Shown here piece by piece: positions 1 to 55,238 of a DNA stretch of 55,238 nucleotides. The notes below the pieces were generated by a model. It searched no databases. It saw only the letters and a program-made list of their open reading frames with translations, and had not been told where the DNA came from. Source of the stretch: Candidatus Margulisiibacteriota bacterium (GTDB lineage Bacteria; Margulisbacteria; Termititenacia; Termititenacales; Termititenacaceae); assembly GCA_031267055.1 (NCBI GenBank), contig JAIRZV010000033.1, forward strand, positions 1 through 55,238, read 5' to 3'. The translations under genes were made by a program, and so were the position numbers. Positions within the stretch are counted from its first letter, which is position 1, and every line of letters begins with the position of its first letter.

Positions 1-29
1 GGTCGTATGTTCGATTCATACCGGGCGCG
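1..29 (+). tRNA. 3' fragment of a tRNA truncated by the window edge; isotype not determinable
   Basis: T-arm GTATG-TTCGATT-CATAC (5-21), then the 7-nt acceptor 3' strand CGGGCGC and a discriminator G. The anticodon lies outside the window. Confidence 0.55.
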
Positions 30-41
30 CATTAATATTGT

Positions 42-118
42 GGTGGGCGTAGCTCAGTTGGTAGAGCGTCAGATTGTGGTTCTGAATGCCGCCGGTTCAA
101 GCCCGGTCGCTCACCCCA
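42..118 (+). tRNA. tRNA-His (anticodon GTG) with encoded G-1 and 3' CCA
   Basis: Hand-folded cloverleaf. Acceptor GTGGGCG/CGCTCAC, with an extra 5' G (pos 42) opposite C115. D-arm GCTC..GAGC. Anticodon stem TCAGA/TCTGA with loop TTGTGGT (GTG at 76-78). T-arm GCCGG-TTCAAGC-CCGGT. CCA at 116-118. Confidence 0.9.
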
Positions 119-133
119 AGAATAAATCAATAT

Positions 134-334
134 TCAGTGTTTTTGCTCGTATTCAGTAGCCAAGTTATGTATTTCGTCTATAGTTTTGTCCTGCCATAGA
201 CCGCGCCGCCATTCAGTGTAATCGAAGTTATCGGTTTTTATCAGAGTGATGAAACGTTCAGTGTCTACTTCTCCGAGTTTATGCAACAATACATCCATAG
301 CCTCTACTCTCAAGGCTGTTTCCGATCTGCCCAT
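134..334 (-). CDS. small (66 aa) hypothetical protein, possible antitoxin-like partner of the upstream PIN protein
   Basis: Its ORF start overlaps the PIN gene stop by 1 nt (TAATG on the minus strand at 336-332). No family recognised by eye. Confidence 0.5.
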   Translation of the reverse strand: MGRSETALRVEAMDVLLHKLGEVDTERFITLIKTDNFDYTEWRRGLWQDKTIDEIHNLATEYEQKH

Positions 335-759
335 TACTCCACCTCTCTTACAAAATCAACAGGATTAATTAATTTAATCCCGTCAATTTTCTTTTTCAAC
401 AGTTTTAAATCAGTTGTAATAAAATAATTACACTTGCTGTGCAAAGCACAGGCAACGTGCAAAGCATCTTTAGACATTATACCCAGTTTTTCGATATTTT
501 TACCTGCTTGTAAAATGCTTGGTGAAGATTTGCAATAATGCTCGGCAATAGTTTTCCATGCTTGAATAGCGTTTTGTTTTTCCTCATATGGATTGTTGCT
601 GTTTTCGTAGTCCAACATGTAAGACCAAACAAGTTCATAAATATTTTGCCGTACAGCGCTCTGAATATGCAATTTTGCGATTGTCTCAAGTTGGATTTTC
701 ATTTGGCTTTGATCATCGAAAGGTCTATTGTAACAACAAATATCCAAATATATTTTCAT
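334..759 (-). CDS. PIN-domain protein (VapC-like ribonuclease toxin candidate)
   Basis: MKIYLDICCYNRPFDD..., later LDYE, SKDALHVA and FITTDLKLLKK give the spaced acidic residues typical of PIN domains. Start moved to the internal ATG at 759 because a TGTTATAAT box sits 6 nt upstream of it. Confidence 0.7.
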   Translation of the reverse strand: MKIYLDICCYNRPFDDQSQMKIQLETIAKLHIQSAVRQNIYELVWSYMLDYENSNNPYEEKQNAIQAWKTIAEHYCKSSPSILQAGKNIEKLGIMSKDALHVACALHSKCNYFITTDLKLLKKKIDGIKLINPVDFVREVE

Positions 760-765
760 GTGTGA

Positions 766-774
766 ATTATAACA
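766..774 (-). promoter_or_regulatory. extended -10 box (TGTTATAAT) 6 nt upstream of the PIN ATG; implies a leaderless mRNA
   Basis: Minus-strand reading of 774..766 is TGTTATAAT. The ATG is at 759. No Shine-Dalgarno lies between them. Confidence 0.4.
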
Positions 775-811
775 TAGCAAAAAAATTGTTTGACTGATGA
801 CTGATGTCAAT

Positions 812-1465
812 TCATATTATTTTAAATATTTGTCTTCTCAAATCACGTATCCCGCACACCCAGTCCGCGCCGGCTTGTTTTAGATAGCTTTCCGGCAGAC
901 TGGTGGTGACGGCCAGACAGCGCATTTGCGCGGCTTTGGCGGAGCGAATGCCCAGCGGCGCGTTTTCGATGACCAGACACTCCGCCGGCCGGAGCGCCAA
1001 TTTTTCCGCGGCGGCCAAATACGGCTCGGGATGCGGTTTGCTGTGCGTGACCATATCACCGCCGACTACGCAGTCAAATAATTTGAGCAGCGGTCTGGAG
1101 ATCAGCCGGGGCATATCGCCGCTCGGCGTGCCGCTGACCAGACCGAGCTGATATTTTTGGGCTTTCAATTCGCGGAGCAGTTCCGGTATGCCGGGCATGA
1201 TGTGCCGCCGGAATATTTTGTGGAATAATTTTTGGCGGTAATTAAAAATTTTCCGCTGAAAGGCCAGGTCGCTGGGCAAACCGTTTTGGGTCAAATAATG
1301 CTTGAGCGTGATTTCCCATTTTTCGCCCTCATGCTCGTAAATATCCTGCGTGCTGACCGTGATGCCGTATTTTTTGAGCGCCTCGTACCAGGCGAAAAAA
1401 TGATAAGGCATGGAGTCGACGATGACGCCGTCCATGTCAAAAAGCAACGCGCGAATTTTTGACAT
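812..1465 (-). CDS. HAD-superfamily hydrolase (beta-phosphoglucomutase/phosphatase-like, subfamily IA)
   Basis: N-terminal LLFDMDGVIVDS (DxDG motif I), SGTPS (motif II-like) and VIENAPLGIRSAKAAQM (motif III/IV region). Confidence 0.85.
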   Translation of the reverse strand: MSKIRALLFDMDGVIVDSMPYHFFAWYEALKKYGITVSTQDIYEHEGEKWEITLKHYLTQNGLPSDLAFQRKIFNYRQKLFHKIFRRHIMPGIPELLRELKAQKYQLGLVSGTPSGDMPRLISRPLLKLFDCVVGGDMVTHSKPHPEPYLAAAEKLALRPAECLVIENAPLGIRSAKAAQMRCLAVTTSLPESYLKQAGADWVCGIRDLRRQIFKII

Positions 1466-1494
1466 GGCTGGCAGTCTAGCATATATTTGAGGCT

Positions 1495-2031
1495 ATGATC
1501 ATCGGTGTCACGGGCATTATTGGCAGCGGCAAGTCCGAAGCGGCGCGTCTGCTGGCGCGGCGTTTTGCCGCGGAATACATCGAGGTGGATGCGGTCGGAC
1601 ATCGCGTGCTGGCCGAGAACAAATTTGTGCGCTGTGGCTTGCGCTTGCTTTTTGGCTCGACGGAGCGGCAGGACATAGCCGGGCAAGTTTTCAAATCTCC
1701 GTTTAAACTTTGGCTTCTAAATGTGCTGACACATCCTTTTATGCGGCGGATTATCCGGCGGCAGATCCGCGCGCGGCAAGAGCATTTCATTATTGACGCG
1801 GCGCTGCTTTATCAAATGGGTCTGGCCAAATACTGCGACAAGGTGCTTTTTATCGACGCGCCGGAAAATTTGCTCTACGAGCGGCTGACGGCCAGAGGGC
1901 TGACCGCCGGTCAGGTCTGGCGGCGGCTGGCGGCCAATCAAAAAGTCTACATATATAAGAAGCGCGCGCACAAACTCATCGTCAACGATGGCTCACTGGC
2001 CGCCCTGCAAAAAAACATAGAAAATTTTTAA
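1495..2031 (+). CDS. coaE: dephospho-CoA kinase
   Basis: MIIGVTGIIGSGKSEAARLL P-loop at the N-terminus. The ~178-aa size and overall layout are typical of CoaE. Confidence 0.9.
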   Translation: MIIGVTGIIGSGKSEAARLLARRFAAEYIEVDAVGHRVLAENKFVRCGLRLLFGSTERQDIAGQVFKSPFKLWLLNVLTHPFMRRIIRRQIRARQEHFIIDAALLYQMGLAKYCDKVLFIDAPENLLYERLTARGLTAGQVWRRLAANQKVYIYKKRAHKLIVNDGSLAALQKNIENF

Positions 2032-2087
2032 AGATAAATTTTACAATTATGGAACGACCGACAGCGGCCTCAAGCCGCGGAGGAAGT

Positions 2088-2109
2088 GCCTGTCGCATTG
2101 GCGACAGGC
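2088..2109 (+). terminator. terminator-like hairpin downstream of coaE
   Basis: Perfect 9-bp stem GCCTGTCGC / GCGACAGGC with loop ATTG, followed by ATATATTT. Confidence 0.4.
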
Positions 2110-2156
2110 ATATATTTCCCGAAACTGGGTATAGGTTTGGACAAGAGAGGTGTTTT

Positions 2157-2930
2157 ATGGCTGGCGGTACTATAGAAGACAGCGTTATTGCCAAATTAAA
2201 ACTTGATGAATTGCAGCCCGAGGAAAAACCGGCGGCTTTGCTGGCTTATTTTAATTCCGTCATTACCGGCAAGATCCGCACTAGTCCGATCGAGTTGAAA
2301 GCCGTGCTCGGGCTGCTCTGTACTTACAAAGACCTGGACAAAAAAAGAGAGGCGGTCGCTTATCTCAACACGCATCAAATCTCGATCGAGCATTTTTTCA
2401 GCGACAATATGCAGCGTTTTGACCGCTTTGAATTCAAGCCGTATTTTCTGCGGCTCAAAGGCATCGAGCCCGGCCGCGAGTTTGCCGTGCCGGTCAATGC
2501 GCGGCGCAATTTTGAGAATATTCAGCCGCTAAACACCAAGCTGTACAAAGACCTGCTGGAAAGCGATCAGCAGACGCTGCAGCTCAAAAAAGCCGCGTTG
2601 CAAAAAATCGACCTGCAGGCTATTGCCGCGCGCCGCGTCGAAGAGAGCCGCAAGATCACTGATGCGCTCAATCAGCTCCGGCTGCGCGTAGACAAAGACT
2701 TGCAGTCCGGCGCCGCGACCAAAGAGCAGGTTTTGACCAAACTGCGTTTTGTCGAAGAGCTTTATTTGCCGGAATTGCAGCTGCGCCACAATGAGCCGGC
2801 TTTGCAAAAATTGGCCGAAATGCTTTTTGCCGGTGCGGAGCAGACAGTAGTTGACGAAGTGTTCGGCTCTTTGAAAATGCCGCAAAAACAACGCGAGGCT
2901 TTTTGCGAGACGCTGGCCAAGAAAATTTAG
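2157..2930 (+). CDS. hypothetical protein (257 aa, predicted helical, no recognisable family)
   Basis: Long ORF 2049-2930. The start at 2157 is preferred because AGAGAGGTG lies 5 nt upstream. High-GC coding-like composition. The stop is 12 nt before the next gene. Confidence 0.6.
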   Translation: MAGGTIEDSVIAKLKLDELQPEEKPAALLAYFNSVITGKIRTSPIELKAVLGLLCTYKDLDKKREAVAYLNTHQISIEHFFSDNMQRFDRFEFKPYFLRLKGIEPGREFAVPVNARRNFENIQPLNTKLYKDLLESDQQTLQLKKAALQKIDLQAIAARRVEESRKITDALNQLRLRVDKDLQSGAATKEQVLTKLRFVEELYLPELQLRHNEPALQKLAEMLFAGAEQTVVDEVFGSLKMPQKQREAFCETLAKKI

Positions 2931-2942
2931 AAAAGGAGAATC

Positions 2943-4559
2943 ATGCCGCAAGGTGAAGTAATTGAGGATTTTTTCACCAGCGCAGCTGGCGCGAAGGCGA
3001 ACAGCGCAGCTGGCGCGAAAGCGGGCAGCGCAGCTGGCGCGAAAGCAGGTGGCGCAGCTGGCGCGAAAGCAGGTGGCGCGGCGGATGGCGAAGCTCCGGC
3101 AGACGGCACGATTCCCGTGCTGCCCAAAGATTTACTGCCGCCGGTCAGCAACACTGCGGCCGCGGTGCTCGATACCGGCGCTTTTTTTGCCAATACCGCG
3201 GAAGAATTGCGCCAGCACAAATCAACGCGCGCGGCGCATCAGCGTTTGGGGCGCAAGTCCGGCGAATTGGCGCGGACGATTTTCGGCGAGTTTGTCGACA
3301 GTCGCGACGCGGCACAGACGCGCCGCGCCGCGCGCCACACGTATCTATTACTGCGGCAGGGCGGCCTCAAAGAAGCGGCCGCTCAATTCAAAATCATGCC
3401 GGATGATCTGCAGGAGGAAATTTTTTTTATTTTGCTCGACGCGGAGTCCGGTTATGACTTGCGGCCGCTGCGCGCAGCTCTGGGGCAGCTGGCACGCGGC
3501 GCGCGGATCTCGACGGAGCTGAAAACACGCGCGGCGGAAATTTTAAAAGACGGCAAACAGGGTTATTTGGCCGAATTGACGGCCAGTCTCCGCGGCTCGC
3601 TGCGCGCTGTCGCCGAACAGCTCGACAATGTTTCTTTGCCGTCCACCAGGCCGGAATTCAAAAAAATGGAAAAAGATATTTACCGCCTCAAAGACGCCGC
3701 GCTGAACGCCGCTTATGCCGCGCTGGACGAACGCTTCGCCGCTTTTTCCGGCCTGATCGCGGAAAATCAAAAATTATTTCTGGAGCGGCAGATCGGCTTG
3801 AAAGAATTTGCCTTTTATTTGGATGCCGCGGCGCTCGCGCTGGACAATGTTTGTGATGATTTTTATGCGCGACTGTCCGCTTCCAATACGACGCGCGGCG
3901 CGGATTTTAGTTTGCTGAAAGACGCTGTGCTGGCCGAGCAAGCCAAAAGATATTCCGCTCTGGCCGCGTTGCTGCGGCGAGAATACGAGCAAAGTGGCGG
4001 CACACTGGTGCTTAAATTAAAATCCGACGCTTATTTTTTGGTCAATGCCGCGCTGAGCAGTTTGGATGCCGTGCCTTTGAGCGTCTTGTTTTGCGATCTG
4101 GAAGCGGAGGCCGCGCCGCTGAATATTCCGGCTGATCTGAATTTTTTGGACGGCTGCTATGAGTACAGCAGCCGGTACAAAAGCGGCACGGCGATCGCTT
4201 TTGATGTGATCGTCAAGCTGATCCGGCAGGACGCCCGAGCGGTCAGCCAGTGGGACAAAACTAAAATTGACGAGCTGCGCAGGCTGGCAGAGTTTTACGC
4301 GCAGGCCAGAACCGCGTTGCAGGATTTTGCCAAAAAACTGGAAAACAGCAGAGAGATCAAAAAGATGGATCTGGCGCAACTGCTTATTAATATGGGCGCG
4401 CGTTTTTTGCAGGACCTCGGCAAGGCGCTAAAAAGTTTAAATAAAAACGCGGCTGTGCAGGAGACGCTGGCGCAATATCGTTTTCTGCTGGAAGACACAC
4501 GCTGGTTGCAAAATATCGGTTTGTTTTGTCAGTATTCCTTAACACATACACGGCATTGA
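2943..4559 (+). CDS. hypothetical protein (538 aa) with an N-terminal AAGAKA low-complexity repeat; no recognisable family
   Basis: Uninterrupted 1.6-kb ORF with AAGGAGA 5 nt upstream of the ATG. Ala/Leu/Glu/Arg-rich sequence with a helical-looking composition. Confidence 0.7.
   Translation: MPQGEVIEDFFTSAAGAKANSAAGAKAGSAAGAKAGGAAGAKAGGAADGEAPADGTIPVLPKDLLPPVSNTAAAVLDTGAFFANTAEELRQHKSTRAAHQRLGRKSGELARTIFGEFVDSRDAAQTRRAARHTYLLLRQGGLKEAAAQFKIMPDDLQEEIFFILLDAESGYDLRPLRAALGQLARGARISTELKTRAAEILKDGKQGYLAELTASLRGSLRAVAEQLDNVSLPSTRPEFKKMEKDIYRLKDAALNAAYAALDERFAAFSGLIAENQKLFLERQIGLKEFAFYLDAAALALDNVCDDFYARLSASNTTRGADFSLLKDAVLAEQAKRYSALAALLRREYEQSGGTLVLKLKSDAYFLVNAALSSLDAVPLSVLFCDLEAEAAPLNIPADLNFLDGCYEYSSRYKSGTAIAFDVIVKLIRQDARAVSQWDKTKIDELRRLAEFYAQARTALQDFAKKLENSREIKKMDLAQLLINMGARFLQDLGKALKSLNKNAAVQETLAQYRFLLEDTRWLQNIGLFCQYSLTHTRH
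2979..3074 (+). repeat. 4 x 24-bp in-frame tandem repeat (AGCGCAGCTGGCGCGAAAGCnGGn) encoding (S/G)AAGAKA(N/G)
   Basis: Read directly: units at 2979-3002, 3003-3026, 3027-3050 and 3051-3074, differing at 1-4 positions. Confidence 0.9.
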
Positions 4560-4718
4560 CATTTTTTTGTGTTTTTAATAATATGAAATATAAACTGCCT
4601 ATGACTGTTAAGTAAGAATTAAGGGGAAAATCCATACAACAAAAAAAATCGATACATTTTTTGCATATTTGCCGTCGATAAGTGTCTGTATATAGAAACT
4701 ATGCGGGGGAAACTGTCC

Positions 4719-4799
4719 ATGCTAAATAAAATAAAAACGCTGTTCGGCGCATGTGTTTTTCTGCTGGGGATAACAGCGTTTCTGTCGGCCGCCGGTTCT
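4719..4799 (+). other. Sec-type signal peptide of the giant protein
   Basis: Basic n-region (KIK), hydrophobic core LFGACVFLLGITAFL, and an SAAG-type cleavage region. Confidence 0.7.
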
Positions 4800-7700
4800 T
4801 ATCTGGAGACGGAAAACAATCTCTACGATATTCCAATAATGACACAAGAAGGTAATCCTACTGTCGACACCAAATTGACGATCGGCAAGCATGTTTTTTC
4901 CGGAGCTATTAAGCAGGGCAGTAATAATCCTTTTTTAAACAATAGCGGTGGCAACCATAGGGTCTATACACCAGCCGCCTATAACGTGATGTCCACTGAT
5001 TCAAACAAGAATTACATTATACCTAGTGGCGAAAACTATATTCATGGTAGTGGCCAGGGCGAACAGCGTTATGAGATGAGGAGACCGAATTATTCTACTT
5101 CCGAAAAATTGCTGCCCGGTTTTCCCGCCATGGCGAAAAATATGGTTGCGAAAAAAGATGACAGCATCTTTGATGTTTACCCGGGCACGGCCAATATTAT
5201 CAATCACACAGACTTTAAAATTTCTTTCAAAATATACGCTACGCTTACAGTAACTGATAACGGTAATCTATCAGATTTTCAGCCGGGTAATACAAATAAA
5301 TATGCATTTACAACGCCGTATATGAACCTGGCGAGTTTGAACGTTATCATCCAGGAGACGCCTCCGGGTAATAGCACCACAAGCACTAATGTATGGACTT
5401 TTGACAAAATTATGAGTGGAAACATCATCCTAAGAAGAGAAAAAACAAGGGTTAGTCTGGGTGGTTATACGGCAGATGCTGAGGTGTGGACTACTACACC
5501 TTTTGTTATTCCGGGACTCCGTGACAATCTGGCTTACGGTTTTGATTTTTTTAGAGAAGGCGAAATGGAGTCCGGAACAACGGTGTACTTTGAAGTTCAA
5601 GTTCCCCGGGCAGGAGATCCTAACAATTACAGCCAGTATTCGCATACATATATAACAGCAGGAGTGCCTTTTTTAGATAATATCGTTTCCAAAAATACGG
5701 AAACCGGAATGAGCGACGACATTAGTAATGAAGTTTTGCACTCGCAGCTCTACGGCTGGACAGCGGACGGTGGCAAAGATATCAATGGCGACGGTTTTCC
5801 GGATCTGATCGTCGGCGACCCGTATTATAAATACACCAATGCGAGCAACGGCAGCAAGCAAACCGGCCGTGTCTATGTTTATTTCGGCGGGCCGGACAAG
5901 ATCCTGGACAGCATCAAAGATCTGCCGTCGCCGGATATTATTATAGAGGATAGGCCGACCATCGCCGTCGGATCGCGCGACCGCGAATTTGGCTACAAAG
6001 TAAAACTGGCGGATATCAATAATGACGGTTTTGCCGATATCCTAGTCGGCCAGCCTTCTTATGCCACAGACTCGCTAAGTATCAATCAGGGACGCATCCT
6101 GATCTATTACGGCGGCAAATGGTCCAGAGACGGCAAGCCGCATATGAATATTACCGACAAGAACATGATCGTTAGTCCGTCGATCATTATTAATTCGGAT
6201 AAAGACATTCTATCCACCGGCGATCCTTACAGGGATCCTCTTTTTGGCGCGGTTTTTGATGTGGGCGACATTAACGGTGACGGTTATGCCGATATTGTAG
6301 CCAAGATCGGCAACGACGTCGATTATAAGAACAATTTTATCTACGTGATCTCCGGCCAGGAGATTTCCAGCGGGACGAATGCTGATCTATCGCGTCTGAC
6401 TAAACATGTTGACCTTAAAAATAATCTACAAAGGTCCTCTATTTATGCCGTAGCCGAATCCGAGGTGGCCATAATCGGCGACATGAACAAAGACGGGATC
6501 AATGATTTTGCGGTTTCTTATCCGCGGCTGGACGAGGGCTATTCCCAGAGTTACAGCGATGTGCGTGTGTTTTATGGCCGTAAAGGAGTTTTGGATCATG
6601 GCGGTAGCTATGGCTATACAAATCCCAATATTTTGCTGATGGATAAAAGCGAGAACAATGATTATTTCGGCATTTCTCTGGCTGGCGGCGATATCAACCG
6701 CGATGGCTGTGCGGATTTGATCATTGGCAAATTGACGACAAGTGCTGATAAGAACACCGGCAAAGTTGTGGTGTTGCTCGGTCAGGAGGGCGTTAACAAG
6801 GCTAATTATACTTACAATGGAGACGATCCCAATCAGACTTCCGGCGGTGTTTTCGCGATCAGCGATCCTCTGCAGCCTGATCCCGCCGCCAAAGAAACCG
6901 CTTCGCAGTTTGGTTTAAAAGTGGCGGTCGCGGATGTCAATAATGACAGTTATGACGATATCTTGATCGGCGCGCCGTATTATGGCGGGTCCGAGATAGG
7001 CGCGGTGTATCTGGTACTGGGTACGGGCATCGAGGCGACCCAGAAAATCCAGGATAATCATTTTCATAAATTTGTGATCACCGGTCGCGAAGCCCACGCG
7101 CATTATGGTATGACCATCGCTAATCTGGGTGATTTCAATCAGAACGGCTACAACGATATTTTGATCGGCGCGCCGGGGTTTTATGGCGACAGTTTTTTCC
7201 GCGGCTATCCAATGGCTAGCGGCGACAAAAATTACATGACGGAGCACAACATCGATATTTTTTCCAATACCAAAGGCATAGACAACGCGCTGCCGGGGAT
7301 TTTATTGGTCTCAGCCAATCCTCAAGACCAGGAGATCGCCTGGAATGAGAGTATCAATACTATAAATCTCGTCTTGTTTGACCGCGGCAAGGCCGGTCTG
7401 GAATTCAGCAGTATCCAGGTGGAGTTGTATGACCCCGCCACAGATCGTATCGTGGCTACGCTCCTAAATAGCGCCATGGAACGCGGTATCCCCAACGGTC
7501 AGTCGGAGCGGGGCAGTGACTATGATCTGAAAAGTTTATGGCTGTCTTCCGGCAACTATAATGATATAGGTATAGGCCTCCCGAGACATTTCGACGATTT
7601 TTATAGCTATTATTCTGGTGGAAATGGTTATAACGAACGTATAGCTTCAGAGACTATAGGCTCACAGATACTCTATCGCTACAATCAAACGCCGCGTTTT

Positions 7701-10700
7701 ATCGGCCTGCAGTTTAAGCTGATACCAGGTAAAAATATATTTGCGGACAGCAAAGATTATCAATTGCGTGTCAAAGTCGCCGACCGCGGCGGTTTGACGG
7801 ATATCTCGCAATTTGACGAGTACCGGTTGAGCAAATTTGTTTTGAACATGTCGACGAATGAGCCTACGTTCGCTTCCGTGTCGCACAATTACAGATCTAG
7901 CGAGACTTCCGGTAATCCAGGTACTGATCCCATAGTTGAACCGGGCACACTTATCAAAGTGAGGGATATGAATTTTGACGGCCTGGATGATTTTGTGGTC
8001 GCTTATCCGAACTGGAGTGGCGTCAGTAATGATAGTAATACTAATACCGAATGGTACAACGGCAAAGTCACGCTCTTATATGGCTCCGCGGCGCCGGATT
8101 TTACCGGCTCAACTAACGCCACCTGGTTTTATGGCGCGAAGGATGGCGAAACTAATACAAGTCCATTTGACTTTGGTGCCAGTGTGGCTTCCGCGCGGCT
8201 GAATATGGGCCAGACAGAGCTGGTCAATGTTTTGCTGATCGGTTCTAACACCGGTTTTTATCCGGTCATAGCGGACCCTCTGCTGCCCAACACTACTAGA
8301 ACGAGCCAGGAGATGCTGGGTACATTTGTCGAATTCAATACGATGCAGGAGGGCGATGTCAACGCTCTCAATGCAAATAACCATCTGGGCAAGATGATAG
8401 TGCTAAACAGCGGCTCCGACGCGACCCCCGACCTGATCGCCGTGATGAATAAAACCGCCACACATTACCAGCTCATAGCGAATTCAGGAATAGGGTCGTA
8501 TACGAAAGGTAATTGGCTACCTATTGATGGTGGTGATATAGGCAAATCACTTGGAGGTGAGGCCGGCGCCACTGCCAACGCGGTCCAAATGATCGCCGCC
8601 AGGATCAACAACACAGACACTTACCCGTCGTTGGTCTTTGGTCTGCCCCATAAAGATAAAGTGATCATTCACCATATTTTGGACGAGGTTGATGTTAGTG
8701 AAAATAAAAAAAGTAGTGGGATCGTAATTAGCAGTTCGGCGGCGAGTATAAATTTTGGCGCTTCTTTGGCGGCCGGTTATTTTGACGTTAAATTAAATGT
8801 CAGCGGCAATCCCGTGGACAATAGCTCCGACCCTAATAAACCATCTGTGCAGAGTCTGGCGATCGGCGCGCCGAAGGCCAAGCGCAGCCAAGCTGACACA
8901 GGAGGCACCGGTTATGTTCTGGTTATCCATGGTGATAAACTCCAAACGATGGACATTACCGCCAAGGATGGTATGGAAAAGCTCGGAACACAAAATGTGA
9001 ATTATTATTTGCGTTACGGCGAACAATTAGGCAGCAATTTTGGCTCCAGCCTGGTCGCGCTCAAGTACATGGCCTCGCCGGAACATCTGGCCGGATATGA
9101 GGGTAGTCTGAACAGACCTTATCACGACGATTATGACGATCTGGCGGTCGGCGCTCCGGAGTACAAAATGGACGGCGAGACGAATGGTAAAGTGTATATT
9201 TACCGCGGGGGAGAAAAATTTCCGACAGTCGCCAGCACGGCCTATGCGAGAAAAGACAGGACGAATCTGGGCACAGCTCTGGCCAATGTGGGCGATGTGC
9301 AAAATGTCCGGGCGGAATTTTTGGCGATCTATTCTACTAATAATGGTGATCCTAAGTCGCTGGATTATTTGCGCACCAATACCATGCTGGATACCGAGCC
9401 GCCGGTCGTGATAAGCATGTTCCCGGAGAACAATCAATACGAAGTGACGCTGGACCAGAAGATCAGGTTTACGGTCGAGGATATTTCCGGCGTTAATTCG
9501 AATCAACTTAATATTACCCGCGTCATAGAAGGCCGAGATGTAGCGGTGGTCAGAAGCGGGGTCATAGTGGGTGGACAGCAGTCTATCAATGGCGGCAAAA
9601 ACTTCGATCTGCAGGTCTGGGATGTGACTGACCTCGACAACCCTAGCCTACTGGTAGGCAATGCCGCGCTGAACGTGATGCCGAAACGCGTCAGATATGT
9701 CGTGAGCCTGAATAATTGCAATTGGAATCCCTCGGAAGTAGTGGAACTCAAAATCACGGTTGGCGACGGACGCATGATCTTCACCACCAACGCCGACGGC
9801 ACAGTGCGGCAAAGACTGTCCCCGCTGGTCAGAGAGTTTAACTATGGTTTTATCGCTAAATATGACGCCAATGACGCAATTAAAACCAAAGAAATCTTTG
9901 GTAGCAGAGAGACCAACACTTATTTTGGCTCGTCCATAGCTTATGTGGGCGATGTCAATAAAGACGGGTATCCGGACTTTGTCGTGGGTGAGTACGGCAA
10001 CAATAGTTACGGCTGGATGTCCGGCAAAGCCTATCTTTTCCTCGGTGATAAAGATATTGACAATATGACCGAGCCGGCCGCGGAATTTACTCTGCAGGTG
10101 GGCAGTAACTCCAGTCGTTTTGACGCCAATTCCGCCAAATTTGGCTGGCGCGTGGCTCCGGCCGGCGACATCAATGGCGACGGCTACGACGATGTGGCGG
10201 TCATGGCGGTGAATTCTTCCACCTCGGGTGGCGAAGTGTTTGTGCTTTTTGGCAATCCTGATCCGCGTATAGTGGGCAAAGGCGGACTGAAAACAGAAAG
10301 AGACCGCATTTATCAGGTCGCACCGGCGCCAAAATCATTCCCGTGGGACAGCGACTATATCAGCTATCATGCCGTGTCGATCCGCGCCGCCGCCAATGCC
10401 AGCGGACCGGACGGACTGGGCTACGGCCTGTACGGCGGCGGTGATCTCAACGGCGATGGTTATGACGACCTACTGATCGGCGCGCCGTACCATGACGAAA
10501 AAGACATAAAAGCGGCCGGTCGGGTTTACGTGCTTTACGGCGGAAATGGCCTGCTCGATATTCACGCGCGCAAATCTTATAAATACAGCAGCGTGGCCTC
10601 TAGTTATGCCGGCCCATTGATGCTGGACAATGTCATCTACGACGCGACGCAGCCGAATAGCGGCGCGAATTCTTTTGTACCCCAAGCTTTTCCGGTCGGT

Positions 10701-13700
10701 TATATTCCTAATCCGGATCCCAAGTCTTATGATATGTTTGGCTGGAGTGTTTTGACCGGCATCAATCTCAACGGCGACAGTTTCGATCGCGTCAAGACTT
10801 TCAACGGTATCAGCGAGACCAGAAATATTCAGATCAGCGATCTATTGATCGGGGCTCCGGGCGTCGAGCAACAAAAAGGCAAAGTGTATATCTATACCGG
10901 CAAGCGGCCTGTGGCAGCCAATCAGGCGGTCTACGGCGTCGACCTGCAGAATAAAAGCGTATCAGGCGGAGAACCAGGCGAGAAATTTGGCTCCAGTCTG
11001 GCCAATCTGGGCGATATCTCGGCGGACGACAATAAAGGCTACGGTAGTAAAGCCAACAATCTGGTCGGGCAGGATTTTGTGGTCGGCGCGCCCGGCTACA
11101 AAAATATGTCCGGCGCGGCCTATCTTTTTGTCTCGCGACCGGAGCAGGGCAACGACATTAATATTAACAAAGAGCTGACGGTTTACGGCCAAAAACCCGG
11201 GGATCAATTTGGCTATACAGTGGCCAATGTTGGTAGTATCGACAATGATCCTATGGGCAACAATGATTTTGCGGTCGGCGCGCCGTATTATGATGAGATC
11301 AACAGATTTGACGAAGACGGCGAAGTGACCTCATCGGTCTCGCTGACTCCCAATGTGGGACGGGTGTATATTTTTGGCACCTCTCTGGAGAACACTGGCT
11401 CAGAGGAAAATCCGGATTATGTTTTGAAAACCTCGGTTTATCCGTCTCAAGTTGCCACCGGTAAACAAGCCAACGCGTTTTTCGGCGCCGCGATCTCCAG
11501 TCTGGGCGATATCGATCAGGATTTCAGCCCCGAATATTTGGTCGGCGCGCCGGGTTACGAGATAGTTGACACCACCAGCACGCTCAATACGCGCAGCAAT
11601 ATCGGCCGCGTTTATTTTTACACCAATCCGGACACGAAATCGCCGATCGTGTTTGGCCCCATGGAAAATGTCTATACTTTCCCGATACCGGGCGCCCCCA
11701 ACGTAGACTTGTTTACCAAGACTCCTGTTTTTGACAGCGCCGGCCATATGACGAACCGGCCCAAAATAAACTACAATGAGCCGCTGCGTTTCCGCGTTTT
11801 TGATGATCGCGCGGTCAAGCTGGATTCGGTGATGGTGGAGCTGAGACCGGAAGGCAAAAATCATGTCTCCCGCTATACTTTTGTGCCGTCGCAGACCGGC
11901 CGGAAATACTACACGTATGTCAACCGGAAAAATGTGGATTTCTTCTTAAATCTGGGCGCGGATTTTTATTACGAGACAACTTACAATCTGCGCATTTACG
12001 CCACAGACCAGAAAGGCAATGCTCTGGATTATAATTATGAGCCGTCAAGCAATGCAAATGCTCGTTATAACGGCTATATTTATGATCGCTTTGGCAGCGG
12101 CACAATAGGCGGCTTTAATGTACAGAGAGTGCCGTGGGCGATGGCCGATCTGGGTACGGGTGACCAGGATGCTGCCCGCACGATCTCTGAAAGAAGCCAA
12201 TATGTCCTGCCGTATTTTGAGTATTCTTTCATCACCGGAACAAATCCGACCGGCGAGCCGGAGCCGGATCAATTTGAGTTGTGGACGACATGGCGTCCGA
12301 CAGGTTCAGCGGGCAGCCAGGACACGAATGGTTTCTACGAGCCAACCGATAATATCCTGGACTATTTTGTTACACGCGCCAGTTTGTATTTGAAGCTGAA
12401 ATCCGCAAGTGACGGGGAAATATCCTCTTACAATATCTTGGCCATACCGGCTGGTGCTGTAACCAGTGCTGAAGAAGGAATTTCTTTCAATGTAATACGG
12501 TCTGTCGTGACCACCAATAAGATAAATTATGAAAGTGTTGGGTCTAATGATAAGCGTCGTTTAGTATTTGGTGAAAAAGGTACAGCCGGAATGGAAATCA
12601 CGGTCACTATGAATGAAGACGGCATTTTCACGCTCGGTGTCTGGGCCAGCGATGTCTCCGGCAATAGTATGCCTGAGCCCAGACTGCGCACTTTTGTCCA
12701 CGATGAATATCCGCCCAAGATCGTCACCGGACTGTTTTTTGAGACGCAGGTCAGCGGCAGTGTGACGACCGTGACCACAGTGAATTATCTGCCGGCCGCC
12801 GGCAGCACACACAATGCCGATGACTGCGCGATCAATTTCGCGATCGTGGATAAGGGCGCGGGTCTGGATGTTGTTTCCACCAACGGCGCGATCGATCTCG
12901 ATAAATTTCAGATCTATCTCAGCTTCGGCAGAGATACCACTACCAATTACAACCTCGACACCGTCATCACGGTCACGATCAACGTAGCTACTTTGAATAC
13001 CGCCGGAGAGACCGAGTATGTCGACATATCATCCACCATGAATTTCTGGAAACTGATCACGGAAAATCTGACCGTCAACGCCAGACATATGGATTATCCG
13101 GACGGCAGCAATAGCGCCAAGCCGACCACGCTATCGATAGGCATCTTGGAGCAAAAATTTACGTATCTGGACTGGGTGAATATCCTGGTCAAGGCCACCG
13201 ACAATGCCGGTCACGGGGACACCATAACTTACTCGTATCGGGTGTCGCCGGACTATCGTCCGCCGCAGGTCACTTATGGCCAGCCGCCGCTGATCAATGA
13301 AGGCGAGTATACCTGGGGTCAGCTGACTATCTCGCTCAACGCTTATGATGATGTGAATGTCGCTTATCTGGTTTTTACCGTGGCGGAAGATGATAACGCT
13401 GTGCCGTCCATCTGGAATACCGCGCTTTTGGCAGCGACAAATAATAATGGTTTTGTCCTGCCTATACCTAACCCGATAGTACAGTCCCGGTCTATAACAC
13501 TGCCGGTCACATGGAGCGTATTTGTCAGCAGCAGTATGCAGACGTCGACCGATGCAGTGACTAGTGAGATAATAACCTACAATTTAGTGGAGTATATCCG
13601 TGTCACCGAGTCGGCCAAAGATTATTCCGGCCTCGCGAGGCTGGAGTTGAGGCCGAGTGATACCGCGCGCGCCAATCCGCCGGATGGCCTGTACCATATC

Positions 13701-16700
13701 CTGGTGGCTTTTGAGGACGAGCAACACAATCGCAGCGACTGGACGACCTGCTCGATCATACTCGACGCTGAGTCGGAAACCGGCGGTCCGGTCATGCCGA
13801 TCGTCCGTGTGAATTATCACGTGGACTCTCCTACACCCAACAATGTCGATGTGACCGGCCTCAATATTCCCCATGCGCAAAATATGCCGCTGTATTTCAG
13901 CAAAGACACCAGCGTGGTCGATCTTTATGTTTATGCCAAAGACACGATCGTGAGCCCGCAGCCGGACGCGATGCCGAGCGGCTGGCTGATCGGCGATGAT
14001 ACCGCTGATGGCCGGCCTCTGGGTGTGGTGGTCTCCGTCTATTCACCCAACGGCAATCGGGACACCAGCGGCAATGCCATCACGGTCTGGCGTCCCCGCG
14101 GGACCGACGGGAAAAGAGCATCCTCCGATATACTGCTAAACTACCGCACGCAGATCGAGGCGAGAGACGTTAATTATTCCGGCTATATGATGCGCAAGAT
14201 CCCGGCTTTTGATCTGTCCGACTATGTGACAAACAACGAGCTAGGCGAGGTCATAGACCTTTATGTTAATTTTGCGGATAACGACATGTTTCTGCCGAAA
14301 ACATTTTTGGAAACTGGTAGGATTGATCCCAGCGATGGGAATAGTGATCTCTGGAGTGACTATTTATTTACCGCGGCGGATGCCAAACAGACAATAATAA
14401 ACGCGCGCTATCCGACCGTTTCCTACTATGATGATAAATATGACCTAGAGAGTAGTACGGGCATATTCAATTATCATCCTTTTAATTATCTGAATGGTCT
14501 GGTGGATGCCCCCATCTGGGATAGCAAAGGCGTCACCTCAAGTGTTCAGCGTAAAGATGTGATATCTGCGGCCAATGCTTTCGGTCGGGAGTCAACCTTA
14601 TCACGAAATGTGACAGCCAATTTTTCGGAAGCGCCGGCGCATATCCGCCTGTACTACGATAATACTCTGCCGGAATTAACCGATCTGCTGGCGCTGGGCG
14701 GTACCGCCGGCGGCCAGGAATATAGCGCCAGGTCTTACAGCCAAAATAAAGGCTACCTGCGGTTTAGCGCCAAATACCGCGACCGTATTTCAACCAATCT
14801 GATGTCCATGCCTCTGGAAGTGCATAAACTGTACTATCAGATCTTGGCGGTGACCGCCAGCGGTGAGGACACGATGGTCTGGGTGGACACCAAAGGCGAT
14901 AGCTATTTTAAAGACCGGCAAAAAAAGGTGGGTAGTAGCGCTGACGGCTACTGGCGCAGCGGCTCTTATCGCTCGTATGACGACAGCGGACTGGATGCCG
15001 GTCAATGGATCTATCTGACCAGCCCGACCAACAATAAATTGGATAGGGATCCGGGAAATACCACGCTGAGTACAGCGTTGTATAAATATTTGAAAGACGC
15101 CCGCAACCACAATAAAAATGATCTTTCCTACGTGGAAAATGAAGAAAACTGGGTTACTATTAATGAAGGATACAACAGCTGGTTGACTAATCCTGAGAGT
15201 AGCCCGAATATTAATTATGATATTCCCTCACCGAAACAGAGGACAAATTTGACCCCCGAGGAAGAGGCTAGCCTCGAAGCCGCGCGATACAAAGCCATCC
15301 TGACGGTCAAGGACGCGGACGGTCAGGACATCACAGTCAGCGCCAATAAGTTTGCCACGGAAAATCTGACCGCCAGATATATGGTGTCCGCCAATCTGAG
15401 CCTGTGGTCGGTGCTGGATATTTCGGATGACAAACTGCGGGAAGGTTCCGCCTATAATAACTGGGAGACTCTGTCCCCGGTGGAGATCCCCGTCAGTCTG
15501 GACGTTGGCGTGATGTATTTCCTGCGAGTGGCCGCGCGGGATCAGGCTGGCAATTTCTCCAAGATCGCGATCAGCAATCCGGTCTATATTGACAACACCA
15601 TACCCAATGAACCCTCTTATAATTATATGGACGGCATAGTCTTAAATAGAAATAGATTTGATATTGATTTTTCGGATAATTATTCCGGTATCTACAATCT
15701 GCGTCTCAGCAAAGGCGACGACACTATCGAACCGATCTATCTGGATAATCAGGCGGTGACAAAAGAATTACTGCGGGAATGGCGTGATATCACCACGACC
15801 GACCGACCTGATGATGTCTCGAGCGACCGCACGTTTGATTACAAACAGCAGGTGCTGAACAATTGGAAAGTCAAACCCGATATCTGGGACAAGCTGGCGG
15901 AGGGTGAAAAAACGAAATTCTATTTCTATCTGGAGGACGCGGTCGGTTTGTCTTACTCTACGATCGGCAACAAAGGCCCGGAGTTCTCTTTTGTCCGGGA
16001 CACTCTGGCGCCGACCTTTGATCCGTCTTGGGATAGCTCGCCCAACGGCGTGGTGTCTATAGTGGATGAAACGAGCAAAAATATTCACTACTATACCCAG
16101 GACGAGACCTTGGGGCTCAATGTGAAGCCCCTGGAAGCGCATCTCATCGCGGTCACGGATCTGGCCTCTGATTGGGTGGTGGCCACCAGCAATACGGATC
16201 CGCGGGATCCGCGGCGCATTGATCCTACGCTGGGTTATTTTGAAGATGAGTACCACGCTTACGACGATCTGCGCCATATCCAGGATTTTAGTTTTGAATG
16301 GGAAGGCGATCATGAGATCCGCAAGCCCTGGTATGTGCAGCTCTCTAAGGCTATGGAAAGAACCTATAAATCGAATATAGATTTCGGAAATACCCAGTTA
16401 ACCAGACCGGTCGAGGACACGCGCTCGACGATCAATATCGCTTTCTTGTCCGCTCGGACAGCCGCCAAAAACGATGTGGATATGTTCGAGGACATAGCCG
16501 CCATAGGCTCCAACGGCAATTATGCGCTGGCCGTGCATTTTGACATTGATCACCACAAAGATTATCTGGGAGACGGCAGTTATGACAAGTGGGAAGAGTA
16601 CACCTGGGGCGGCGTCTTCGCCACGTTTAATGCCGGCATAGACAATGACCGCCGGGATGCCACCTACAACTATACGATCGGTGTCATGCTCAATGCGGAA

Positions 16701-19700
16701 AAAATCGACACGTATGCCGAGCCACGTAGTCTGATCGCCGATGAGGACTCAGAAACGCCAAAAAAATATTTCGGTTATTTTGGCCTGGTCGTCGAGACCG
16801 GTGGTCGGAGAAAAGTGGCGGATCAAAGAGTGCACAGTACCCGGGATGGCGAAAATTGGAATACCTGGAAGTTGTTGACCACCAATGTGGTCGTATCGCG
16901 CGATGCCGTCGATAAAACAGTCACGATCAGTATCCGCCATTTGAATGCCTTAGAACATGAAATTCCCGATGTTGATAATGGCAGCACCAAGACCAAGACC
17001 GTATCCGCAAATATGCCGTATGTCATCAAGCTGGTGCCGGCCGCGCAGCTGCACGGTACCCTGCTGATCGACTCGCTGTATGTGCTGCCCGGCGTGAATG
17101 TGACGCCGCATCTCGTGGCTTCTGTCAGTCAAAACGCCAATGGCTACGATTTTGAGCTGAGCACCGAGCAGAAACTAAATGTGTACACTATTTTGGCCTA
17201 TGATCGGGTCGGCAATCTGGCGGTACAAAACCCGGAGCTGCTCCGCGACAACACCAAGCCTACCTGGAGCTATACCGACAGCCTGGAAGACTGGGTGGAC
17301 GAGCCGCTGAATCGAGTGATCACCAGTAATGAACGTGGCAGCGGAGTTGTTGAGGGTATACAGGCAGGAAAACGTTTTATTGCTTACTATCATATACCGC
17401 CGAGAAATGTCCCGGGCAAAGAAATAAATAGCTTATCAGTGCCAGAATACAGAAAAGCGCAGTTGCGGCGCAATGAGCTGGAAGATAAGGGTCTGCTTGT
17501 TTCGGCCAACGGTGAGGTGACGCGTAATTCTCTGCCGGGCGGTCGGCTTTACAGCAATGCTATGGAGGAATTCTATGACGCGGCTGGCAAAGAAATATAT
17601 GACGCCAATGGCAAACCGATGCTCGGCAGCGGCTACATCGCCGGTTTTTTCCAGGCGGTGGAAGACGATGGTATGCCGATACGCATGTACAACTATGAGA
17701 TCGTTGAGGCTACCTCGAGCACCAAGGATGTCACCGGGGAACATATCTGGGAATATAATCAGGTCCGGGATCAAGGTTATGGGTTGCCCAGCAACCGAGA
17801 TAAGGTTAATAGCCGCAGATATCCGACGGAGATCGATACTTCTGCCGCGGGGATCTCCTCAGCCGGCTCTTACAAGCTCAGGGTGCAGGCGGAAAATCTA
17901 TTTGGCGTGACATCTGATTGGGTGGAGACCGAGCCGATCTGGTATGATCTGGACGCGCCGACTATTTCGATCGAGATCGAGCCCAGCGTGGGTGAATATA
18001 TACAGGTAGCAACTGGCGACTATGCCTATGTAATGGCAGGGAATACTTATAATACCCAAGATGGGCCTACTAGAGCGATAGAGGATATGTATGTGCCGTC
18101 GGAGAACGGCGGGTATATTCTGCAGCCCTCCGGCTGGTACAGAGACTCGATCAATATCACGGTCAACGCTGTGGATATCCTGCGTTTTGGCAAGGGCGAG
18201 CTGGGCGCGGATGTCTATACTATCGGCGGTGTGGGCGTGGGGCAGATCCATGTGGTTACCAATAATCATGGTTATAATCCTGCCAACCATTCTTACGATT
18301 CCTATGTATTTCAAGGCGAGAATAATAACTTAGACGGCTACTGGGGAACTGCGAATAACACCACGCTGAACAAAGTGATCACTTTCAATCTGACCGCTGA
18401 GGGAGCCAATTCTTTCAAAGTGTGGGCTGTGGATAAGTTTGGCCGCTCCACCCCCTGGATAGAGAAAAATTTCGATTTGAATATCGACAGAAAGCCCCCG
18501 GTGCTCAAGGTGTATCAAGGTGGACAAACCCAAACCACTGAAATCTTGGACCCCGAGAAAAACACTTTATCTACATACTGGAGCAGCGCCAATGTAGGCA
18601 TTGGTTTTGCGGTCGACTATTCGGACGGCCTGGGCGTCGGCACCAAAGAGCTGCATTGGTGGGTCAACAATGAGAAGCAGACATCGATCGCGCTGAGTTC
18701 TATACCTGCGTACGGCGTGACCAGTTCGATCCCGTATTATCCGCGCGGCACAACAGAGTCGACGACGATGGTTCCGAGAGAAGGCGTAGTGGGCGGCTTT
18801 GTGCCTAAGGATTATAGCCCAAACAATGATGATAGGTTTCCTCCTCTGGTTTTGAATGATGCGGAGCGTAAACAGCTGAGAGATGCCGGCATATTGGATT
18901 CTGTAATGAGTGACCAGTATGACCATTATGAATGGCAGAAGGATAGTGTTTACACCGAGGCCGAATTGATCGCGAAATTAAATGAGATAGCGTTTGTCGA
19001 TAAACAAAAAATTATCGATGCCTGGAGATACTCTACTAAGCAAACGGGTAGCGGTGAGCGTGGACTGCATTATCACACTATAGACAGCGAAGCTTTTTCG
19101 CTGTTGGACGATGGTTATTTTATGGTGTCCGTGAATGTCGTGGATAAATTTGGCAATGTTTCCAACACGGGCAATTTCGGCTATGTGCTCAAAGACACAG
19201 GCAAGCCGGATATTCAGGTAAATCTGGGCGGTAGTTTCCAGAGCGAGTGGTATGTCGGTGGTGAACCCTACGATGACTATGCCAAAACCGGAGGCGGTCC
19301 GCTCGACGAGCTGACGGGAGACCATATGTATCACGAAGGTATTCTATTCAGGGCACAGGTCGGCGATATGTTCAATAACAATGTGCTGGTCACGCGGTCT
19401 TACTATCCGAACGAGAAGATTACGATACCGGATTATTATGACAATATTAAAGTGCGCACACCTGGTTCTGGCGTGAGAAAAGTGCAGGTTTGGATCAACA
19501 AAGAGGAGCCACTGTCTATAGAGATTGATGAGGGGAATATGAATCAGTGGCCGTCGCTTGCGTCGACCCGTTTTGGTTTCTCGATCAATAAATATTATGG
19601 AGAGAGCAATATAGCGGCTGATGATTTTGCATCGAAAAACTTTGTTATCAAGAACAACGGCATCAATATGATCAAGTACATGGTCGAGGATTTTGCCGGC

Positions 19701-22700
19701 AATGCGGTGTGGCCGTATGAGGATGATGTAACAAAGAGACAATGGAATGAGGTCCTGGGCTCATGGGTCTATCCGAGCGATAAAAACGTGATCCGCGGTA
19801 TCAAAGTGGATACACGACCGCCACGTGATGTAGAGCTAAAGATCATCACCAATAACAATAGAGAGGCTGAAGGCACCACGTGGACTTTCTATAATAGCGC
19901 TTACACCGACACGCGACCGGATGAGGATAACTATCCGTTGTACACCAAATGGCAGAATGTGCCGGTGCGTTTCTCCGGCAAAGACGACGGTATCGGCGTA
20001 TGGTATGCTTATTTCAGCGCTTCGGAGAACGCCCTGTCTGTGTCTTGTGATCAGGGTGTGACTAACTCTATGGATACCGACGATCAATATGTGAAGACGG
20101 ATTCCTGGGAGAATATTGCCAAGCTTAGCAAGGGTGGGAATGGGTTCAATGAAGACCCTGGTTTCAAATATGCGACGAAAGCCGTGGGCGGTGAACAGGG
20201 CATTTTGGACTACGCCAGTTACCGCATAGTCCAGATGGGCGAAATACAGGGCACGCGCAATCTTACGCTGCGTATGGCTGATTTTTTTGGTCAGAATTAT
20301 ACTGTGCCGCGCTCGTCTATAGAGGAAGTGTCGGCGACTTTCAATTACAGCGATCCGGATTTCGCGACCGCCAATTATCTTTCCGTGTCAGCGTTAAGTA
20401 AGGGGCTTTATGATGCGGTAAGCAATAACATGGGCGGTTATACTGTGAAGTTTGTCGAAAATGATGTCTCAGGAAACGAAATTCATCAATTTATCAGCGG
20501 CGGTTTTTATGATATGCCGACTAAAAATAGAGAAGTCAAAGATACGGTTAATAGTGGTAATATGGTAGATGGTTTGGACAAGTGGGGCGGATACACTATT
20601 AAGACCACGACTATCAGCGCCGGCGTAGTCGACGGCAAAGAGATCATAAATGAGCTGACAGTCTATCTGTGGGATATGGAAGTCGACGGTCGCGAGGATC
20701 ATCGTACGGCTACAGTCACGGCGGATAGACAGATCGTTCTTGACAATAAAATTTACCCTTCAGCCATAATGCCCGTGACGCTGCCGATCAAAGATCTGAA
20801 TTACGGGTCGGGCCAATGGCAGGAGCTGCAGAAAGATGAGGCGGTGGCAAACGGTCTGTGGACCAGCCAGGCCGAGCTGAAGGTGGAGTATGTGCATGAT
20901 GAGGGAGACGAATTAAGCGGTATCACGCATATCATGTTCGGCGGCGATATTGTGTCTGTGCGCTTCCTGGGCACGGGTAATGTCACGACGACTGAAAGCT
21001 ATAAGCCCGGCGAGTGGGTGCCGTATGTTTACAGAAGTGCGGGCCTGACCAATAATTATATCGTGACGCTGAGAGATCTGCTGATCGAGGGTACGCGCAA
21101 TGTTTCTATCATCGGTGTGCGCGACCGCGCTGACAATCAACTGGTCTCTAGAGATGTACATAACGTCACTGTGGACATGCATTCCGTGGAGTTCTACTAT
21201 GATGTCGGTATGCCCAGAGATGTGACAAACCGCTATCTCATCAAAAATCAGCACGGCACTGTTTTGAACAACAAATACTATGTCGGTGTGCCGACGTACA
21301 ATCTGGAGCTCGATTTCAACGGCGCGGCTTATTATGATATTTTGGAATACTCAAAAGAGACGAGCTATACGTCTGTGAGGTCTAACAATTATGCTGATAT
21401 TAGTGCGGATACCCCTGGATTGCCGCGGGTAGATGGCAAACCGGATTTCTGGGTGGCTATTAACGATATTGCCATGAAAGAAAACAAAGGCGACGGCGAG
21501 AAAACCCTGGTCATCAGATTGTTTGACCGCGGCACTAAGGATATGACCGAACAAAATATGCTGACGATCACTTACAATCACTGGGTGGATAACACTCCGC
21601 CGACGCTGAGCATTACCGGTCTGGAGGATAAAGACAGCAAATGGTATACGCCAAATAAGGATTTCAATCTGCACGTGGTGGACGACGGCGCGGGTATTGC
21701 TTCGGTCGTCTATCAGATCAGGAATGACGATACTAAAACTGTGGACACGGTGACCAGGAACTATGCTTTTGATAGCGGCGAGCGTTACCCGAAAGCCACC
21801 TCGCTCAACTATATCAAGATAGCGCGCAGTGGTAAAAACCAGATCGATCTGCGGGTCGAGGACGGTGTCGGTAATATCACGATTTATAATGTCGACGGCA
21901 TCAAGGTCAACACCAATCCGCCGGTCATTAGCGAGGTCAGCCCGCTGCAAGGCGCGTTGTCAGGCAACGTGATCTACACCAATCAAAAAGCGCTGCCGTT
22001 GCGAGTGTCCGGCACAGGCATCGATTATCTACAGTTCGAGGTGAACACCCCGGTTACCTACAACAAAACGGCGCAAGTGTCCCGGAATGCCAACAATGGT
22101 TACGCCGTGACTGTTACGGAACAGGGAGTTAGTGGCGACGGTATGTACACGCTGGATATTTTGGCTTACGACAAACTGTATGAGCGTTACGGCACAAGTG
22201 GCGCTTTTTATGCGACCGCGTCCTATACGGTGCTCCTTGATCGCCAGCCTCCGGCATTCTCGATAGAGACCGGGTCGACCGGACGGATTACGGTTGTGGA
22301 TGACTCCAAAGTGATCAGCGGCCGGATCAGCTTACAAGGTGTCAGCGACCTACAGTCGCCGGTGCAGGTGTTCTATATGATCAATAACACGGGCAGCCAG
22401 GCCTGGCCGGCACATATTTCCGGTGTTTCCAGCGATGTCTGGACGATTTACATCCGCGATGTGATCGAACAGTCCGGACGCAGCAACGGCAGCTACAGTC
22501 TGCGTATCTACGCTCAGGATCTGGCCGGCAATATGAGCGCCACGAGCGACGTCTCCAGTGATCCGTACAAGACAGCCGCTTTCAATGTACCGGACGGCTA
22601 TATCATGGCGCCGCGCGGTATGGTGATCCGCGGTCTGGATATCGGCGCCTCGGCCAATCTCAATGAGCAGCAGCAGGCTATGCAAATGGCCAGCAGCAAA

Positions 22701-23327
22701 CTGGGCGGCGTGAAATACGCTCCGGCATTAGACGCGACTGCGCTGCCGGTGGTGCAGGAAACTCCGACCGCCGAACCGACCGCCAATATTGTGCTCACGT
22801 ACAGCGAAGCGGCGGCCAAGCAAGTCGACGGCAAGACGGACTCTTTCCGCATCTTCTATCTCGATCCGGTCAAGAATGAATGGGTGATCGTGCCCGGTCA
22901 GGAAGCCAAAGAAACCAACGGTATCACCGCGCACGACAAAGAAAAACGTACGCTGTCTGCTCCGGTCATCGGCTTTGGCATGTACAAGATTTTTGACACG
23001 ACTACCTTTGCGGATAATTTGAAAGATGTGCATATGTTCCCGAATCCGTACAAAGGCAACGACGGCGATCTGTCCAACGGCGAAGACGGCTATGCCAACC
23101 GCGATCAGATCGTGCTCGAAAATATCACGAAGACCACGCGGGCGAAGATCTACACGATCTCCGGCGAATTGGTGACGACGCTGGAAGATCCGAACACGAG
23201 CACGCACAGCCTGAAGTGGGATTTGACCAATAGCCGCGGCGCCAAAGTGGCTTCGGGCATCTACATCATCTTGCTGACGGACGAAGAAGGCCATAGATTT
23301 ATCGGCAGATTGACCGTCGTGAGATAA
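4719..23327 (+). CDS. giant secreted surface protein (~6,202 aa): FG-GAP/integrin-alpha-like repeats, Ig-like module array, FlgD-Ig/T9SS-type C-terminal domain
   Basis: Single open frame 4701-23327. The ATG at 4719 is preferred because GGGGGA lies 8 nt upstream. Signal peptide MLNKIKTLFGACVFLLGITAFLSAAG. Many DxNxDGxxD...GAP...G+VY+ repeats. At least 13 module-boundary motifs of the D-x-x-x-P-P type. C-terminal FPNPY...SGIYI domain. Confidence 0.9.
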   Translation: MLNKIKTLFGACVFLLGITAFLSAAGSYLETENNLYDIPIMTQEGNPTVDTKLTIGKHVFSGAIKQGSNNPFLNNSGGNHRVYTPAAYNVMSTDSNKNYIIPSGENYIHGSGQGEQRYEMRRPNYSTSEKLLPGFPAMAKNMVAKKDDSIFDVYPGTANIINHTDFKISFKIYATLTVTDNGNLSDFQPGNTNKYAFTTPYMNLASLNVIIQETPPGNSTTSTNVWTFDKIMSGNIILRREKTRVSLGGYTADAEVWTTTPFVIPGLRDNLAYGFDFFREGEMESGTTVYFEVQVPRAGDPNNYSQYSHTYITAGVPFLDNIVSKNTETGMSDDISNEVLHSQLYGWTADGGKDINGDGFPDLIVGDPYYKYTNASNGSKQTGRVYVYFGGPDKILDSIKDLPSPDIIIEDRPTIAVGSRDREFGYKVKLADINNDGFADILVGQPSYATDSLSINQGRILIYYGGKWSRDGKPHMNITDKNMIVSPSIIINSDKDILSTGDPYRDPLFGAVFDVGDINGDGYADIVAKIGNDVDYKNNFIYVISGQEISSGTNADLSRLTKHVDLKNNLQRSSIYAVAESEVAIIGDMNKDGINDFAVSYPRLDEGYSQSYSDVRVFYGRKGVLDHGGSYGYTNPNILLMDKSENNDYFGISLAGGDINRDGCADLIIGKLTTSADKNTGKVVVLLGQEGVNKANYTYNGDDPNQTSGGVFAISDPLQPDPAAKETASQFGLKVAVADVNNDSYDDILIGAPYYGGSEIGAVYLVLGTGIEATQKIQDNHFHKFVITGREAHAHYGMTIANLGDFNQNGYNDILIGAPGFYGDSFFRGYPMASGDKNYMTEHNIDIFSNTKGIDNALPGILLVSANPQDQEIAWNESINTINLVLFDRGKAGLEFSSIQVELYDPATDRIVATLLNSAMERGIPNGQSERGSDYDLKSLWLSSGNYNDIGIGLPRHFDDFYSYYSGGNGYNERIASETIGSQILYRYNQTPRFIGLQFKLIPGKNIFADSKDYQLRVKVADRGGLTDISQFDEYRLSKFVLNMSTNEPTFASVSHNYRSSETSGNPGTDPIVEPGTLIKVRDMNFDGLDDFVVAYPNWSGVSNDSNTNTEWYNGKVTLLYGSAAPDFTGSTNATWFYGAKDGETNTSPFDFGASVASARLNMGQTELVNVLLIGSNTGFYPVIADPLLPNTTRTSQEMLGTFVEFNTMQEGDVNALNANNHLGKMIVLNSGSDATPDLIAVMNKTATHYQLIANSGIGSYTKGNWLPIDGGDIGKSLGGEAGATANAVQMIAARINNTDTYPSLVFGLPHKDKVIIHHILDEVDVSENKKSSGIVISSSAASINFGASLAAGYFDVKLNVSGNPVDNSSDPNKPSVQSLAIGAPKAKRSQADTGGTGYVLVIHGDKLQTMDITAKDGMEKLGTQNVNYYLRYGEQLGSNFGSSLVALKYMASPEHLAGYEGSLNRPYHDDYDDLAVGAPEYKMDGETNGKVYIYRGGEKFPTVASTAYARKDRTNLGTALANVGDVQNVRAEFLAIYSTNNGDPKSLDYLRTNTMLDTEPPVVISMFPENNQYEVTLDQKIRFTVEDISGVNSNQLNITRVIEGRDVAVVRSGVIVGGQQSINGGKNFDLQVWDVTDLDNPSLLVGNAALNVMPKRVRYVVSLNNCNWNPSEVVELKITVGDGRMIFTTNADGTVRQRLSPLVREFNYGFIAKYDANDAIKTKEIFGSRETNTYFGSSIAYVGDVNKDGYPDFVVGEYGNNSYGWMSGKAYLFLGDKDIDNMTEPAAEFTLQVGSNSSRFDANSAKFGWRVAPAGDINGDGYDDVAVMAVNSSTSGGEVFVLFGNPDPRIVGKGGLKTERDRIYQVAPAPKSFPWDSDYISYHAVSIRAAANASGPDGLGYGLYGGGDLNGDGYDDLLIGAPYHDEKDIKAAGRVYVLYGGNGLLDIHARKSYKYSSVASSYAGPLMLDNVIYDATQPNSGANSFVPQAFPVGYIPNPDPKSYDMFGWSVLTGINLNGDSFDRVKTFNGISETRNIQISDLLIGAPGVEQQKGKVYIYTGKRPVAANQAVYGVDLQNKSVSGGEPGEKFGSSLANLGDISADDNKGYGSKANNLVGQDFVVGAPGYKNMSGAAYLFVSRPEQGNDININKELTVYGQKPGDQFGYTVANVGSIDNDPMGNNDFAVGAPYYDEINRFDEDGEVTSSVSLTPNVGRVYIFGTSLENTGSEENPDYVLKTSVYPSQVATGKQANAFFGAAISSLGDIDQDFSPEYLVGAPGYEIVDTTSTLNTRSNIGRVYFYTNPDTKSPIVFGPMENVYTFPIPGAPNVDLFTKTPVFDSAGHMTNRPKINYNEPLRFRVFDDRAVKLDSVMVELRPEGKNHVSRYTFVPSQTGRKYYTYVNRKNVDFFLNLGADFYYETTYNLRIYATDQKGNALDYNYEPSSNANARYNGYIYDRFGSGTIGGFNVQRVPWAMADLGTGDQDAARTISERSQYVLPYFEYSFITGTNPTGEPEPDQFELWTTWRPTGSAGSQDTNGFYEPTDNILDYFVTRASLYLKLKSASDGEISSYNILAIPAGAVTSAEEGISFNVIRSVVTTNKINYESVGSNDKRRLVFGEKGTAGMEITVTMNEDGIFTLGVWASDVSGNSMPEPRLRTFVHDEYPPKIVTGLFFETQVSGSVTTVTTVNYLPAAGSTHNADDCAINFAIVDKGAGLDVVSTNGAIDLDKFQIYLSFGRDTTTNYNLDTVITVTINVATLNTAGETEYVDISSTMNFWKLITENLTVNARHMDYPDGSNSAKPTTLSIGILEQKFTYLDWVNILVKATDNAGHGDTITYSYRVSPDYRPPQVTYGQPPLINEGEYTWGQLTISLNAYDDVNVAYLVFTVAEDDNAVPSIWNTALLAATNNNGFVLPIPNPIVQSRSITLPVTWSVFVSSSMQTSTDAVTSEIITYNLVEYIRVTESAKDYSGLARLELRPSDTARANPPDGLYHILVAFEDEQHNRSDWTTCSIILDAESETGGPVMPIVRVNYHVDSPTPNNVDVTGLNIPHAQNMPLYFSKDTSVVDLYVYAKDTIVSPQPDAMPSGWLIGDDTADGRPLGVVVSVYSPNGNRDTSGNAITVWRPRGTDGKRASSDILLNYRTQIEARDVNYSGYMMRKIPAFDLSDYVTNNELGEVIDLYVNFADNDMFLPKTFLETGRIDPSDGNSDLWSDYLFTAADAKQTIINARYPTVSYYDDKYDLESSTGIFNYHPFNYLNGLVDAPIWDSKGVTSSVQRKDVISAANAFGRESTLSRNVTANFSEAPAHIRLYYDNTLPELTDLLALGGTAGGQEYSARSYSQNKGYLRFSAKYRDRISTNLMSMPLEVHKLYYQILAVTASGEDTMVWVDTKGDSYFKDRQKKVGSSADGYWRSGSYRSYDDSGLDAGQWIYLTSPTNNKLDRDPGNTTLSTALYKYLKDARNHNKNDLSYVENEENWVTINEGYNSWLTNPESSPNINYDIPSPKQRTNLTPEEEASLEAARYKAILTVKDADGQDITVSANKFATENLTARYMVSANLSLWSVLDISDDKLREGSAYNNWETLSPVEIPVSLDVGVMYFLRVAARDQAGNFSKIAISNPVYIDNTIPNEPSYNYMDGIVLNRNRFDIDFSDNYSGIYNLRLSKGDDTIEPIYLDNQAVTKELLREWRDITTTDRPDDVSSDRTFDYKQQVLNNWKVKPDIWDKLAEGEKTKFYFYLEDAVGLSYSTIGNKGPEFSFVRDTLAPTFDPSWDSSPNGVVSIVDETSKNIHYYTQDETLGLNVKPLEAHLIAVTDLASDWVVATSNTDPRDPRRIDPTLGYFEDEYHAYDDLRHIQDFSFEWEGDHEIRKPWYVQLSKAMERTYKSNIDFGNTQLTRPVEDTRSTINIAFLSARTAAKNDVDMFEDIAAIGSNGNYALAVHFDIDHHKDYLGDGSYDKWEEYTWGGVFATFNAGIDNDRRDATYNYTIGVMLNAEKIDTYAEPRSLIADEDSETPKKYFGYFGLVVETGGRRKVADQRVHSTRDGENWNTWKLLTTNVVVSRDAVDKTVTISIRHLNALEHEIPDVDNGSTKTKTVSANMPYVIKLVPAAQLHGTLLIDSLYVLPGVNVTPHLVASVSQNANGYDFELSTEQKLNVYTILAYDRVGNLAVQNPELLRDNTKPTWSYTDSLEDWVDEPLNRVITSNERGSGVVEGIQAGKRFIAYYHIPPRNVPGKEINSLSVPEYRKAQLRRNELEDKGLLVSANGEVTRNSLPGGRLYSNAMEEFYDAAGKEIYDANGKPMLGSGYIAGFFQAVEDDGMPIRMYNYEIVEATSSTKDVTGEHIWEYNQVRDQGYGLPSNRDKVNSRRYPTEIDTSAAGISSAGSYKLRVQAENLFGVTSDWVETEPIWYDLDAPTISIEIEPSVGEYIQVATGDYAYVMAGNTYNTQDGPTRAIEDMYVPSENGGYILQPSGWYRDSINITVNAVDILRFGKGELGADVYTIGGVGVGQIHVVTNNHGYNPANHSYDSYVFQGENNNLDGYWGTANNTTLNKVITFNLTAEGANSFKVWAVDKFGRSTPWIEKNFDLNIDRKPPVLKVYQGGQTQTTEILDPEKNTLSTYWSSANVGIGFAVDYSDGLGVGTKELHWWVNNEKQTSIALSSIPAYGVTSSIPYYPRGTTESTTMVPREGVVGGFVPKDYSPNNDDRFPPLVLNDAERKQLRDAGILDSVMSDQYDHYEWQKDSVYTEAELIAKLNEIAFVDKQKIIDAWRYSTKQTGSGERGLHYHTIDSEAFSLLDDGYFMVSVNVVDKFGNVSNTGNFGYVLKDTGKPDIQVNLGGSFQSEWYVGGEPYDDYAKTGGGPLDELTGDHMYHEGILFRAQVGDMFNNNVLVTRSYYPNEKITIPDYYDNIKVRTPGSGVRKVQVWINKEEPLSIEIDEGNMNQWPSLASTRFGFSINKYYGESNIAADDFASKNFVIKNNGINMIKYMVEDFAGNAVWPYEDDVTKRQWNEVLGSWVYPSDKNVIRGIKVDTRPPRDVELKIITNNNREAEGTTWTFYNSAYTDTRPDEDNYPLYTKWQNVPVRFSGKDDGIGVWYAYFSASENALSVSCDQGVTNSMDTDDQYVKTDSWENIAKLSKGGNGFNEDPGFKYATKAVGGEQGILDYASYRIVQMGEIQGTRNLTLRMADFFGQNYTVPRSSIEEVSATFNYSDPDFATANYLSVSALSKGLYDAVSNNMGGYTVKFVENDVSGNEIHQFISGGFYDMPTKNREVKDTVNSGNMVDGLDKWGGYTIKTTTISAGVVDGKEIINELTVYLWDMEVDGREDHRTATVTADRQIVLDNKIYPSAIMPVTLPIKDLNYGSGQWQELQKDEAVANGLWTSQAELKVEYVHDEGDELSGITHIMFGGDIVSVRFLGTGNVTTTESYKPGEWVPYVYRSAGLTNNYIVTLRDLLIEGTRNVSIIGVRDRADNQLVSRDVHNVTVDMHSVEFYYDVGMPRDVTNRYLIKNQHGTVLNNKYYVGVPTYNLELDFNGAAYYDILEYSKETSYTSVRSNNYADISADTPGLPRVDGKPDFWVAINDIAMKENKGDGEKTLVIRLFDRGTKDMTEQNMLTITYNHWVDNTPPTLSITGLEDKDSKWYTPNKDFNLHVVDDGAGIASVVYQIRNDDTKTVDTVTRNYAFDSGERYPKATSLNYIKIARSGKNQIDLRVEDGVGNITIYNVDGIKVNTNPPVISEVSPLQGALSGNVIYTNQKALPLRVSGTGIDYLQFEVNTPVTYNKTAQVSRNANNGYAVTVTEQGVSGDGMYTLDILAYDKLYERYGTSGAFYATASYTVLLDRQPPAFSIETGSTGRITVVDDSKVISGRISLQGVSDLQSPVQVFYMINNTGSQAWPAHISGVSSDVWTIYIRDVIEQSGRSNGSYSLRIYAQDLAGNMSATSDVSSDPYKTAAFNVPDGYIMAPRGMVIRGLDIGASANLNEQQQAMQMASSKLGGVKYAPALDATALPVVQETPTAEPTANIVLTYSEAAAKQVDGKTDSFRIFYLDPVKNEWVIVPGQEAKETNGITAHDKEKRTLSAPVIGFGMYKIFDTTTFADNLKDVHMFPNPYKGNDGDLSNGEDGYANRDQIVLENITKTTRAKIYTISGELVTTLEDPNTSTHSLKWDLTNSRGAKVASGIYIILLTDEEGHRFIGRLTVVR
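5740..7200 (+). other. FG-GAP repeat region 1 (about seven blades; approximate borders)
   Basis: DINGDGFPDLIVGDP, DINNDGFADILVGQP, DINGDGYADIV, DMNKDGINDFAVSYP, DINRDGCADLIIG, DVNNDSYDDILIGAPYY and DFNQNGYNDILIGAPGF, each followed by a G+xxVxxG strand. Confidence 0.75.
7960..9340 (+). other. FG-GAP repeat region 2 (degenerate; approximate borders)
   Basis: DMNFDGLDDFVVAYP...GKVTLLYG, SLAIGAPKA...GYVLVIHG, YDDLAVGAPEYKMDGETNGKVYIYRGG. Confidence 0.55.
9920..11630 (+). other. FG-GAP repeat region 3 (approximate borders)
   Basis: DVNKDGYPDFVVGE...GKAYLFLG, DINGDGYDDVAVMA...GEVFVLFG, DLNGDGYDDLLIGAPYH...GRVYVLYGG, LLIGAPGVEQQKGKVYIYTG, DFVVGAPGYKNMSGAAYLFV, DFAVGAPYYD...GRVYIFG, EYLVGAPGYE...GRVYFY. 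Confidence 0.75.
11640..22300 (+). other. array of Ig-like/beta-sandwich modules (approximate borders)
   Basis: Recurrent module-start motifs: DEYPPKIV, PDYRPPQVTY, DNTLPELT, DNTIPNEP, RDTLAPTFD, RDNTKPTWSY, LDAPTISIE, DRKPPVLKV, DTGKPDIQV, DTRPPRDVE, DNTPPTLSI, NTNPPVISE, DRQPPAFSIE. These are followed by motifs such as 'A.D.AGN.S' (e.g. AARDQAGNFS, AYDRVGNLA, AQDLAGNMS). Confidence 0.6.
23037..23324 (+). other. C-terminal FlgD-Ig / T9SS type-A-sorting-like beta-sandwich domain
   Basis: FPNPYKG...AKIYTISGELVTTLED...HSLKWDLTNSRGAKVASGIYIILLTDEEG...GRLTVVR matches the consensus shape of Por-secretion-tail/FlgD_ig domains (PNP..., iy...G.lv, W.g.n..G..v.sGiY). Confidence 0.65.
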
Positions 23328-23338
23328 ACACGACGGTC
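23312..23338 (+). other. 10-bp hairpin enclosing the giant-gene stop codon
   Basis: GACCGTCGTG-agataaa-CACGACGGTC. The TAA stop (23325-23327) lies in the loop. Confidence 0.6.
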
Positions 23339-23357
23339 TCACCTCGGTTCGTTTCGA

Positions 23358-23443
23358 CTAGCGCGGTAAATATTTTGCCCGGAGCGAACGTAACCTTCAG
23401 TGCTATGCCGTGTTCGCGAGGGCAAAGATATTTACCGCGCTAG
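23358..23443. repeat. ~85-nt palindromic intergenic element, copy 1
   Basis: Arms CTAGCGCGGTAAATATTTTGCCCGGAGCGAACG and CGTGTTCGCGAGGGCAAAGATATTTACCGCGCTAG are imperfect reverse complements around an 18-nt centre TAACCTTCAGTGCTATGC. Homologous to 30576-30658. Confidence 0.85.
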
Positions 23444-23481
23444 TAAAATCTAATATTGGCTCCCCTGCTAAGGGGAGCTGG

Positions 23482-23506
23482 CAAAAATCTGCGCCGCAGA
23501 TTTTTG
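23482..23506 (+). terminator. intrinsic-terminator-like hairpin (A-tract/T-tract stem, potentially bidirectional)
   Basis: CAAAAATCTGC-gcc-GCAGATTTTTG: 11-bp stem ending in T5. Flanked by further hairpins at 23459-23478 (GCTCCCC/GGGGAGC) and 23516-23534 (TGTCTCGC/GCGAGACA). Confidence 0.5.
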
Positions 23507-23573
23507 TCTGAGGGGTGTCTCGCGCAGCGAGACATTCAAAGATGTCTGTCAGGTAGCGACGGGCGGTGAGCAA

Positions 23574-23582
23574 TGGTATAAT
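23574..23582 (+). promoter_or_regulatory. extended -10 box TGGTATAAT, 11 nt upstream of the mreC ATG
   Basis: Read directly. No Shine-Dalgarno lies between the box and the ATG at 23594. Confidence 0.45.
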
Positions 23583-23593
23583 GCTTCCCACTT

Positions 23594-24388
23594 ATGCGTA
23601 GAGGGTATTTTTTTCTCTTAAAACTGCTGCTCCTTATCGTTTTCTTAAGCGGCGCACTGAAATTGCTGGCCTTTTTGCCGCTGGAGAAAGCGCCATTGTT
23701 TTTGACCGACAAGGTCGCCGCGTTGCAAAGATTGGAAAAAGGGGTAGAAAATTGGCTGGCGGATTTTGCCGAAACTTTCCGTCTGGTGGCGGTCAGACGC
23801 GGGCACGACCGACAGTACGAGATTTTGTACCGCAAACAGCGCGCCGCGGAGACGCTGCTGCAGGCGGCCGCTTATGAAAATAATCGTTTGCGCGCCGCGC
23901 TGCGTTTTCAGCACAGCTATAGCGGCTATTTAATGCCGGCGGAGATCACCGGCCGCAGCGCCGATCAATGGTTCCGTTTTGTGCTGGCCGGCCAGGGCGC
24001 GAAAGCCGGTGTGCGTGCCGGACAGGCGGTCATCGCGGAACAGGGGCTGGTCGGTTATGCGGAGGCGGCTGGCGCGGACTCCGCGCGCGTGATCCTGATC
24101 ACCGATCCGCTGGTCAATGTCAGCTGCGTCAATGAACGCACCGGCGCCATTTATGTGTTGGCCGGCAAGGACCACAATCGCCTGGAATTAAAATACGCGA
24201 CGCAACATTCCGATATTCAGGAAGGCGACCGCTTACTCACTTCCGGCTACAGCTATCGTTACAAAAAAGGCCTGCCGGTCGGCGTGGTGACGCGGGTGGA
24301 GCTGGCCGCCAACAATCTGACCAAAAAAGTCGTGGTCACGCCCTGTGTTGATTTGTCCAAGCTGGACATTATCTTTTTTGTGCGATGA
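23594..24388 (+). CDS. mreC: rod shape-determining protein MreC
   Basis: N-terminal membrane anchor (FFLLKLLLLIVFLSGALKLLAF), a coiled-coil segment (AAETLLQAAAYENNRLRAALRF) and a C-terminal beta-rich domain (GLVGYAE...ARVILITDP). Directly precedes mreD/PBP2/rodA. Confidence 0.85.
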   Translation: MRRGYFFLLKLLLLIVFLSGALKLLAFLPLEKAPLFLTDKVAALQRLEKGVENWLADFAETFRLVAVRRGHDRQYEILYRKQRAAETLLQAAAYENNRLRAALRFQHSYSGYLMPAEITGRSADQWFRFVLAGQGAKAGVRAGQAVIAEQGLVGYAEAAGADSARVILITDPLVNVSCVNERTGAIYVLAGKDHNRLELKYATQHSDIQEGDRLLTSGYSYRYKKGLPVGVVTRVELAANNLTKKVVVTPCVDLSKLDIIFFVR

Positions 24389-24858
24389 GTTATTTGCTGA
24401 GTTATTTATTGTACGCGCTGTTTTTTTTGCTGGCCTATATTTTGCAGACCACCTGGCTGGCGGATTGGCCTGCGCGGCCGGAGCTGCTCCTGCTGGTAGT
24501 CTGTTTGGGTTTGTCCGGCCGCGCCTACGGAGGTCTGCTGGCTGGTCTGCTGACCGGAGTTTTCTTGGATCTGGCCAACGGCTACGGTTTTTACAACGCC
24601 GCACTGTACGGCCTGCTCGGTCTACTCTGCGGCTTCATGCCGGTCAGTATTTTTCGGGATTTCCGCTCGCTGGTTTTTGTGAATATGCTGCTGGGCTCGT
24701 TGCTGCTGCACGGCGGCTATGCGGCGCTGGCCAAGATTTTTCTCGGACGTTTTATTTTTGTTCCGCTGCCGCAGTATATTTTGACTTTGCTTTTAAATCT
24801 GCTGTTTTTCTGGCTGCTGCAATTTTTTATTAAAGGGAAATATCATATTTATGATTAA
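24385..24858 (+). CDS. mreD: rod shape-determining protein MreD
   Basis: 157-aa polytopic hydrophobic protein. 4-nt ATGA overlap with mreC. Sits in the canonical position. Confidence 0.75.
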   Translation: MSYLLSYLLYALFFLLAYILQTTWLADWPARPELLLLVVCLGLSGRAYGGLLAGLLTGVFLDLANGYGFYNAALYGLLGLLCGFMPVSIFRDFRSLVFVNMLLGSLLLHGGYAALAKIFLGRFIFVPLPQYILTLLLNLLFFWLLQFFIKGKYHIYD

Positions 24859-26602
24859 CCAGCACAAGCGCGCCGCCGCTCAACACACTTTGTGGCTCGG
24901 CGTTTTTTTGTTGGCCGTCCTGCTGGCGCGTTTATTTTATTTACAGATTTTGCAGCATGGCTATTATGATTTTTTGGCCGACGGCATTCGCTCGCGGATC
25001 ATTCCGAGCATCGCGCCGCGTGGCGTCATTTATGATCGTTACGGCATTGTGCTGGCGGAGAGCAAATTAGTATACGCGCTGGACGTGTTGCCTTATCAGA
25101 TCAAAAATCAGGATTTTGTTTTGCGGTTTTTGAAAAATATAAAAATCGACACGTCCGCGCTGGAGCGCAAATTAAAAAACAAAGATTATCTGCCATATGA
25201 ATTGCTGGCGGTGCGACGTTCGCTGGAGCCGTGGCAGATCGCTTACATCGAGGAAAACAAACAGGCGCTGGAAGGCGTGGTCATCAGCACACGCATTGTC
25301 CGGCATTATCCGCAGGGACGGGAAGCCGCACATGTGCTCGGCTATGTCGGGCAGATCGGCTCGACGGAGTTGTCCAAGCTAAAAAATTACGGTTATCAGA
25401 TGGGCGACATTATCGGTCTGGCCGGTCTGGAGCGTTATTATGATTCTTACCTGCGCGGTGTGGACGGCGGACAGCCGCTGGAGGTGGACACGCACGGCAA
25501 TCCGGTGCGCAGTCTGCGAACGCTCGAGCCGGTGCCCGGCCACAATCTACAGCTAACCATTGATTTTGCGCTGCAGCGAGAAGCCTCGCGCGTCCTGGGC
25601 GACCGCAAAGGCGCGGTGGCCATCGTCAATCCGCAGACCGGCGAAATACTGGCAATGGTTTCCAAGCCGGATTATGATCCGAATTATTTTTCCGATTTTC
25701 TCTCCGAGCAGGAGTGGCAGGAGCTCCGCGCCAAAGATCATCCGCTTTACAACCGCGCGCTCGGCGCTTATCCGCCCGGCTCGATTTTTAAGATCGTGAC
25801 TTTTTTGGCCGCGCTGGAGGACAAGATCGACACCGCCAGGACTTTTTTTTGCGGCGGTTCCATGCTTGTCAACGGCCGCCGTTTTGCCTGCTGGTATCTT
25901 GACCGCGGCGGACACGGCACACAAAATTTACTGCAAGGTTTTGTTAATTCTTGCAATATCGTTTTTTACAATCTTGGCCTCCTGCTCGATCCGCAAAAAA
26001 TCGCCGACGCGGCCGCCGCTTTTGGCCTCGGCACGGCGACCAATATCGATTTGCCTTTTGAGAACAACGGCTTCGTGCCGACCGCGCGCTGGAAAAAACG
26101 CACTTACGGCCAAGAGTGGTTCCCTGGCGACTCGCTGAATATGTCTATCGGGCAGGGTTATTTGCTGACCACGCCGCTGCAAATGGCGTTGCTGACCGCG
26201 GCGGTAGCCGATAAACAAAACCGTTTGTTCAAACCTTATTTGCTGCATAAAATTGTTTCCGTGTCCGGCCGACCTGTTCTGCAAAACAAGCCGGAGGCCG
26301 TGAACACACTGCCTTTTGCGCCGCAAAATATTCAATTGGTTAGACGGCTGCTGCGCGAGGTCGTCGATGACGGCACGGGTATTAATGCCAAAATTGATGG
26401 CTTGGTGATCCGCGGCAAGACCGGCACGGCGGAAAATCTCGGCAAGGATCACGCTTGGTTTGTTTCTTACGGACCTTACGAAAATCCCGATCTGGCTATG
26501 GCGATTTTTGTGGAAGAAGGCGGTTTTGGCGGCGTAGTCGCGGCGCGCCTTGCCAGAGAAATTTATCTGTGGTATGACGCGCGGCAGAGAGAGGCAAAAT
26601 AA
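24851..26602 (+). CDS. mrdA: penicillin-binding protein 2 (elongasome transpeptidase)
   Basis: N-terminal TM helix. SxxK = GSIFK, SxN = NSCN, KTG = GKTGTA. 8-nt overlap with mreD. Confidence 0.9.
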   Translation: MINQHKRAAAQHTLWLGVFLLAVLLARLFYLQILQHGYYDFLADGIRSRIIPSIAPRGVIYDRYGIVLAESKLVYALDVLPYQIKNQDFVLRFLKNIKIDTSALERKLKNKDYLPYELLAVRRSLEPWQIAYIEENKQALEGVVISTRIVRHYPQGREAAHVLGYVGQIGSTELSKLKNYGYQMGDIIGLAGLERYYDSYLRGVDGGQPLEVDTHGNPVRSLRTLEPVPGHNLQLTIDFALQREASRVLGDRKGAVAIVNPQTGEILAMVSKPDYDPNYFSDFLSEQEWQELRAKDHPLYNRALGAYPPGSIFKIVTFLAALEDKIDTARTFFCGGSMLVNGRRFACWYLDRGGHGTQNLLQGFVNSCNIVFYNLGLLLDPQKIADAAAAFGLGTATNIDLPFENNGFVPTARWKKRTYGQEWFPGDSLNMSIGQGYLLTTPLQMALLTAAVADKQNRLFKPYLLHKIVSVSGRPVLQNKPEAVNTLPFAPQNIQLVRRLLREVVDDGTGINAKIDGLVIRGKTGTAENLGKDHAWFVSYGPYENPDLAMAIFVEEGGFGGVVAARLAREIYLWYDARQREAK

Positions 26603-27846
26603 TGGATATTTTCCGTTCCGGCTACAGCCCCTGGCGCAGTTTTGACTGGCGCTTGTTCGGGACCGGCTTGTTTTTGTCTTTGCTCGGTCTGGTGAGCGTG
26701 GCCGCGACGCACAATCCCGCGCAGCTCAAACGGCAAATAATCGCTCTGGTATTCGGCCTGCTTTTGTTTTTCGCGGTCAGCGCGCTGGACTTCCGCAAAT
26801 TCAGCCGCGCCGCGGAAATTTTATTTGGCCTGTCTATATTTCTCCTGATCGTGGTTTTAAATATGGGGCATACAGTTTACGGCGCGCAACGCTGGATCAA
26901 TCTGGCCGGTTTCACTTTTCAACCGGTCGAGCTGGTGAAGCTTTCCATGATTTTCATGCTGGCCAAATTTTTTGAGCAGCGGCAGGGTAAACTGGACACG
27001 ATTTTTGATATTTTGCCCGGCTTTGTGCTGGTCGGCGCGCCGTTTTTTCTGATTTACAAACAACCCGATCTCGGCTCGGCGATCGTCCTGGTGGTGATTT
27101 TTTTCTTCATGGCGTATTGGGCCGGCATGAAATTTTCGCGGCTTTTTATGCTGACTTCACCGCTTTTGAGCATTCTGGCTCTGTACGCGCTGCCGGTTTA
27201 TCCGTTGCTGTCCTGGGGGATTTATCTGGCGCTGATTTTTACCGCGCTCTGGCTACTGCATTTTCCGCTGCTGGACTCAGCCGTTTATTTCGGCCTCAAC
27301 TTTTTTTCCGGTTTATTTTCTTCGTTTTTTTGGCACAGTCTGTCCCTGTATCAGCGCAACCGCATTCTTTCTTTTATCAATCCCGACATCGATCCGCTGG
27401 CGCGCGGTTTGCGCTATCACACCGTGAAATCGGTGATCGCGGTGGGCAGCGGTGGTTTTGGAGGCAAAGGTTATTTGCAGGGCTCGCTGACTAATTTGCA
27501 GTATATTCCCCAGCAGCACACGGATTTTATTTTTTCGGTGATCGGCGAGGAATTTGGTTTTTGGGGCGCGGCGCTGACAGCGTTTTTGCTATTTTATTTA
27601 TTGAGCCGCGTTTACACTATTGCCGCGCAGTCCGATGATGCTTTTGGCCGTTATTTGACCGTCGGCATTCTGGCGCTTTTGGGTTTTCAGGTCGTCATCA
27701 ATATCGCCATGAATATCGGTCTCTCGCCGGTGGTCGGTTTGCCGCTGCCATTTATTTCTTACGGCGGCACCGCGTTGATCGTTTCTTGGCTGGGACTGGG
27801 ACTGGCGCAGTCGGTCTGTATGCACAAGAACACGATTAAGTTGTAA
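26602..27846 (+). CDS. rodA: SEDS-family peptidoglycan polymerase RodA
   Basis: Polytopic membrane protein with DFIFSVIGEEFGFWGA and PLPFISYGGTALI motifs. TAATG overlap with mrdA. Confidence 0.9.
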   Translation: MDIFRSGYSPWRSFDWRLFGTGLFLSLLGLVSVAATHNPAQLKRQIIALVFGLLLFFAVSALDFRKFSRAAEILFGLSIFLLIVVLNMGHTVYGAQRWINLAGFTFQPVELVKLSMIFMLAKFFEQRQGKLDTIFDILPGFVLVGAPFFLIYKQPDLGSAIVLVVIFFFMAYWAGMKFSRLFMLTSPLLSILALYALPVYPLLSWGIYLALIFTALWLLHFPLLDSAVYFGLNFFSGLFSSFFWHSLSLYQRNRILSFINPDIDPLARGLRYHTVKSVIAVGSGGFGGKGYLQGSLTNLQYIPQQHTDFIFSVIGEEFGFWGAALTAFLLFYLLSRVYTIAAQSDDAFGRYLTVGILALLGFQVVINIAMNIGLSPVVGLPLPFISYGGTALIVSWLGLGLAQSVCMHKNTIKL

Positions 27847-27893
27847 AAATGTGATTATATTTATTGCGCAAATATTTTTCCGTAATAAATATA

Positions 27894-27902
27894 TGATATA
27901 AT
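27894..27902 (+). promoter_or_regulatory. extended -10 box TGATATAAT upstream of glyA
   Basis: Read directly. Followed by a 36-nt leader carrying GAGGAGGA (27926-27933) before the ATG at 27939. Confidence 0.45.
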
Positions 27903-27938
27903 CCCCCTGTTTCAGAGCCAATTTTTGAGGAGGATTTA

Positions 27939-29219
27939 ATGGACGCTTTGCTGGAGCATCAATTAGCGCAAAAAGATCCGGAGATTTATCAGGCGATCGG
28001 CCAGGAGCTGCAACGCCAGCGGGATAAGATCGAGCTGATCGCTTCGGAGAATTTTACTTCGCCGGAAGTCATGGCGGCGCAAGGCTCCTGCCTCACCAAT
28101 AAATACGCGGAAGGCTACCCGGGTAAACGTTATTACGGCGGCTGCGAATTTGTCGATGTGGCCGAGGACTTGGCCCGCGAGCGCGCCAAAAAACTTTTCG
28201 GTGTGGAATACGTCAATGTGCAGCCACATTCCGGCGCGCAGGCGAATACGGCGGTGTATTTCGCGCTGCTCAAGCCCGGCGACAAAGTCATGGGTATGAA
28301 TCTTTCCCATGGCGGACATTTGACGCACGGCTCGCCGGCCAATCTCTCCGGCGCCTACTATCAGTTTGTGCCGTATGGCGTGGCGGAAAAAACGGAGCTC
28401 ATTGATTACGCCGCGCTGGAAGACCTGGCGCTCAAAGAAAAGCCCAAAATGATCGTGGCCGGCGCTTCGGCCTATCCGCGGATTATTGATTTTAAAAAAA
28501 TGCGCGAAATTGCCGATAAGATCGACGCGTTTCTTTTCGTGGACATGGCGCATATCGCCGGTCTGGTGGCCGCCGGTCTGCACCCCAGTCCGCTGCCTTA
28601 CGCGCATGTGACCACTACCACTACGCACAAAACTTTGCGCGGTCCGCGCGGCGGCCTGATTTTATGCAGCGCGGAGATGGAGAAAAAATTTAATTTCAAC
28701 AAAGCGATTTTTCCGGGCATACAAGGCGGCCCGCTCATGCACGTGATCGCGGCCAAGGCTGTGGCTCTGGGTGAGGCGCTCCGGCCGGAATTCAAAGAAT
28801 ATCAAAAGCAGGTGCTCCGCAACGCCGCGGCTATGGCGGAAGTGTTCCGGCAAAATGGTTTTCGTTTGGTGTCCGGCGGCACGGACAATCATCTCCTGCT
28901 GGTTGATGTGAAAGCCAAAAACGGCCTGACCGGCAAAATCGCGCAGTTGGTTCTCGATGAGATCGGCATCACGGTCAATAAAAACACCATACCTTTTGAG
29001 ACCGAGTCGCCTTTTGTAACCAGCGGCATACGCATCGGCGCTCCGGCGATAACTACGCGCGGTTTTCAGGAAAATGACGTGAGAGAAGTTGCGGAAATTA
29101 TTTGCACAGCTCTGTCCAATATCGAGGGCGAAAAAATTAAATCCGCGGTGGAAAATCAGTTGAAAAAACAGGTGGCAGAACTCTGCCGGCGAATTCCTTT
29201 ATACGGCGGCCGTTCATGA
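27939..29219 (+). CDS. glyA: serine hydroxymethyltransferase
   Basis: [24 protein letters not shown] and [14 protein letters not shown] (PLP-lysine motif). Confidence 0.95.
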
Positions 29220-29719
29220 CGGAAGAGTTAAAAACAACACAAACTTTATTTCCTGATGATACAGCGGCGCAGCCGCGCCCGAGCTGGGACGAGTATTTTA
29301 TGGGCTTGGCTGAAATGGTGGCCAAGCGTTCGACCTGTCTGCGCCGGCAAGTGGGCGCGGTGATTGTCAATGACAAACATATTTTGACCACGGGTTACAA
29401 CGGCGCACCACGCGGCATTCAAAACTGTTTGGAGCTGGGAGTTTGTCTGCGGCAGGAAATGAAAGTGCCGTCCAGCGAGCGTCATGAATTGTGCCGCGGC
29501 TCTCATGCTGAGCAAAACGCGATCACGCAAGCGTCCTATCACGGCGTGCGGATCAGCGGCGCGACCCTCTACTGCACGCATATGCCCTGCATTATTTGCA
29601 CCAAGATGATCATCAATGCCGGCATCAAGCGCATCGTTTTCAAAAATTTTTACCCCGATGATCTCGCCGTGCAAATGCTCAACGAGTCCAAAATTGAATT
29701 AGTGGTGTTTAAGGGGTAA
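29216..29719 (+). CDS. deoxycytidylate (dCMP) deaminase, ComEB-like
   Basis: Zinc-binding HAEQNA ... [14 protein letters not shown] motifs. N-terminal [18 protein letters not shown] is typical of dCMP deaminases. Confidence 0.85.
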
Positions 29720-29721
29720 AT

Positions 29722-30570
29722 ATGGCCGAGCAAATCGCCTATCTGGGTCCCAAAGGCACTTATTGCAGTCAGGCTGTGGAAAAATATTTGCGCCGGCAAG
29801 GGAAAAAAATTGAAGCGATTCCGCTGAATACCATAACGGAAGTCATACACAGCGTAAACACCTGCAAATACAAATACGGTATTGTGCCGATGGAAAACAC
29901 TATCGAAGGCAGTGTCAGCGCTACGCTGGACAAACTGGCCAATAAAAGAAACTCTTTGTATATCATCAGCGAGATCGATATTTCCGTCAAACATCAGTTG
30001 CTGGCTTTACCGAACGCGCGGCTGGGAGAAATCAAAGAAGTAATTTCTCACACGCAGGCTTTGGAGCAATGCCGCGATTTTCTTTTCGCCAAATTACCAA
30101 ACGCTAAAATTATGCTGGCCAAAAGCACCGCGCAAGCCGTGCTTAAGGTTAAAGAAAAAAAACAGCCTTGCCGCGCCGCGGTCGGCTCGCGTGAAGCCGC
30201 GCGCAAATACGGCTTGAAAATATTGATCCGCGATATTGCCGATTACAAAGACAATGTCACCCGTTTTGTCGTGCTGTCTAAAGAAAAAGAAATGATCAGA
30301 GACAAAGACGCGATAACGGCTTTTGTTTTTTCCTGCAAAAAAGACAGGCCGGGCGGCTTGTATGAAATTTTGGGTTTTTTAGCCAAAGATAAGATCAATA
30401 TGACCAAAATTGAATCCCGTCCCAGCAAAGTGGTGATGGGCGATTATATTTTTTTCATCGACATTGCCGGCAATCATTATATTCAGCCCAAAGTTGCCCA
30501 GGCCTTGCGCAATATCGAAAAACACAGCGATTATTTTAAATTATTAGGCGTGTATCAGCGCAAGAAGTAG
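29722..30570 (+). CDS. pheA: prephenate dehydratase
   Basis: IAYLGPKGTYCSQA start, PMENTIEGSV, and a C-terminal ACT region with NMTKIESRPSK. Confidence 0.9.
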   Translation: MAEQIAYLGPKGTYCSQAVEKYLRRQGKKIEAIPLNTITEVIHSVNTCKYKYGIVPMENTIEGSVSATLDKLANKRNSLYIISEIDISVKHQLLALPNARLGEIKEVISHTQALEQCRDFLFAKLPNAKIMLAKSTAQAVLKVKEKKQPCRAAVGSREAARKYGLKILIRDIADYKDNVTRFVVLSKEKEMIRDKDAITAFVFSCKKDRPGGLYEILGFLAKDKINMTKIESRPSKVVMGDYIFFIDIAGNHYIQPKVAQALRNIEKHSDYFKLLGVYQRKK

Positions 30571-30575
30571 TTTTT

Positions 30576-30658
30576 GTTGCGGCAAATGTTTTGCCAAAGC
30601 GCGAACGTAACCTTCATGACTATGTCGTGTTCGCGCGGGCAAAGATATTTGCCGCAAC
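30576..30658. repeat. ~85-nt palindromic intergenic element, copy 2
   Basis: GTTGCGGCAAATGTTTTGCCAAAGCGCGAACG - TAACCTTCATGACTATGT - CGTGTTCGCGCGGGCAAAGATATTTGCCGCAAC. Same core as 23358-23443. Confidence 0.85.
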
Positions 30659-30664
30659 ATATAA

Positions 30665-31930
<1,266 letters not shown>

Positions 31931-31940
31931 ATACTTATTT

Positions 31941-32963
31941 TTATTGTTCCGTGTTTTCTTGTGCCAACAAAGCCCTAACCTCGCTAATCAATTGTTCTTT
32001 ATCCGGTATATAGTAGGTATAGCGCGATGCAAAAATATTATTTTCCAGACCACCTAACGCATACTCTGCCATAACGTCGTGCTTGTCAGCGCATAAAACT
32101 ATTCCGATTGCTTGCTGGTCATCCTCCGCCTTAACTTCAGAGTTATAGTAATTTAGATACATATTCATTTGTCCAATATGTTCCGGCGTTAAGTGCCCTG
32201 TTTTTAGGTCGATCAGCACATAAGCTTTCAGCATTTTGTTATAGAAAACCATATCGACATAATAATGATTACTGCCTAGCGTTATTCTCTGTTGGCTACC
32301 CACGAACATAAAACCACGCCCAAGTTCTAACAAAAAATCTTCAATGTGCCGGATTAGTTTGTACTCTAAATCTTTTTCAAGCAGCGGTTTCTCTTCACGC
32401 ACTCCTAAAAACTCAAAAACATATGGGTCTTTGAGAATATCCTGCGGCTTGTCTAAGACGACACCTTGTTTCGACAGTGTTAAAATTGTCTGCTTATTCG
32501 CTTGGCCGTCTGATAGCAAAAGTCGTTCAAATAACGATGTTTCTATCTGCCGTTTTAATTCGCGGACTGACCAGCCAGAGTTTAGGCATTCTTGCTCATA
32601 AAATGACCGCTTGTCTTTATCGGAAATTATTAAAAGCTCACAAATGTGCGACCAAGACAATTTGCCAGACACTGTCTGGCAAATTGGGTAGGCCAGGTAA
32701 AAATTACGCATATTTTGTAAATTAGAGCGTGAAAAACCCGTTCCTAACTCTTTGGTTAGTTTTTTTGCTAGTTCTTTTAACAATTGTTTTCCGTATTGTG
32801 CTCTAACATCGCCATTTTGTTCATGGTCTACAATGAGCCGTCCTATTTTCCAATATGTTTTTACTAGGTGTTGATTTACTTCGCGCGCTACATTTGACCG
32901 GGTCTGCTCTATCAATAATTTTATCTGCTTAGTAATATTATCAATATCTAGGATTTCCGCCAT
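31941..32963 (-). CDS. DUF1016 (YhcG-like) PDDEXK-family nuclease-domain protein
   Basis: N-terminal LVKTYWKIGRLIV...QYGKQLLKELAKKL...GFSRSNLQNMRNFY is typical of DUF1016. C-terminal core YYVDMVFYN...YVLIDLKTG is a D...(D/E)xK nuclease core. Confidence 0.8.
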   Translation of the reverse strand: MAEILDIDNITKQIKLLIEQTRSNVAREVNQHLVKTYWKIGRLIVDHEQNGDVRAQYGKQLLKELAKKLTKELGTGFSRSNLQNMRNFYLAYPICQTVSGKLSWSHICELLIISDKDKRSFYEQECLNSGWSVRELKRQIETSLFERLLLSDGQANKQTILTLSKQGVVLDKPQDILKDPYVFEFLGVREEKPLLEKDLEYKLIRHIEDFLLELGRGFMFVGSQQRITLGSNHYYVDMVFYNKMLKAYVLIDLKTGHLTPEHIGQMNMYLNYYNSEVKAEDDQQAIGIVLCADKHDVMAEYALGGLENNIFASRYTYYIPDKEQLISEVRALLAQENTEQ

Positions 32964-33003
32964 TGTCGACCTCGGTGTTTATCTTAACATACTGTACACA
33001 AAA

Positions 33004-33075
33004 AACACCGACGGTTCGATAACTGTGCCGGAGGTTTTGCGACCGTATCTGGGCGGCTTGACTAAAATTGCGTAA
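33004..33075 (+). pseudogene. orphaned duplicate of the last 24 codons of serS (in frame, own TAA)
   Basis: 60 of 72 nt identical to 31859-31930 by hand alignment. Translates NTDGSITVPEVLRPYLGGLTKIA* versus [23 protein letters not shown]. Confidence 0.85.
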
Positions 33076-33081
33076 ATAGTT

Positions 33082-34095
33082 TTAAGCTATTTTCTTAATG
33101 TAAATCACGCTGTAATAACTGGGCAGCACATCGAACGCCTGTCCGCCGCCAGTGTTGTTGTTCGTTTCAGAAATGCCAGTCTTATTGCTATTTACACTAG
33201 GGGTGGTTGTCCATGAATTTTCTGCTCCGGCTCTAGTACCATCATACACAAAATATGTTCCGTAGGGATGAGTATCAGCCTCTCCATCACCAGCAGCTGA
33301 GTTAGGTGCTTTGTGATCATGTCCATTATCTGTAATGCTGTGTTTATGCGCTGGCAAATGCTGTGTACCTAAAGTCATTTGCCCATCGCCGGTAGCGGCC
33401 TTGTTGCCGTTGCCTTTGATAAATTTATCTTCAAGATTTGGCGTTAAGTTCAGATTTTTATTAGCCGCAGTACAGGCGTACCAGCCGGGCAAGGTTGTAT
33501 CATCCAACCACCCTGCGCCGTCATACATCAGTATGGTTCCTATGGGCAACTCTTTTTGAAAACTCAAGCTGCTTACAGTCGTTTTTAAAGCGCTTACGTC
33601 GATCTGCAATCCACTTACATCAGTTTGTAATGTGCTCAGGTCACTGGCGCTAAGTTTGTTAGCCAAAGCTGTCGCCACCGCTTTTTCTGTGGGTATCTTG
33701 TTATCGTTGGCCTTGGTCGTGTCAGTCTCCAGAAGTGTGGTTTTAGTCAGCGTGCCGAGAGTTCCGGCTGTTGTTGTTTTGGTTAAAATATCATCAGCTG
33801 TGCCGGCGCCGATCTTATCCTGCTTACCGCTCAAGCCAGTACTTATCGTAGTACTCAACGCATCGAGATTTTTCCCAACCAGTTTTGAGGTCGGATAGTA
33901 GCTGTCGCTGGCAGAGCTAGCGGTCAAAGTCGCCGTGGCGTCTGTTGAATATAATTGTTTGTTGGCGACCTTTTCTTTAGTATGTAAAGCATTTCTCATT
34001 CCCGTAGCCGAAAGGCTTTTGCCAGTGTTGATATTGTAACTTGCTCCTTTAAAATCCGTGTCTGTTGCGTCCGTATAATTGCCTGCGTTTGCCAT
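33082..34095 (-). CDS. phage tail-fibre-like protein with C-terminal tail-collar (MdpB/COG4675-type) domain, copy 1
   Basis: Tail-fibre-type repeats YYPTSKLVGKNL and KIPTEKAVATAL, and a heptad-like LSTLQTDVSGLQIDVSALKTTV. Collar domain PIGTILMYDGAGW...GWYAC...LEDKFIKG...LPAHKHS...GGGQAFDVLPSYYSVIYIKK. ATG 34095 is preferred over 34101 because of RBS spacing (AGAGGGGG). Confidence 0.8.
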   Translation of the reverse strand: MANAGNYTDATDTDFKGASYNINTGKSLSATGMRNALHTKEKVANKQLYSTDATATLTASSASDSYYPTSKLVGKNLDALSTTISTGLSGKQDKIGAGTADDILTKTTTAGTLGTLTKTTLLETDTTKANDNKIPTEKAVATALANKLSASDLSTLQTDVSGLQIDVSALKTTVSSLSFQKELPIGTILMYDGAGWLDDTTLPGWYACTAANKNLNLTPNLEDKFIKGNGNKAATGDGQMTLGTQHLPAHKHSITDNGHDHKAPNSAAGDGEADTHPYGTYFVYDGTRAGAENSWTTTPSVNSNKTGISETNNNTGGGQAFDVLPSYYSVIYIKKIA

Positions 34096-34145
34096 AAACA
34101 TACCCCCTCTTTTATACTGTAATTAACTATATGATAATTCACAAA

Positions 34146-34160
34146 TTGCTAATTGTCAAG
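34146..34160. promoter_or_regulatory. 15-bp operator-like motif TTGCTAATTGTCAAG in divergent promoter region 1; overlaps the TTGACA -35 of the collar-1 promoter
   Basis: 14/15 identical to 35476-35490. Ends exactly 29 nt before the XRE ATG in both cassettes. Minus strand reads CTTGACA-N16-TATCAT. Imperfect dyad TTG..AATT..CAA. Confidence 0.6.
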
Positions 34161-34188
34161 CATTTGCTGTTAGAATATAAACCTGTTC

Positions 34189-34515
34189 ATGGATTTGAAG
34201 CAGATTTTTACCCAAAATTTGCGGCGTTTGCGTGCTGAGTCCGGTGTTTCCCAGATGAGACTAGCCGAGCTTTGCGGCACTTCGGCCAGCTATATCGGTG
34301 CGATCGAGATCGGGATCAGATTTCCTTCGATGAAGCTATTGGCTAAAATTGCCGAAGCGCTGAGCGTAAAACCTTATCAGTTTTTTCTGGAAGAGGAGGA
34401 TAACGCCGTGCCTCTGCGCCGGGCGATGTTCAGGCCGGACAAACAGAAATATTTGCTGCAAAAATATATTCTGACCCAACTGGAAACTATGCAGCGGCAG
34501 GTGAAAAGATATTAA
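34189..34515 (+). CDS. XRE-family helix-turn-helix transcriptional regulator, copy 1
   Basis: NLRRLRAESGVSQMRLAELCGTSASYIGAIEIGIRFPSMKLLAKIAEALSVKPYQFF is a canonical Cro/C1-type HTH. Confidence 0.85.
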   Translation: MDLKQIFTQNLRRLRAESGVSQMRLAELCGTSASYIGAIEIGIRFPSMKLLAKIAEALSVKPYQFFLEEEDNAVPLRRAMFRPDKQKYLLQKYILTQLETMQRQVKRY

Positions 34516-34536
34516 AAGTACGCGCCAATTTTTCGA

Positions 34537-35406
34537 TCAAACCATTTTTTTAATATAGATCACTGTGTAATACGCCGGCACTACATCGAACGCCGTGCCG
34601 CTTCCGGTATTGCCGATAGCGCCTCCGGAGATTGTAGGAGAACCCCCTGCGGCTCCAGTGTTGCCGGTGATGCTGTGTCCATGAGTAGCGTTGTCGCTTC
34701 CGGTGCTGCCGGTAATGCCATGTCCATGAGCGGCGCCGTCGTTTGCTGTGGAGCCGGAAACAGTGGCGGTATGCGCATGAGAGCCGGTAGTGTTTGCTAT
34801 AGTAATACCCGTCGTAGCTCTACCAGTATTCCCGTCTATGGCGCCTTCCCAATAGCTATAATTATTGCCATTTCCATTTAACCTCTCATAGGTTTTTATA
34901 GAGTGCGTATGTCCCGGATCAGTGACCGTGTGCCCGTGCGTTCCGCCGGTTATTGTCACGGCCAAAGTGCCATTGCCATGCGAATGAGTAGCCGAGCCAC
35001 TGGCGGCAGCTAATGTGCCAACATCATGTGAATGGCTTGCCGAACTGCTGGAGGCAGCCAAAGTGCCAACACCATGCGAGTGTTCGCCGCCGCTGATGGT
35101 TAATTCGCCTAATGTATGATTATGACTGGGCAGATTATCTACCGTTAAAGTTGCCGTCCCGCCACCAGCGCCGCCAGATGTTGCGCCACCTTTAATAAAT
35201 CTATCCCGCAGATCCGGCATAGTTACCTCGCCACGCCCGGGTATGTTTTTTTTCTGCCCGTCGCAGATATACCAGCCGCCACGTCCGTCCAGCCAGCTGC
35301 CGTCCATCAACATGATCATGCCTACTGGGAAAAAAGTTAGATCGAGCATATCGCTGGCCAACAGTCGTTCCCCGCTGGCTATTTTGGTGTCGAATATTCT
35401 ACTCAT
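34537..35406 (-). CDS. tail-collar-domain protein with nine HxH motifs, copy 2
   Basis: PVGMIMLMDGSW...GWYICDG...LRDRFIKG...LPSHNH ... GSGTAFDVVPAYYTVIYIKK. The central insert repeats G-x-x-H-x-H (EHSHG, SHSHD, THSHG, THGHT, GHTHS, SHAHT, AHGHG, THGHS). Confidence 0.8.
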   Translation of the reverse strand: MSRIFDTKIASGERLLASDMLDLTFFPVGMIMLMDGSWLDGRGGWYICDGQKKNIPGRGEVTMPDLRDRFIKGGATSGGAGGGTATLTVDNLPSHNHTLGELTISGGEHSHGVGTLAASSSSASHSHDVGTLAAASGSATHSHGNGTLAVTITGGTHGHTVTDPGHTHSIKTYERLNGNGNNYSYWEGAIDGNTGRATTGITIANTTGSHAHTATVSGSTANDGAAHGHGITGSTGSDNATHGHSITGNTGAAGGSPTISGGAIGNTGSGTAFDVVPAYYTVIYIKKMV

Positions 35407-35475
35407 GGTAAGCCCCCTTTTTTATTTACTTATAGTTATATTTACCATTAGTCAGTAATAAATTATACTTGTTAT

Positions 35476-35490
35476 TTGCAAATTGTCAAG
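35476..35490. promoter_or_regulatory. 15-bp operator-like motif TTGCAAATTGTCAAG in divergent promoter region 2; overlaps the -35 of the collar-2 promoter
   Basis: Minus strand reads TTGACA (35488-35483), a 15-nt spacer, then TATAAT (35467-35462). The motif ends 29 nt before the XRE-2 ATG at 35519. Confidence 0.6.
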
Positions 35491-35518
35491 AGATATATAC
35501 CTAGACTATAAGTCTGGA

Positions 35519-35833
35519 ATGAGTTTGCGAAAACTTTTTATCGCTAATTTGCGCAAGATCCGCCGCGCCTCCGGCATTTCGCAAATGGAGTTGGCCGAGC
35601 TTTGCAACACTTCGGTTAATTATATCGGCACGATCGAAATGGGCATCAGATTCCCTTCCATGGAGATGATCGAGAAAATTGCCGCCGCGCTGCAAACCAA
35701 ACCTTACGAGTTTTTTCTGGAAAATTCCCCCGCGCCGGTCAAAAAACCGATCAGGCAGATCCAGCCCGAATTATTAAGAAAATATGTGCTCAATCAATTG
35801 GACAAGGTAACGCGCAAAATTCGCAAATACTAA
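35519..35833 (+). CDS. XRE-family helix-turn-helix transcriptional regulator, copy 2
   Basis: MSLRKLFIANLRKIRRASGISQMELAELCNTSVNYIGTIEMGIRFPSMEMIEKIAAALQTKPYEFF. The start is set at ATG 35519, aligning with copy 1. The ORF-track TTG at 35483 lies inside the operator motif. Confidence 0.8.
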   Translation: MSLRKLFIANLRKIRRASGISQMELAELCNTSVNYIGTIEMGIRFPSMEMIEKIAAALQTKPYEFFLENSPAPVKKPIRQIQPELLRKYVLNQLDKVTRKIRKY

Positions 35834-35853
35834 TTTCGGGTTTATTTTTTTAA

Positions 35854-39770
<3,917 letters not shown>

Positions 39771-41097
39771 ACATGGCTTCGGCAAAAGCCCCCGGGTCAA
39801 AATAATCTCCAGCGGCGATGGCCTGCGCCGCGTATTCCAGGTAGTAATTTCCTCTGGACAACGAATCAAAGTAATAGCTCACTCTGTCCTGCCTGACTTC
39901 CGTATAGGCTGGCCGGATGTTTGATTTTAAACTGTCTGCTAAAGTGCTCTGGGTGTTCAACTGCTGGAAATCAACAGGCATTAACGCCGCCGGCAGCTTG
40001 TCCGCGCAAACTACAAATGTGTTGTCTTCATAAGAATTAAAATTTGTTCTGACAATATAACTTTCTCCTTTTTTAAAAGAGCTGACTTTATTCCGCTTCA
40101 GGTCAAAATACTCCGTCCTGACCTTAAAAGACTTGTCAGCATGTTTGTCCTGTTTTTTGAGATACTGAGTGATCTCCAGTTTATAAAAAGCCGCGCTGCC
40201 GGCGTTCCCTTTGGCGGTCACTTCTGTTTCCAGGGTTTTGGCGTCGGCAAATTTGGCGATATCCAGTTCCGCTGGCTTGGCTTTGGCCTGTGCTTTTCCA
40301 GAATAAACTTCCGCGCCATCGACCGTCAAAGCGCAATTTAAGTTGCCGTTAAAATATTTCGCGCCGATATTTTGCAGTGCCATGATCACTTGAGCGTTGT
40401 CATGCGTGTTGTACCATCTGTTGTTGTGCCTTTTCTCATTGAGCACATAATTCAGCAGTGGCAAAGTATACTGTTCCATTTCCGGTAGGTCTGCGAGGAC
40501 GCGCATAGCCAGAGCCGTAAGTTTGACATTTGTGGTATGCCGCCAAAAAACAAGCCGCGTTGGTTTGAACAGCGCTCGGCCGGCTTGGTCAATATAAATA
40601 TTAGTAATGATTTCTTTTTTCAAATTCTCAAATTCTTCAAGGAAGACCTTATATTTATGCAGTAAATATAAGCGGTAGAGTTTATCCTCATTGGTCAACT
40701 GCTCGGACACTTTTCTCCGTTCAATAAAAGAAAGCATATTTTCTCCAGCCAGAGTTAATTCATAAAGTAAATAATGTCTATCCAGTTTGGCCTGATAAGC
40801 GTCTAGATCCCCTTGAGCCAACGCCTTTTTCAGAGTTTTAACAAGCTCTCGACGCATATTTTCATCTATGGCCAGGCCGAGGCTTTGGACATGATTAAGC
40901 GCGGACAAAGTATATAGGCTTAAATAATGCGAATAACTGGCGCCGCCGGGCCAGTAACCGTATAAACCATTGCTGGCTTTGTATTTATTGTTCTCCGCTA
41001 AAATCAGGCTTATATTTTTTTTGGCCTCTTTTTTTTGCGCTGGAGAAGATTCAGGCGATTTATAGGCCACGGCATTGCCGAGCAGCATACCCAGCTT

Positions 41098-41109
41098 TTG
41101 TTCCCAGCA
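41098..41109 (-). other. CxEQ thioester motif (C-W-E-Q) of the alpha-2-macroglobulin
   Basis: Plus strand TTGTTCCCAGCA is minus-strand TGC TGG GAA CAA. Confidence 0.7.
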
Positions 41110-44100
41110 GGCGTGCGGATAATAGATAAGGTAGTCCGCTGGCTCTTTCAGCAAATCGGAAAGGTCGCGGTCAAAACTGAGCTTGACCGCGCTAAGGTCT
41201 TTTAGCAAATTTTCTTCAGGTTCGGTCAGTTTGAGACTGGTCTTGCCGGAAAAATTGCCAGCCTGATCGGTTAAAATCAACTTGTTGATAGCGGTCACTT
41301 TTTTCGTTGTGTTTCTATAAACCGGCAAGGAAAATTTCACCTTGTCTTGGTTTTGCTTGGTTTGGGCGGCGACCAGCAGGTTAAGAGTTTTTGCGGTTTC
41401 TTGGTAAAACTCCGGAATTTGAATGTTGAAAACAATTTGTTTTTTATCCGCAATGGTAAAATCCTGAGTTGCTCGTCCCAGCGCCGCCGCGTCCAAATCC
41501 CATTGTGCTTCTAGAACGCCGGCTTGTTCTGCATTAGTGTTATTAAATATGACCACTCCGCTGTTGGATTTATCGGAGCTTCTAAGAAAATTCGGCAGAG
41601 CGCTTTCGATCAGCAAAGCCTGGCTGGATTTTAAGATCAATTGTCCGTGCCCAAACAAATCCGGCCCGTTGTCGGCAAAAATCAGCACTCTAAATTCACC
41701 GGCATTGTCCGGCAAATGAAAATTAAAAGAGCCGGTCTGCTCCACGGTGGATTTTAAGTAAGGCGCAAAATAAATAATGTCTTTAAATTCTTTCCGCACT
41801 TGGCCGGAATCATCCAGCAATCCGCCACCGCCGCCAGCGACCGCGCCTTTTTTACCAAAAAGCCTGCGGCCAACAATTCGATTGTAATTGGTGTAGTTCT
41901 GCACAAGCAGCGGGATCGCGGGGTTCATGGCCTCGCCGATATTTGTCCGCAAAGACGCCAGATCAAATAAGGCGTTATTGACCACCAAGGCGCAGTAATT
42001 GGTCGGCTGGCCGCTCTTGGTGTTGCTGAAACTGACCTGGACATTCACTTGGTCGCCGGGAGAATATTCTTGTTTTTCCGCTTGAACCCGCACCTTGATA
42101 TCCCGTTCTTTTTTGCGGACCTTGATTTGCTGATAGCCTATTTTAAATGATGGTTTGCCCAAATCGATTTGCTGCCGGCCGTATTTGTCCACCTGCACCG
42201 GCTGGCCTTTTCGGCCCTGCACTAAACAAACCGAAATATAACAATTCGGATAATATTCCTCTTTAATTTTTAAATCCAGGACCGGGGCATTATTGTTGAT
42301 TTCAATCAGCTTGTATTCTTTGATGGAATTAGTTTCGATAGTGACTAGACCGGCTGCCGTGCTGTAAGGGGATTTTACTAATATTTTTAGATCATCGCCA
42401 GCCTCATAAGTTTTTTTGTCCGTGAGAATATCGATACGGTCATGGTTATAACGTCCCCAATTATAATTGCCGCTGTTAACATAAAAGTCCAGTTTAGTTG
42501 TGGTGATGCGCCCGCTGCTATCCGTGCCTTTAGCAAGAATATAATAATGCCCGGCTCTGGCAAAAGATTTTTTAAGGGTCACGGAATTTAATTTGGTGGT
42601 GGTTATAACGCCTTCTGCTACTTTTTCTGGCTTGATGTTATTGAGATACTCAAAAGCATTGCCCACGCCTTTTTCTCTGACTGTGTAAATTTTATCCATA
42701 AAAATAGTGTATTCGATTTGTGCGGACACTAATTTATCGTCATTGCTCAAAGTGATGAAATCAAATTCCGCGCTTTCATTGATCTTACTGCTAAAGCCTT
42801 TTTGTTTAATGCCGATCTTGAACTCAGCCGGATAAACCAAGTAGTTAAGATATTGCGAAACTTTTTCGTTTAAACCTTTAGGGTCTTGCAACGTAAACTC
42901 CATAGTCAGAGTGATAGGATGCTTTAGCTGTTGATTGAGAATATTCTGCCGCCAGACAGTCTGGCCTGCAGGGCCGCTGTTCAGCTCTTTTTTCAGGGAA
43001 ATCGAATTGAAATAGTCGGGCTGATAAAATGTGTAATTATTATAGGGACTGTCCCAGTCCCTGTAGTAATAACTGCCGTTGTGATACTTATAGACTGATT
43101 GAATGGGAGCGTCTTTAATTGGCTGACCGGAATAATAATCGGCGGAAATAGCTATTGTTTCGACCGCGCCGGGGTAAGTGAAACCACGCTCCGGCTTGAC
43201 TCTAAATTTAGTCCGCGGAGCGCGGTAATCCGCCACCAAAAAACTGCTGACTCTAAAAAAATAATGGTCTTTTGTTCTTATCCCAATAGTGTATTCCCCC
43301 AGCTTGCAATCATTTTTCAGCCGCAAGCTGTCGACGGCGCTGGAATCAGTTTGCAGACCGAGCTCTTTTTTATAAACAAGGTCCCATTGCGGATCTCTGA
43401 TCTCAACCGTCACATTGGCTTTGCTGTAAGCCAGATCATTTTCATTGTATTCACGGACATAGAGCTTGTAATTAATCTCCGCGCCGGGTTTGTAGATCGG
43501 GCTGTCGGAAACGACAAAATAGCGTTTGTTGTTTCCCCGCTCTAAAAAACTATCGAAGTCAGTCTGCTGAATTCCAAACTCCCAGGCCTTGAGATTAGAG
43601 TCAAAATTATCAGCGGTTGTAGAAAGTATCGCGGTGTCTTCGCCTTTGCTGGCCACAATATAAATGTCCGCTTTTAGTTTTTCTAGTCCTAGAGGAATAA
43701 CGCAATAACCGTCCTGATTGGTTTGGGCTGAAGTTATTTTTTTGCCTTTGCCATCGTAAAGACTTACCGTAACGCCTTCCGCCGTCTTGCCGTTACTTAA
43801 ATTTGTGGTCCAGATCGCTATATCTTTCAGGGACTTTTTGACAATCAAACCCAGATCGGTCACGTTGACGATTGCGTTTTGAGCGTGCTGAGATGCTCCC
43901 AGCCGCGCGGCGTCCTCTGGGGACGGAGCGATGGACACAAAATATATCCCCGGGTGCTGCAAATCTATTTTTTGATACCAGACATAATTGTCCAGATTGC
44001 TGGTCACGCTGTGGCTGGCCGCTAATTTGCCAAATCTAGACAGTTTGGCCTTAACGTTAATTTCCTGGCTGTCATTGTCGAACAAATCGCTCCGCATTGC

Positions 44101-45710
44101 CGCGACAATTTTATTTTTATCGGCCTTATACACAGACGCAATTGTGTTGCGGATATTTTGGGATTTAAAAGAATAATAAGGATAATTTATCTCGACCACA
44201 TTAATGCCTGTCTCTAACTCCAGCAATGGCATGGCTTCCGCTAAAACAAGATCGAACTCGATTTCTGCATTTAACTTTTCCGCGTCGGTGTTTTCTAAGT
44301 TGGCGGAAATTACAAAATTATAAGTTATTCCGTGCTGAAACAAATCAGTGGACAGCTCCATGTTTGTAGAACCGTAGCTTGAATAATAGTAATCGTCGAG
44401 ATATAGCTTTTCCAGATCCAGACCCTCCGGCCAAGGAGTGATTTTAAGATGCTTAAAAAATTCTTGCGGAGAGACTCTTTTGGAAAAAACAAAATCAATG
44501 TAAGACAAAATTCTATTCGCGGAAGATACGCTTTCCAGCGTAAAATCTTTCTCGATATAGTCATTGCCGGTTTCAATGGAGACTCCGCTGGCGCTTTTCA
44601 CAAAGCCGTTTTGGAAAGATCTTAAAGTCAAAGAGGCGTTTTTCGGCAGATTTAAACTGGGCTTAATTAAATATCTGCTGGCATTATGTTTTGTGGCGAT
44701 AACGCTCGACCGCACTGTTTTATTGCCTTTTTTCGCTTCAATATAAAGCTGCTCTTCCAATATTTTTTTTATATTATCGCCAAACAAAGGAATCGCAGAA
44801 TATTCATTTTTTGTTTTGTCTTCCTGCAGAGGATTAACTATAAAGCAGGGTTTATTCTCGATAGTTTGATAATAAGCATCGATCACCAGGGGTTTAATAA
44901 AAGAAAAATCCAGACTTTTGCCGTTGTAAACAAGCTGGCCTGGATAAAGCTTGCCGTATTTTAGGTCTGATTCTATAAAATATTTTACGGTATTGGCGTT
45001 CAGCCTGCGTTCCGCGCCGTCCAGTTCGGGGATGAAAATCAGCTTTTCCGCGGCTATTTCTTCTCCGACGGCAAAAATGTCTTTGTTAAAAACAAAAGCC
45101 AGCGTGTCGTCATATAAAAAACCATTCGGATGCATCGCGGTGATCTTTACGCTGCCCAAGCTATAAGGAGTTTTTACTGGTTTGCTCTCAACTGCCGCCG
45201 GCTCCTTGTAATTTGAGGCCAGATTTTTTAGATCAGCGTCAGCTGCCGTCAAAACTTTAACTGTTCTTTTAATGAGGACTTTGGTCGACGCTGCTTGGCT
45301 TGCCGTTATTTTGAAGTTAAACAGTTTTTGCAGATCATCTTTAAAATAATAAGAAACGCCGAGTGTTGATAATATTAGCGTGCTTAATAGAACAGACGTC
45401 CAGATTTTCTTATGGCTTCTGGCAGGCTTCTTTGCTTCTGGAGATTTTTCTTGCCGCGGCATAATAGCGTCTCTTTTACTTAAATTTTTTGCTTTATTGT
45501 ACCTGATTATACCTAAAAATCCAGCAAAAATGTGTTTGCCAATAAATGTAATTCACATCACGGCCGCGCCGCTTGTTACTAAAACTTGTCTTTGTGCCTG
45601 CTCCGCTGGCTTGTGAAGCTCGAGTAGAGGGGTAAAGAATTCAGTTGTTCGGAAATCCCGAATAACTAAAAAGTAATTTGCAAAATATGACAAATACGCT
45701 TTTATTGCCG

Positions 45711-45719
45711 TGTTATAAT
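45711..45719 (+). promoter_or_regulatory. extended -10 box TGTTATAAT, 10 nt upstream of the DUF3800 ATG
   Basis: Read directly. No Shine-Dalgarno before the ATG at 45730. Confidence 0.4.
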
Positions 45720-45729
45720 TTATATCCTT

Positions 45730-46491
45730 ATGGAAAAATATTATTTTGTTGATGAGTCCGGCGACCCAACATTCTTTAATAAATATGGGGAGTGTTTATT
45801 AGGTAAAGATGGTTGTTCGCCATTATTAATATTAGGATTTATTCACACGGATAATCCGCAAAAAATACGCGAAACAATTAATTCTTTGCATAAAGAAATT
45901 GACGCGAATGAATATCTTAAAGACATTCCCTCTATTACTAAGACCAAACTTAATTTTCACGCCAAAGATGATGTGCCGGAAGTACGCGAAAAAGTATTTA
46001 CAGTTATTAAATCTTTAGACTTTAAAGCAGAATTTATTGTTGCCCGCAAACGTGTGGATATATTTACTAAACGGCATAAAAGAAATGAGAATGTTTTTTA
46101 TAATGAAATTGTTAGCCGGTTGTTTGAGAATAAATTGCATACGCAAGATAATATTATCTGTTTTTCCAAAAGAGGGAATAAACTTAAACAAGAACATATG
46201 CAAAGCGCAATTCAGTCAGCTATTCTTAATTTTGAGAAAAAGACAAATAAGAAAATAGAAACTGCGACAAGAATTATTATTCAAACCCCGACAAAAGAGC
46301 CTTGCTTACAGGTAATTGATTATATGAACTGGGCAGTACAAAGAGCTTTTATTAAAAAAGAAATGCGATATTTTAATTTTATAAAAGAGAAAATTGGTTT
46401 TATTTGTGATATTTATGATTTTGAGAAATATCCTGATAATTTTTACAGTAAAAAGAATGAATTTAGCCTAGAAAAAATAAGTCCTCTATAG
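45730..46491 (+). CDS. DUF3800-domain protein
   Basis: N-terminal YYFVDESGDP and C-terminal CLQVIDYMNWAVQRAF are the two signature blocks of DUF3800. The gene is AT-rich. Confidence 0.7.
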   Translation: MEKYYFVDESGDPTFFNKYGECLLGKDGCSPLLILGFIHTDNPQKIRETINSLHKEIDANEYLKDIPSITKTKLNFHAKDDVPEVREKVFTVIKSLDFKAEFIVARKRVDIFTKRHKRNENVFYNEIVSRLFENKLHTQDNIICFSKRGNKLKQEHMQSAIQSAILNFEKKTNKKIETATRIIIQTPTKEPCLQVIDYMNWAVQRAFIKKEMRYFNFIKEKIGFICDIYDFEKYPDNFYSKKNEFSLEKISPL

Positions 46492-46698
46492 CTAGTGCCT
46501 CTTACGGCAGCACGGCATGGAGCCGACTTTCACTATAGAGGAGTTGTTAATAGTATACCCTCTTTTTAGAAAAAAACAAGGAAATGTATGAGTTCTTCTG
46601 ATGCTATGGCTAAATGTTCTTGTTGAAACCTCTTAAATTGACTTAATTAAACAATACCCCATTAACCCTTACATTTTGTAACGTGCAATTACTAAAAT

Positions 46699-47082
46699 TT
46701 ATACTACCGGTTGCGCTGGTAATAGTAAGATCTTTTTAACTGTCGAATTTGTTATGCGTACGCCGCCGGTAAGAGCAGCGATAGTAACATTTTCTATTGT
46801 TGAATTAGTAGCGTGTAACCCTGCGGATACACGGGCAATTGTTACATTTTTTAGTGTAGCTCCATTAGTTAGATGTATGCCGCCGGATACACGGCTTATG
46901 GTTTGGTCTTGATAAGTTGTGCCCTTTAAATGTAGTCCGCCAGTAATTGGTGTAGTAATATTATCGGGTACTTCTGTTGTTGTATTTGAACTACTACCAT
47001 TGCTTTCACTAATAGTTTTTCCACAACCGGTTAATACAAAAATTATTAACCCCAAAATTATCCCTAATATAATTTTTCGCAT
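46699..47082 (-). CDS. small lipoprotein with ~19-aa beta-helix-like repeats (paralogous to the C-terminus of the upstream gene)
   Basis: Lipobox VLTGC after MRKIILGIILGLIIF. S/N/T-rich linker. Repeats RVSGGIHLTNGATLKNVTIA / RVSAGLHATNSTIENVTIA / ALTGGVRITNSTVKK. AAGGAA RBS. Confidence 0.75.
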   Translation of the reverse strand: MRKIILGIILGLIIFVLTGCGKTISESNGSSSNTTTEVPDNITTPITGGLHLKGTTYQDQTISRVSGGIHLTNGATLKNVTIARVSAGLHATNSTIENVTIAALTGGVRITNSTVKKILLLPAQPVV

Positions 47083-47109
47083 ATTATAATTCCTTACTTT
47101 AGAGCTCGG

Positions 47110-48060
47110 TTAATTAGCGTATGTCGTTCCTCTAATTTTAACGTTTGAATAAGTACAGTTAGTTAAAGTCAGCGTTCCGGTTAATGCAGTAATAGTAACA
47201 TCGGTTAATGTGGAGTCCCTGATTGTTAGGTTCCCGAGCATGTTGTTGATTTTAATACTTTCTAATGTAGAGTTGCTGGCTGTAATATTGCCATACATAT
47301 TACCGATTTTAACGTTTTGTAATTTGGCATTATTTATTAGGTCAATATTTCCAAACATCCTGGAATAATCTAAATCTTTTAATATTACTCCGTTTGCATC
47401 TAGATTGTCTAAATAACTTGAGTTGGTTGACGAAGCATCATCATCTTCTTTATCACTGGGATATGGAGTAACATTAACTGTACCAAAACCAACTTTCATA
47501 GCAATAGTGTAATTTTTATTCATTATCAATGGACTACCCGTTCCTATTGTATATTTTCCACTATTGGAATTCCGCCAAGGATTTGTGTTTTGATAAGGAA
47601 AAATCTCACTGGAAAATGAACATGCTCCTGTTGCTGTTTGATAACCAAGCTCAATACGGCGATTTCTAGGGATAGTGTAGGTATAAGTTTTTACATTGTT
47701 AGTAAAACTTCCTGACCCAGTATTATCTGTGCCATTTGCCCCTTGGGTGCCGATATATAGTGTGCCGTCATCAACGTCACCGACATAAATTGTGCCGGAT
47801 TTTGCATTAGCGTGATCCATGGTGTCATCAAATAGGATTTCTTGAAAAGTAAACGTATAAGTAGTTGGTGGGGGATTAATTATTGTTGTTGTGTTTGAAC
47901 TATTACTACTATCATTAGTAGTTTTTCCGCAACCCGCAATAAACAGCGCCAGCAGAATTATTATTGAAATCCACTCGCAATAATATACTATATTTTTAGC
48001 ATACTTACGCGGAAAATCTGGGGGGGGGGGGGGTATAGTTACAATATTATCTTTTGACAT
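47110..48060 (-). CDS. lipoprotein (316 aa) with C-terminal ~19-aa repeats and a 5' homopolymeric C14 tract
   Basis: MSKDNIVTI-PPPPP-DFPRKYAKNIVYYCEW-ISIIILLALFIAGC (lipobox IAGC). Repeats MYGNITASNSTLESIKINN / MLGNLTIRDSTLTDVTITA / LTGTLTLTNCTYSNVKIRG. ATG 48060 is preferred because a TTGACA-N16-TATATT promoter lies directly upstream, inside the longer ORF-track extension. Confidence 0.7.
   Translation of the reverse strand: MSKDNIVTIPPPPPDFPRKYAKNIVYYCEWISIIILLALFIAGCGKTTNDSSNSSNTTTIINPPPTTYTFTFQEILFDDTMDHANAKSGTIYVGDVDDGTLYIGTQGANGTDNTGSGSFTNNVKTYTYTIPRNRRIELGYQTATGACSFSSEIFPYQNTNPWRNSNSGKYTIGTGSPLIMNKNYTIAMKVGFGTVNVTPYPSDKEDDDASSTNSSYLDNLDANGVILKDLDYSRMFGNIDLINNAKLQNVKIGNMYGNITASNSTLESIKINNMLGNLTIRDSTLTDVTITALTGTLTLTNCTYSNVKIRGTTYAN
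48020..48033. repeat. homopolymeric tract G14 (C14 on the coding strand) inside the lipoprotein 5' coding region
   Basis: Counted directly: g at 48020, ten g at 48021-48030, three g at 48031-48033. Confidence 0.95.
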
Positions 48061-48070
48061 AAGCAATATA

Positions 48071-48098
48071 AATATACAACGTTTTTTGTTTTTGTCAA
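48071..48098 (-). promoter_or_regulatory. sigma-70-like promoter of the lipoprotein operon (TTGACA-N16-TATATT)
   Basis: Minus strand: TTGACA at 48098-48093 and TATATT at 48076-48071. The ATG at 48060 leaves only about a 4-nt leader. Confidence 0.5.
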
Positions 48099-48105
48099 GT
48101 TTACC

Positions 48106-48146
48106 AAACTTGTCACTTCGGCCACTTCGTGGCTGGCTCTCTTGCA
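48106..48146. repeat. hairpin-containing repeat, copy 1 (AAACTTGTCACTTCGGCCACTTCGTGGCT...)
   Basis: Shares AAACTTGTC-C-TCGGC--CTTCG--GC with 48172-48204. Stem GGCCAC/GTGGCT. Confidence 0.55.
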
Positions 48147-48171
48147 TAACGCAAATTGATTTTGTGTTATG

Positions 48172-48204
48172 AAACTTGTCTCTCGGCTGCTTCGCAGCCT
48201 CGAG
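48172..48204. repeat. hairpin-containing repeat, copy 2 (AAACTTGTCTCTCGGCTGCTTCGCAGCCTCGAG)
   Basis: Stem GGCTGC/GCAGCC. The CA->TG change in the 5' arm is matched by TG->CA in the 3' arm relative to copy 1. Confidence 0.55.
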
Positions 48205-48205
48205 G

Positions 48206-48234
48206 CCAAAATTTTCGCTGTGCGAAAATTTTGG
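48206..48234 (-). terminator. 13-bp A/T-tract hairpin immediately 3' of tRNA-CAU (terminator-like; includes the CCA end)
   Basis: CCAAAATTTTCGC-tgt-GCGAAAATTTTGG is a perfect inverted repeat. Confidence 0.5.
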
Positions 48235-48308
48235 TAGCGGGGGGCAGAATCGAACCGCCGACCTATGGGTTATGAATCCATCGCTCTCACCAGCTGAGCT
48301 ACCCCGCC
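48232..48308 (-). tRNA. tRNA with CAU anticodon (elongator Met or lysidine-modified Ile2; not initiator-like), encoded CCA
   Basis: Reverse complement GGCGGGGTAGCTCAGCTGGTGAGAGCGATGGATTCATAACCCATAGGTCGGCGGTTCGATTCTGCCCCCCGCTACCA folds as a cloverleaf. G1-U72 pair. Only two G-C pairs at the base of the anticodon stem. Confidence 0.85.
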
Positions 48309-48338
48309 AAATGTCGGAAAATTATAACATACCCGCCG

Positions 48339-49319
48339 TTAGATAAAACCAAAAAACGAACTTCTATTTGTTGTCGCTGGCGCAGCTGGCGCTGGCGGTA
48401 CCGCCTCCGGAGTTTGCACGGGCGTATTGACCACCGGCCTGGGCGCGGGCGGCGGAGTGTCCGCTGCTTTTTCCTGACTGCTCGGCGTGAAAAAAGTTTT
48501 TTCCTGCATCGTGGCTTGTTCGTCAAGCACGCCGTAATCTTTGCCGTTGACATACAGGCGCAGATTACGCGGAATCGTGGCGCGGATCTTGATGTACTGA
48601 TCGCCTTCCCAAGTCTTGCTGTCGCCGCGCTCTAAATTGCCCTGAAAAATCGTACGGCCGTCAATGATCACCGAAATATAAGTCCTGTTCAGCGCGGTGG
48701 CGTCAATGTAAACCTTGTTCGGATTGTAGTTTTGCTGTTTGGATTCCGGCGTGTCTTTGGAATTCAGCCGCTGAAGATCATTTTGCTGGCGCAGATTGCT
48801 ATTGGTGATGCTGCCCAGCGAAGAATTAATGCTGTAAATAAAAATGCCGAGCGCGCCGGCGATCAGTACCACGCCTAAGATCAGCCGCCAAAGCCACTTG
48901 TTGTTTTTCTTATTGCGCGTGGAGTGAAAATTATTAAACCCCGGCGCGTTCATTTGTTTCATGCCGTTGGGAAAAAACGTGCGCTTGTCGACGGCTAGGC
49001 CGACTTTTACTTCCGCAGAGGCGCGTTTGTGGCCGGTCTCGCCGGGAAAAAGCGCGTTAAATTCCGCGATGATTTCCTCGCTAGGCAGACCTAAAAAAGC
49101 GGCGTACACTTTGGCAAAACCTTTGGCCGTGATCAGATTGGGCAGTTTTTTGAATTCGTCCTGCTCCAGATGCTCCAAAAAAGTTTTTTTGATCTTGATG
49201 TGGCTGGCGGCGTCGGCTAGGTCCAGCTGCTTGGCCTCGCGCGCTCGTTTCAAGCGCTGGCCGAGAGTCAATTTTTCCGGCGCGGGATTGTCTGTTGATT
49301 CAAAAATATTGTCTGTCAT
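48339..49319 (-). CDS. rodZ: RodZ-like cytoskeleton protein (HTH + TM + C-terminal DUF4115-like domain)
   Basis: LGQRLKRAREAKQLDLADAASHIKIKKTFLEHLEQDEF HTH, TM helix WLWRLILGVVLIAGALGIFIY, and C-terminal YISVIIDGRTIFQGNLERGDSKTWEG. Confidence 0.8.
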   Translation of the reverse strand: MTDNIFESTDNPAPEKLTLGQRLKRAREAKQLDLADAASHIKIKKTFLEHLEQDEFKKLPNLITAKGFAKVYAAFLGLPSEEIIAEFNALFPGETGHKRASAEVKVGLAVDKRTFFPNGMKQMNAPGFNNFHSTRNKKNNKWLWRLILGVVLIAGALGIFIYSINSSLGSITNSNLRQQNDLQRLNSKDTPESKQQNYNPNKVYIDATALNRTYISVIIDGRTIFQGNLERGDSKTWEGDQYIKIRATIPRNLRLYVNGKDYGVLDEQATMQEKTFFTPSSQEKAADTPPPAPRPVVNTPVQTPEAVPPAPAAPATTNRSSFFGFI

Positions 49320-49357
49320 AGAATGTAATTCTACACTATTTTAACAAATATTCAATT

Positions 49358-49978
49358 TTAGGAGATTGACGGATCGGCGCTGAGCGGCAGCTCGGCAGTT
49401 TGCGCCGCGGCAAAGCGTTGCAATTTTTCCGCGGCCGTTTCCTGATCGGTTTCCATTTGTAATTTCGGCTCGGGCGGCAGGTCCTGCAAATTTTTTAGTC
49501 CGAAATGGCGCAAAAATTTTTCGGTCGTACCGTAAAGCATAGGCCGTCCCACGGTATCCGCCTGGCCTTTTTCTTCGACTAATTCTTTGTCCTGCAGTGA
49601 CTTGACTATCCAGTCGGAATTGATACCGCGTATTGCCTCGATCGCGCTTTTGGAAACCGGCTGGCGGTAGGCGATAATAGTCAGAGTTTCCAGAGCTGCC
49701 GCGGACAGCGAAAATTCCTGTGGCGTGTTGATGTACAATTCCAGCGGTTTGGAATATTCCGGCTTGGTCGCAAATTGATAGCCATCGGAAATATTGACGA
49801 TCTGCAGGCCATGTGTCGGATCCGCGTATTTGGCGGTTAATTCCGCGACGAGCTGCAAGGCGGTTTCTTCCGGCGTTTCCAGATAACGCGCCAATTGTTC
49901 GGGCAGCAACGGCTGCCGTGCCATAAAAAGCAAAATTTCCAGCTGCGGCAATAAATTACTGGGCGTCGTTTCCGTCAT
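49358..49978 (-). CDS. scpB: segregation and condensation protein B
   Basis: LEILLFMARQPLLPEQLARYL, LETLTIIAYRQPVSKSAIEAIRG and TVGRPMLYGTTEKFLRHFGL. Confidence 0.9.
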   Translation of the reverse strand: MTETTPSNLLPQLEILLFMARQPLLPEQLARYLETPEETALQLVAELTAKYADPTHGLQIVNISDGYQFATKPEYSKPLELYINTPQEFSLSAAALETLTIIAYRQPVSKSAIEAIRGINSDWIVKSLQDKELVEEKGQADTVGRPMLYGTTEKFLRHFGLKNLQDLPPEPKLQMETDQETAAEKLQRFAAAQTAELPLSADPSIS

Positions 49979-50840
49979 TTTCTTTTTGTGCTCCGCTTGT
50001 TCCGGCCGTCAAATCCACGACCGTATTGTATTCGGCTTCGTCGAATTCCACCTGTTGCGCGCCGATATTTTTGCGCGCGCTGATTTCAATGTCGTCAAAT
50101 ATAGCATTTTGCGCGACAAGAATAAACTGCTGCCGCACCAGCTCCAGCATGGCGATAAAAGTAGCGATGATTTCGCTGCGGTCGTTCAGATTTTGAAAAA
50201 ACTCGGAGAGCGGGAGGGCGGCTGGCGAGTCTTTCAGACGCTCGATGATTTGCTGCATTTTTTCGCGCACCGGAAAAATTTTGGGCAGCGGTATGATGAT
50301 GTCGGCACCGCTGACGATAAAATTCTGCCAGACGCGCTTGAAAGCTTTGACCAGCAGCTCGACCTGCGCGTTGCGGAAAACGATATTTTTTTCCGTCGGC
50401 AAAGTGTTCAAATAATCATTGTTGATAATATCCCGCGTGTGCACGTGCGCGTAAGCGTCCCCGCGTTGCAGCAAGGTTTGGGTCAGATTTTTAAAAGCCT
50501 TGTATTGAATGAGCCGCTCCAAGAACAAACGTTTTTCCGCGGCAAAACCCGGGTCTTGCTCGGGGCCGGGGTCTTCCGGCAGGAGTTTTTTGGATTTTAG
50601 ATGAATGAGAAAAGCCGCGACTTCCAAAAAATGGCTGCTGATTTCCAGATTTAATTCCTGCATTTTGTGCAGATGCTCCAGATACGCCGCGGTGATCTTG
50701 CTGAGCGATACGTCAAAAATTTCAACCTTTTCCTCGTCGATCAATTGCAGCAGCAGATCAAAAGGCCCCTCGAAAACTTCCAGCTGTACTTTGAAATCAT
50801 CGTTTGGCTGAAGTTCCAATTCTGTTTCAGCTTCGCTCAT
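49956..50840 (-). CDS. scpA: segregation and condensation protein A
   Basis: FEGPFDLLLQLIDEEKVEIFDVSLSKITAAYLEHL is the canonical ScpA N-terminus. Overlaps scpB. Confidence 0.9.
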   Translation of the reverse strand: MSEAETELELQPNDDFKVQLEVFEGPFDLLLQLIDEEKVEIFDVSLSKITAAYLEHLHKMQELNLEISSHFLEVAAFLIHLKSKKLLPEDPGPEQDPGFAAEKRLFLERLIQYKAFKNLTQTLLQRGDAYAHVHTRDIINNDYLNTLPTEKNIVFRNAQVELLVKAFKRVWQNFIVSGADIIIPLPKIFPVREKMQQIIERLKDSPAALPLSEFFQNLNDRSEIIATFIAMLELVRQQFILVAQNAIFDDIEISARKNIGAQQVEFDEAEYNTVVDLTAGTSGAQKENDGNDAQ

Positions 50841-51823
50841 AGACTCTCCGCTTTCAAATCTCGTGACATCAAAGCCGCGATCGCTTCTTTGATCGGTTTG
50901 TTTTCGTACAGAATACCATACATTTGTTCCGTCAGCGGCATCGGCGTGCCGGTTTTTTGCGCCAGCGCATAGGCCAATTTGGTGGTTGGCACACCTTCCG
51001 CCACCGCTTTGAGATTTTGCAGGATTTCCGCGAGTTTTTGGCCTTGCGCCAACCGCTCTCCGACAGTGTGATTGCGGCTTAAAGTGCTTGAGCAGGTGGT
51101 GATGAGATCGCCCATGCCGGTCAAACCGAAAATCGTTTCGGACTTGCCGCCCAGCGTGATCGTCAATTTGGCCATTTCAACCATGCCGCGGACGAGCAGC
51201 GCGGCCTTGGTATTGTTGCCGAGCTGGAGGCCGTCGACGATACCCGCGGCGATCGCGATGATGTTTTTAAGCGTGCCGCCATACTCTGTGCCAATAACAT
51301 CGTTATTGGTGTACACACGAAAATAACTGTTGTTAAAAAGTTTTTGTATAGTTTTAGCCGTTTCTATATTTTCGGCGGCGATGACGGCGGTGGCCGGTTT
51401 TTGTTCGGCGATTTCGCGCGAAATATTCGGACCGGACAGCACGGCGGTATTTGTAAAGTATTCGGCCAGCACTTCGGACATGCGTTTGCCGGTGGTTTCA
51501 TCGAGGCCTTTGGTTGCGGAGAGGAGCAGACAATCCGGCGGCGCGAGGTCTTTGATTTGCCGGACAATTTGTCGGTAATACTGCGAGGCTGTGACAATGA
51601 CGAGCAATTCCGCGCCTTGCAGGGTTTCCGCCAGCACGGCGCTGCCCTGAATTTTATCCGGCAAAATTATGCCGGGCAATAATTCTTTGTTCTCGTGCGC
51701 GTTGATCTGCGCGGCGATAGACGCGTTGTGGCACCAGATAGTTACAGTATGACCGTTTTCCGCCAAAATTTTGGCCAGCGTTGTGCCCCACGCTCCGCAA
51801 CCCAAAATCGCCGCTTTAACCAT
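50837..51823 (-). CDS. gpsA: NAD(P)H-dependent glycerol-3-phosphate dehydrogenase
   Basis: MVKAAILGCGAWGTTLAKILA Rossmann start; internal ATG chosen, giving an 8-nt overlap with plsY. GTLKNIIAIAAGI and LSRNHTVGERL. Confidence 0.9.
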   Translation of the reverse strand: MVKAAILGCGAWGTTLAKILAENGHTVTIWCHNASIAAQINAHENKELLPGIILPDKIQGSAVLAETLQGAELLVIVTASQYYRQIVRQIKDLAPPDCLLLSATKGLDETTGKRMSEVLAEYFTNTAVLSGPNISREIAEQKPATAVIAAENIETAKTIQKLFNNSYFRVYTNNDVIGTEYGGTLKNIIAIAAGIVDGLQLGNNTKAALLVRGMVEMAKLTITLGGKSETIFGLTGMGDLITTCSSTLSRNHTVGERLAQGQKLAEILQNLKAVAEGVPTTKLAYALAQKTGTPMPLTEQMYGILYENKPIKEAIAALMSRDLKAESL

Positions 51824-52448
51824 TTTGCTGCCCGGTGATTTTGGTTTCTGTTCCGGCGGCCAGCCGCTGGATATTGGGAATGTGTTTGATCCAGACAAAA
51901 ACCACTCCGACGAACGTGAGCAGCTGATAGGCCGGATACGGCGAAAAGGTCAGGAATAAAATCAGCGCGAGCACGCCAGCCGCTAGACTGGCGACGGATT
52001 GATAGCCGGTGATTTGCCGGACGAGCAGGGTAAAAATGGCGACGGCTAAAAATATGCGCCAGTCCAGCGCCAGCGCGATGCCGAGGCCGGTGGCGGCCGA
52101 TTTGCCGCCGCGAAAACCGATAAACACCGACGCCGAGTGGCCGACCAGCGCCAAAAAGCCACAGATAATCACCAGCCAGGCGTTACGTGGATCAGCGGCA
52201 ACCGGAAAAAACAGCAAACCCAGATAAGTGGCCAGAGCGCCTTTGGCCACATCGAGCATGAAAACCGCCAGACCGCACTTTTTGCCGCAGGCGCGAATGA
52301 CATTAGTCGTGCCGGTCGAGCCGGAGCCGACCTGAAAAATATCCACACCACAAAGTTTCGCTGTAATGACACCAAAAGGCAGGGCGCCGAGGAGATAAGC
52401 CGCGAGAAAAACCAACGGCATATTTGGCATAACCGGAAAATTCAACAT
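51816..52448 (-). CDS. plsY: glycerol-3-phosphate acyltransferase PlsY
   Basis: Polytopic membrane protein with GSGSTGTTNV and FRGGKSAATGLG motifs. Confidence 0.9.
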   Translation of the reverse strand: MLNFPVMPNMPLVFLAAYLLGALPFGVITAKLCGVDIFQVGSGSTGTTNVIRACGKKCGLAVFMLDVAKGALATYLGLLFFPVAADPRNAWLVIICGFLALVGHSASVFIGFRGGKSAATGLGIALALDWRIFLAVAIFTLLVRQITGYQSVASLAAGVLALILFLTFSPYPAYQLLTFVGVVFVWIKHIPNIQRLAAGTETKITGQQNG

Positions 52449-52507
52449 GGGTTAAATTTTAAATGACTAATTCTAGAAATACAACACGCGAGTTTTAATT
52501 AGAAGTT

Positions 52508-52882
52508 TTATTTGTGATTGTATATTTTTAAAACTTTCAGAAAAAAAGTTTGCGCTGGCTTTTCCAGTTTATTGGCTTCTTTGATTATTTTGTTTAAGAG
52601 AGTGTGTTTTTGGAGCAAATTATCTCTGCGGCGGTTGTTCCACACTTTTATATCTTTGAAAAAATATTCCGGCGGCACATTAAGGCTTTGGGCTATTTTG
52701 AGCAAAGTGTCCAGGCGCGGTGTGTTTCTGCCTTTCATAATATAATAAAAATTGGAATATTCCAGACCGGCGTTTAAAGCAGCTTCTTCGATCGATAAAT
52801 TCAGCGCCTGCATTAGATTAACTATTTTGGCGGAAATAGACCGGCGCAAAACACAATCCAGCGGCTCGGCTTTTTTGTCCAT
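52508..52882 (-). CDS. XRE-family helix-turn-helix transcriptional regulator
   Basis: ISAKIVNLMQALNLSIEEAALNAGLEYSNFYYIMKGRNTPRLDTLLKIAQSLNVPPEYFF. Start uncertain (52882 or 52915). Confidence 0.7.
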   Translation of the reverse strand: MDKKAEPLDCVLRRSISAKIVNLMQALNLSIEEAALNAGLEYSNFYYIMKGRNTPRLDTLLKIAQSLNVPPEYFFKDIKVWNNRRRDNLLQKHTLLNKIIKEANKLEKPAQTFFLKVLKIYNHK

Positions 52883-53133
52883 GACCAATGTCCTCCAGCT
52901 GTTTGCTTTGGTCAATTGTAATTATTTTTGGAGCCGCTAATTATATTGTTTTATCAAAATAAAAATAGTTTTATATGCACAAAAAATGTATTATACTTGT
53001 CGAATAAAAAGACAAATTCCTTGATTTAGGGGGTAGTTGTAAGATTTATGCCAGTTGGCAAAAAAGTTGAGTTTTATTAGGAAAGTACTCAAGAGATAAA
53101 TGTAAGACAGAAATTTTTGTTATACTTCAGCTC

Positions 53134-53619
53134 ATGCGCAAAGTTTTGATTTTATTTTTGCTCTGCGCCGCGGGGTTGGCATTTGAGCTGGCTGATTTAT
53201 ATTATCGGCAGAAATTTTCCGGTGAGGTTATAGTAGTCCACAAACAGAAAAAATATTTAACCCTGCACCAAGCCGGCGAAACTTACCGTTATCCGATCGC
53301 CACCGGCCAGAATACCGGCGACAAACAAGCCATTGGCGACAGACGCACGCCGGAAGGTATTTTTCGGATTATTTCGATCGAGCCGTCAGAAACCTGGACT
53401 TTTGATTTTGACGACGGGTTGGGGCCGATCACCGGCGCTTACGGACCCTGGTTTTTGCGTTTCGACGGGCCGTGGGCGGGCATCGCCATTCACGGCACGC
53501 ATGACGAGGCTACTATCGGTTTGGACGACACGCATGGCTGCATTCGCCTGCGCAACCCGGATTTGCGGGAATTGAAAGACCGGATAACCATCAATTATCC
53601 GGTGATTGTCCTGCCGTAA
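53134..53619 (+). CDS. L,D-transpeptidase (YkuD domain), secreted/anchored
   Basis: Signal/anchor MRKVLILFLLCAAGLA. Catalytic motif IAIHGTHDEATIGLDDTHGCIRLRN. Confidence 0.85.
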   Translation: MRKVLILFLLCAAGLAFELADLYYRQKFSGEVIVVHKQKKYLTLHQAGETYRYPIATGQNTGDKQAIGDRRTPEGIFRIISIEPSETWTFDFDDGLGPITGAYGPWFLRFDGPWAGIAIHGTHDEATIGLDDTHGCIRLRNPDLRELKDRITINYPVIVLP

Positions 53620-53656
53620 ACACAGTTGAATTCGATTCTCATGTATAATTCCAGAC

Positions 53657-54187
53657 ATGGAGTGCACAATAGATTTGCCTTTGGCCAAAGCGGATGTTTT
53701 GCGGTTTAAATCCGGCGATGAACTTTTTTTGAATGGCGTTATATACACAGCCCGCGACGCCGCGCATCAGAAAATCCACGAGCTTTTGCGGAAAAATCAG
53801 CCGTTGCCTTTCCCGCTGGAAAATCAGGTGATTTACTACACGGGGCCAACGCCAGCGCCGGACGGCAAACCGATCGGCTCCATAGGCCCGACGACCAGTG
53901 ACCGCATGGATCCTTTCACGCCGGAATTACTGGAACGCGGTTTAGCCGCGGTCATCGGCAAAGGACCACGCGTGCCGGAAGTCCGCGCCGCTTTTCAGCA
54001 AAAGCAAGCCTTGTATCTTGGCGCGATCGGCGGCACGGGGGCTTTACTGGCGCGCTCAGTTGTCGCCGCGGAAATAATTGCCTTTCCCGAACTGGGCACG
54101 GAAGCTGTGCGCCGCCTGACTGTCAGAAGTTTTCCGGTGACAGTCATTTACGACACACATGGCGGCGATCTTTACTCGCGTGCCTAA
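53657..54187 (+). CDS. Fe-S hydro-lyase beta subunit (class I fumarate hydratase / tartrate dehydratase beta type)
   Basis: LKSGDELFLNGVIYTARDAAHQKI...IYYTGPTP...GSIGPTTSDRMDPFTPELLE...IGKGPR is typical of the FumA/TtdB C-terminal-domain family. Confidence 0.8.
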   Translation: MECTIDLPLAKADVLRFKSGDELFLNGVIYTARDAAHQKIHELLRKNQPLPFPLENQVIYYTGPTPAPDGKPIGSIGPTTSDRMDPFTPELLERGLAAVIGKGPRVPEVRAAFQQKQALYLGAIGGTGALLARSVVAAEIIAFPELGTEAVRRLTVRSFPVTVIYDTHGGDLYSRA

Positions 54188-54863
54188 GCGCTCGCTGATC
54201 TTTATCCCGGGCTGGAATATCCGCGCGGAATTTCTGCAAAATTTCGCGGAAAATTTTGCGGACTATGAACTGTATTATTTCACACCGCCACGAGTAGTTG
54301 ACGGTGACGCCTATCAGCAGGCTGTCGATGCCTTGCGGGAATTCATTGCGGAAAAAAATATTGCTGCGCCGATCTTGCTCGGCTGGTCAATGGGCGGACA
54401 GATCGCGTTGCTTTATGCTTGGCGTGAATATTTTTGCACAGGTATCGTGCTAATTAATTCCGCGGCGGTTTTTTCTCGAGACGCGGAGGCGCGAAAAAAA
54501 TTTTATCTGGCCTGCCGGAGAGACTTTCACGGCGCGACCAGACATTTTTTGCGGCTGATGGGCAATTCTCCGGCCGAAAATTCACTGCTGCAAAAATATT
54601 TTATCGATGATAAAACCAGCGCCTTGAATTATCTGCGCGCTTTGCAGACCACCGATCTGACCGCCGCTGTGCGGAACAGCCGTTATCCGCTGGGAATTTT
54701 GCATACGCGCGCCGATAAAATAATTCCGTTTGGCGAAGCGGAGTATTTGCGAAATTTGCGACCGGACATAACCTGGCAAGAAATTGCTGACGCTAAACAT
54801 TGTCCGTTCTTTTCGCATTGTGATAAAATAACCGACCTGCTGGATGAGGTGACACATGGTTAA
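54159..54863 (+). CDS. alpha/beta-fold hydrolase (BioH/carboxylesterase-like)
   Basis: LIFIPGWN, nucleophile elbow GWSMGG, and C-terminal DAKHCPF (His). Start uncertain: ATG 54159 or GTG 54180. Confidence 0.7.
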   Translation: MAAIFTRVPKRSLIFIPGWNIRAEFLQNFAENFADYELYYFTPPRVVDGDAYQQAVDALREFIAEKNIAAPILLGWSMGGQIALLYAWREYFCTGIVLINSAAVFSRDAEARKKFYLACRRDFHGATRHFLRLMGNSPAENSLLQKYFIDDKTSALNYLRALQTTDLTAAVRNSRYPLGILHTRADKIIPFGEAEYLRNLRPDITWQEIADAKHCPFFSHCDKITDLLDEVTHG

Positions 54864-55238
54864 AAAGAAAAAAATATATAAATTGCAAAATCCGGCTGAA
54901 CCGAATCTGTACGAAAATTATTTTGACTACAGCAAAGTGCCGGTGATCGAGTTTGAGAAAAAGACTGTGCCGCAGCTGCGCCCGAAAGACATCTGGATCA
55001 CAGACACGACTTTCCGTGACGGCCAGCAGTCCCGTCCGCCTTATGATGTAGAGCAAATCGTGCAGCTCTTTAAGTTTCTGCACAAACTGAGCGGCCCCAA
55101 CGGCGTGATCCGCCAGTCGGAGTTTTTTCTCTATACGGACAAAGATAAAAAAGCCGTGGAAAAATGTCTGGAGCTGGGCTATCAGTTTCCGGAAATCACC
55201 GGCTGGATCCGCGCGGTCAAAGATGATTTTAAATTGGT
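54856..55238 (+). CDS. HMGL-like aldolase-type synthase (LeuA/NifV/Re-citrate-synthase family), 5' part only, runs off the window
   Basis: Hand translation MVKKKKIYKLQNPAEPNLYENYFDYSKVPVIEFEKKTVPQLRPKDIWITDTTFRDGQQSRPPY...PEITGWIRA. The TDTTFRDGQQ motif is diagnostic of the family. Open to the end of the window. 8-nt overlap with the preceding gene. Confidence 0.7.
   Translation, partial: MVKKKKIYKLQNPAEPNLYENYFDYSKVPVIEFEKKTVPQLRPKDIWITDTTFRDGQQSRPPYDVEQIVQLFKFLHKLSGPNGVIRQSEFFLYTDKDKKAVEKCLELGYQFPEITGWIRAVKDDFKL

Follow-up and report, generated by a model that had tools for sequence, protein, structure and literature searches.

A giant protein with three FG-GAP propeller regions, encoded next to mreCD in a Margulisbacterium, is a candidate cell-surface adhesin

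The window considered here, that is the whole stretch of 55,238 nucleotides that was analysed, carries on its forward strand a single 18.6-kb frame that is uninterrupted from 4701 to 23327, with zero stop codons. It codes for 6,208 amino acids counted from the first ATG (4701). The probable start is at 4719, as first read from the letters of the DNA (giant ORF, 4719..23327, + strand; 6,202 amino acids): a GGGGGA Shine-Dalgarno-like run lies 8 nt upstream of this codon, which is in line with the N-termini of the orthologs. It is also the start used in GenBank, where the protein (MDR1323106.1, 6,202 amino acids; source, a Candidatus Margulisbacteria MAG) bears the name “FG-GAP-like repeat-containing protein.” The gene itself is thus already deposited, and orthologs in Termititenax genomes already carry the name “putative integrin alpha.” The mature protein has a calculated mass of ~682 kDa and a pI of 4.7. 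Composition and codon usage are native and resemble those of core genes (GC 0.50; RSCU r = 0.89 vs. housekeeping genes). Direct or tandem DNA repeats were searched for inside the ORF, and none was found except the short FG-GAP motif. A motif scan along the entire protein revealed no HExxH or other catalytic motif, no RTX motif (GGxGxD), and no LPXTG motif, and Pfam and NCBIfam searches gave zero matches to CAZyme, CBM, lyase, or peptidase families at E ≤ 0.1.

Upstream of the giant gene, two conserved neighbors (2049..4559, + strand) code for helical orphan proteins of 293 and 538 amino acids that have no signal peptide. The 538-residue orphan diverges as fast as the giant protein (40% identity to T. 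dinenymphae). Identical ORF lengths (217, 293, and 538 amino acids) elsewhere in the window raised the suspicion of a duplication; no DNA repeat was found, and these lengths reflect coincidence or spurious ORFs. A promoter-like site, TTGACA-17-TAATAT (4556..4584, + strand; 10/12 matches), is associated with the 141-bp intergenic gap that precedes the giant gene. Chance alone would yield about 0.9 sites of this kind in the region, and the site is no more than a weak lead. On the other side, the stop codon is followed by a long hairpin with 42-nt arms (23348..23453, + strand; dG -55.6 kcal/mol, z = -5), a repeated intergenic element whose core has a second copy at 30601-30655. This strong hairpin occupies part of the 266-bp gap that separates the giant gene from mreC. 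Finally, mreC, a mreD-like gene, mrdA (PBP2), and rodA follow (23594..27846, + strand), in an order that is kept in Ca. Termititenax aidoneus, T. dinenymphae, and a metagenome contig (L006).

Ortholog loci were found by exhaustive protein search, plus anchoring on MreC and on the C-terminal domain (CTD) of the giant protein. Neighboring proteins of the giant gene group with those of Ca. T. aidoneus at 89-96% identity (MreC, MreD, PBP2, RodA, SHMT) and, judged from such sequence comparisons, the host is a Termititenax-like Margulisbacterium close to Ca. T. aidoneus. In contrast, the giant protein is only 50-56% identical to its T. aidoneus ortholog. Evolution of the gene is two- to tenfold faster than that of its neighbors, and synonymous sites are likely saturated at 50% amino-acid identity. 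Colinear giant ORFs are present in at least five independent assemblies, with 5,449-5,812 amino acids where complete. The family is colinear over ~5,000 amino acids, shows 33-56% identity over 2,500-5,300 aligned residues, and shares a CTD ending in ...GRLTVVR. Domains are arranged in the same way, from signal peptide to ...GRLTVVR, in T. dinenymphae GBR77531.1, T. persephonae GBR76844.1 (partial), and the metagenomic proteins P0022 (5,812 amino acids) and P0024 (5,449 amino acids). These orthologs, either named “putative integrin alpha” or metagenomic, are colinear with the giant protein over ~5,000 residues at 33-43% identity. At 6,208 amino acids vs. 5,449-5,812 in the orthologs, the giant protein is the longest, and it has lineage-specific insertions in common with T. 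aidoneus, for example within residues 3320-4416.

The location of the gene between two orphan genes and mreC-mreD, correctly recognized in the original prediction, had been considered unusual. It is however not an oddity of this contig, synteny being conserved across the genus. Indeed, the giant gene lies upstream of mreC-mreD-mrdA-rodA in the window, Gx485_bin185, T. aidoneus, T. dinenymphae, and contig Ga0123356_10008401. In T. dinenymphae, the order of HAD, coaE, two orphans, giant gene, mreCD, mrdA, and rodA is the same as in the window. The locus upstream of mreC-mreD-mrdA-rodA is not kept in L083, a distant relative with an in-frame stop, possibly from a non-termite sample. The gap between the giant gene and mreC is 11 bp in T. 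dinenymphae, 35 bp in L006, and 40 bp in T. aidoneus, and because these gaps are so short, co-transcription of the giant gene with mreC-mreD-mrdA-rodA is suggested.

Conservation of the locus also bears on the idea that the 18.6-kb ORF arose as an artefact of assembly, by chimerism or collapse of a repeat, or is what remains of a pseudogene. The source is a short-read MAG, and some records of relatives are fragmentary or mis-annotated (GBR77531.1 is annotated with 4,150 amino acids, besides the in-frame stop of L083). However, all 6,208 codons are read through without a stop, codon usage is native, internal DNA repeats are absent, synteny is kept around the gene, and end-to-end colinearity is seen for four full-length orthologs (5,449-6,208 amino acids) that come from different assemblies. 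Misassembly is very unlikely because at least five assemblies made independently contain colinear giant ORFs, and in four the ORF sits immediately before mreC-mreD-mrdA-rodA. The earlier concern about misassembly is answered in this way, and the artefact reading, whose likelihood we put close to nil, is already effectively refuted. The giant ORF is a real, intact gene for a predicted secreted surface protein.

The protein begins with a Sec-type signal peptide (4719..4793, + strand), identified by inspection and a hydrophobicity scan, that reads MLNKIK, then TLFGACVFLLGITAFL, then SAA followed by G. This is the sole hydrophobic segment of the protein (the only hydrophobic 19-residue window), and alignment shows that it is kept in the full-length orthologs. 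An indel-rich N-terminal domain follows (residues 32-345; 4794..5735, + strand). It is 24-35% identical to its counterparts in orthologs, with many gaps. The N-terminal ~310-340 residues have no match in Pfam or NCBIfam, and a four-sequence profile of the domain gave nothing at E ≤ 5 against the PDB. Hence, the signal peptide and the motif-less region of ~340 amino acids both stand as originally described.

Three FG-GAP clusters had been placed at about 5.7-7.2, 8.0-9.3, and 9.9-11.6 kb, and HMM searches located them at 5742-7241, 7929-9218, and 9915-11624. PF01839 scores 106.9, 90.8, 89.3, and 67.9 bits in four segments of the giant protein, for a cutoff of 22.1. Propeller 1 (residues 348-847; 5742..7241, + strand) reaches 106.9 bits against this cutoff and has seven blades, each with a D-x-N-x-D-G-x-x-D Ca2+ loop. 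Integrin alpha-V/alpha-IIb blades in the PDB match it at 4e-13, which together with PF01839 confirms the integrin-type FG-GAP assignment. Propeller 2 (residues 1077-1506; 7929..9218, + strand) is degenerate: it has four PF01839 stretches, and the blade HMM finds clear blades at residues 1077 and 1475, plus a weak one at 1371. Mapping by sequence yields seven blades each in propellers 1 and 3, and only two to three clear ones in propeller 2. Propeller 3 (residues 1739-2308; 9915..11624, + strand), recognized by PF01839 and the blade HMM, has three canonical Ca2+ loops that are kept in orthologs. Canonical D-x-[DN]-x-D-G-x-x-D loops number 11 in the whole protein; most are kept in three full-length orthologs, although overall identity between these proteins is 33-43%. 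Between the propellers lie two spacers. Spacer 1 (residues 848-1076; 7242..7928, + strand) has no family match and may be Ig-like by inspection alone. Spacer 2 (residues 1507-1738; 9219..9914, + strand) has a Big_5-like start at residue 1564 (DTEPPVV...), with a Big_5 match below threshold (E = 0.031). Propellers 1 and 3 resemble the beta-propeller of integrin alpha (PF01839) in a predicted set of seven FG-GAP blades and in Ca2+ loops of the D-x-[DN]-x-D-G-x-x-D type. Unlike integrin alpha, the giant protein has three propellers in one chain and lacks the thigh/calf leg, the transmembrane helix, and the beta-subunit partner. Moreover, all seven blades of its propeller 1 bear Ca2+ loops, whereas integrins have such loops in only some blades.

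The propellers are followed by a dark modular region (residues 2309-5634; 11625..21602, + strand) that the spacing of motifs divides into about 12 modules of 136-593 amino acids. The recurring module end, “Y.L.V.A.D.(A)GN..” and then “D-x-x(-x)-P,” is present in about 14-16 copies that are 107-593 residues apart. At least 13 D-x-x-x-P-P boundary motifs had been reported for this array, which is not what a motif count gives: literal D-x-x-x-P-P occurs once and D-x-x-P-P seven times in the giant protein, the true boundary being “D.(A)GN ... D-x-x(-x)-P.” Irregular spacing of the modules, with other folds possibly inserted, was on the other hand correctly anticipated, the large modules of 180-590 residues having no recognizable fold by sequence. 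Over these ~3,300 residues, nothing scores above threshold in Pfam or NCBIfam, BLAST self-comparison shows no internal repeats, and neither phmmer nor ortholog profiles (segments A, B, and C) gave a meaningful PDB match. These sequence searches reported no PDB match for residues 2310-6208. When the 1,200 residues 3001-4200 were searched, only 16 matching proteins were retrieved among 1.84 billion.

Nevertheless, by indirect evidence the dark region may be made of Ig-like or beta-rich modules. Module ends are similar in register (hhalign, probability up to ~83%), and there are sub-threshold Ig matches as well as transitive matches to Ig/Fn3 repeat proteins. The AF2 model of residues 3320-4416, built from a 6-sequence alignment, is beta-rich with a pLDDT of 46. 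Foldseek matches of this model to PrgB Ig-like domains, antigen I/II, SiiE, and titin had TM < 0.2 and were discarded as evidence. Because residues 2309-5634 have no assignable fold and the model has a pLDDT of 46, the region may hide an enzyme or a lectin domain.

The C-terminal 587 residues (5622-6208) are better defined. In their AF2 model, which has a mean pLDDT of 86.5, three Ig-like domains precede an alpha/beta domain and the CTD. AF2 and Foldseek confidently assign residues 5635-5736, 5742-5846, and 5852-5969 (21603..22607, + strand) to three tandem Ig-like beta-sandwich domains. In Foldseek, the SiiE BIg domains come first (3e-12, probability 1.00), and titin, MpIBP, and Aeromonas RTX-adhesin extenders are also matched; PorZ (5m11) appears at rank 12, a Bacteroides surface glycan-binding protein at ranks 28, 44, and 48, and the S-layer protein SbsB at ranks 29 and 32. 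The proposed ~10-kb Ig-like array therefore stands for residues 5635-5969; for residues 2309-5629, with sub-threshold Ig matches, register similarity, transitive matches, and a low-confidence model, it is tentative. The third Ig-like domain is followed by a pre-CTD alpha/beta domain (residues 5979-6101; 22635..23003, + strand) with an “FRIFYLD..W..VPG” motif, a confident AF2 secondary structure, and 83% identity to T. aidoneus.

The last ~100 residues, for which a FlgD-Ig/T9SS-like domain of ~95 residues had been announced, form a sorting-type domain of the T9SS CTD/FlgD_ig superfamily (23031..23324, + strand). The NCBIfam PorZ model matches over its own C-terminal region at 5e-13, and an alignment of the CTD family profile with the PorZ CTD (5m11, 687-758; 8.8e-5) runs end to end and reaches the last residue of both. 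AF2 predicts strands across the last ~100 residues, with a pLDDT of ~83-97 per 10-residue block. The domain is under the curated cutoffs of TIGR04183 (18.7 bits, <23) and FlgD_ig (PF13860; 21.8 bits, <27), and PF18962 was not reported for the giant protein in the Pfam search. Within an alignment of 50 sequences (A4), Por_Secre_tail (PF18962) is found in 36/50 and FlgD_ig in 44/50. The CTD is nearly invariant within the family (83-89% conserved vs. 23-71% elsewhere in the protein), and it occupies the extreme C-terminus of a protein that also has an N-terminal Sec signal peptide. Its closest relatives are encoded in Elusimicrobia, Desantisbacteria, Omnitrophica, and Hydrogenedentota MAGs, not in Bacteroidota. 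The 55-kb window contains neither T9SS genes (SprA/Sov, PorK/L/M/N, PorU/V) nor T1SS genes (ABC/MFP/TolC), and our literature search returned no paper linking Margulisbacteria to T9SS. To our knowledge, no T9SS has been described in Margulisbacteria.

Taken together, HMMs, the PDB profile match, and AF2/Foldseek support the original prediction of a native secreted giant with propellers, beta-sandwich modules, and a sorting-type C-terminus. The roles put forward there as candidates were adhesin, S-layer-like protein, and cell-cell contact protein, none of them considered demonstrable from sequence. The protein is a further example of the familiar giant adhesin-like class and not a novel system. 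It shares with T1SS/RTX giant adhesins (Salmonella SiiE, Marinomonas MpIBP, Aeromonas/Pseudomonas LapA-like proteins) a huge size, acidity, association with Ca2+, and tandem Ig-like domains, the bacterial Ig-like stalk being predicted in the giant protein for residues 5635-5969 only. SiiE, MpIBP, and the Aeromonas extender are the top fold matches of the predicted structure of residues 5622-6208. Unlike these adhesins, the giant protein lacks RTX GGxGxD repeats and a C-terminal T1SS signal, its modules are not near-identical tandem repeats, there are no T1SS genes beside the gene in the 55-kb window, and an N-terminal Sec signal peptide is combined with a T9SS-type CTD. The latter arrangement, with a putative beta-sandwich CTD of ~90 residues at the extreme C-terminus, recalls the T9SS cargo of Bacteroidota (PorZ and RgpB CTDs). 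However, the host belongs to Margulisbacteria, the CTD is below the TIGR04183/PF13860 cutoffs, and its nearest relatives are outside Bacteroidota. SprB, a giant gliding adhesin and T9SS cargo of ~6,500 amino acids, is in the same size class, but the Pfam search found no SprB-repeat match in the giant protein. Giant proteins of Omnitrophota, and the 36,805- and 25,000-residue proteins of the Chlorochromatium epibiont, are likewise very large, mostly unannotatable surface proteins of cell-attached bacteria and are read as mediating attachment (bioRxiv 10.1101/2023.11.21.568195). No homology with the Termititenax giant was detected. The Omnitrophota and Chlorochromatium proteins include transmembrane, SecA-like, dockerin, or haemagglutinin-type parts and adjoin T2SS-like loci, whereas the Termititenax giant has propellers and a CTD and adjoins mreCD.

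Termititenax cells are reportedly attached to spirochetes and are said to be among the few bacteria known for a specific attachment to other bacteria, in this case the spirochetes that live as ectosymbionts on termite-gut protists. With moderate confidence, we propose that the giant protein (~680 kDa, acidic, predicted to bind Ca2+) is a cell-surface tether or adhesin of this Termititenax-like Margulisbacterium, a Treponema spirochete being the most likely target. The protein would be exported by Sec via its signal peptide, whose motif is seen, and its near-invariant T9SS/FlgD-Ig-type CTD would serve outer-membrane translocation and/or surface retention. The C-terminal two thirds would be a long stalk built from Ig-like modules, as modelled for residues 5635-5969, and from other beta-rich ones, and would keep the three integrin-alpha-type, putatively seven-bladed propellers and the hypervariable N-terminal domain at a distance from the cell. 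The propellers and the N-terminal domain may bind a ligand on another surface, most likely that of the Treponema spirochete bearing Termititenax, and fast sequence turnover would represent adaptation to the partner surface.

In favor of the tether reading, we count the intact gene found colinear over ~5,000 residues in several independent assemblies, the closeness of the host to Ca. T. aidoneus, and the signal peptide as the only hydrophobic segment. The propellers also count, with FG-GAP scores far above cutoff, integrin alpha blade matches, and Ca2+ loops kept at 33-43% identity, as do the C-terminal 587-residue model with giant adhesin stalks (SiiE, MpIBP, Aeromonas RTX adhesin) as top folds, the end-to-end PorZ match and 83-89% conservation of the CTD, the 50% identity of the giant protein to T. 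aidoneus vs. 89-96% for its neighbors, and the absence of catalytic, RTX, and LPXTG motifs. Furthermore, an adhesion role is the usual reading of giant proteins in bacteria that attach to other cells (bioRxiv 10.1101/2023.11.21.568195). Against the tether reading stand the ~3,300 residues (2309-5634) with no assignable fold, a CTD below the TIGR04183 and PF13860 cutoffs, the lack of a T9SS gene in the window, and the tight linkage to mreCD-mrdA-rodA, which fits an envelope-structural role at least equally well. The possible non-termite origin of the distant relative L083 also means that the family is not strictly tied to spirochete association.

The linkage just mentioned is an argument for a structural envelope or surface coat, S-layer-like or sheath-like, whose output would be coupled to lateral wall growth with no partner binding. 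Apart from the distant L083, all lineages seen have the giant gene immediately before mreC-mreD-mrdA-rodA and on the same strand, with gaps of only 11 bp (T. dinenymphae), 35 bp (L006), and 40 bp (T. aidoneus); in the window, however, the gap is 266 bp and contains the strong hairpin. SbsB among the fold matches (ranks 29 and 32) and the weak match to Big_5, a bacterial Ig-like domain, agree with a coat, but the top fold matches are adhesin stalks. In addition, S-layer proteins are usually of 40-200 kDa, abundant, and self-assembling, whereas a size of 680 kDa, three ligand-binding-type propellers, and a hypervariable tip are more adhesin-like. A coat function appears rather unlikely. We consider it equally improbable that the protein is a T9SS-style cargo that binds or processes lignocellulose or other polysaccharides at the cell surface, its propellers or dark modules being lyase, glycosidase, or carbohydrate-binding modules. 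Many T9SS-CTD proteins of other phyla degrade or bind glycans, and fermentation of cellulose and cellobiose has reportedly been predicted for Termititenax. A Bacteroides surface glycan-binding protein is among the fold matches (ranks 28, 44, and 48), modules of 400-590 residues are big enough for hidden jelly-roll or other folds, and by eye the end of residues 3780-4180 might resemble a ConA/LamG-type jelly roll. Yet matches to CAZyme, CBM, lyase, or peptidase families are absent throughout the protein at E ≤ 0.1, residues 2310-6208 have no PDB sequence match, no catalytic motif was found, and such fast divergence would be unusual for enzymes acting on an invariant substrate.

We know of no described way in which Termititenax holds onto spirochetes. 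The giant gene, as the largest of the locus, conserved in position across the genus, fast-evolving, and built like a long adhesin, is a concrete, testable candidate for this attachment. Besides, its ~3,300 dark residues, with relatives in only a handful of proteins, represent a reservoir of uncharacterised folds, and a strongly conserved T9SS-type CTD in a phylum with no described T9SS bears on the breadth of CTD-based surface sorting. A bolder proposal, which we hold to be a long shot, is that the protein is the physical tether of a bacterium-on-bacterium lifestyle, displayed through CTD-dependent outer-membrane secretion or anchoring outside Bacteroidota/FCB. If this were true, a T9SS-like or alternative sorting system, widespread but so far undescribed, would be signalled by the related CTDs of Elusimicrobia, Desantisbacteria, Omnitrophota, and Hydrogenedentota, and, through co-transcription with mreCD-mrdA-rodA, display of the tether would be tied to lateral growth of the wall.

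The giant gene is native and intact and encodes an acidic protein of the secreted type (~680 kDa). Three integrin-type propellers with Ca loops are followed by a stalk, Ig-like at least towards its C-terminal end, and by a conserved C-terminal domain (CTD) of the T9SS type. The single open frame runs on the forward strand from 4701 to 23327 (6,208 codons) without interruption. It is deposited in GenBank as MDR1323106.1 (6,202 aa, “FG-GAP-like repeat-containing protein”, Candidatus Margulisbacteria MAG), whose start coincides with that of the original prediction, 4719; the N-termini of the orthologs align there, and a GGGGGA run lies 8 nt 5' of it. As had been proposed, composition is native: GC (0.50), GC3 (0.58), and relative codon usage (r = 0.89 vs. 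housekeeping genes) match the host genome. No tandem repeats were found within the ORF and its direct DNA repeats are limited to the FG-GAP Ca-loop motif (30-55 nt), so that a collapsed-repeat artefact is not indicated. Moreover, intact colinear ORFs of 5,449-6,208 aa are present in four independent assemblies, which answers the concern about frameshifts or misjoins as far as possible without reads. The view that the ORF is an artefact is effectively excluded.

An exhaustive HMMER search with aa 3001-4200 against 1.84 billion representative proteins gave only 16 matches. The best five of these are giant proteins of the same architecture with a common ...GRLTVVR end: GBR77531.1 from Ca. T. dinenymphae, the partial GBR76844.1 from Ca. 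T. persephonae, a JGI fragment, an ENA protein of 5,812 aa, and a Logan protein of 5,449 aa. The giant and its orthologs are already deposited, the Termititenax ones under the label “putative integrin alpha”. GBR77531.1 is annotated with 4,150 aa, whereas the frame at 5618-22453 of its contig, BGZP01000003.1, continues unbroken for 5,611 aa, contains no Ns, and begins with a signal peptide; the public annotation omits the N-terminal ~1,460 aa. In Ca. Termititenax aidoneus, an ORF spans the entire 10 kb examined upstream of mreC. Full-length giants are colinear over ~5,000 aligned residues, with 33-43% identity. More distantly related is a colinear protein encoded on JGI 3300001336 contig ML7_10010890 (1-10672). 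It is at least 3,556 aa long (22-28% identity), ends with the same CTD, and has one in-frame stop ahead of its last 223 aa. It comes from a sample labelled ML7 and has another gene context, in which mreC is not adjacent, so the family reaches past the syntenic Termititenax set.

The N-terminal Sec-type signal peptide is the sole hydrophobic 19-residue window of the protein. The following region (aa ~32-345), described in the original prediction as free of recognizable motifs, indeed has no match in Pfam, in NCBIfam, or in the PDB when searched with a four-sequence ortholog profile. It is rich in indels and only 24-35% identical among orthologs. Next come the propellers. PF01839 (FG-GAP) scores 68-107 bits over four overlapping segments (cutoff 22), and the repeats match propeller blades of integrins alpha-V/alpha-IIb with E = 4e-13. 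A blade HMM made from the giant's own repeats delimits a seven-bladed propeller 1 (aa 348-847, nt 5742-7241), a propeller 2 with a degenerate blade set (aa 1077-1506, nt 7929-9218), and a seven-bladed propeller 3 (aa 1739-2308, nt 9915-11624), all on the forward strand and coinciding exactly with the three regions predicted. Of the blades, eleven have a canonical D-x-[DN]-x-D-G-x-x-D loop, and most of these loops are kept in orthologs of only 33-43% overall identity. The propellers are genuine FG-GAP domains.

From aa ~2309 to ~5634, no family exceeds any curated threshold of Pfam or NCBIfam. This dark region has no match to PDB sequences by phmmer (E<=1), no credible PDB match with ortholog profiles of three sub-segments, and no internal repeats detectable by BLAST. 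Below threshold, an OmpL47-type barrel domain is hinted at, as are Big_3_3, Big_3_2, and Big_13 just downstream (aa ~5610-5950). The D-x-x-x-P-P boundary motif, predicted in at least 13 copies, does not hold as written, since it occurs literally once and D-x-x-P-P seven times. What recurs is a module end of the form “Y.L.V.A.D.(A)GN.S...” then “D-x-x(-x)-P”, in ~14-16 copies 107-593 aa apart. The ~105 residues before each boundary are mutually similar in register (ortholog profiles, hhalign), with a probability of at most ~83% within the dark region. The few distant matches of one module are Ig/Fn3-rich proteins (Ig_J_second, Ig_Rha78A_N, Big_13, Big_3_3, fn3). For aa 3320-4416, AlphaFold2 with an alignment of six orthologous sequences gave a beta-rich model of low reliability (mean pLDDT 46); its adhesin-stalk fold matches, with TM < 0.2, were discounted. 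Beta-sandwich modules with unknown inserts are thus plausible for the dark region, and the predicted Ig-like array is confidently borne out only for aa 5635-5969.

Indeed, AlphaFold2 gives a confident model of the last 587 residues from a 50-sequence alignment (mean pLDDT 86.5, pTM 0.66). It contains three Ig-like sandwiches (aa 5635-5736, 5742-5846, and 5852-5969), an alpha/beta domain (aa 5979-6101), and the terminal beta domain, or CTD (aa 6111-6208). Among PDB structures, Foldseek ranks first the BIg domains of SiiE, a giant adhesin of Salmonella (E = 3e-12, probability 1.00); titin, the ice adhesin MpIBP, the extender of an Aeromonas RTX adhesin, and PorZ come next. The predicted sorting-type character of the CTD is borne out by its match to the C-terminal region of the NCBIfam PorZ model (5e-13) and by the end-to-end alignment of a six-CTD family profile with the Porphyromonas gingivalis PorZ CTD (5m11 687-758, E = 8.8e-5). 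The same profile aligns weakly with the PorU CTD and FlgD, and the giant CTD scores under curated cutoffs (TIGR04183, 18.7 vs. 23 bits; FlgD_ig, 21.8 vs. 27).

A CTD profile search retrieved 603 proteins; those with names are called “T9SS type A sorting domain” or “FlgD Ig-like” and come from Elusimicrobia, Desantisbacteria, Omnitrophica, and Hydrogenedentota MAGs. In the 50-sequence alignment, FlgD_ig is matched by 44 sequences, Por_Secre_tail by 36, and CHU_C by 33, and 285 loci of a metagenome collection encode a relative. Together, these results place the giant CTD in the T9SS-CTD/FlgD-Ig superfamily; its type is common in uncultivated non-Bacteroidota lineages. Closely related CTDs are found in hundreds of proteins from the four phyla and from unclassified MAGs (P0039-P0152, L007-L082). 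To our knowledge, none of these four phyla is known for a T9SS.

The predicted position between two orphan genes and mreCD is seen in the window, where the order is HAD (reverse strand), coaE, a 293-aa orphan, a 538-aa orphan, giant, mreC, mreD-like, mrdA, rodA, exactly as in T. dinenymphae. The block from the giant to rodA also occurs in T. aidoneus, Gx485_bin185, and Ga0123356_10008401, and the giant gene lies upstream of mreC in every Termititenax-like locus seen (the window, L002, L004, and L006). The elongasome genes mreC-mreD-mrdA-rodA occupy 23594-27846; mreB is not adjacent to mreC. The giant-mreC gap is 11, 35, or 40 bp in three related genomes or contigs, which suggests co-transcription of the giant with mreC-mreD-mrdA-rodA. 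It reaches 266 bp in the window because a palindromic repeated element lies there. The corresponding hairpin (23348-23453, 42-nt arms, RNA dG -55.6 kcal/mol, z = -5) lies right behind the giant stop. Its 55-nt core has a second copy at 30601-30655 (89% identity), between a prephenate dehydratase gene and serS, and the element looks REP/MITE-like. Both upstream orphan proteins are helical and lack a signal peptide. The 538-aa one (2943-4559), whose gene contains four copies of a 24-nt tandem repeat (2978-3097) coding for (S/G)AAGAKA(N/G), matches the giant in its speed of divergence, being 40% identical to its T. dinenymphae counterpart vs. 64% for the 293-aa neighbour, and could be a functional partner of the giant.

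Elsewhere, a PBP1c (transglycosylase, transpeptidase, BiPBP_C) is paired with a 1,914-aa bacterial alpha-2-macroglobulin on the reverse strand (37482-45462). This classic pair indicates a diderm envelope; it may be horizontally acquired, given its GC (0.44) and codon usage (RSCU r 0.57-0.75), lower and less host-like than in the rest of the window. The segment 31857-35722 looks like a small variable island, with GC down to 0.42-0.47, two orphan ORFs (339 and 289 aa) with common diverged repeats, and the last 80 nt of serS duplicated (84% identity) beyond a YhcG/DUF1016 PD-(D/E)XK nuclease gene.

Neighbouring proteins share 90%-identity clusters with T. aidoneus and other termite-gut Margulisbacteria MAGs. 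Compared with T. aidoneus NkOx7-01, MreC, MreD, PBP2, RodA, and SHMT are 89-96% identical, whereas the giant reaches only 50% (BLAST) or 56% (MAFFT). Likewise, it is 38-43% identical to its T. dinenymphae ortholog, vs. 63-83% for HAD, CoaE, MreC, MreD, PBP2, and RodA. Along the giant, conservation is 83-89% over the last 200 residues and 23-71% elsewhere. Such a strongly constrained C-terminal signal on a rapidly changing body is the expected pattern for a surface protein that is sorted and exposed to diversifying pressure.

We classify the giant among the known giant modular surface adhesin-like proteins. With the adhesins SiiE, LapA, and MpIBP it shares a tandem Ig stalk and Ca2+ association; however, it falls outside that group, since it has neither RTX repeats nor a T1SS signal and the 55-kb window has no T1SS genes. 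Like the T9SS cargo SprB, or PorZ for its CTD, it combines a signal peptide with a CTD, but the latter misses the curated cutoffs for cargo membership. The whole 55-kb window contains no secretion-system genes of any type. The giant is probably a surface-displayed binding or stalk protein. It would be exported by Sec and pass through, and/or be anchored in, the outer membrane in a CTD-dependent manner; the propellers and the variable N-terminal domain would then project away from the cell and bind a foreign surface.

In termite guts, Termititenax cells reportedly live attached to Treponema spirochetes that are themselves ectosymbionts of oxymonad protists, and this lifestyle makes the partner spirochete the most attractive target. 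A tether to the spirochete is a tentative proposal; for the surface-displayed binding or stalk protein and the tether combined, we lean slightly in favour. Giant proteins of other cell-attached bacteria have been read likewise (bioRxiv 10.1101/2023.11.21.568195). Tight linkage to the elongasome operon would also suit an envelope-structural coat, a role that the size and architecture of the giant argue against. The unassigned modules leave room for a polysaccharide-binding or enzymatic surface protein, for which there is no supporting match.

The conserved position of the giant at the head of mreCD-mrdA-rodA merits follow-up. So does the presence of its T9SS-type CTD in a phylum for which we know of no described T9SS. 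The giant is a good candidate attachment factor in a bacterium-on-bacterium symbiosis, though unsurprising in kind.

Follow-up and report, generated by a model that had tools for sequence, protein, structure and literature searches.

The serS–pyrG interval of a Candidatus Margulisbacteria MAG near Ca. Termititenax contains two genes for minus-strand phage tail-fibre-tip proteins of 339 and 289 aa, each of which faces a divergent gene for an XRE protein of ~105 aa. Ca. Termititenax, an ectosymbiont of termite-gut spirochetes, and its relatives are uncultured and, according to the original description, reportedly attach specifically to ectosymbiotic spirochetes in termite guts. It is the kinship with such a spirochete-attached bacterium that provides the context in which the two fibre–XRE cassettes gain their meaning. 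The features of the locus, numbered within the window (the whole stretch of DNA that was analysed, 55,238 nt), are as follows.

33082..34101 (-): fibre gene 1 ('long' subfamily; LBK68_01630), 339-aa ORF, 100% match to P0001
33142..33336 (-): hypervariable insert of fibre 1, residues ~256-320, between LPAHKHS and the C-terminal strand, with high column entropy
34131..34159 (-): promoter of fibre gene 1, TTGACA-17-TATCAT (11/12), followed by a GGGGG Shine-Dalgarno site
34189..34515 (+): XRE regulator 1, 108 aa, HTH_3/HTH_31 domain and a C-terminal extension of ~45 aa
34516..35850 (no strand): cassette 2 as an indel, from the comparison with Ca. T. aidoneus
34537..35406 (-): fibre gene 2 ('short' subfamily; LBK68_01640), 289-aa ORF, P0104
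34663-34757 (-): second in-frame repeat of fibre 2, 45 nt, 2.1 copies, descending limb of the needle
34807..34926 (-): hypervariable tip of fibre 2, residues ~161-200, between TDPGHTH and TGITI..GSHAH, from entropy and alignment A2
34961..35079 (-): in-frame tandem repeat of fibre 2, 48 nt, 2.5 copies, HxH units of the ascending needle
35462..35489 (-): promoter of fibre gene 2, TTGACA-16-TATAAT (12/12), with the palindrome ATTTGCAAAT within the spacer
35519..35833 (+): XRE regulator 2, 104 aa from ATG 35519; a TTG-extended ORF begins at 35483

All four ORFs that the initial annotation had called are present at these coordinates, and the C-terminal and HTH peptides that it quoted are correct. 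Fibre 1 consists of a conserved N-terminus of ~50 aa, fibre repeats (YYPTSKLVGKNL, IPTEKAVATAL), a helical neck where a coiled coil had been noted, a collar-type tip and the C-terminal strand PSYYSVIYIKK. NCBI starts this gene two codons downstream (337 aa), and the likely start is ATG 34095. Fibre 2 comprises an N-terminus of 25 aa, a collar scaffold, an HxH-rich 'needle' with an ascending and a descending limb, a hypervariable tip and, as the C-terminal strand, PAYYTVIYIKK; with nine HxH motifs and two in-frame tandem repeats, its earlier description as HxH-rich was apt. The true start of XRE 2 is almost certainly ATG 35519 and not TTG 35483.

The two cassettes had been described as a tandemly duplicated unit. 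This view did not hold, as the fibre genes come from different subfamilies of a dispersed family with at least 29 members, and cassette 2 is an indel. The two proteins are 38% identical over 77 aa of the collar scaffold and 71% identical over the last 24 aa. In Ca. T. aidoneus, the serS–pyrG interval carries cassette 1 only, cassette 2 amounting to an indel of ~1.33 kb, and the stop codon of XRE1 is directly followed by AATGCTATAATCCCCAG-ATG(pyrG).

The fibre family and its variable tips

The two subfamilies, 'long' and 'short HxH-needle', together comprise at least 29 paralogues per genome, which are scattered and encode proteins of 230-400 aa. This MAG has at least 23 long and at least 6 short paralogues, and Ca. 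T. aidoneus has at least 21 long and 8 short ones. At least four genomes each contain about 30 intact copies with the same two-gene layout, and together with the regulator genes the fibre genes account for roughly 3% of the gene content of a small genome.

Both proteins had been assigned a tail-collar domain. The Pfam Collar model (PF07484), however, fails its gathering threshold of 24 bits in both copies: fibre 2 scores 15.4 bits (E=0.018), fibre 1 has no match to it, and only one of the 88 rows of alignments A1 and A2 (the long and the short family, respectively) is matched at E<0.01. The homology to phage fibre tips is instead established by PHROGs, by profile matches to solved tail fibres and by BFVD folds. 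The PHROGs tail-collar/fibre families 1800, 8469 and 2097 are matched at 1e-11 to 1e-13 (tail collar fibre at 1.8e-11 for fibre 1 and tail fibre at 8e-13 for fibre 2). In the PDB, the A1 profile matches the tail fibre 9qgo_A (1.4e-11) and the A2 profile matches the tail fibres 9nxk_A (6.4e-8) and 8kec_A (7.9e-7); the match of A2 to the T4 gp37 tip 2xgf is not significant (E=0.03). Gp10_C is matched by 15 of the 44 short-family members and by 4 of the 44 long-family ones, and the BFVD fold matches are collar and baseplate proteins with E of 1e-6 to 5e-5. On these sequence and profile matches, the proteins belong to the phage tail-fibre tip superfamily (T4 gp10_C/gp12/gp37-type).

The AlphaFold monomers of the two proteins are of low confidence (pLDDT 63 and 57.5), and PDB fold searches returned nothing significant. 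Among the nearest fold and profile relatives, the PDB fold matches being non-significant, are T4 gp10, gp12 and gp37 and a Photorhabdus eCIS fibre. The solved fibres 9qgo, 9nxk and 8kec, T4 gp12, the gp10 C-terminal domain and the gp37 tip have the scaffold motifs LP.GTILM...W..CdG...PnL...F..G....LP.H.H ... P.YY..IYI.K in common with the proteins described here, and both the gp37 tip and the short form have a variable head and HxH repeats that ascend and descend. T4 gp37 and gp12 form intertwined homotrimers whose HxH motifs bind metal ions, and the cassette proteins may do the same. Unlike phage fibres, the proteins are encoded outside a virion structural module and have no homologous baseplate-binding N-terminal region.

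Variability concentrates in the predicted distal tip of the fibres. The column entropy of the long family is 2.5-3.2 bits in the insert of fibre 1 compared to 0.9-1.4 bits in the N-terminal half, and that of the short family is 2.5-3.0 bits in the tip of fibre 2 compared to 0.8-1.3 bits in the scaffold. The fibre 1 insert, which is the predicted ligand-binding surface, is also the part with the least identity (48%) and the largest dN (0.40) in the comparison with the Ca. T. aidoneus orthologue. Such hypervariability, focused on the tip of a conserved fibre scaffold, argues for ligand binding and not for an enzymatic or toxic activity. Short-family members differ in the number of HxH needle units, paralogues share mosaic exact tracts of 40-127 nt, and in one protein (P0068) a long-type N-terminus is joined to a needle tip.

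The N-terminal 133 aa of the long form have only 46 relatives among 1.84 billion representatives, nearly all of them known family members or short unnamed proteins that align by their own N-terminal end. To judge by this search, the conserved N-terminal module appears to have no relatives outside the family, viral or other. It is hydrophilic (maximum 10-aa hydropathy of 0.32). The signal peptide had been reported absent, and neither a Sec signal peptide nor another export signal is evident in the fibre proteins, a judgement made by inspecting the sequence and scanning its hydropathy. Nor was an anchor or a secretion partner of the fibres identified.

These properties bear on the possibility that the proteins are spare or alternative tail fibres for a particle encoded elsewhere, such as a tailocin, an extracellular contractile injection system, a GTA or a resident prophage. 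All such fibres would attach to one baseplate by their conserved N-terminus, their variable tips would redirect the particle to other targets, and each fibre would have its own XRE as a gate. A conserved N-terminus with variable tips follows classic phage-fibre logic, the lack of a signal peptide would fit assembly in the cytoplasm onto a particle that lysis then releases, and baseplate and fibre proteins are the closest in fold and profile (non-significant as PDB fold matches). GTAs are known to keep their fibre genes apart from the main cluster. However, tail, sheath, tube and baseplate genes are absent from the window and none recurs among 150 flank proteins at 40 other loci, the N-terminal module lacks viral or other relatives, and the different 25-aa N-terminus of the short subfamily would require a second docking site. 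Furthermore, no cassette is followed by a fibre chaperone gene, and one σ70 promoter and one regulator per fibre are unlike late-operon control. We consider this explanation, docking and gating included, fairly unlikely. As a functional class, tail fibre (of a phage, tailocin or eCIS) is not supported by the window, which has no tail or baseplate cluster, or by the flanks of the 40 loci, where no such genes recur.

XRE partners and the shared control region

We scanned the distinct related fibre genes with at least 300 bp of upstream sequence (n=28) for a divergent HTH/XRE gene and found one upstream of 27. It lies 26-199 bp away at 26 loci and 655 bp away at one (L012). At the sole miss of the scan (L046 6439), Pfam calls an HTH gene 72 bp upstream, and the same fibre–XRE pair is present at a further locus (L048). 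In contrast, none of 116 viral collar genes has a divergent XRE gene within 900 bp. The pair noted in the serS–pyrG interval is thus found elsewhere, at related loci but not beside viral homologues.

The regulators were correctly recognized at the outset as divergent, paralogous XRE HTH proteins. They are 51% identical (E=3e-39) and pass the Pfam thresholds of both HTH_3 (PF01381, threshold 23; 41.8 bits for XRE1 and 44.1 bits for XRE2) and HTH_31 (PF13560, threshold 27; 44.2 and 39.2 bits, respectively), with Pfam E-values of 1e-10 to 2e-11 for XRE1. Their family is lineage-restricted: the ~55 top matches are all Margulisbacteria or JGI/ENA metagenome proteins, after which there is a sharp drop.

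The two fibre promoters are the two best σ70 matches in the region, the fibre 2 promoter being the best. A strong Shine-Dalgarno site precedes 23 of 23 fibre genes compared to 3 of 23 XRE genes. Both XRE genes of the window are without such a site and have a -10-like hexamer near the ATG, which in XRE1 is TAGAAT, 12 nt upstream. In these two respects they recall λ cI, which is leaderless. A 15-mer shared by the two cassettes had been suggested as the XRE binding site; it turned out to be the -35 hexamer TTGACA with the next 9 nt, a promoter feature of many cassettes. Operator-like repeats are not statistically supported (summed longest-repeat score of 236 vs 216.8 ± 8.5 in shuffles), the repeat test giving p=0.98 and p=0.22 for the two control regions of the window.

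CI/Cro-type switches and the C-proteins of restriction-modification systems are likewise small HTH_3 proteins encoded divergently from the gene that they control, with back-to-back promoters. There the controlled gene is cro, a lytic operon or a nuclease, whereas here it would be that of a structural fibre. A cleavable repressor of the CI/LexA type was rejected: the XRE proteins have 104-108 aa and no Peptidase_S24 match. Since they lack the S24 peptidase domain, RecA-mediated derepression is unlikely. A type II toxin-antitoxin system with an XRE antitoxin, in which a small toxin gene and its partner run in the same direction and usually overlap in an operon, was also rejected, as the genes are divergent, the control regions measure 75-130 nt and the partner is a fibre protein of 230-400 aa.

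Conservation and genomic context

Fibre and XRE orthologues are under purifying selection. Fibre 1 and its Ca. T. aidoneus orthologue give an ω of 0.23 with a dN five times that of serS, and the XRE1 orthologues are 84% identical with an ω of 0.13. The control region of cassette 1 is 92% identical to that of Ca. T. aidoneus, and dS of the neighbouring genes is 0.34-1.09. A perfect 45-nt block, which contains the promoter of fibre gene 1, is identical in the two organisms.

The cassettes had been placed outside any prophage, and the 55-kb window indeed has no capsid, tail, lysis or integrase gene. Housekeeping genes flank about 40 cassette loci (e.g. rpmA/obg and serS/pyrG), and no recurrent phage, integrase or transposase families were found in the cassette flanks. 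Accessory neighbours of the cassettes are a YhcG/PDC-S02 defence candidate, PIN, a DUF2442/DUF4160 pair and AAA_14/DUF4143 ATPases.

A prophage remnant, in which a leftover repressor and a tail-fibre gene have no present function, was among the original suggestions. Both genes are typical of temperate phages, and distant homologues reside in phage structural modules (L049, with Peptidase_S74, and viral contigs). Nevertheless, a prophage or its decaying remnant is highly improbable because the ORFs are intact, ω between species is 0.13-0.23, the control region is 92% conserved and the flanks of ~40 loci are housekeeping genes. The recurrence of one layout, intact and about 30 times per genome, across at least four genomes, the near-consensus promoters and strong Shine-Dalgarno sites, the absence of any other phage gene nearby and the lack of an XRE partner in all 116 viral homologues point in the same direction.

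It is also conceivable, although in our judgement distinctly unlikely, that the cassettes are selfish or accessory modules, residing in flexible islets among housekeeping genes and encoding, for example, a secreted factor akin to a bacteriocin or lectin, a decoy or defence module against phages, or a pair of the addiction type. They do behave as indels, with cassette 2 absent from T. aidoneus and another cassette located between rpmA and obg; the accessory genes listed above adjoin them; and PADLOC finds that the XREs resemble restriction-modification control proteins ('Control_protein', ~5e-12) and capH. The fibre proteins, however, match no PADLOC family, and divergent genes that form no operon and include a structural protein of 290-340 aa do not resemble a toxin-antitoxin pair. 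Neither a transposase nor an integrase nor terminal repeats were found at the cassettes, and the tip-focused hypervariability on a fibre scaffold favours ligand binding.

A candidate repertoire for partner recognition

Two explanations offered in the initial annotation, a regulated adhesin and fibres for a tailocin encoded elsewhere, remain the leading ones. We favour the former, at slightly less than an even chance, in the sense that the Termititenax lineage of Margulisbacteria has domesticated phage receptor-binding fibres into a repertoire specific to it, of which the two cassettes would be a part. The ~30 cassettes per genome are most likely a switchable set of attachment fibres for partner recognition, each with its own repressor.

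In this model, each cassette would operate as an autonomous unit, in which a monocistronic fibre gene, with its near-consensus σ70 promoter and strong Shine-Dalgarno site, is opposed by a divergent XRE gene that is probably weakly translated and whose promoter would abut that of the fibre gene. An XRE dimer would bind to the shared control region, keep the strong fibre promoter off and autoregulate its own gene, as in a CI-type switch. Some cue or a stochastic event would derepress the cassette, and the fibre would be made in quantity. It would then trimerise, with its conserved N-terminal part anchored to a cell-surface or particle structure. The hypervariable tip, which would be the collar insert in the long form or the end of the metal-stabilised HxH needle in the short form, would bind a ligand on the surface of the partner cell, presumably one of the spirochetes to which these bacteria attach. 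With about 30 diversified, recombining cassettes, the binding repertoire would be broad and individually controllable.

An extension of this model, which we think unlikely, has ~30 independent CI-like switches with one receptor-binding fibre each, such that clonal epibionts display different subsets either stochastically or on cue. If true, such a switch array would amount to adhesin phase variation by dedicated transcription factors instead of DNA inversion, slipped-strand mispairing or silent-cassette recombination, and it would set which spirochete partners a cell can hold.

How Ca. Termititenax and its relatives recognise their partner has, to our knowledge, not been described in print, and fibres with hypervariable tips are a concrete, testable candidate for this function. 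If confirmed, they would extend the idea that bacteria living on bacteria domesticate phage receptor-binding proteins as adhesins, for which the only known experimental demonstration so far is the MAT fibres of Bdellovibrio, and their regulation, with a separate XRE switch for every fibre, would be of a new design. As compact proteins (230-400 aa) whose scaffolds are conserved and whose tips are naturally diverse, they could also serve as engineerable binders.

Bdellovibrio bacteriovorus is described as having 21 MAT (mosaic adhesive trimer) fibres with a conserved N-domain and variable tips that function in prey recognition (PMC10769870). The MATs and the cassette fibres both form a chromosomal repertoire of many paralogues in which the N-terminal part is invariant, the C-terminal tips vary and can be swapped, and evolution is mosaic (PMC10769870), a likeness that is a functional analogy with no detectable sequence homology. 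According to the same source, MATs have a signal peptide, a β-rich N-domain of ~130 aa, β-helix shafts and often an S74 chaperone-protease (PMC10769870), whereas the cassette fibres measure 230-400 aa, have no evident signal peptide and end in collar/gp10_C-type or HxH-needle tips. Each fibre here has its own divergent XRE, a pairing that the available part of that source does not report for MATs (PMC10769870). Membership in the Bdellovibrio MAT family was rejected on the hydrophilic N-terminus and on the N-terminal 133 aa, whose 46 relatives are nearly all from the fibres' own family.

Cellular, non-prophage collar-domain proteins are also known from COG4675 ('MdpB microcystin-dependent protein') and from the tail-collar paralogues of Ca. 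Solibacter usitatus (PMC3174227). They sometimes form paralogue groups with signs of diversifying selection (PMC3174227). The available part of that account mentions no partner XRE gene, and the expansion there is far smaller than here (PMC3174227). The fibres of the Termititenax lineage differ from this group by an N-terminal module of their own and by two tip architectures. Several members of the fibre family described here are labelled 'microcystin-dependent protein' by JGI.

Gene content of the serS–pyrG interval

ORF calling placed five genes between serS and pyrG. They comprise a YhcG/DUF1016 gene and two cassettes, each consisting of a fibre gene and a divergent XRE gene.

Features of the serS–pyrG interval (position, strand, description)
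30680-31930, plus: serS, left flank
31941-32963, minus: YhcG/DUF1016 PDDEXK gene, PADLOC candidate defence family PDC-S02
33082-34101, minus: fibre 1 (LBK68_01630), 339-aa ORF, from ORF calling
34189-34515, plus: XRE 1, 108-aa ORF, HTH_3 and HTH_31 above Pfam thresholds
34537-35406, minus: fibre 2 (LBK68_01640), 289-aa ORF, from ORF calling
35483-35833, plus: XRE 2 ORF, HTH_3 and HTH_31 above Pfam thresholds
35869-37485, plus: pyrG, right flank

The XRE 2 protein almost certainly begins at ATG 35519, giving 104 aa, because that methionine aligns with Met1 of XRE 1. The two XRE proteins are 51% identical (E=3e-39), and the two fibres share 38% identity across 77 scaffold residues and 71% across the final 24. 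The peptides quoted in the initial annotation were correct, as was its remark on missing phage genes: no capsid, tail, lysis or integrase gene was found in the 55-kb window, whose other genes are housekeeping ones (mreC, glyA, dCMP deaminase, pheA, PBP1C, an α2-macroglobulin-like 1914-aa ORF, scpAB, gpsA and plsY). An Rfam scan of 31900-35900 gave no match.

At 37482-45462 on the minus strand, the end of the α2-macroglobulin-like ORF is overlapped by a 795-aa PBP1C-like transglycosylase/transpeptidase ORF. Both were assigned by reading the translations, and such a pairing is a known and ordinary one in bacteria.

Two subfamilies of phage-like fibres

Fibres 1 and 2 are proteins of a 'Candidatus Margulisbacteria bacterium' MAG, whose closest named relatives are Ca. 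Termititenax aidoneus and Ca. T. persephonae. Both of these live attached, as ectosymbionts, to the spirochetes of termite-gut protists. Fibres 1 and 2 represent two subfamilies, a long and a short form. The long form opens with a conserved N-terminus of ~50 aa (MANNYTD..Y.I.TG..LSAAGM.AALNTKEKVANK), followed by fibre repeats (YYPSSKLVGKNL, IPTEKAVATAL), a helical neck and a collar scaffold with a hypervariable insert that runs from LP.HTH to the C-terminal strand P.YY.VIYI.K. The short form has a 25-aa N-terminus, then the same scaffold and a hypervariable tip flanked by ascending and descending series of HxH motifs, nine of them in fibre 2; we take this layout to resemble the T4 gp37 needle. 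Column entropy of the long form is 0.9-1.4 bits in the N-terminal half and 2.5-3.2 bits in the insert; for the short form it is 0.8-1.3 bits in the scaffold and 2.5-3.0 bits in the tip. At least 23 long-form members carry LBK68 locus tags, and an N-terminal motif search found 21 long-form loci in T. aidoneus; the short form has at least six members in the MAG and at least eight in T. aidoneus.

A repeat search showed tandem repeats to be confined to the HxH region. In fibre 2, in-frame repeats of 45 nt (34663-34757, descending limb) and 48 nt (34961-35079, ascending limb) encode HxH units, and the number of units differs between relatives, so that needle length appears to vary through gain and loss of repeats.

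The tail-collar assignment made in the initial annotation was not borne out by Pfam Collar, which scores fibre 2 at 15.4 bits against a threshold of 24, does not match fibre 1, and at E<0.01 finds only one of the 88 rows of the long-form (A1) and short-form (A2) alignments together. The Phage_fiber Pfam models fell below threshold or gave no match, and NCBIfam and PADLOC returned nothing for the fibres except a far sub-threshold chance match of fibre 2 to RNase HI in NCBIfam (E=0.008). Even so, the case for homology to phage receptor-binding tips is solid. The PHROGs families 'tail collar fiber protein' and 'tail fiber protein' are matched at 1.8e-11 to 8e-13; among solved tail fibres, the A1 profile matches 9qgo_A (1.4e-11) and the A2 profile 9nxk_A (6.4e-8) and 8kec_A (7.9e-7), while the T4 gp37 tip 2xgf is matched only at E=0.03. 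Of 44 members of each form, Pfam Gp10_C matches 15 short and 4 long ones. The AlphaFold2 monomer models are of low confidence (pLDDT 63 and 57.5), as expected for obligate intertwined trimers. The fibre 1 model matched collar, baseplate and fibre proteins in BFVD (E 1e-6 to 5e-5), the only structure search to yield significant collar or baseplate matches; PDB fold searches with the monomer models were non-significant or empty, and single-sequence PDB searches weak or empty.

In cultured phages, only the C-terminal half of fibre 1 found a match, at ~30% identity, and fibre 2 found none; viral contigs match only residues ~115-337 of fibre 1. For the N-terminal 133 residues of fibre 1, a search of 1.84 billion representative proteins yielded just 46 relatives; almost all are family members that had already been identified, or short unnamed proteins in which the match falls at the N-terminus. 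For the short subfamily, scanning metagenomes gave just five short contigs, and an exact-sequence look-up of three MAG paralogues gave no record. A coiled-coil and collar homologue of 218 aa (P0090, E=2.7e-13) occurs in a eukaryote, the diplomonad Hexamita inflata, and may have been acquired horizontally from bacteria or phage.

Fibre genes and their XRE partners

For the analysis of gene pairing, 39 related loci from four genomes, plus others obtained by exact look-up, were subjected to ORF calling and searched with HMMs built from A1 and A2 for fibre genes and with an iterated HMM for XRE genes. The pair described in the initial annotation recurs elsewhere: a divergent HTH gene accompanies 27 of the 28 distinct related fibre genes whose upstream sequence spans 300 bp or more, lying 26-199 bp upstream in 26 cases and 655 bp upstream in one (locus L012). 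For the one miss in the scan (position 6439 of L046), Pfam calls an HTH gene 72 bp upstream, and locus L048 carries the same fibre–XRE pair. In the control set, no XRE gene was found within 900 bp of any of the 116 viral-contig collar genes. A more distant homologue with Pfam Collar lies in a phage-like, co-directional module with Peptidase_S74. XRE pairing is the rule for these fibre genes.

The XRE proteins form at least three clades, every one of which pairs with both fibre forms. Their profile retrieves ~55 proteins, all from Margulisbacteria or unnamed JGI/ENA metagenome proteins, before a sharp drop to generic HTH proteins. Against NCBIfam and PADLOC, the XRE proteins gave generic HTH matches only.

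The two best σ70 matches within 32950-35900 lie upstream of the two fibre genes: TTGACA-16-TATAAT (12/12) and TTGACA-17-TATCAT (11/12). A near-consensus promoter of this kind would need no activator, which suggests that the XRE protein is a repressor. The 15-mer that the initial annotation found to be shared turned out to be the -35 hexamer plus 9 nt, and thus mostly -35 element. A GGGGG or GGAGG Shine-Dalgarno sequence precedes 23 of 23 fibre genes, compared with 3 of 23 XRE genes. Reading by eye, we found a -10-like hexamer 5-12 nt upstream of the ATG of the window's XRE genes, suggesting leaderless or short-leader transcripts. Exact direct and inverted repeats were also sought as operators in 26 control regions. 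Their overall excess over dinucleotide shuffles was marginal (236 vs 216.8 ± 8.5, z about 2.3), and nothing significant was found in the window's two regions. We therefore make no claim for operators.

Genomic setting, recombination and possible role

The syntenic locus of T. aidoneus (L002) reads glyA - dCMP deaminase - pheA - serS - [fibre 1 and XRE 1 orthologues] - pyrG, without the YhcG gene and without cassette 2. There, the pyrG promoter and start come immediately after the XRE 1 stop codon, so that cassette 2 is a ~1.33-kb indel; no convincing terminal repeats were found around it. We rejected the local tandem duplication originally proposed: the fibres come from separate subfamilies, and only one cassette occupies this site in T. 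aidoneus.

The region 31931-33078 ends in 74 bp (33005-33078) that repeat the serS 3' end at ~85% identity; the stop codon of this second copy and the 'TAAATAGTTTT' downstream of it match Ca. T. aidoneus. Hence, the YhcG/DUF1016 gene lies in a ~1.07-kb insert that arrived with a substitute for the serS 3' end; no integrase accompanies it.

Other cassettes lie between rpmA and obg, beside thiamine-synthesis genes and beside ABC-transporter genes. Within 7 kb of L046 (Ca. T. aidoneus BGZN01000010.1, 363-11337), three cassettes of the short form are interspersed with nifS/nifU, a small toxin-antitoxin-like pair and gyrA/gyrB, so that the window is not the only place where cassettes cluster. Housekeeping families are the ones that recur among 150 flanking proteins from 40 loci; AAA_14/DUF4143 has five instances and PIN three, and no recurrent phage structural, integrase or transposase family was found. 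A prophage remnant is a very improbable reading. AAA_14/DUF4143 ATPase genes adjoin cassettes at L047 (6060-7256) and L048 (6373-7575, with a further HTH gene beside the ATPase gene), and a DUF2442/DUF4160 pair is also found near cassettes. The cassettes seem to gather in small flexible islets alongside other accessory genes. An accessory, defence or bacteriocin role for the fibres themselves would suit such company and the PDC-S02 neighbour; with the PADLOC search of the fibres empty, we consider it less likely.

Orthologous pairs from the window and T. aidoneus were examined for signs of selection.

Divergence of window genes from their T. aidoneus orthologues
fibre 1: identity 67% of aligned residues, dN 0.247, ω 0.23
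fibre 1, insert only: identity 48%, dN 0.40, ω 0.31
XRE 1: identity 84%, dN 0.081, ω 0.13
serS: identity 91%, dN 0.052, ω 0.095
pyrG: identity 99%, dN 0.008, ω 0.024

The values for fibre 1 and XRE 1 indicate that both cassette genes are functional, and the dN of fibre 1, a measure of how fast it evolves, is about five times that of serS. The control region of cassette 1 (93 nt) is 92% identical between the MAG and T. aidoneus, although the dS of the flanking genes is 0.34-1.09, and a perfect 45-nt block within it covers the fibre promoter. Exact tracts of 40-127 nt are shared in 47 of 136 T. aidoneus paralogue pairs, one protein (P0068) joins a long-form N-terminus to a needle tip, and many contigs break inside fibre genes. 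Together, these observations point to mosaic evolution by recombination. In Ca. T. aidoneus and persephonae, the contigs of L010, L016, L021, L023, L027, L030, L031, L033 and L036 end within a fibre gene. As the family breaks assemblies, true copy numbers are probably above those counted.

The best-supported reading of the sequence and gene context, which we favour tentatively, is that these would be domesticated, expanded and recombining phage-derived receptor-binding fibres for partner-cell recognition, each with a dedicated XRE switch. Against it, no export signal is evident and no anchor structure was identified. Its main rival, in which a tail-like particle with genes elsewhere in the genome would use the proteins as alternative fibres, would accord with the tip homology; we regard it as rather unlikely. 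The searchable literature yielded no paper connecting Margulisbacteria with contractile injection systems, nor any connecting tail fibres with termite ectosymbionts.

Cellular repertoires of phage-fibre-like adhesins are already known. As a functional analogue, the Bdellovibrio MAT family comes closest: its 21 paralogues combine an invariant N-domain with variable tips (PMC10769870). Collar domains have further documented cellular uses, in a Ca. Solibacter paralogue group and a PilV–collar fusion. Compared with such repertoires, the new features would be the collar and needle-type tips, a signal peptide not evident by sequence and hydropathy, one regulator per fibre gene and the devotion of about 3% of a small genome's gene content to the system. 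In the searchable literature, the original Termititenax genome paper aside, we found neither the fibre family nor fibre–XRE cassettes described.

Also of note is a 6208-aa ORF at 4701-23327 on the plus strand, in which FG-GAP (integrin-like) repeats number at least eight and the C-terminus gives a weak FlgD_ig-like match; it may encode a giant surface protein or adhesin of the same epibiont.

Follow-up and report, generated by a model that had tools for sequence, protein, structure and literature searches.

A predicted lipoprotein gene on the reverse strand of the analysed window (the whole stretch of DNA considered here, 55,238 nt) carries a run of 14 consecutive C between its start codon and its signal peptide, and we hold it to be moderately probable that this run is a functional translational switch for phase variation. 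The gene has the anatomy of a classical translational phase-variation locus. The features from which this reading is built are listed below in the order of the reverse strand, followed by the islet that contains most of them.

48232-48308, reverse strand: tRNA-Met (CAT), where nucleotide synteny with the sister species ends
48107-48234, reverse strand: trailer of the tRNA, with three hairpins and the motif CGAAGTGACAAG (fold z-score -5.7), at the edge of the conserved sequence
48071-48098, reverse strand: sigma-70-like promoter, TTGACA (48098-48093), a 16-nt spacer and TATATT (48076-48071), with 11/12 consensus matches
48034-48060, reverse strand: ATG start (48060-48058) and eight leader codons (SKDNIVTI) that run up to the tract; the NCBI gene call begins here
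48020-48033, reverse strand: C14 homopolymer, read by the ORF as CCC CCC CCC CCC CC(A), that is, PPPPP
47988-48007, reverse strand: stop codons of the OFF frames, TAA for C15 and TAG for C13, read from the sequence
47929-48019, reverse strand: conserved cassette encoding DFPRKYAKNIVYYCEWISIIILLALFIAGC, with n-region, h-region and lipobox IAGC (Cys codon 47931-47929), 77.6% identical in DNA to its homologue on a metagenome contig (L027)
47110-47928, reverse strand: mature lipoprotein, with an S/T/N-rich linker, a middle domain (residues 66-197) and a C-terminal beta-solenoid (from Pfam, phmmer and AlphaFold2)
46643-47082, reverse strand: downstream paralogue with its own Shine-Dalgarno (SD) sequence and signal peptide and without a tract, frameshifted at A5 (46733-46737)
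45730-46491, forward strand: DUF3800 gene, inside the low-GC islet
45500-48107, no strand assigned: low-GC islet with the DUF3800 gene and the two lipoprotein genes (34% GC vs 48% in the window)

A reading of the reverse strand and a scan for runs placed the 14 C (G14 on the forward strand) inside the lipoprotein ORF, with the codons exactly as a first-pass annotation, made from the letters alone, had read them. On the coding strand, the ATG is followed by TCA AAA GAT AAT ATT GTA ACT ATA and then by the tract, 3' of which come A GAT TTT CCG CGT AAG TAT GCT AAA AAT and, further on, GCG GGT TGC GGA. Past the start codon, the translation accordingly includes PPPPP, then DFPRKYAKNIVYYCEW and later ISIIILLALFIAGC. 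Among all homopolymers in the 55,238 bases, C14 is the sole G/C run longer than 6, the next-longest runs being G6 (n=2) and C5, with A and T runs of at most 8. Under a geometric model, approximately 4e-4 runs of at least 14 are expected on both strands together (our own arithmetic), and the tract is far beyond chance. It exceeds the length at which G/C runs become hypermutable (about 8-9) and is over-represented with respect to composition. Tandem Repeats Finder detected no other contingency-type simple-sequence repeat in the 55-kb window. Genomes that use a repeat-slippage strategy usually carry many such tracts, and the presence of a single one in 55 kb counts against a switch.

The tract lies between the sole usable start codon and the signal peptide, where a change of one unit alters the frame. 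It had been claimed that gaining or losing one or two C would shift the frame ahead of the signal peptide, and the sequence bears this out. With one C more (C15), the gene reads AGA TTT TCC GCG TAA and stops at 48007-48005, while with one C fewer (C13) it reads CAG ATT TTC CGC GTA AGT ATG CTA AAA ATA TAG and stops at 47990-47988, so that both OFF frames end 5-11 codons past the tract. C11 and C17 keep the frame, with four and six prolines, respectively. The assembly itself represents an in-frame length, as had also been proposed, since the C14 frame is open from ATG 48060 to the lipobox. No significant structure was found in the 5' end of the mRNA around the tract (z=-0.9), and the search for regulatory RNAs in Rfam returned matches to the tRNA alone; a role as a regulatory RNA was rejected accordingly.

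The lipoprotein signal that had been recognised past the tract has the expected composition: the lipobox IAGC occupies residues 41-44, with the Cys codon at 47929-47931, and is preceded by the hydrophobic h-region WISIIILLALF and the positively charged n-region PRKYAKN. AlphaFold2 predicts a helix at residues 21-42. According to the PROSITE PS51257 rule, the lipidated Cys lies within approximately 15-35 residues of the N-terminus. Counted from ATG 48060, it is residue 44 here (40 in the L027 homologue), outside this typical range, which counts against the switch. The N-terminal extension of about 20 residues that holds the tract is unusually long, and an extension of this kind with a polyproline run would stall ribosomes, which counts against the switch as well.

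The C-terminal beta-solenoid of the mature part matches the DUF4097 'toastrack' family (Pfam PF13349, 30.5 bits vs a cut-off of 22.9, E=3.1e-7), and the middle domain (residues 66-197) is shared with the C-terminal domains of a few metagenomic proteins with acidic repeats (E=1e-12 to 1e-5). The phmmer matches to the mature part are P0005 and P0008-P0010. With a mean pLDDT of 48.5, the single-sequence AlphaFold2 model is of low quality except in the C-terminal solenoid; the beta-solenoid is confident over residues ~220-310, with pLDDT values of 80-96 at residues 240-310. A Foldseek comparison with the PDB gave no significant match, only generic beta-helix matches below significance. We assume that the lipoprotein is exposed at the cell surface.

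An exhaustive phmmer search of 1.84 billion representative proteins retrieved a single protein that shares the N-terminus, P0007, which is 232 aa long and encoded on L027, a JGI metagenome contig of 2.7 kb. A neighbouring gene on that contig has a sub-threshold Pfam match to an SU10 adaptor (E=2e-4). The 5' end of the homologous gene reads AAAAGGGAG-N9-ATG, with GGGAG as the SD sequence, and continues with TTA AGT ATA ATT TTA, a leader of five codons between the SD-led ATG and a tract of C10. Past the C10, the sequence proceeds with AGAATTTTCCG; a fuller read gives AGAATTTTCCGTGTAGGTACGCCAAAAAT ... GGTTGCGGG, encoding MLSIILPPPQNFPCRYAKNTTFCCKWIAIIILLALFIAGCG. An in-frame start past C10 is absent from L027. 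The DNA homology between the window and L027 extends from the tract to the lipobox, with 66 identical positions out of 85. Over the 31 shared codons there are 21 differences, 11 of them at third positions, and within the h-region and lipobox the proportion rises to 7 out of 8. In the n-region, TAT GCT in the window corresponds to TAC GCC in L027, two synonymous changes that keep YAKN intact. Because the changes are mostly third-position or synonymous, the cassette frame is translated and under purifying selection as a protein.

The two tracts, C14 and C10, differ by 4 nt in two diverged homologues, and a neighbouring 1-nt indel (AGATTTT in the window vs AGAATTTT in L027) compensates for the difference, leaving both genes in frame. 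The pattern common to the cassette is C(n)AGA(A)TTTTCCGYGTARGTAYGCYAAAAAT. The in-frame state of both genes is not evidence by itself, given that an out-of-frame relative loses its signal peptide in gene calls and escapes a protein search. The prior for being in frame is 1 in 3 and L027 was ascertained by such a search, and both points count against the switch.

The lipobox also marks a change in the affinities of the window gene. Upstream of it, identity is 77.6% to L027 vs 50.8% to the gene's own paralogue, whereas just past it the gene is 80% identical to the paralogue (36/45) and 41.5% to L027. Such a pattern points to a possible recombination event in or close to the lipobox. As the mosaic identities switch at this point and the homology to L027 starts at the tract, the tract and the signal-peptide stretch might form a portable 5' cassette that places unrelated mature domains behind one hypermutable switch; with two copies known, we regard this extension of the main reading as rather unlikely.

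The genomic setting is that of a candidate tRNA-flanking islet. The ScpB neighbour matches Candidatus Termititenax (Margulisiibacteriota, termite gut) with 97%, 95% and 78% identity, the matched genomes being L001, L002 (Ca. T. aidoneus) and L003 (Ca. T. persephonae). Synteny with the last two covers scpA/scpB, rodZ and tRNA-Met and then ends. In the trailer of the tRNA, a 36-nt block ending in CGAAGTGACAAG is common to the window and Ca. T. aidoneus (none of 500 shuffles reached its score), and past position ~48107, 74 nt before the tract, nothing is shared between the two. The islet that follows is absent at the homologous site of the sister genomes, so that atypical composition, adjacency to a tRNA and absence from relatives are all present; an integrase was not found in the window, where the tRNA 3' end does not recur either. 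The DUF3800 gene of the islet matches phrog_9243, of unknown function. A phage origin was considered and rejected, as PHROGs, tblastn against phages and viral contigs were empty for both the lipoprotein and the L027 neighbour. The paralogue, placed by the first-pass annotation at 46699-47082, does have its own ribosome-binding site (AAGGA, 8 nt before the ATG) and does lack a tract; it is not intact, which had been overlooked, since the homology of its C-terminus continues in another frame to ~46643, and a tblastn search with the intact homologue P0006 switches frame at A5. The one independent assembly of this organism (Logan, SRR14710922) carries the paralogue sequence unchanged. Three ORF pairs of identical length in the window proved unrelated.

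Other relatives of the lipoprotein were sought at several levels. Exact-product look-ups with the 316-aa and 345-aa versions and with the DUF3800 and RodZ proteins gave no second copy, and a word-indexed search of 5.8 billion proteins matched the lipoprotein query to itself alone. The lipoprotein was not found in the genome, metagenome and viral contig collections searched with the protein or its N-terminal alignment, and a search with an N-terminal profile retrieved generic lipoproteins only. A DNA pattern scan of viral contigs and a blastn search of plasmids did not find the cassette gene.

Ca. T. aidoneus has a C run of its own, a C10 inside an exact duplicate of the 3' part of the tRNA, approximately 204 nt downstream of tRNA-Met (the window tract lies at 199 nt). 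This duplicate is non-coding, and its C6 has expanded to C10, from which it follows that C runs can grow without a coding role in this lineage. We rejected a derivation of the window tract from the tRNA-Met 3' end, because its flanks are unlike the tRNA, the homology ends at ~48107 and L027 ties the tract to the cassette; the similar distance in the two genomes is regarded as a chance coincidence.

These observations bear on the foremost alternative, namely that the tract is hypermutable but non-adaptive, a slippage-expanded proline run in a recently acquired and decaying islet gene that happens to be in frame in this assembly and is turning into a pseudogene as its neighbour has. An orphan protein, a low-GC islet missing from sister genomes and an adjacent paralogue frameshifted at A5 all fit a decaying acquisition and count against the switch, and the non-coding C6 that became C10 in Ca. 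T. aidoneus is a case of expansion without selection. However, the layout of tract and signal peptide is kept in the otherwise diverged L027, with synonymous-biased changes and an SD-led ATG upstream, and both genes have retained uninterrupted C runs where a mixture of proline codons would be stable. On balance, we judge decay to be unlikely, if still credible.

The reading of the tract as part of a translated gene depends on the start codon. The pair TTGACA-16-TATATT is the best promoter match in the scanned region, with a predicted transcription start at ~48062-48066 and with the tract 37 nt downstream of the -10 box, within the ORF. With 10 nt between the end of the promoter and ATG 48060, and no SD sequence ahead of this ATG, the mRNA would be leaderless or near-leaderless. 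Such starts seem to be normal in this genome, judging from a count in this window: a TATAAT-like box (at least 5/6 matches) ending 3-13 nt upstream is found at 11 out of 28 gene starts vs 4.9% of all ATGs, and most of the gene starts with such a box have no SD sequence. The DUF3800 gene of the same islet has a near-identical layout, TGTTATAAT-N10-ATG. Two gene calls exist for this single contig, with 316 aa in NCBI (ATG 48060) and 345 aa in IMG (ATG 48147); the latter start precedes the promoter and falls within the trailer of the tRNA, which is strongly folded. Downstream of the tract, no in-frame ATG, GTG or TTG occurs before the lipobox Cys codon. The proposal of a start upstream of the tract is therefore upheld, by the lack of an in-frame alternative, by the position of the promoter and by the SD-led ATG that precedes the C10 of L027. 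Given that neither gene has an in-frame start past its tract and that the SD-led ATG of L027 precedes it, either gene appears to obtain a signal peptide only if translation crosses the tract.

It is quite improbable that the tract is part of a 5' untranslated region, from which it would tune transcription or translation quantitatively, as homopolymers do in Moraxella uspA1 and, as poly-G tracts, in Treponema tpr genes. Translation would then start downstream, at a non-canonical codon or at the out-of-frame ATG 48002-48000. The missing SD sequence at ATG 48060 speaks for this possibility, as does the fact that ATG 48002-48000 would yield a textbook lipoprotein signal of 25 residues (MLKNIVYY...) if the A5 at 47993-47997 were A6. 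However, TAC-GCC in L027 aligns with T-ATG-C in the window, so L027 has no equivalent of that ATG, and it keeps the same A5 in the same frame; an ancestral start at ATG 48002 with A6 was ruled out on these grounds. In addition, the in-frame candidates between tract and lipobox are limited to ATA, ATT, ATC and CTG in both genes, the YAKN codons before the h-region are conserved through two synonymous changes, and starts of the leaderless type seem to be usual in this genome.

We also considered an assembly artefact, either a wrong tract length or a wrong join of the promoter and ATG side to the signal-peptide side. Homopolymers of 14 nt are hard for short reads, and the Logan assembly of SRR14710922 stops before the tract: its contig is 100% identical over 46503-47979 and begins 41 nt downstream of the tract, a break that is uninformative by itself. 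Moreover, the sister contig L001 departs from the window immediately behind the stop codon of rodZ and runs on for a few hundred bases only. Against an artefact, the right junction (the tract followed by AGA(A)TTTTCCG) occurs independently in L027, and the left flank is AT-rich and of the islet type, with a correctly placed promoter and ATG. Two ORFs, 6208 and 1914 aa long, are unbroken, an indication that this assembly contains few homopolymer errors, and the contig is one and the same in NCBI and IMG. An error of either kind is thus very improbable. Equally hard to credit is a functional polyproline (an EF-P-dependent pause or a rigid spacer) that keeps the tract with slippage irrelevant. 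Both homologues do encode 3-5 prolines at corresponding positions, with (D/N)FP coming next. However, selection would favour mixed codons, the runs of 14 and 10 nt contain nothing but C, which makes them as prone to slippage as a proline stretch can be, and the number of prolines is not conserved.

Under the favoured reading, that of a translational phase-variation switch, transcription would begin at a strong promoter of the sigma-70 type located 10 nt before ATG 48060, and translation would proceed from this ATG through eight codons, the five prolines of C14, the n-region, the hydrophobic core and the lipobox. The signal past the tract would then direct export and lipidation. Slipped-strand mispairing at replication would add or remove C, with lengths of 11, 14 and 17 being ON and other lengths ending 5-11 codons past the tract and, hence, OFF; OFF lengths may also be polar on the downstream gene. 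A population would in this way switch an envelope lipoprotein ON and OFF stochastically and reversibly. On this reading, the length of the tract would vary at high frequency and switching would confer an advantage.

Phase variation by repeat slippage is textbook knowledge in pathogens adapted to their hosts, such as Neisseria, Haemophilus, Campylobacter, Helicobacter, Mycoplasma and Treponema, and several known loci resemble the window gene in part. Mycoplasma hominis vaa and M. fermentans p78 encode variable surface lipoproteins and carry poly-A tracts early in the coding sequence. Like the window gene, they have a homopolymer near the N-terminus of a lipoprotein and a conserved signal peptide joined to diverging mature regions; in contrast, their tracts are poly-A, lie past the lipobox and belong to wall-less Mollicutes. 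Poly-C tracts are also located in the promoters of Bordetella fim2 and fim3. In Neisseria opc, a promoter poly-C tunes expression (PMC3960869). These tracts of about 12-15 nt control a surface protein, as would the tract in the window, but they occupy the spacer that separates the -35 and -10 boxes, or sit next to these boxes, and act on transcription, whereas the window tract is inside the ORF.

Genic tracts are best represented by the Neisseria phasome, in which G/C tracts of 9-20 nt switch pilC, nalP, lgtG and others (PMC5953494). Among them, the 5' part of the pilC1 and pilC2 reading frames contains a poly-G/C (Jonsson et al. 1991, cited in PMC5953494), and N. meningitidis has a genic C tract of 9-13 in nalP and a poly-G in hpuA (PMC5953494). 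With pilC1/pilC2 the window gene shares a G/C tract in frame near the 5' end and an ON/OFF frameshift of an exported envelope protein. It differs in that pilC is not a lipoprotein, its tract sits in the part that encodes the signal peptide, and its switching is proven, in a proteobacterial pathogen with dozens of loci. The genes nalP and hpuA do encode lipoproteins and have a genic C or G tract of similar length; however, their tracts are in the mature-protein part, their starts are canonical and SD-led, and their sequences are unrelated to the window gene. In Helicobacter pylori, a C8 in fliP and a poly-G in pldA bring about translational ON/OFF switching (PMC11768039). Slippage in a genic C or G run with a translational outcome is common to these genes and the proposed switch, but theirs are shorter and mid-gene, and neither gene encodes a lipoprotein with a conserved cassette at its 5' end. 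The window locus is set apart from known loci by its phylum (Margulisbacteria), by a tract that precedes the whole signal peptide, by a leaderless-type start and by the conserved cassette.

One consequence of the proposed switch concerns annotation. The start of this gene was called differently by two pipelines, giving 316 and 345 aa, and OFF alleles of the family would lose the signal peptide in gene calls and be invisible to protein searches. If the gene is switched, it would be a specific locus that can be tracked through time series of metagenomes. We know of no description of slippage-based phase variation in Margulisbacteria or in multi-layered termite-gut symbioses. Cells of Candidatus Termititenax reportedly attach to spirochetes, which in turn attach to protists, and a switched lipoprotein would point to a frequency-dependent pressure on the surface of these bacteria, arising from phage, partner recognition or protist grazing. 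Should the 5' cassette be portable after all, it would be a modular source of phase-variable envelope proteins for an uncultured ectosymbiont lineage or for its mobile elements.

The C14 tract (48020–48033, minus strand) lies in a stretch of the window that is poor in GC and adjoins a tRNA gene. The features of this stretch and its tRNA-side flank are as follows.

45500–48107: low-GC islet (34% GC), adjoining tRNA-Met
46643–47082, minus strand: frameshifted lipoprotein paralogue, with an A5 run at 46733–46737
48107–48234, minus strand: tRNA-Met trailer, with three hairpins (z = -5.7)

The islet encodes a DUF3800 protein and two lipoproteins, and three related genomes lack it at the homologous site. 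It showed neither an integrase nor an att repeat. The contig of the closest relative, Candidatus Termititenax L001, departs from the window sequence directly after the rodZ stop codon, and the 284 nt left on that contig contain no tRNA.

The tract-bearing gene was compared with its local paralogue and with L027, a metagenomic homologue (window 47865–48019 versus 46955–47095 versus L027 1853–2010). On the 5' side of the lipobox, it shares 77.6% identity with L027 and 50.8% with the paralogue, whereas the linker on the 3' side shares 41.5% and 80%, respectively. The lipobox is the junction of a mosaic between an L027-like 5' side and a paralogue-like 3' linker.

In the paralogue itself, the conserved C-terminus (…DLTITSATGSINFSNCTLQNVRVNGVLFN) runs on in another frame, and A6 in place of A5 would restore the frame. 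An independent Logan assembly of SRR14710922 yielded a contig 100% identical to window 46503–47979, ending 41 nt downstream of the C14 tract. Since this contig carries the same sequence at the frameshift, the frameshift is probably real, which would make the paralogue a pseudogene or its A5 run a second site prone to slippage. Two long reading frames also bear on assembly quality.

4701–23327, plus strand: giant ORF, 6208 aa, uninterrupted
39718–45462, minus strand: bacterial alpha-2-macroglobulin, 1914 aa, uninterrupted

Because both are intact, they are evidence that the assembly contains few homopolymer errors.

C-run expansion occurs in non-coding DNA, as shown by Ca. T. aidoneus (L002, BGZN01000021), where duplicated pieces of tRNA-Met are found at 12100–12147 and 11796–11817. 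Downstream of the genuine tRNA, at a distance of 214 nt, lies a second copy of the 3' part (GTCGGCGGTTCGATTCTG-Cn-GCTACTTGAGCTTAAC), its C6 run grown to C10, and a piece of the 5' part is also duplicated just upstream. These duplicates resemble scars left by recombination or integration events at that tRNA.

The hairpins of the tRNA-Met trailer in the window include GAA loops of the d(GCGAAGC) type, and a (G/A)AGTGACAAGTTT-like motif occurs twice in the trailer; T. aidoneus likewise has repeats of this motif downstream of its tRNA. The trailer could serve as a terminator or processing signal. In L029 (JGI 3300042636), P0011, a truncated protein related to the beta-solenoid C-terminus (800–1320), is likewise encoded directly downstream of a tRNA-Met-type gene; small solenoid genes may occupy tRNA-flanking variable regions more generally.

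Elsewhere, the window contains short dispersed repeat pairs (77–153 nt, 75–84% identity).

23363–23438 and 30579–30655: mostly intergenic
31857–31936 and 33002–33081: mostly intergenic
34240–34392 and 35570–35722: within two small HTH-type paralogous ORFs

The two HTH-type ORFs flank a repeat-containing gene (34537–35406) similar to tail-collar/YmaF-like ORFs in Ca. T. persephonae (L003) and L029.

Many genes in the window (for example, those starting at 35869, 53134, 53657, 49319 and 45730) carry a TATAAT-like box 4–11 nt upstream of the ATG and lack a Shine-Dalgarno sequence. Such a box precedes 11 of 28 gene starts, compared with 4.9% of all ATGs. This sequence pattern suggests that leaderless or short-leader mRNAs are widespread in this Margulisbacteria genome.
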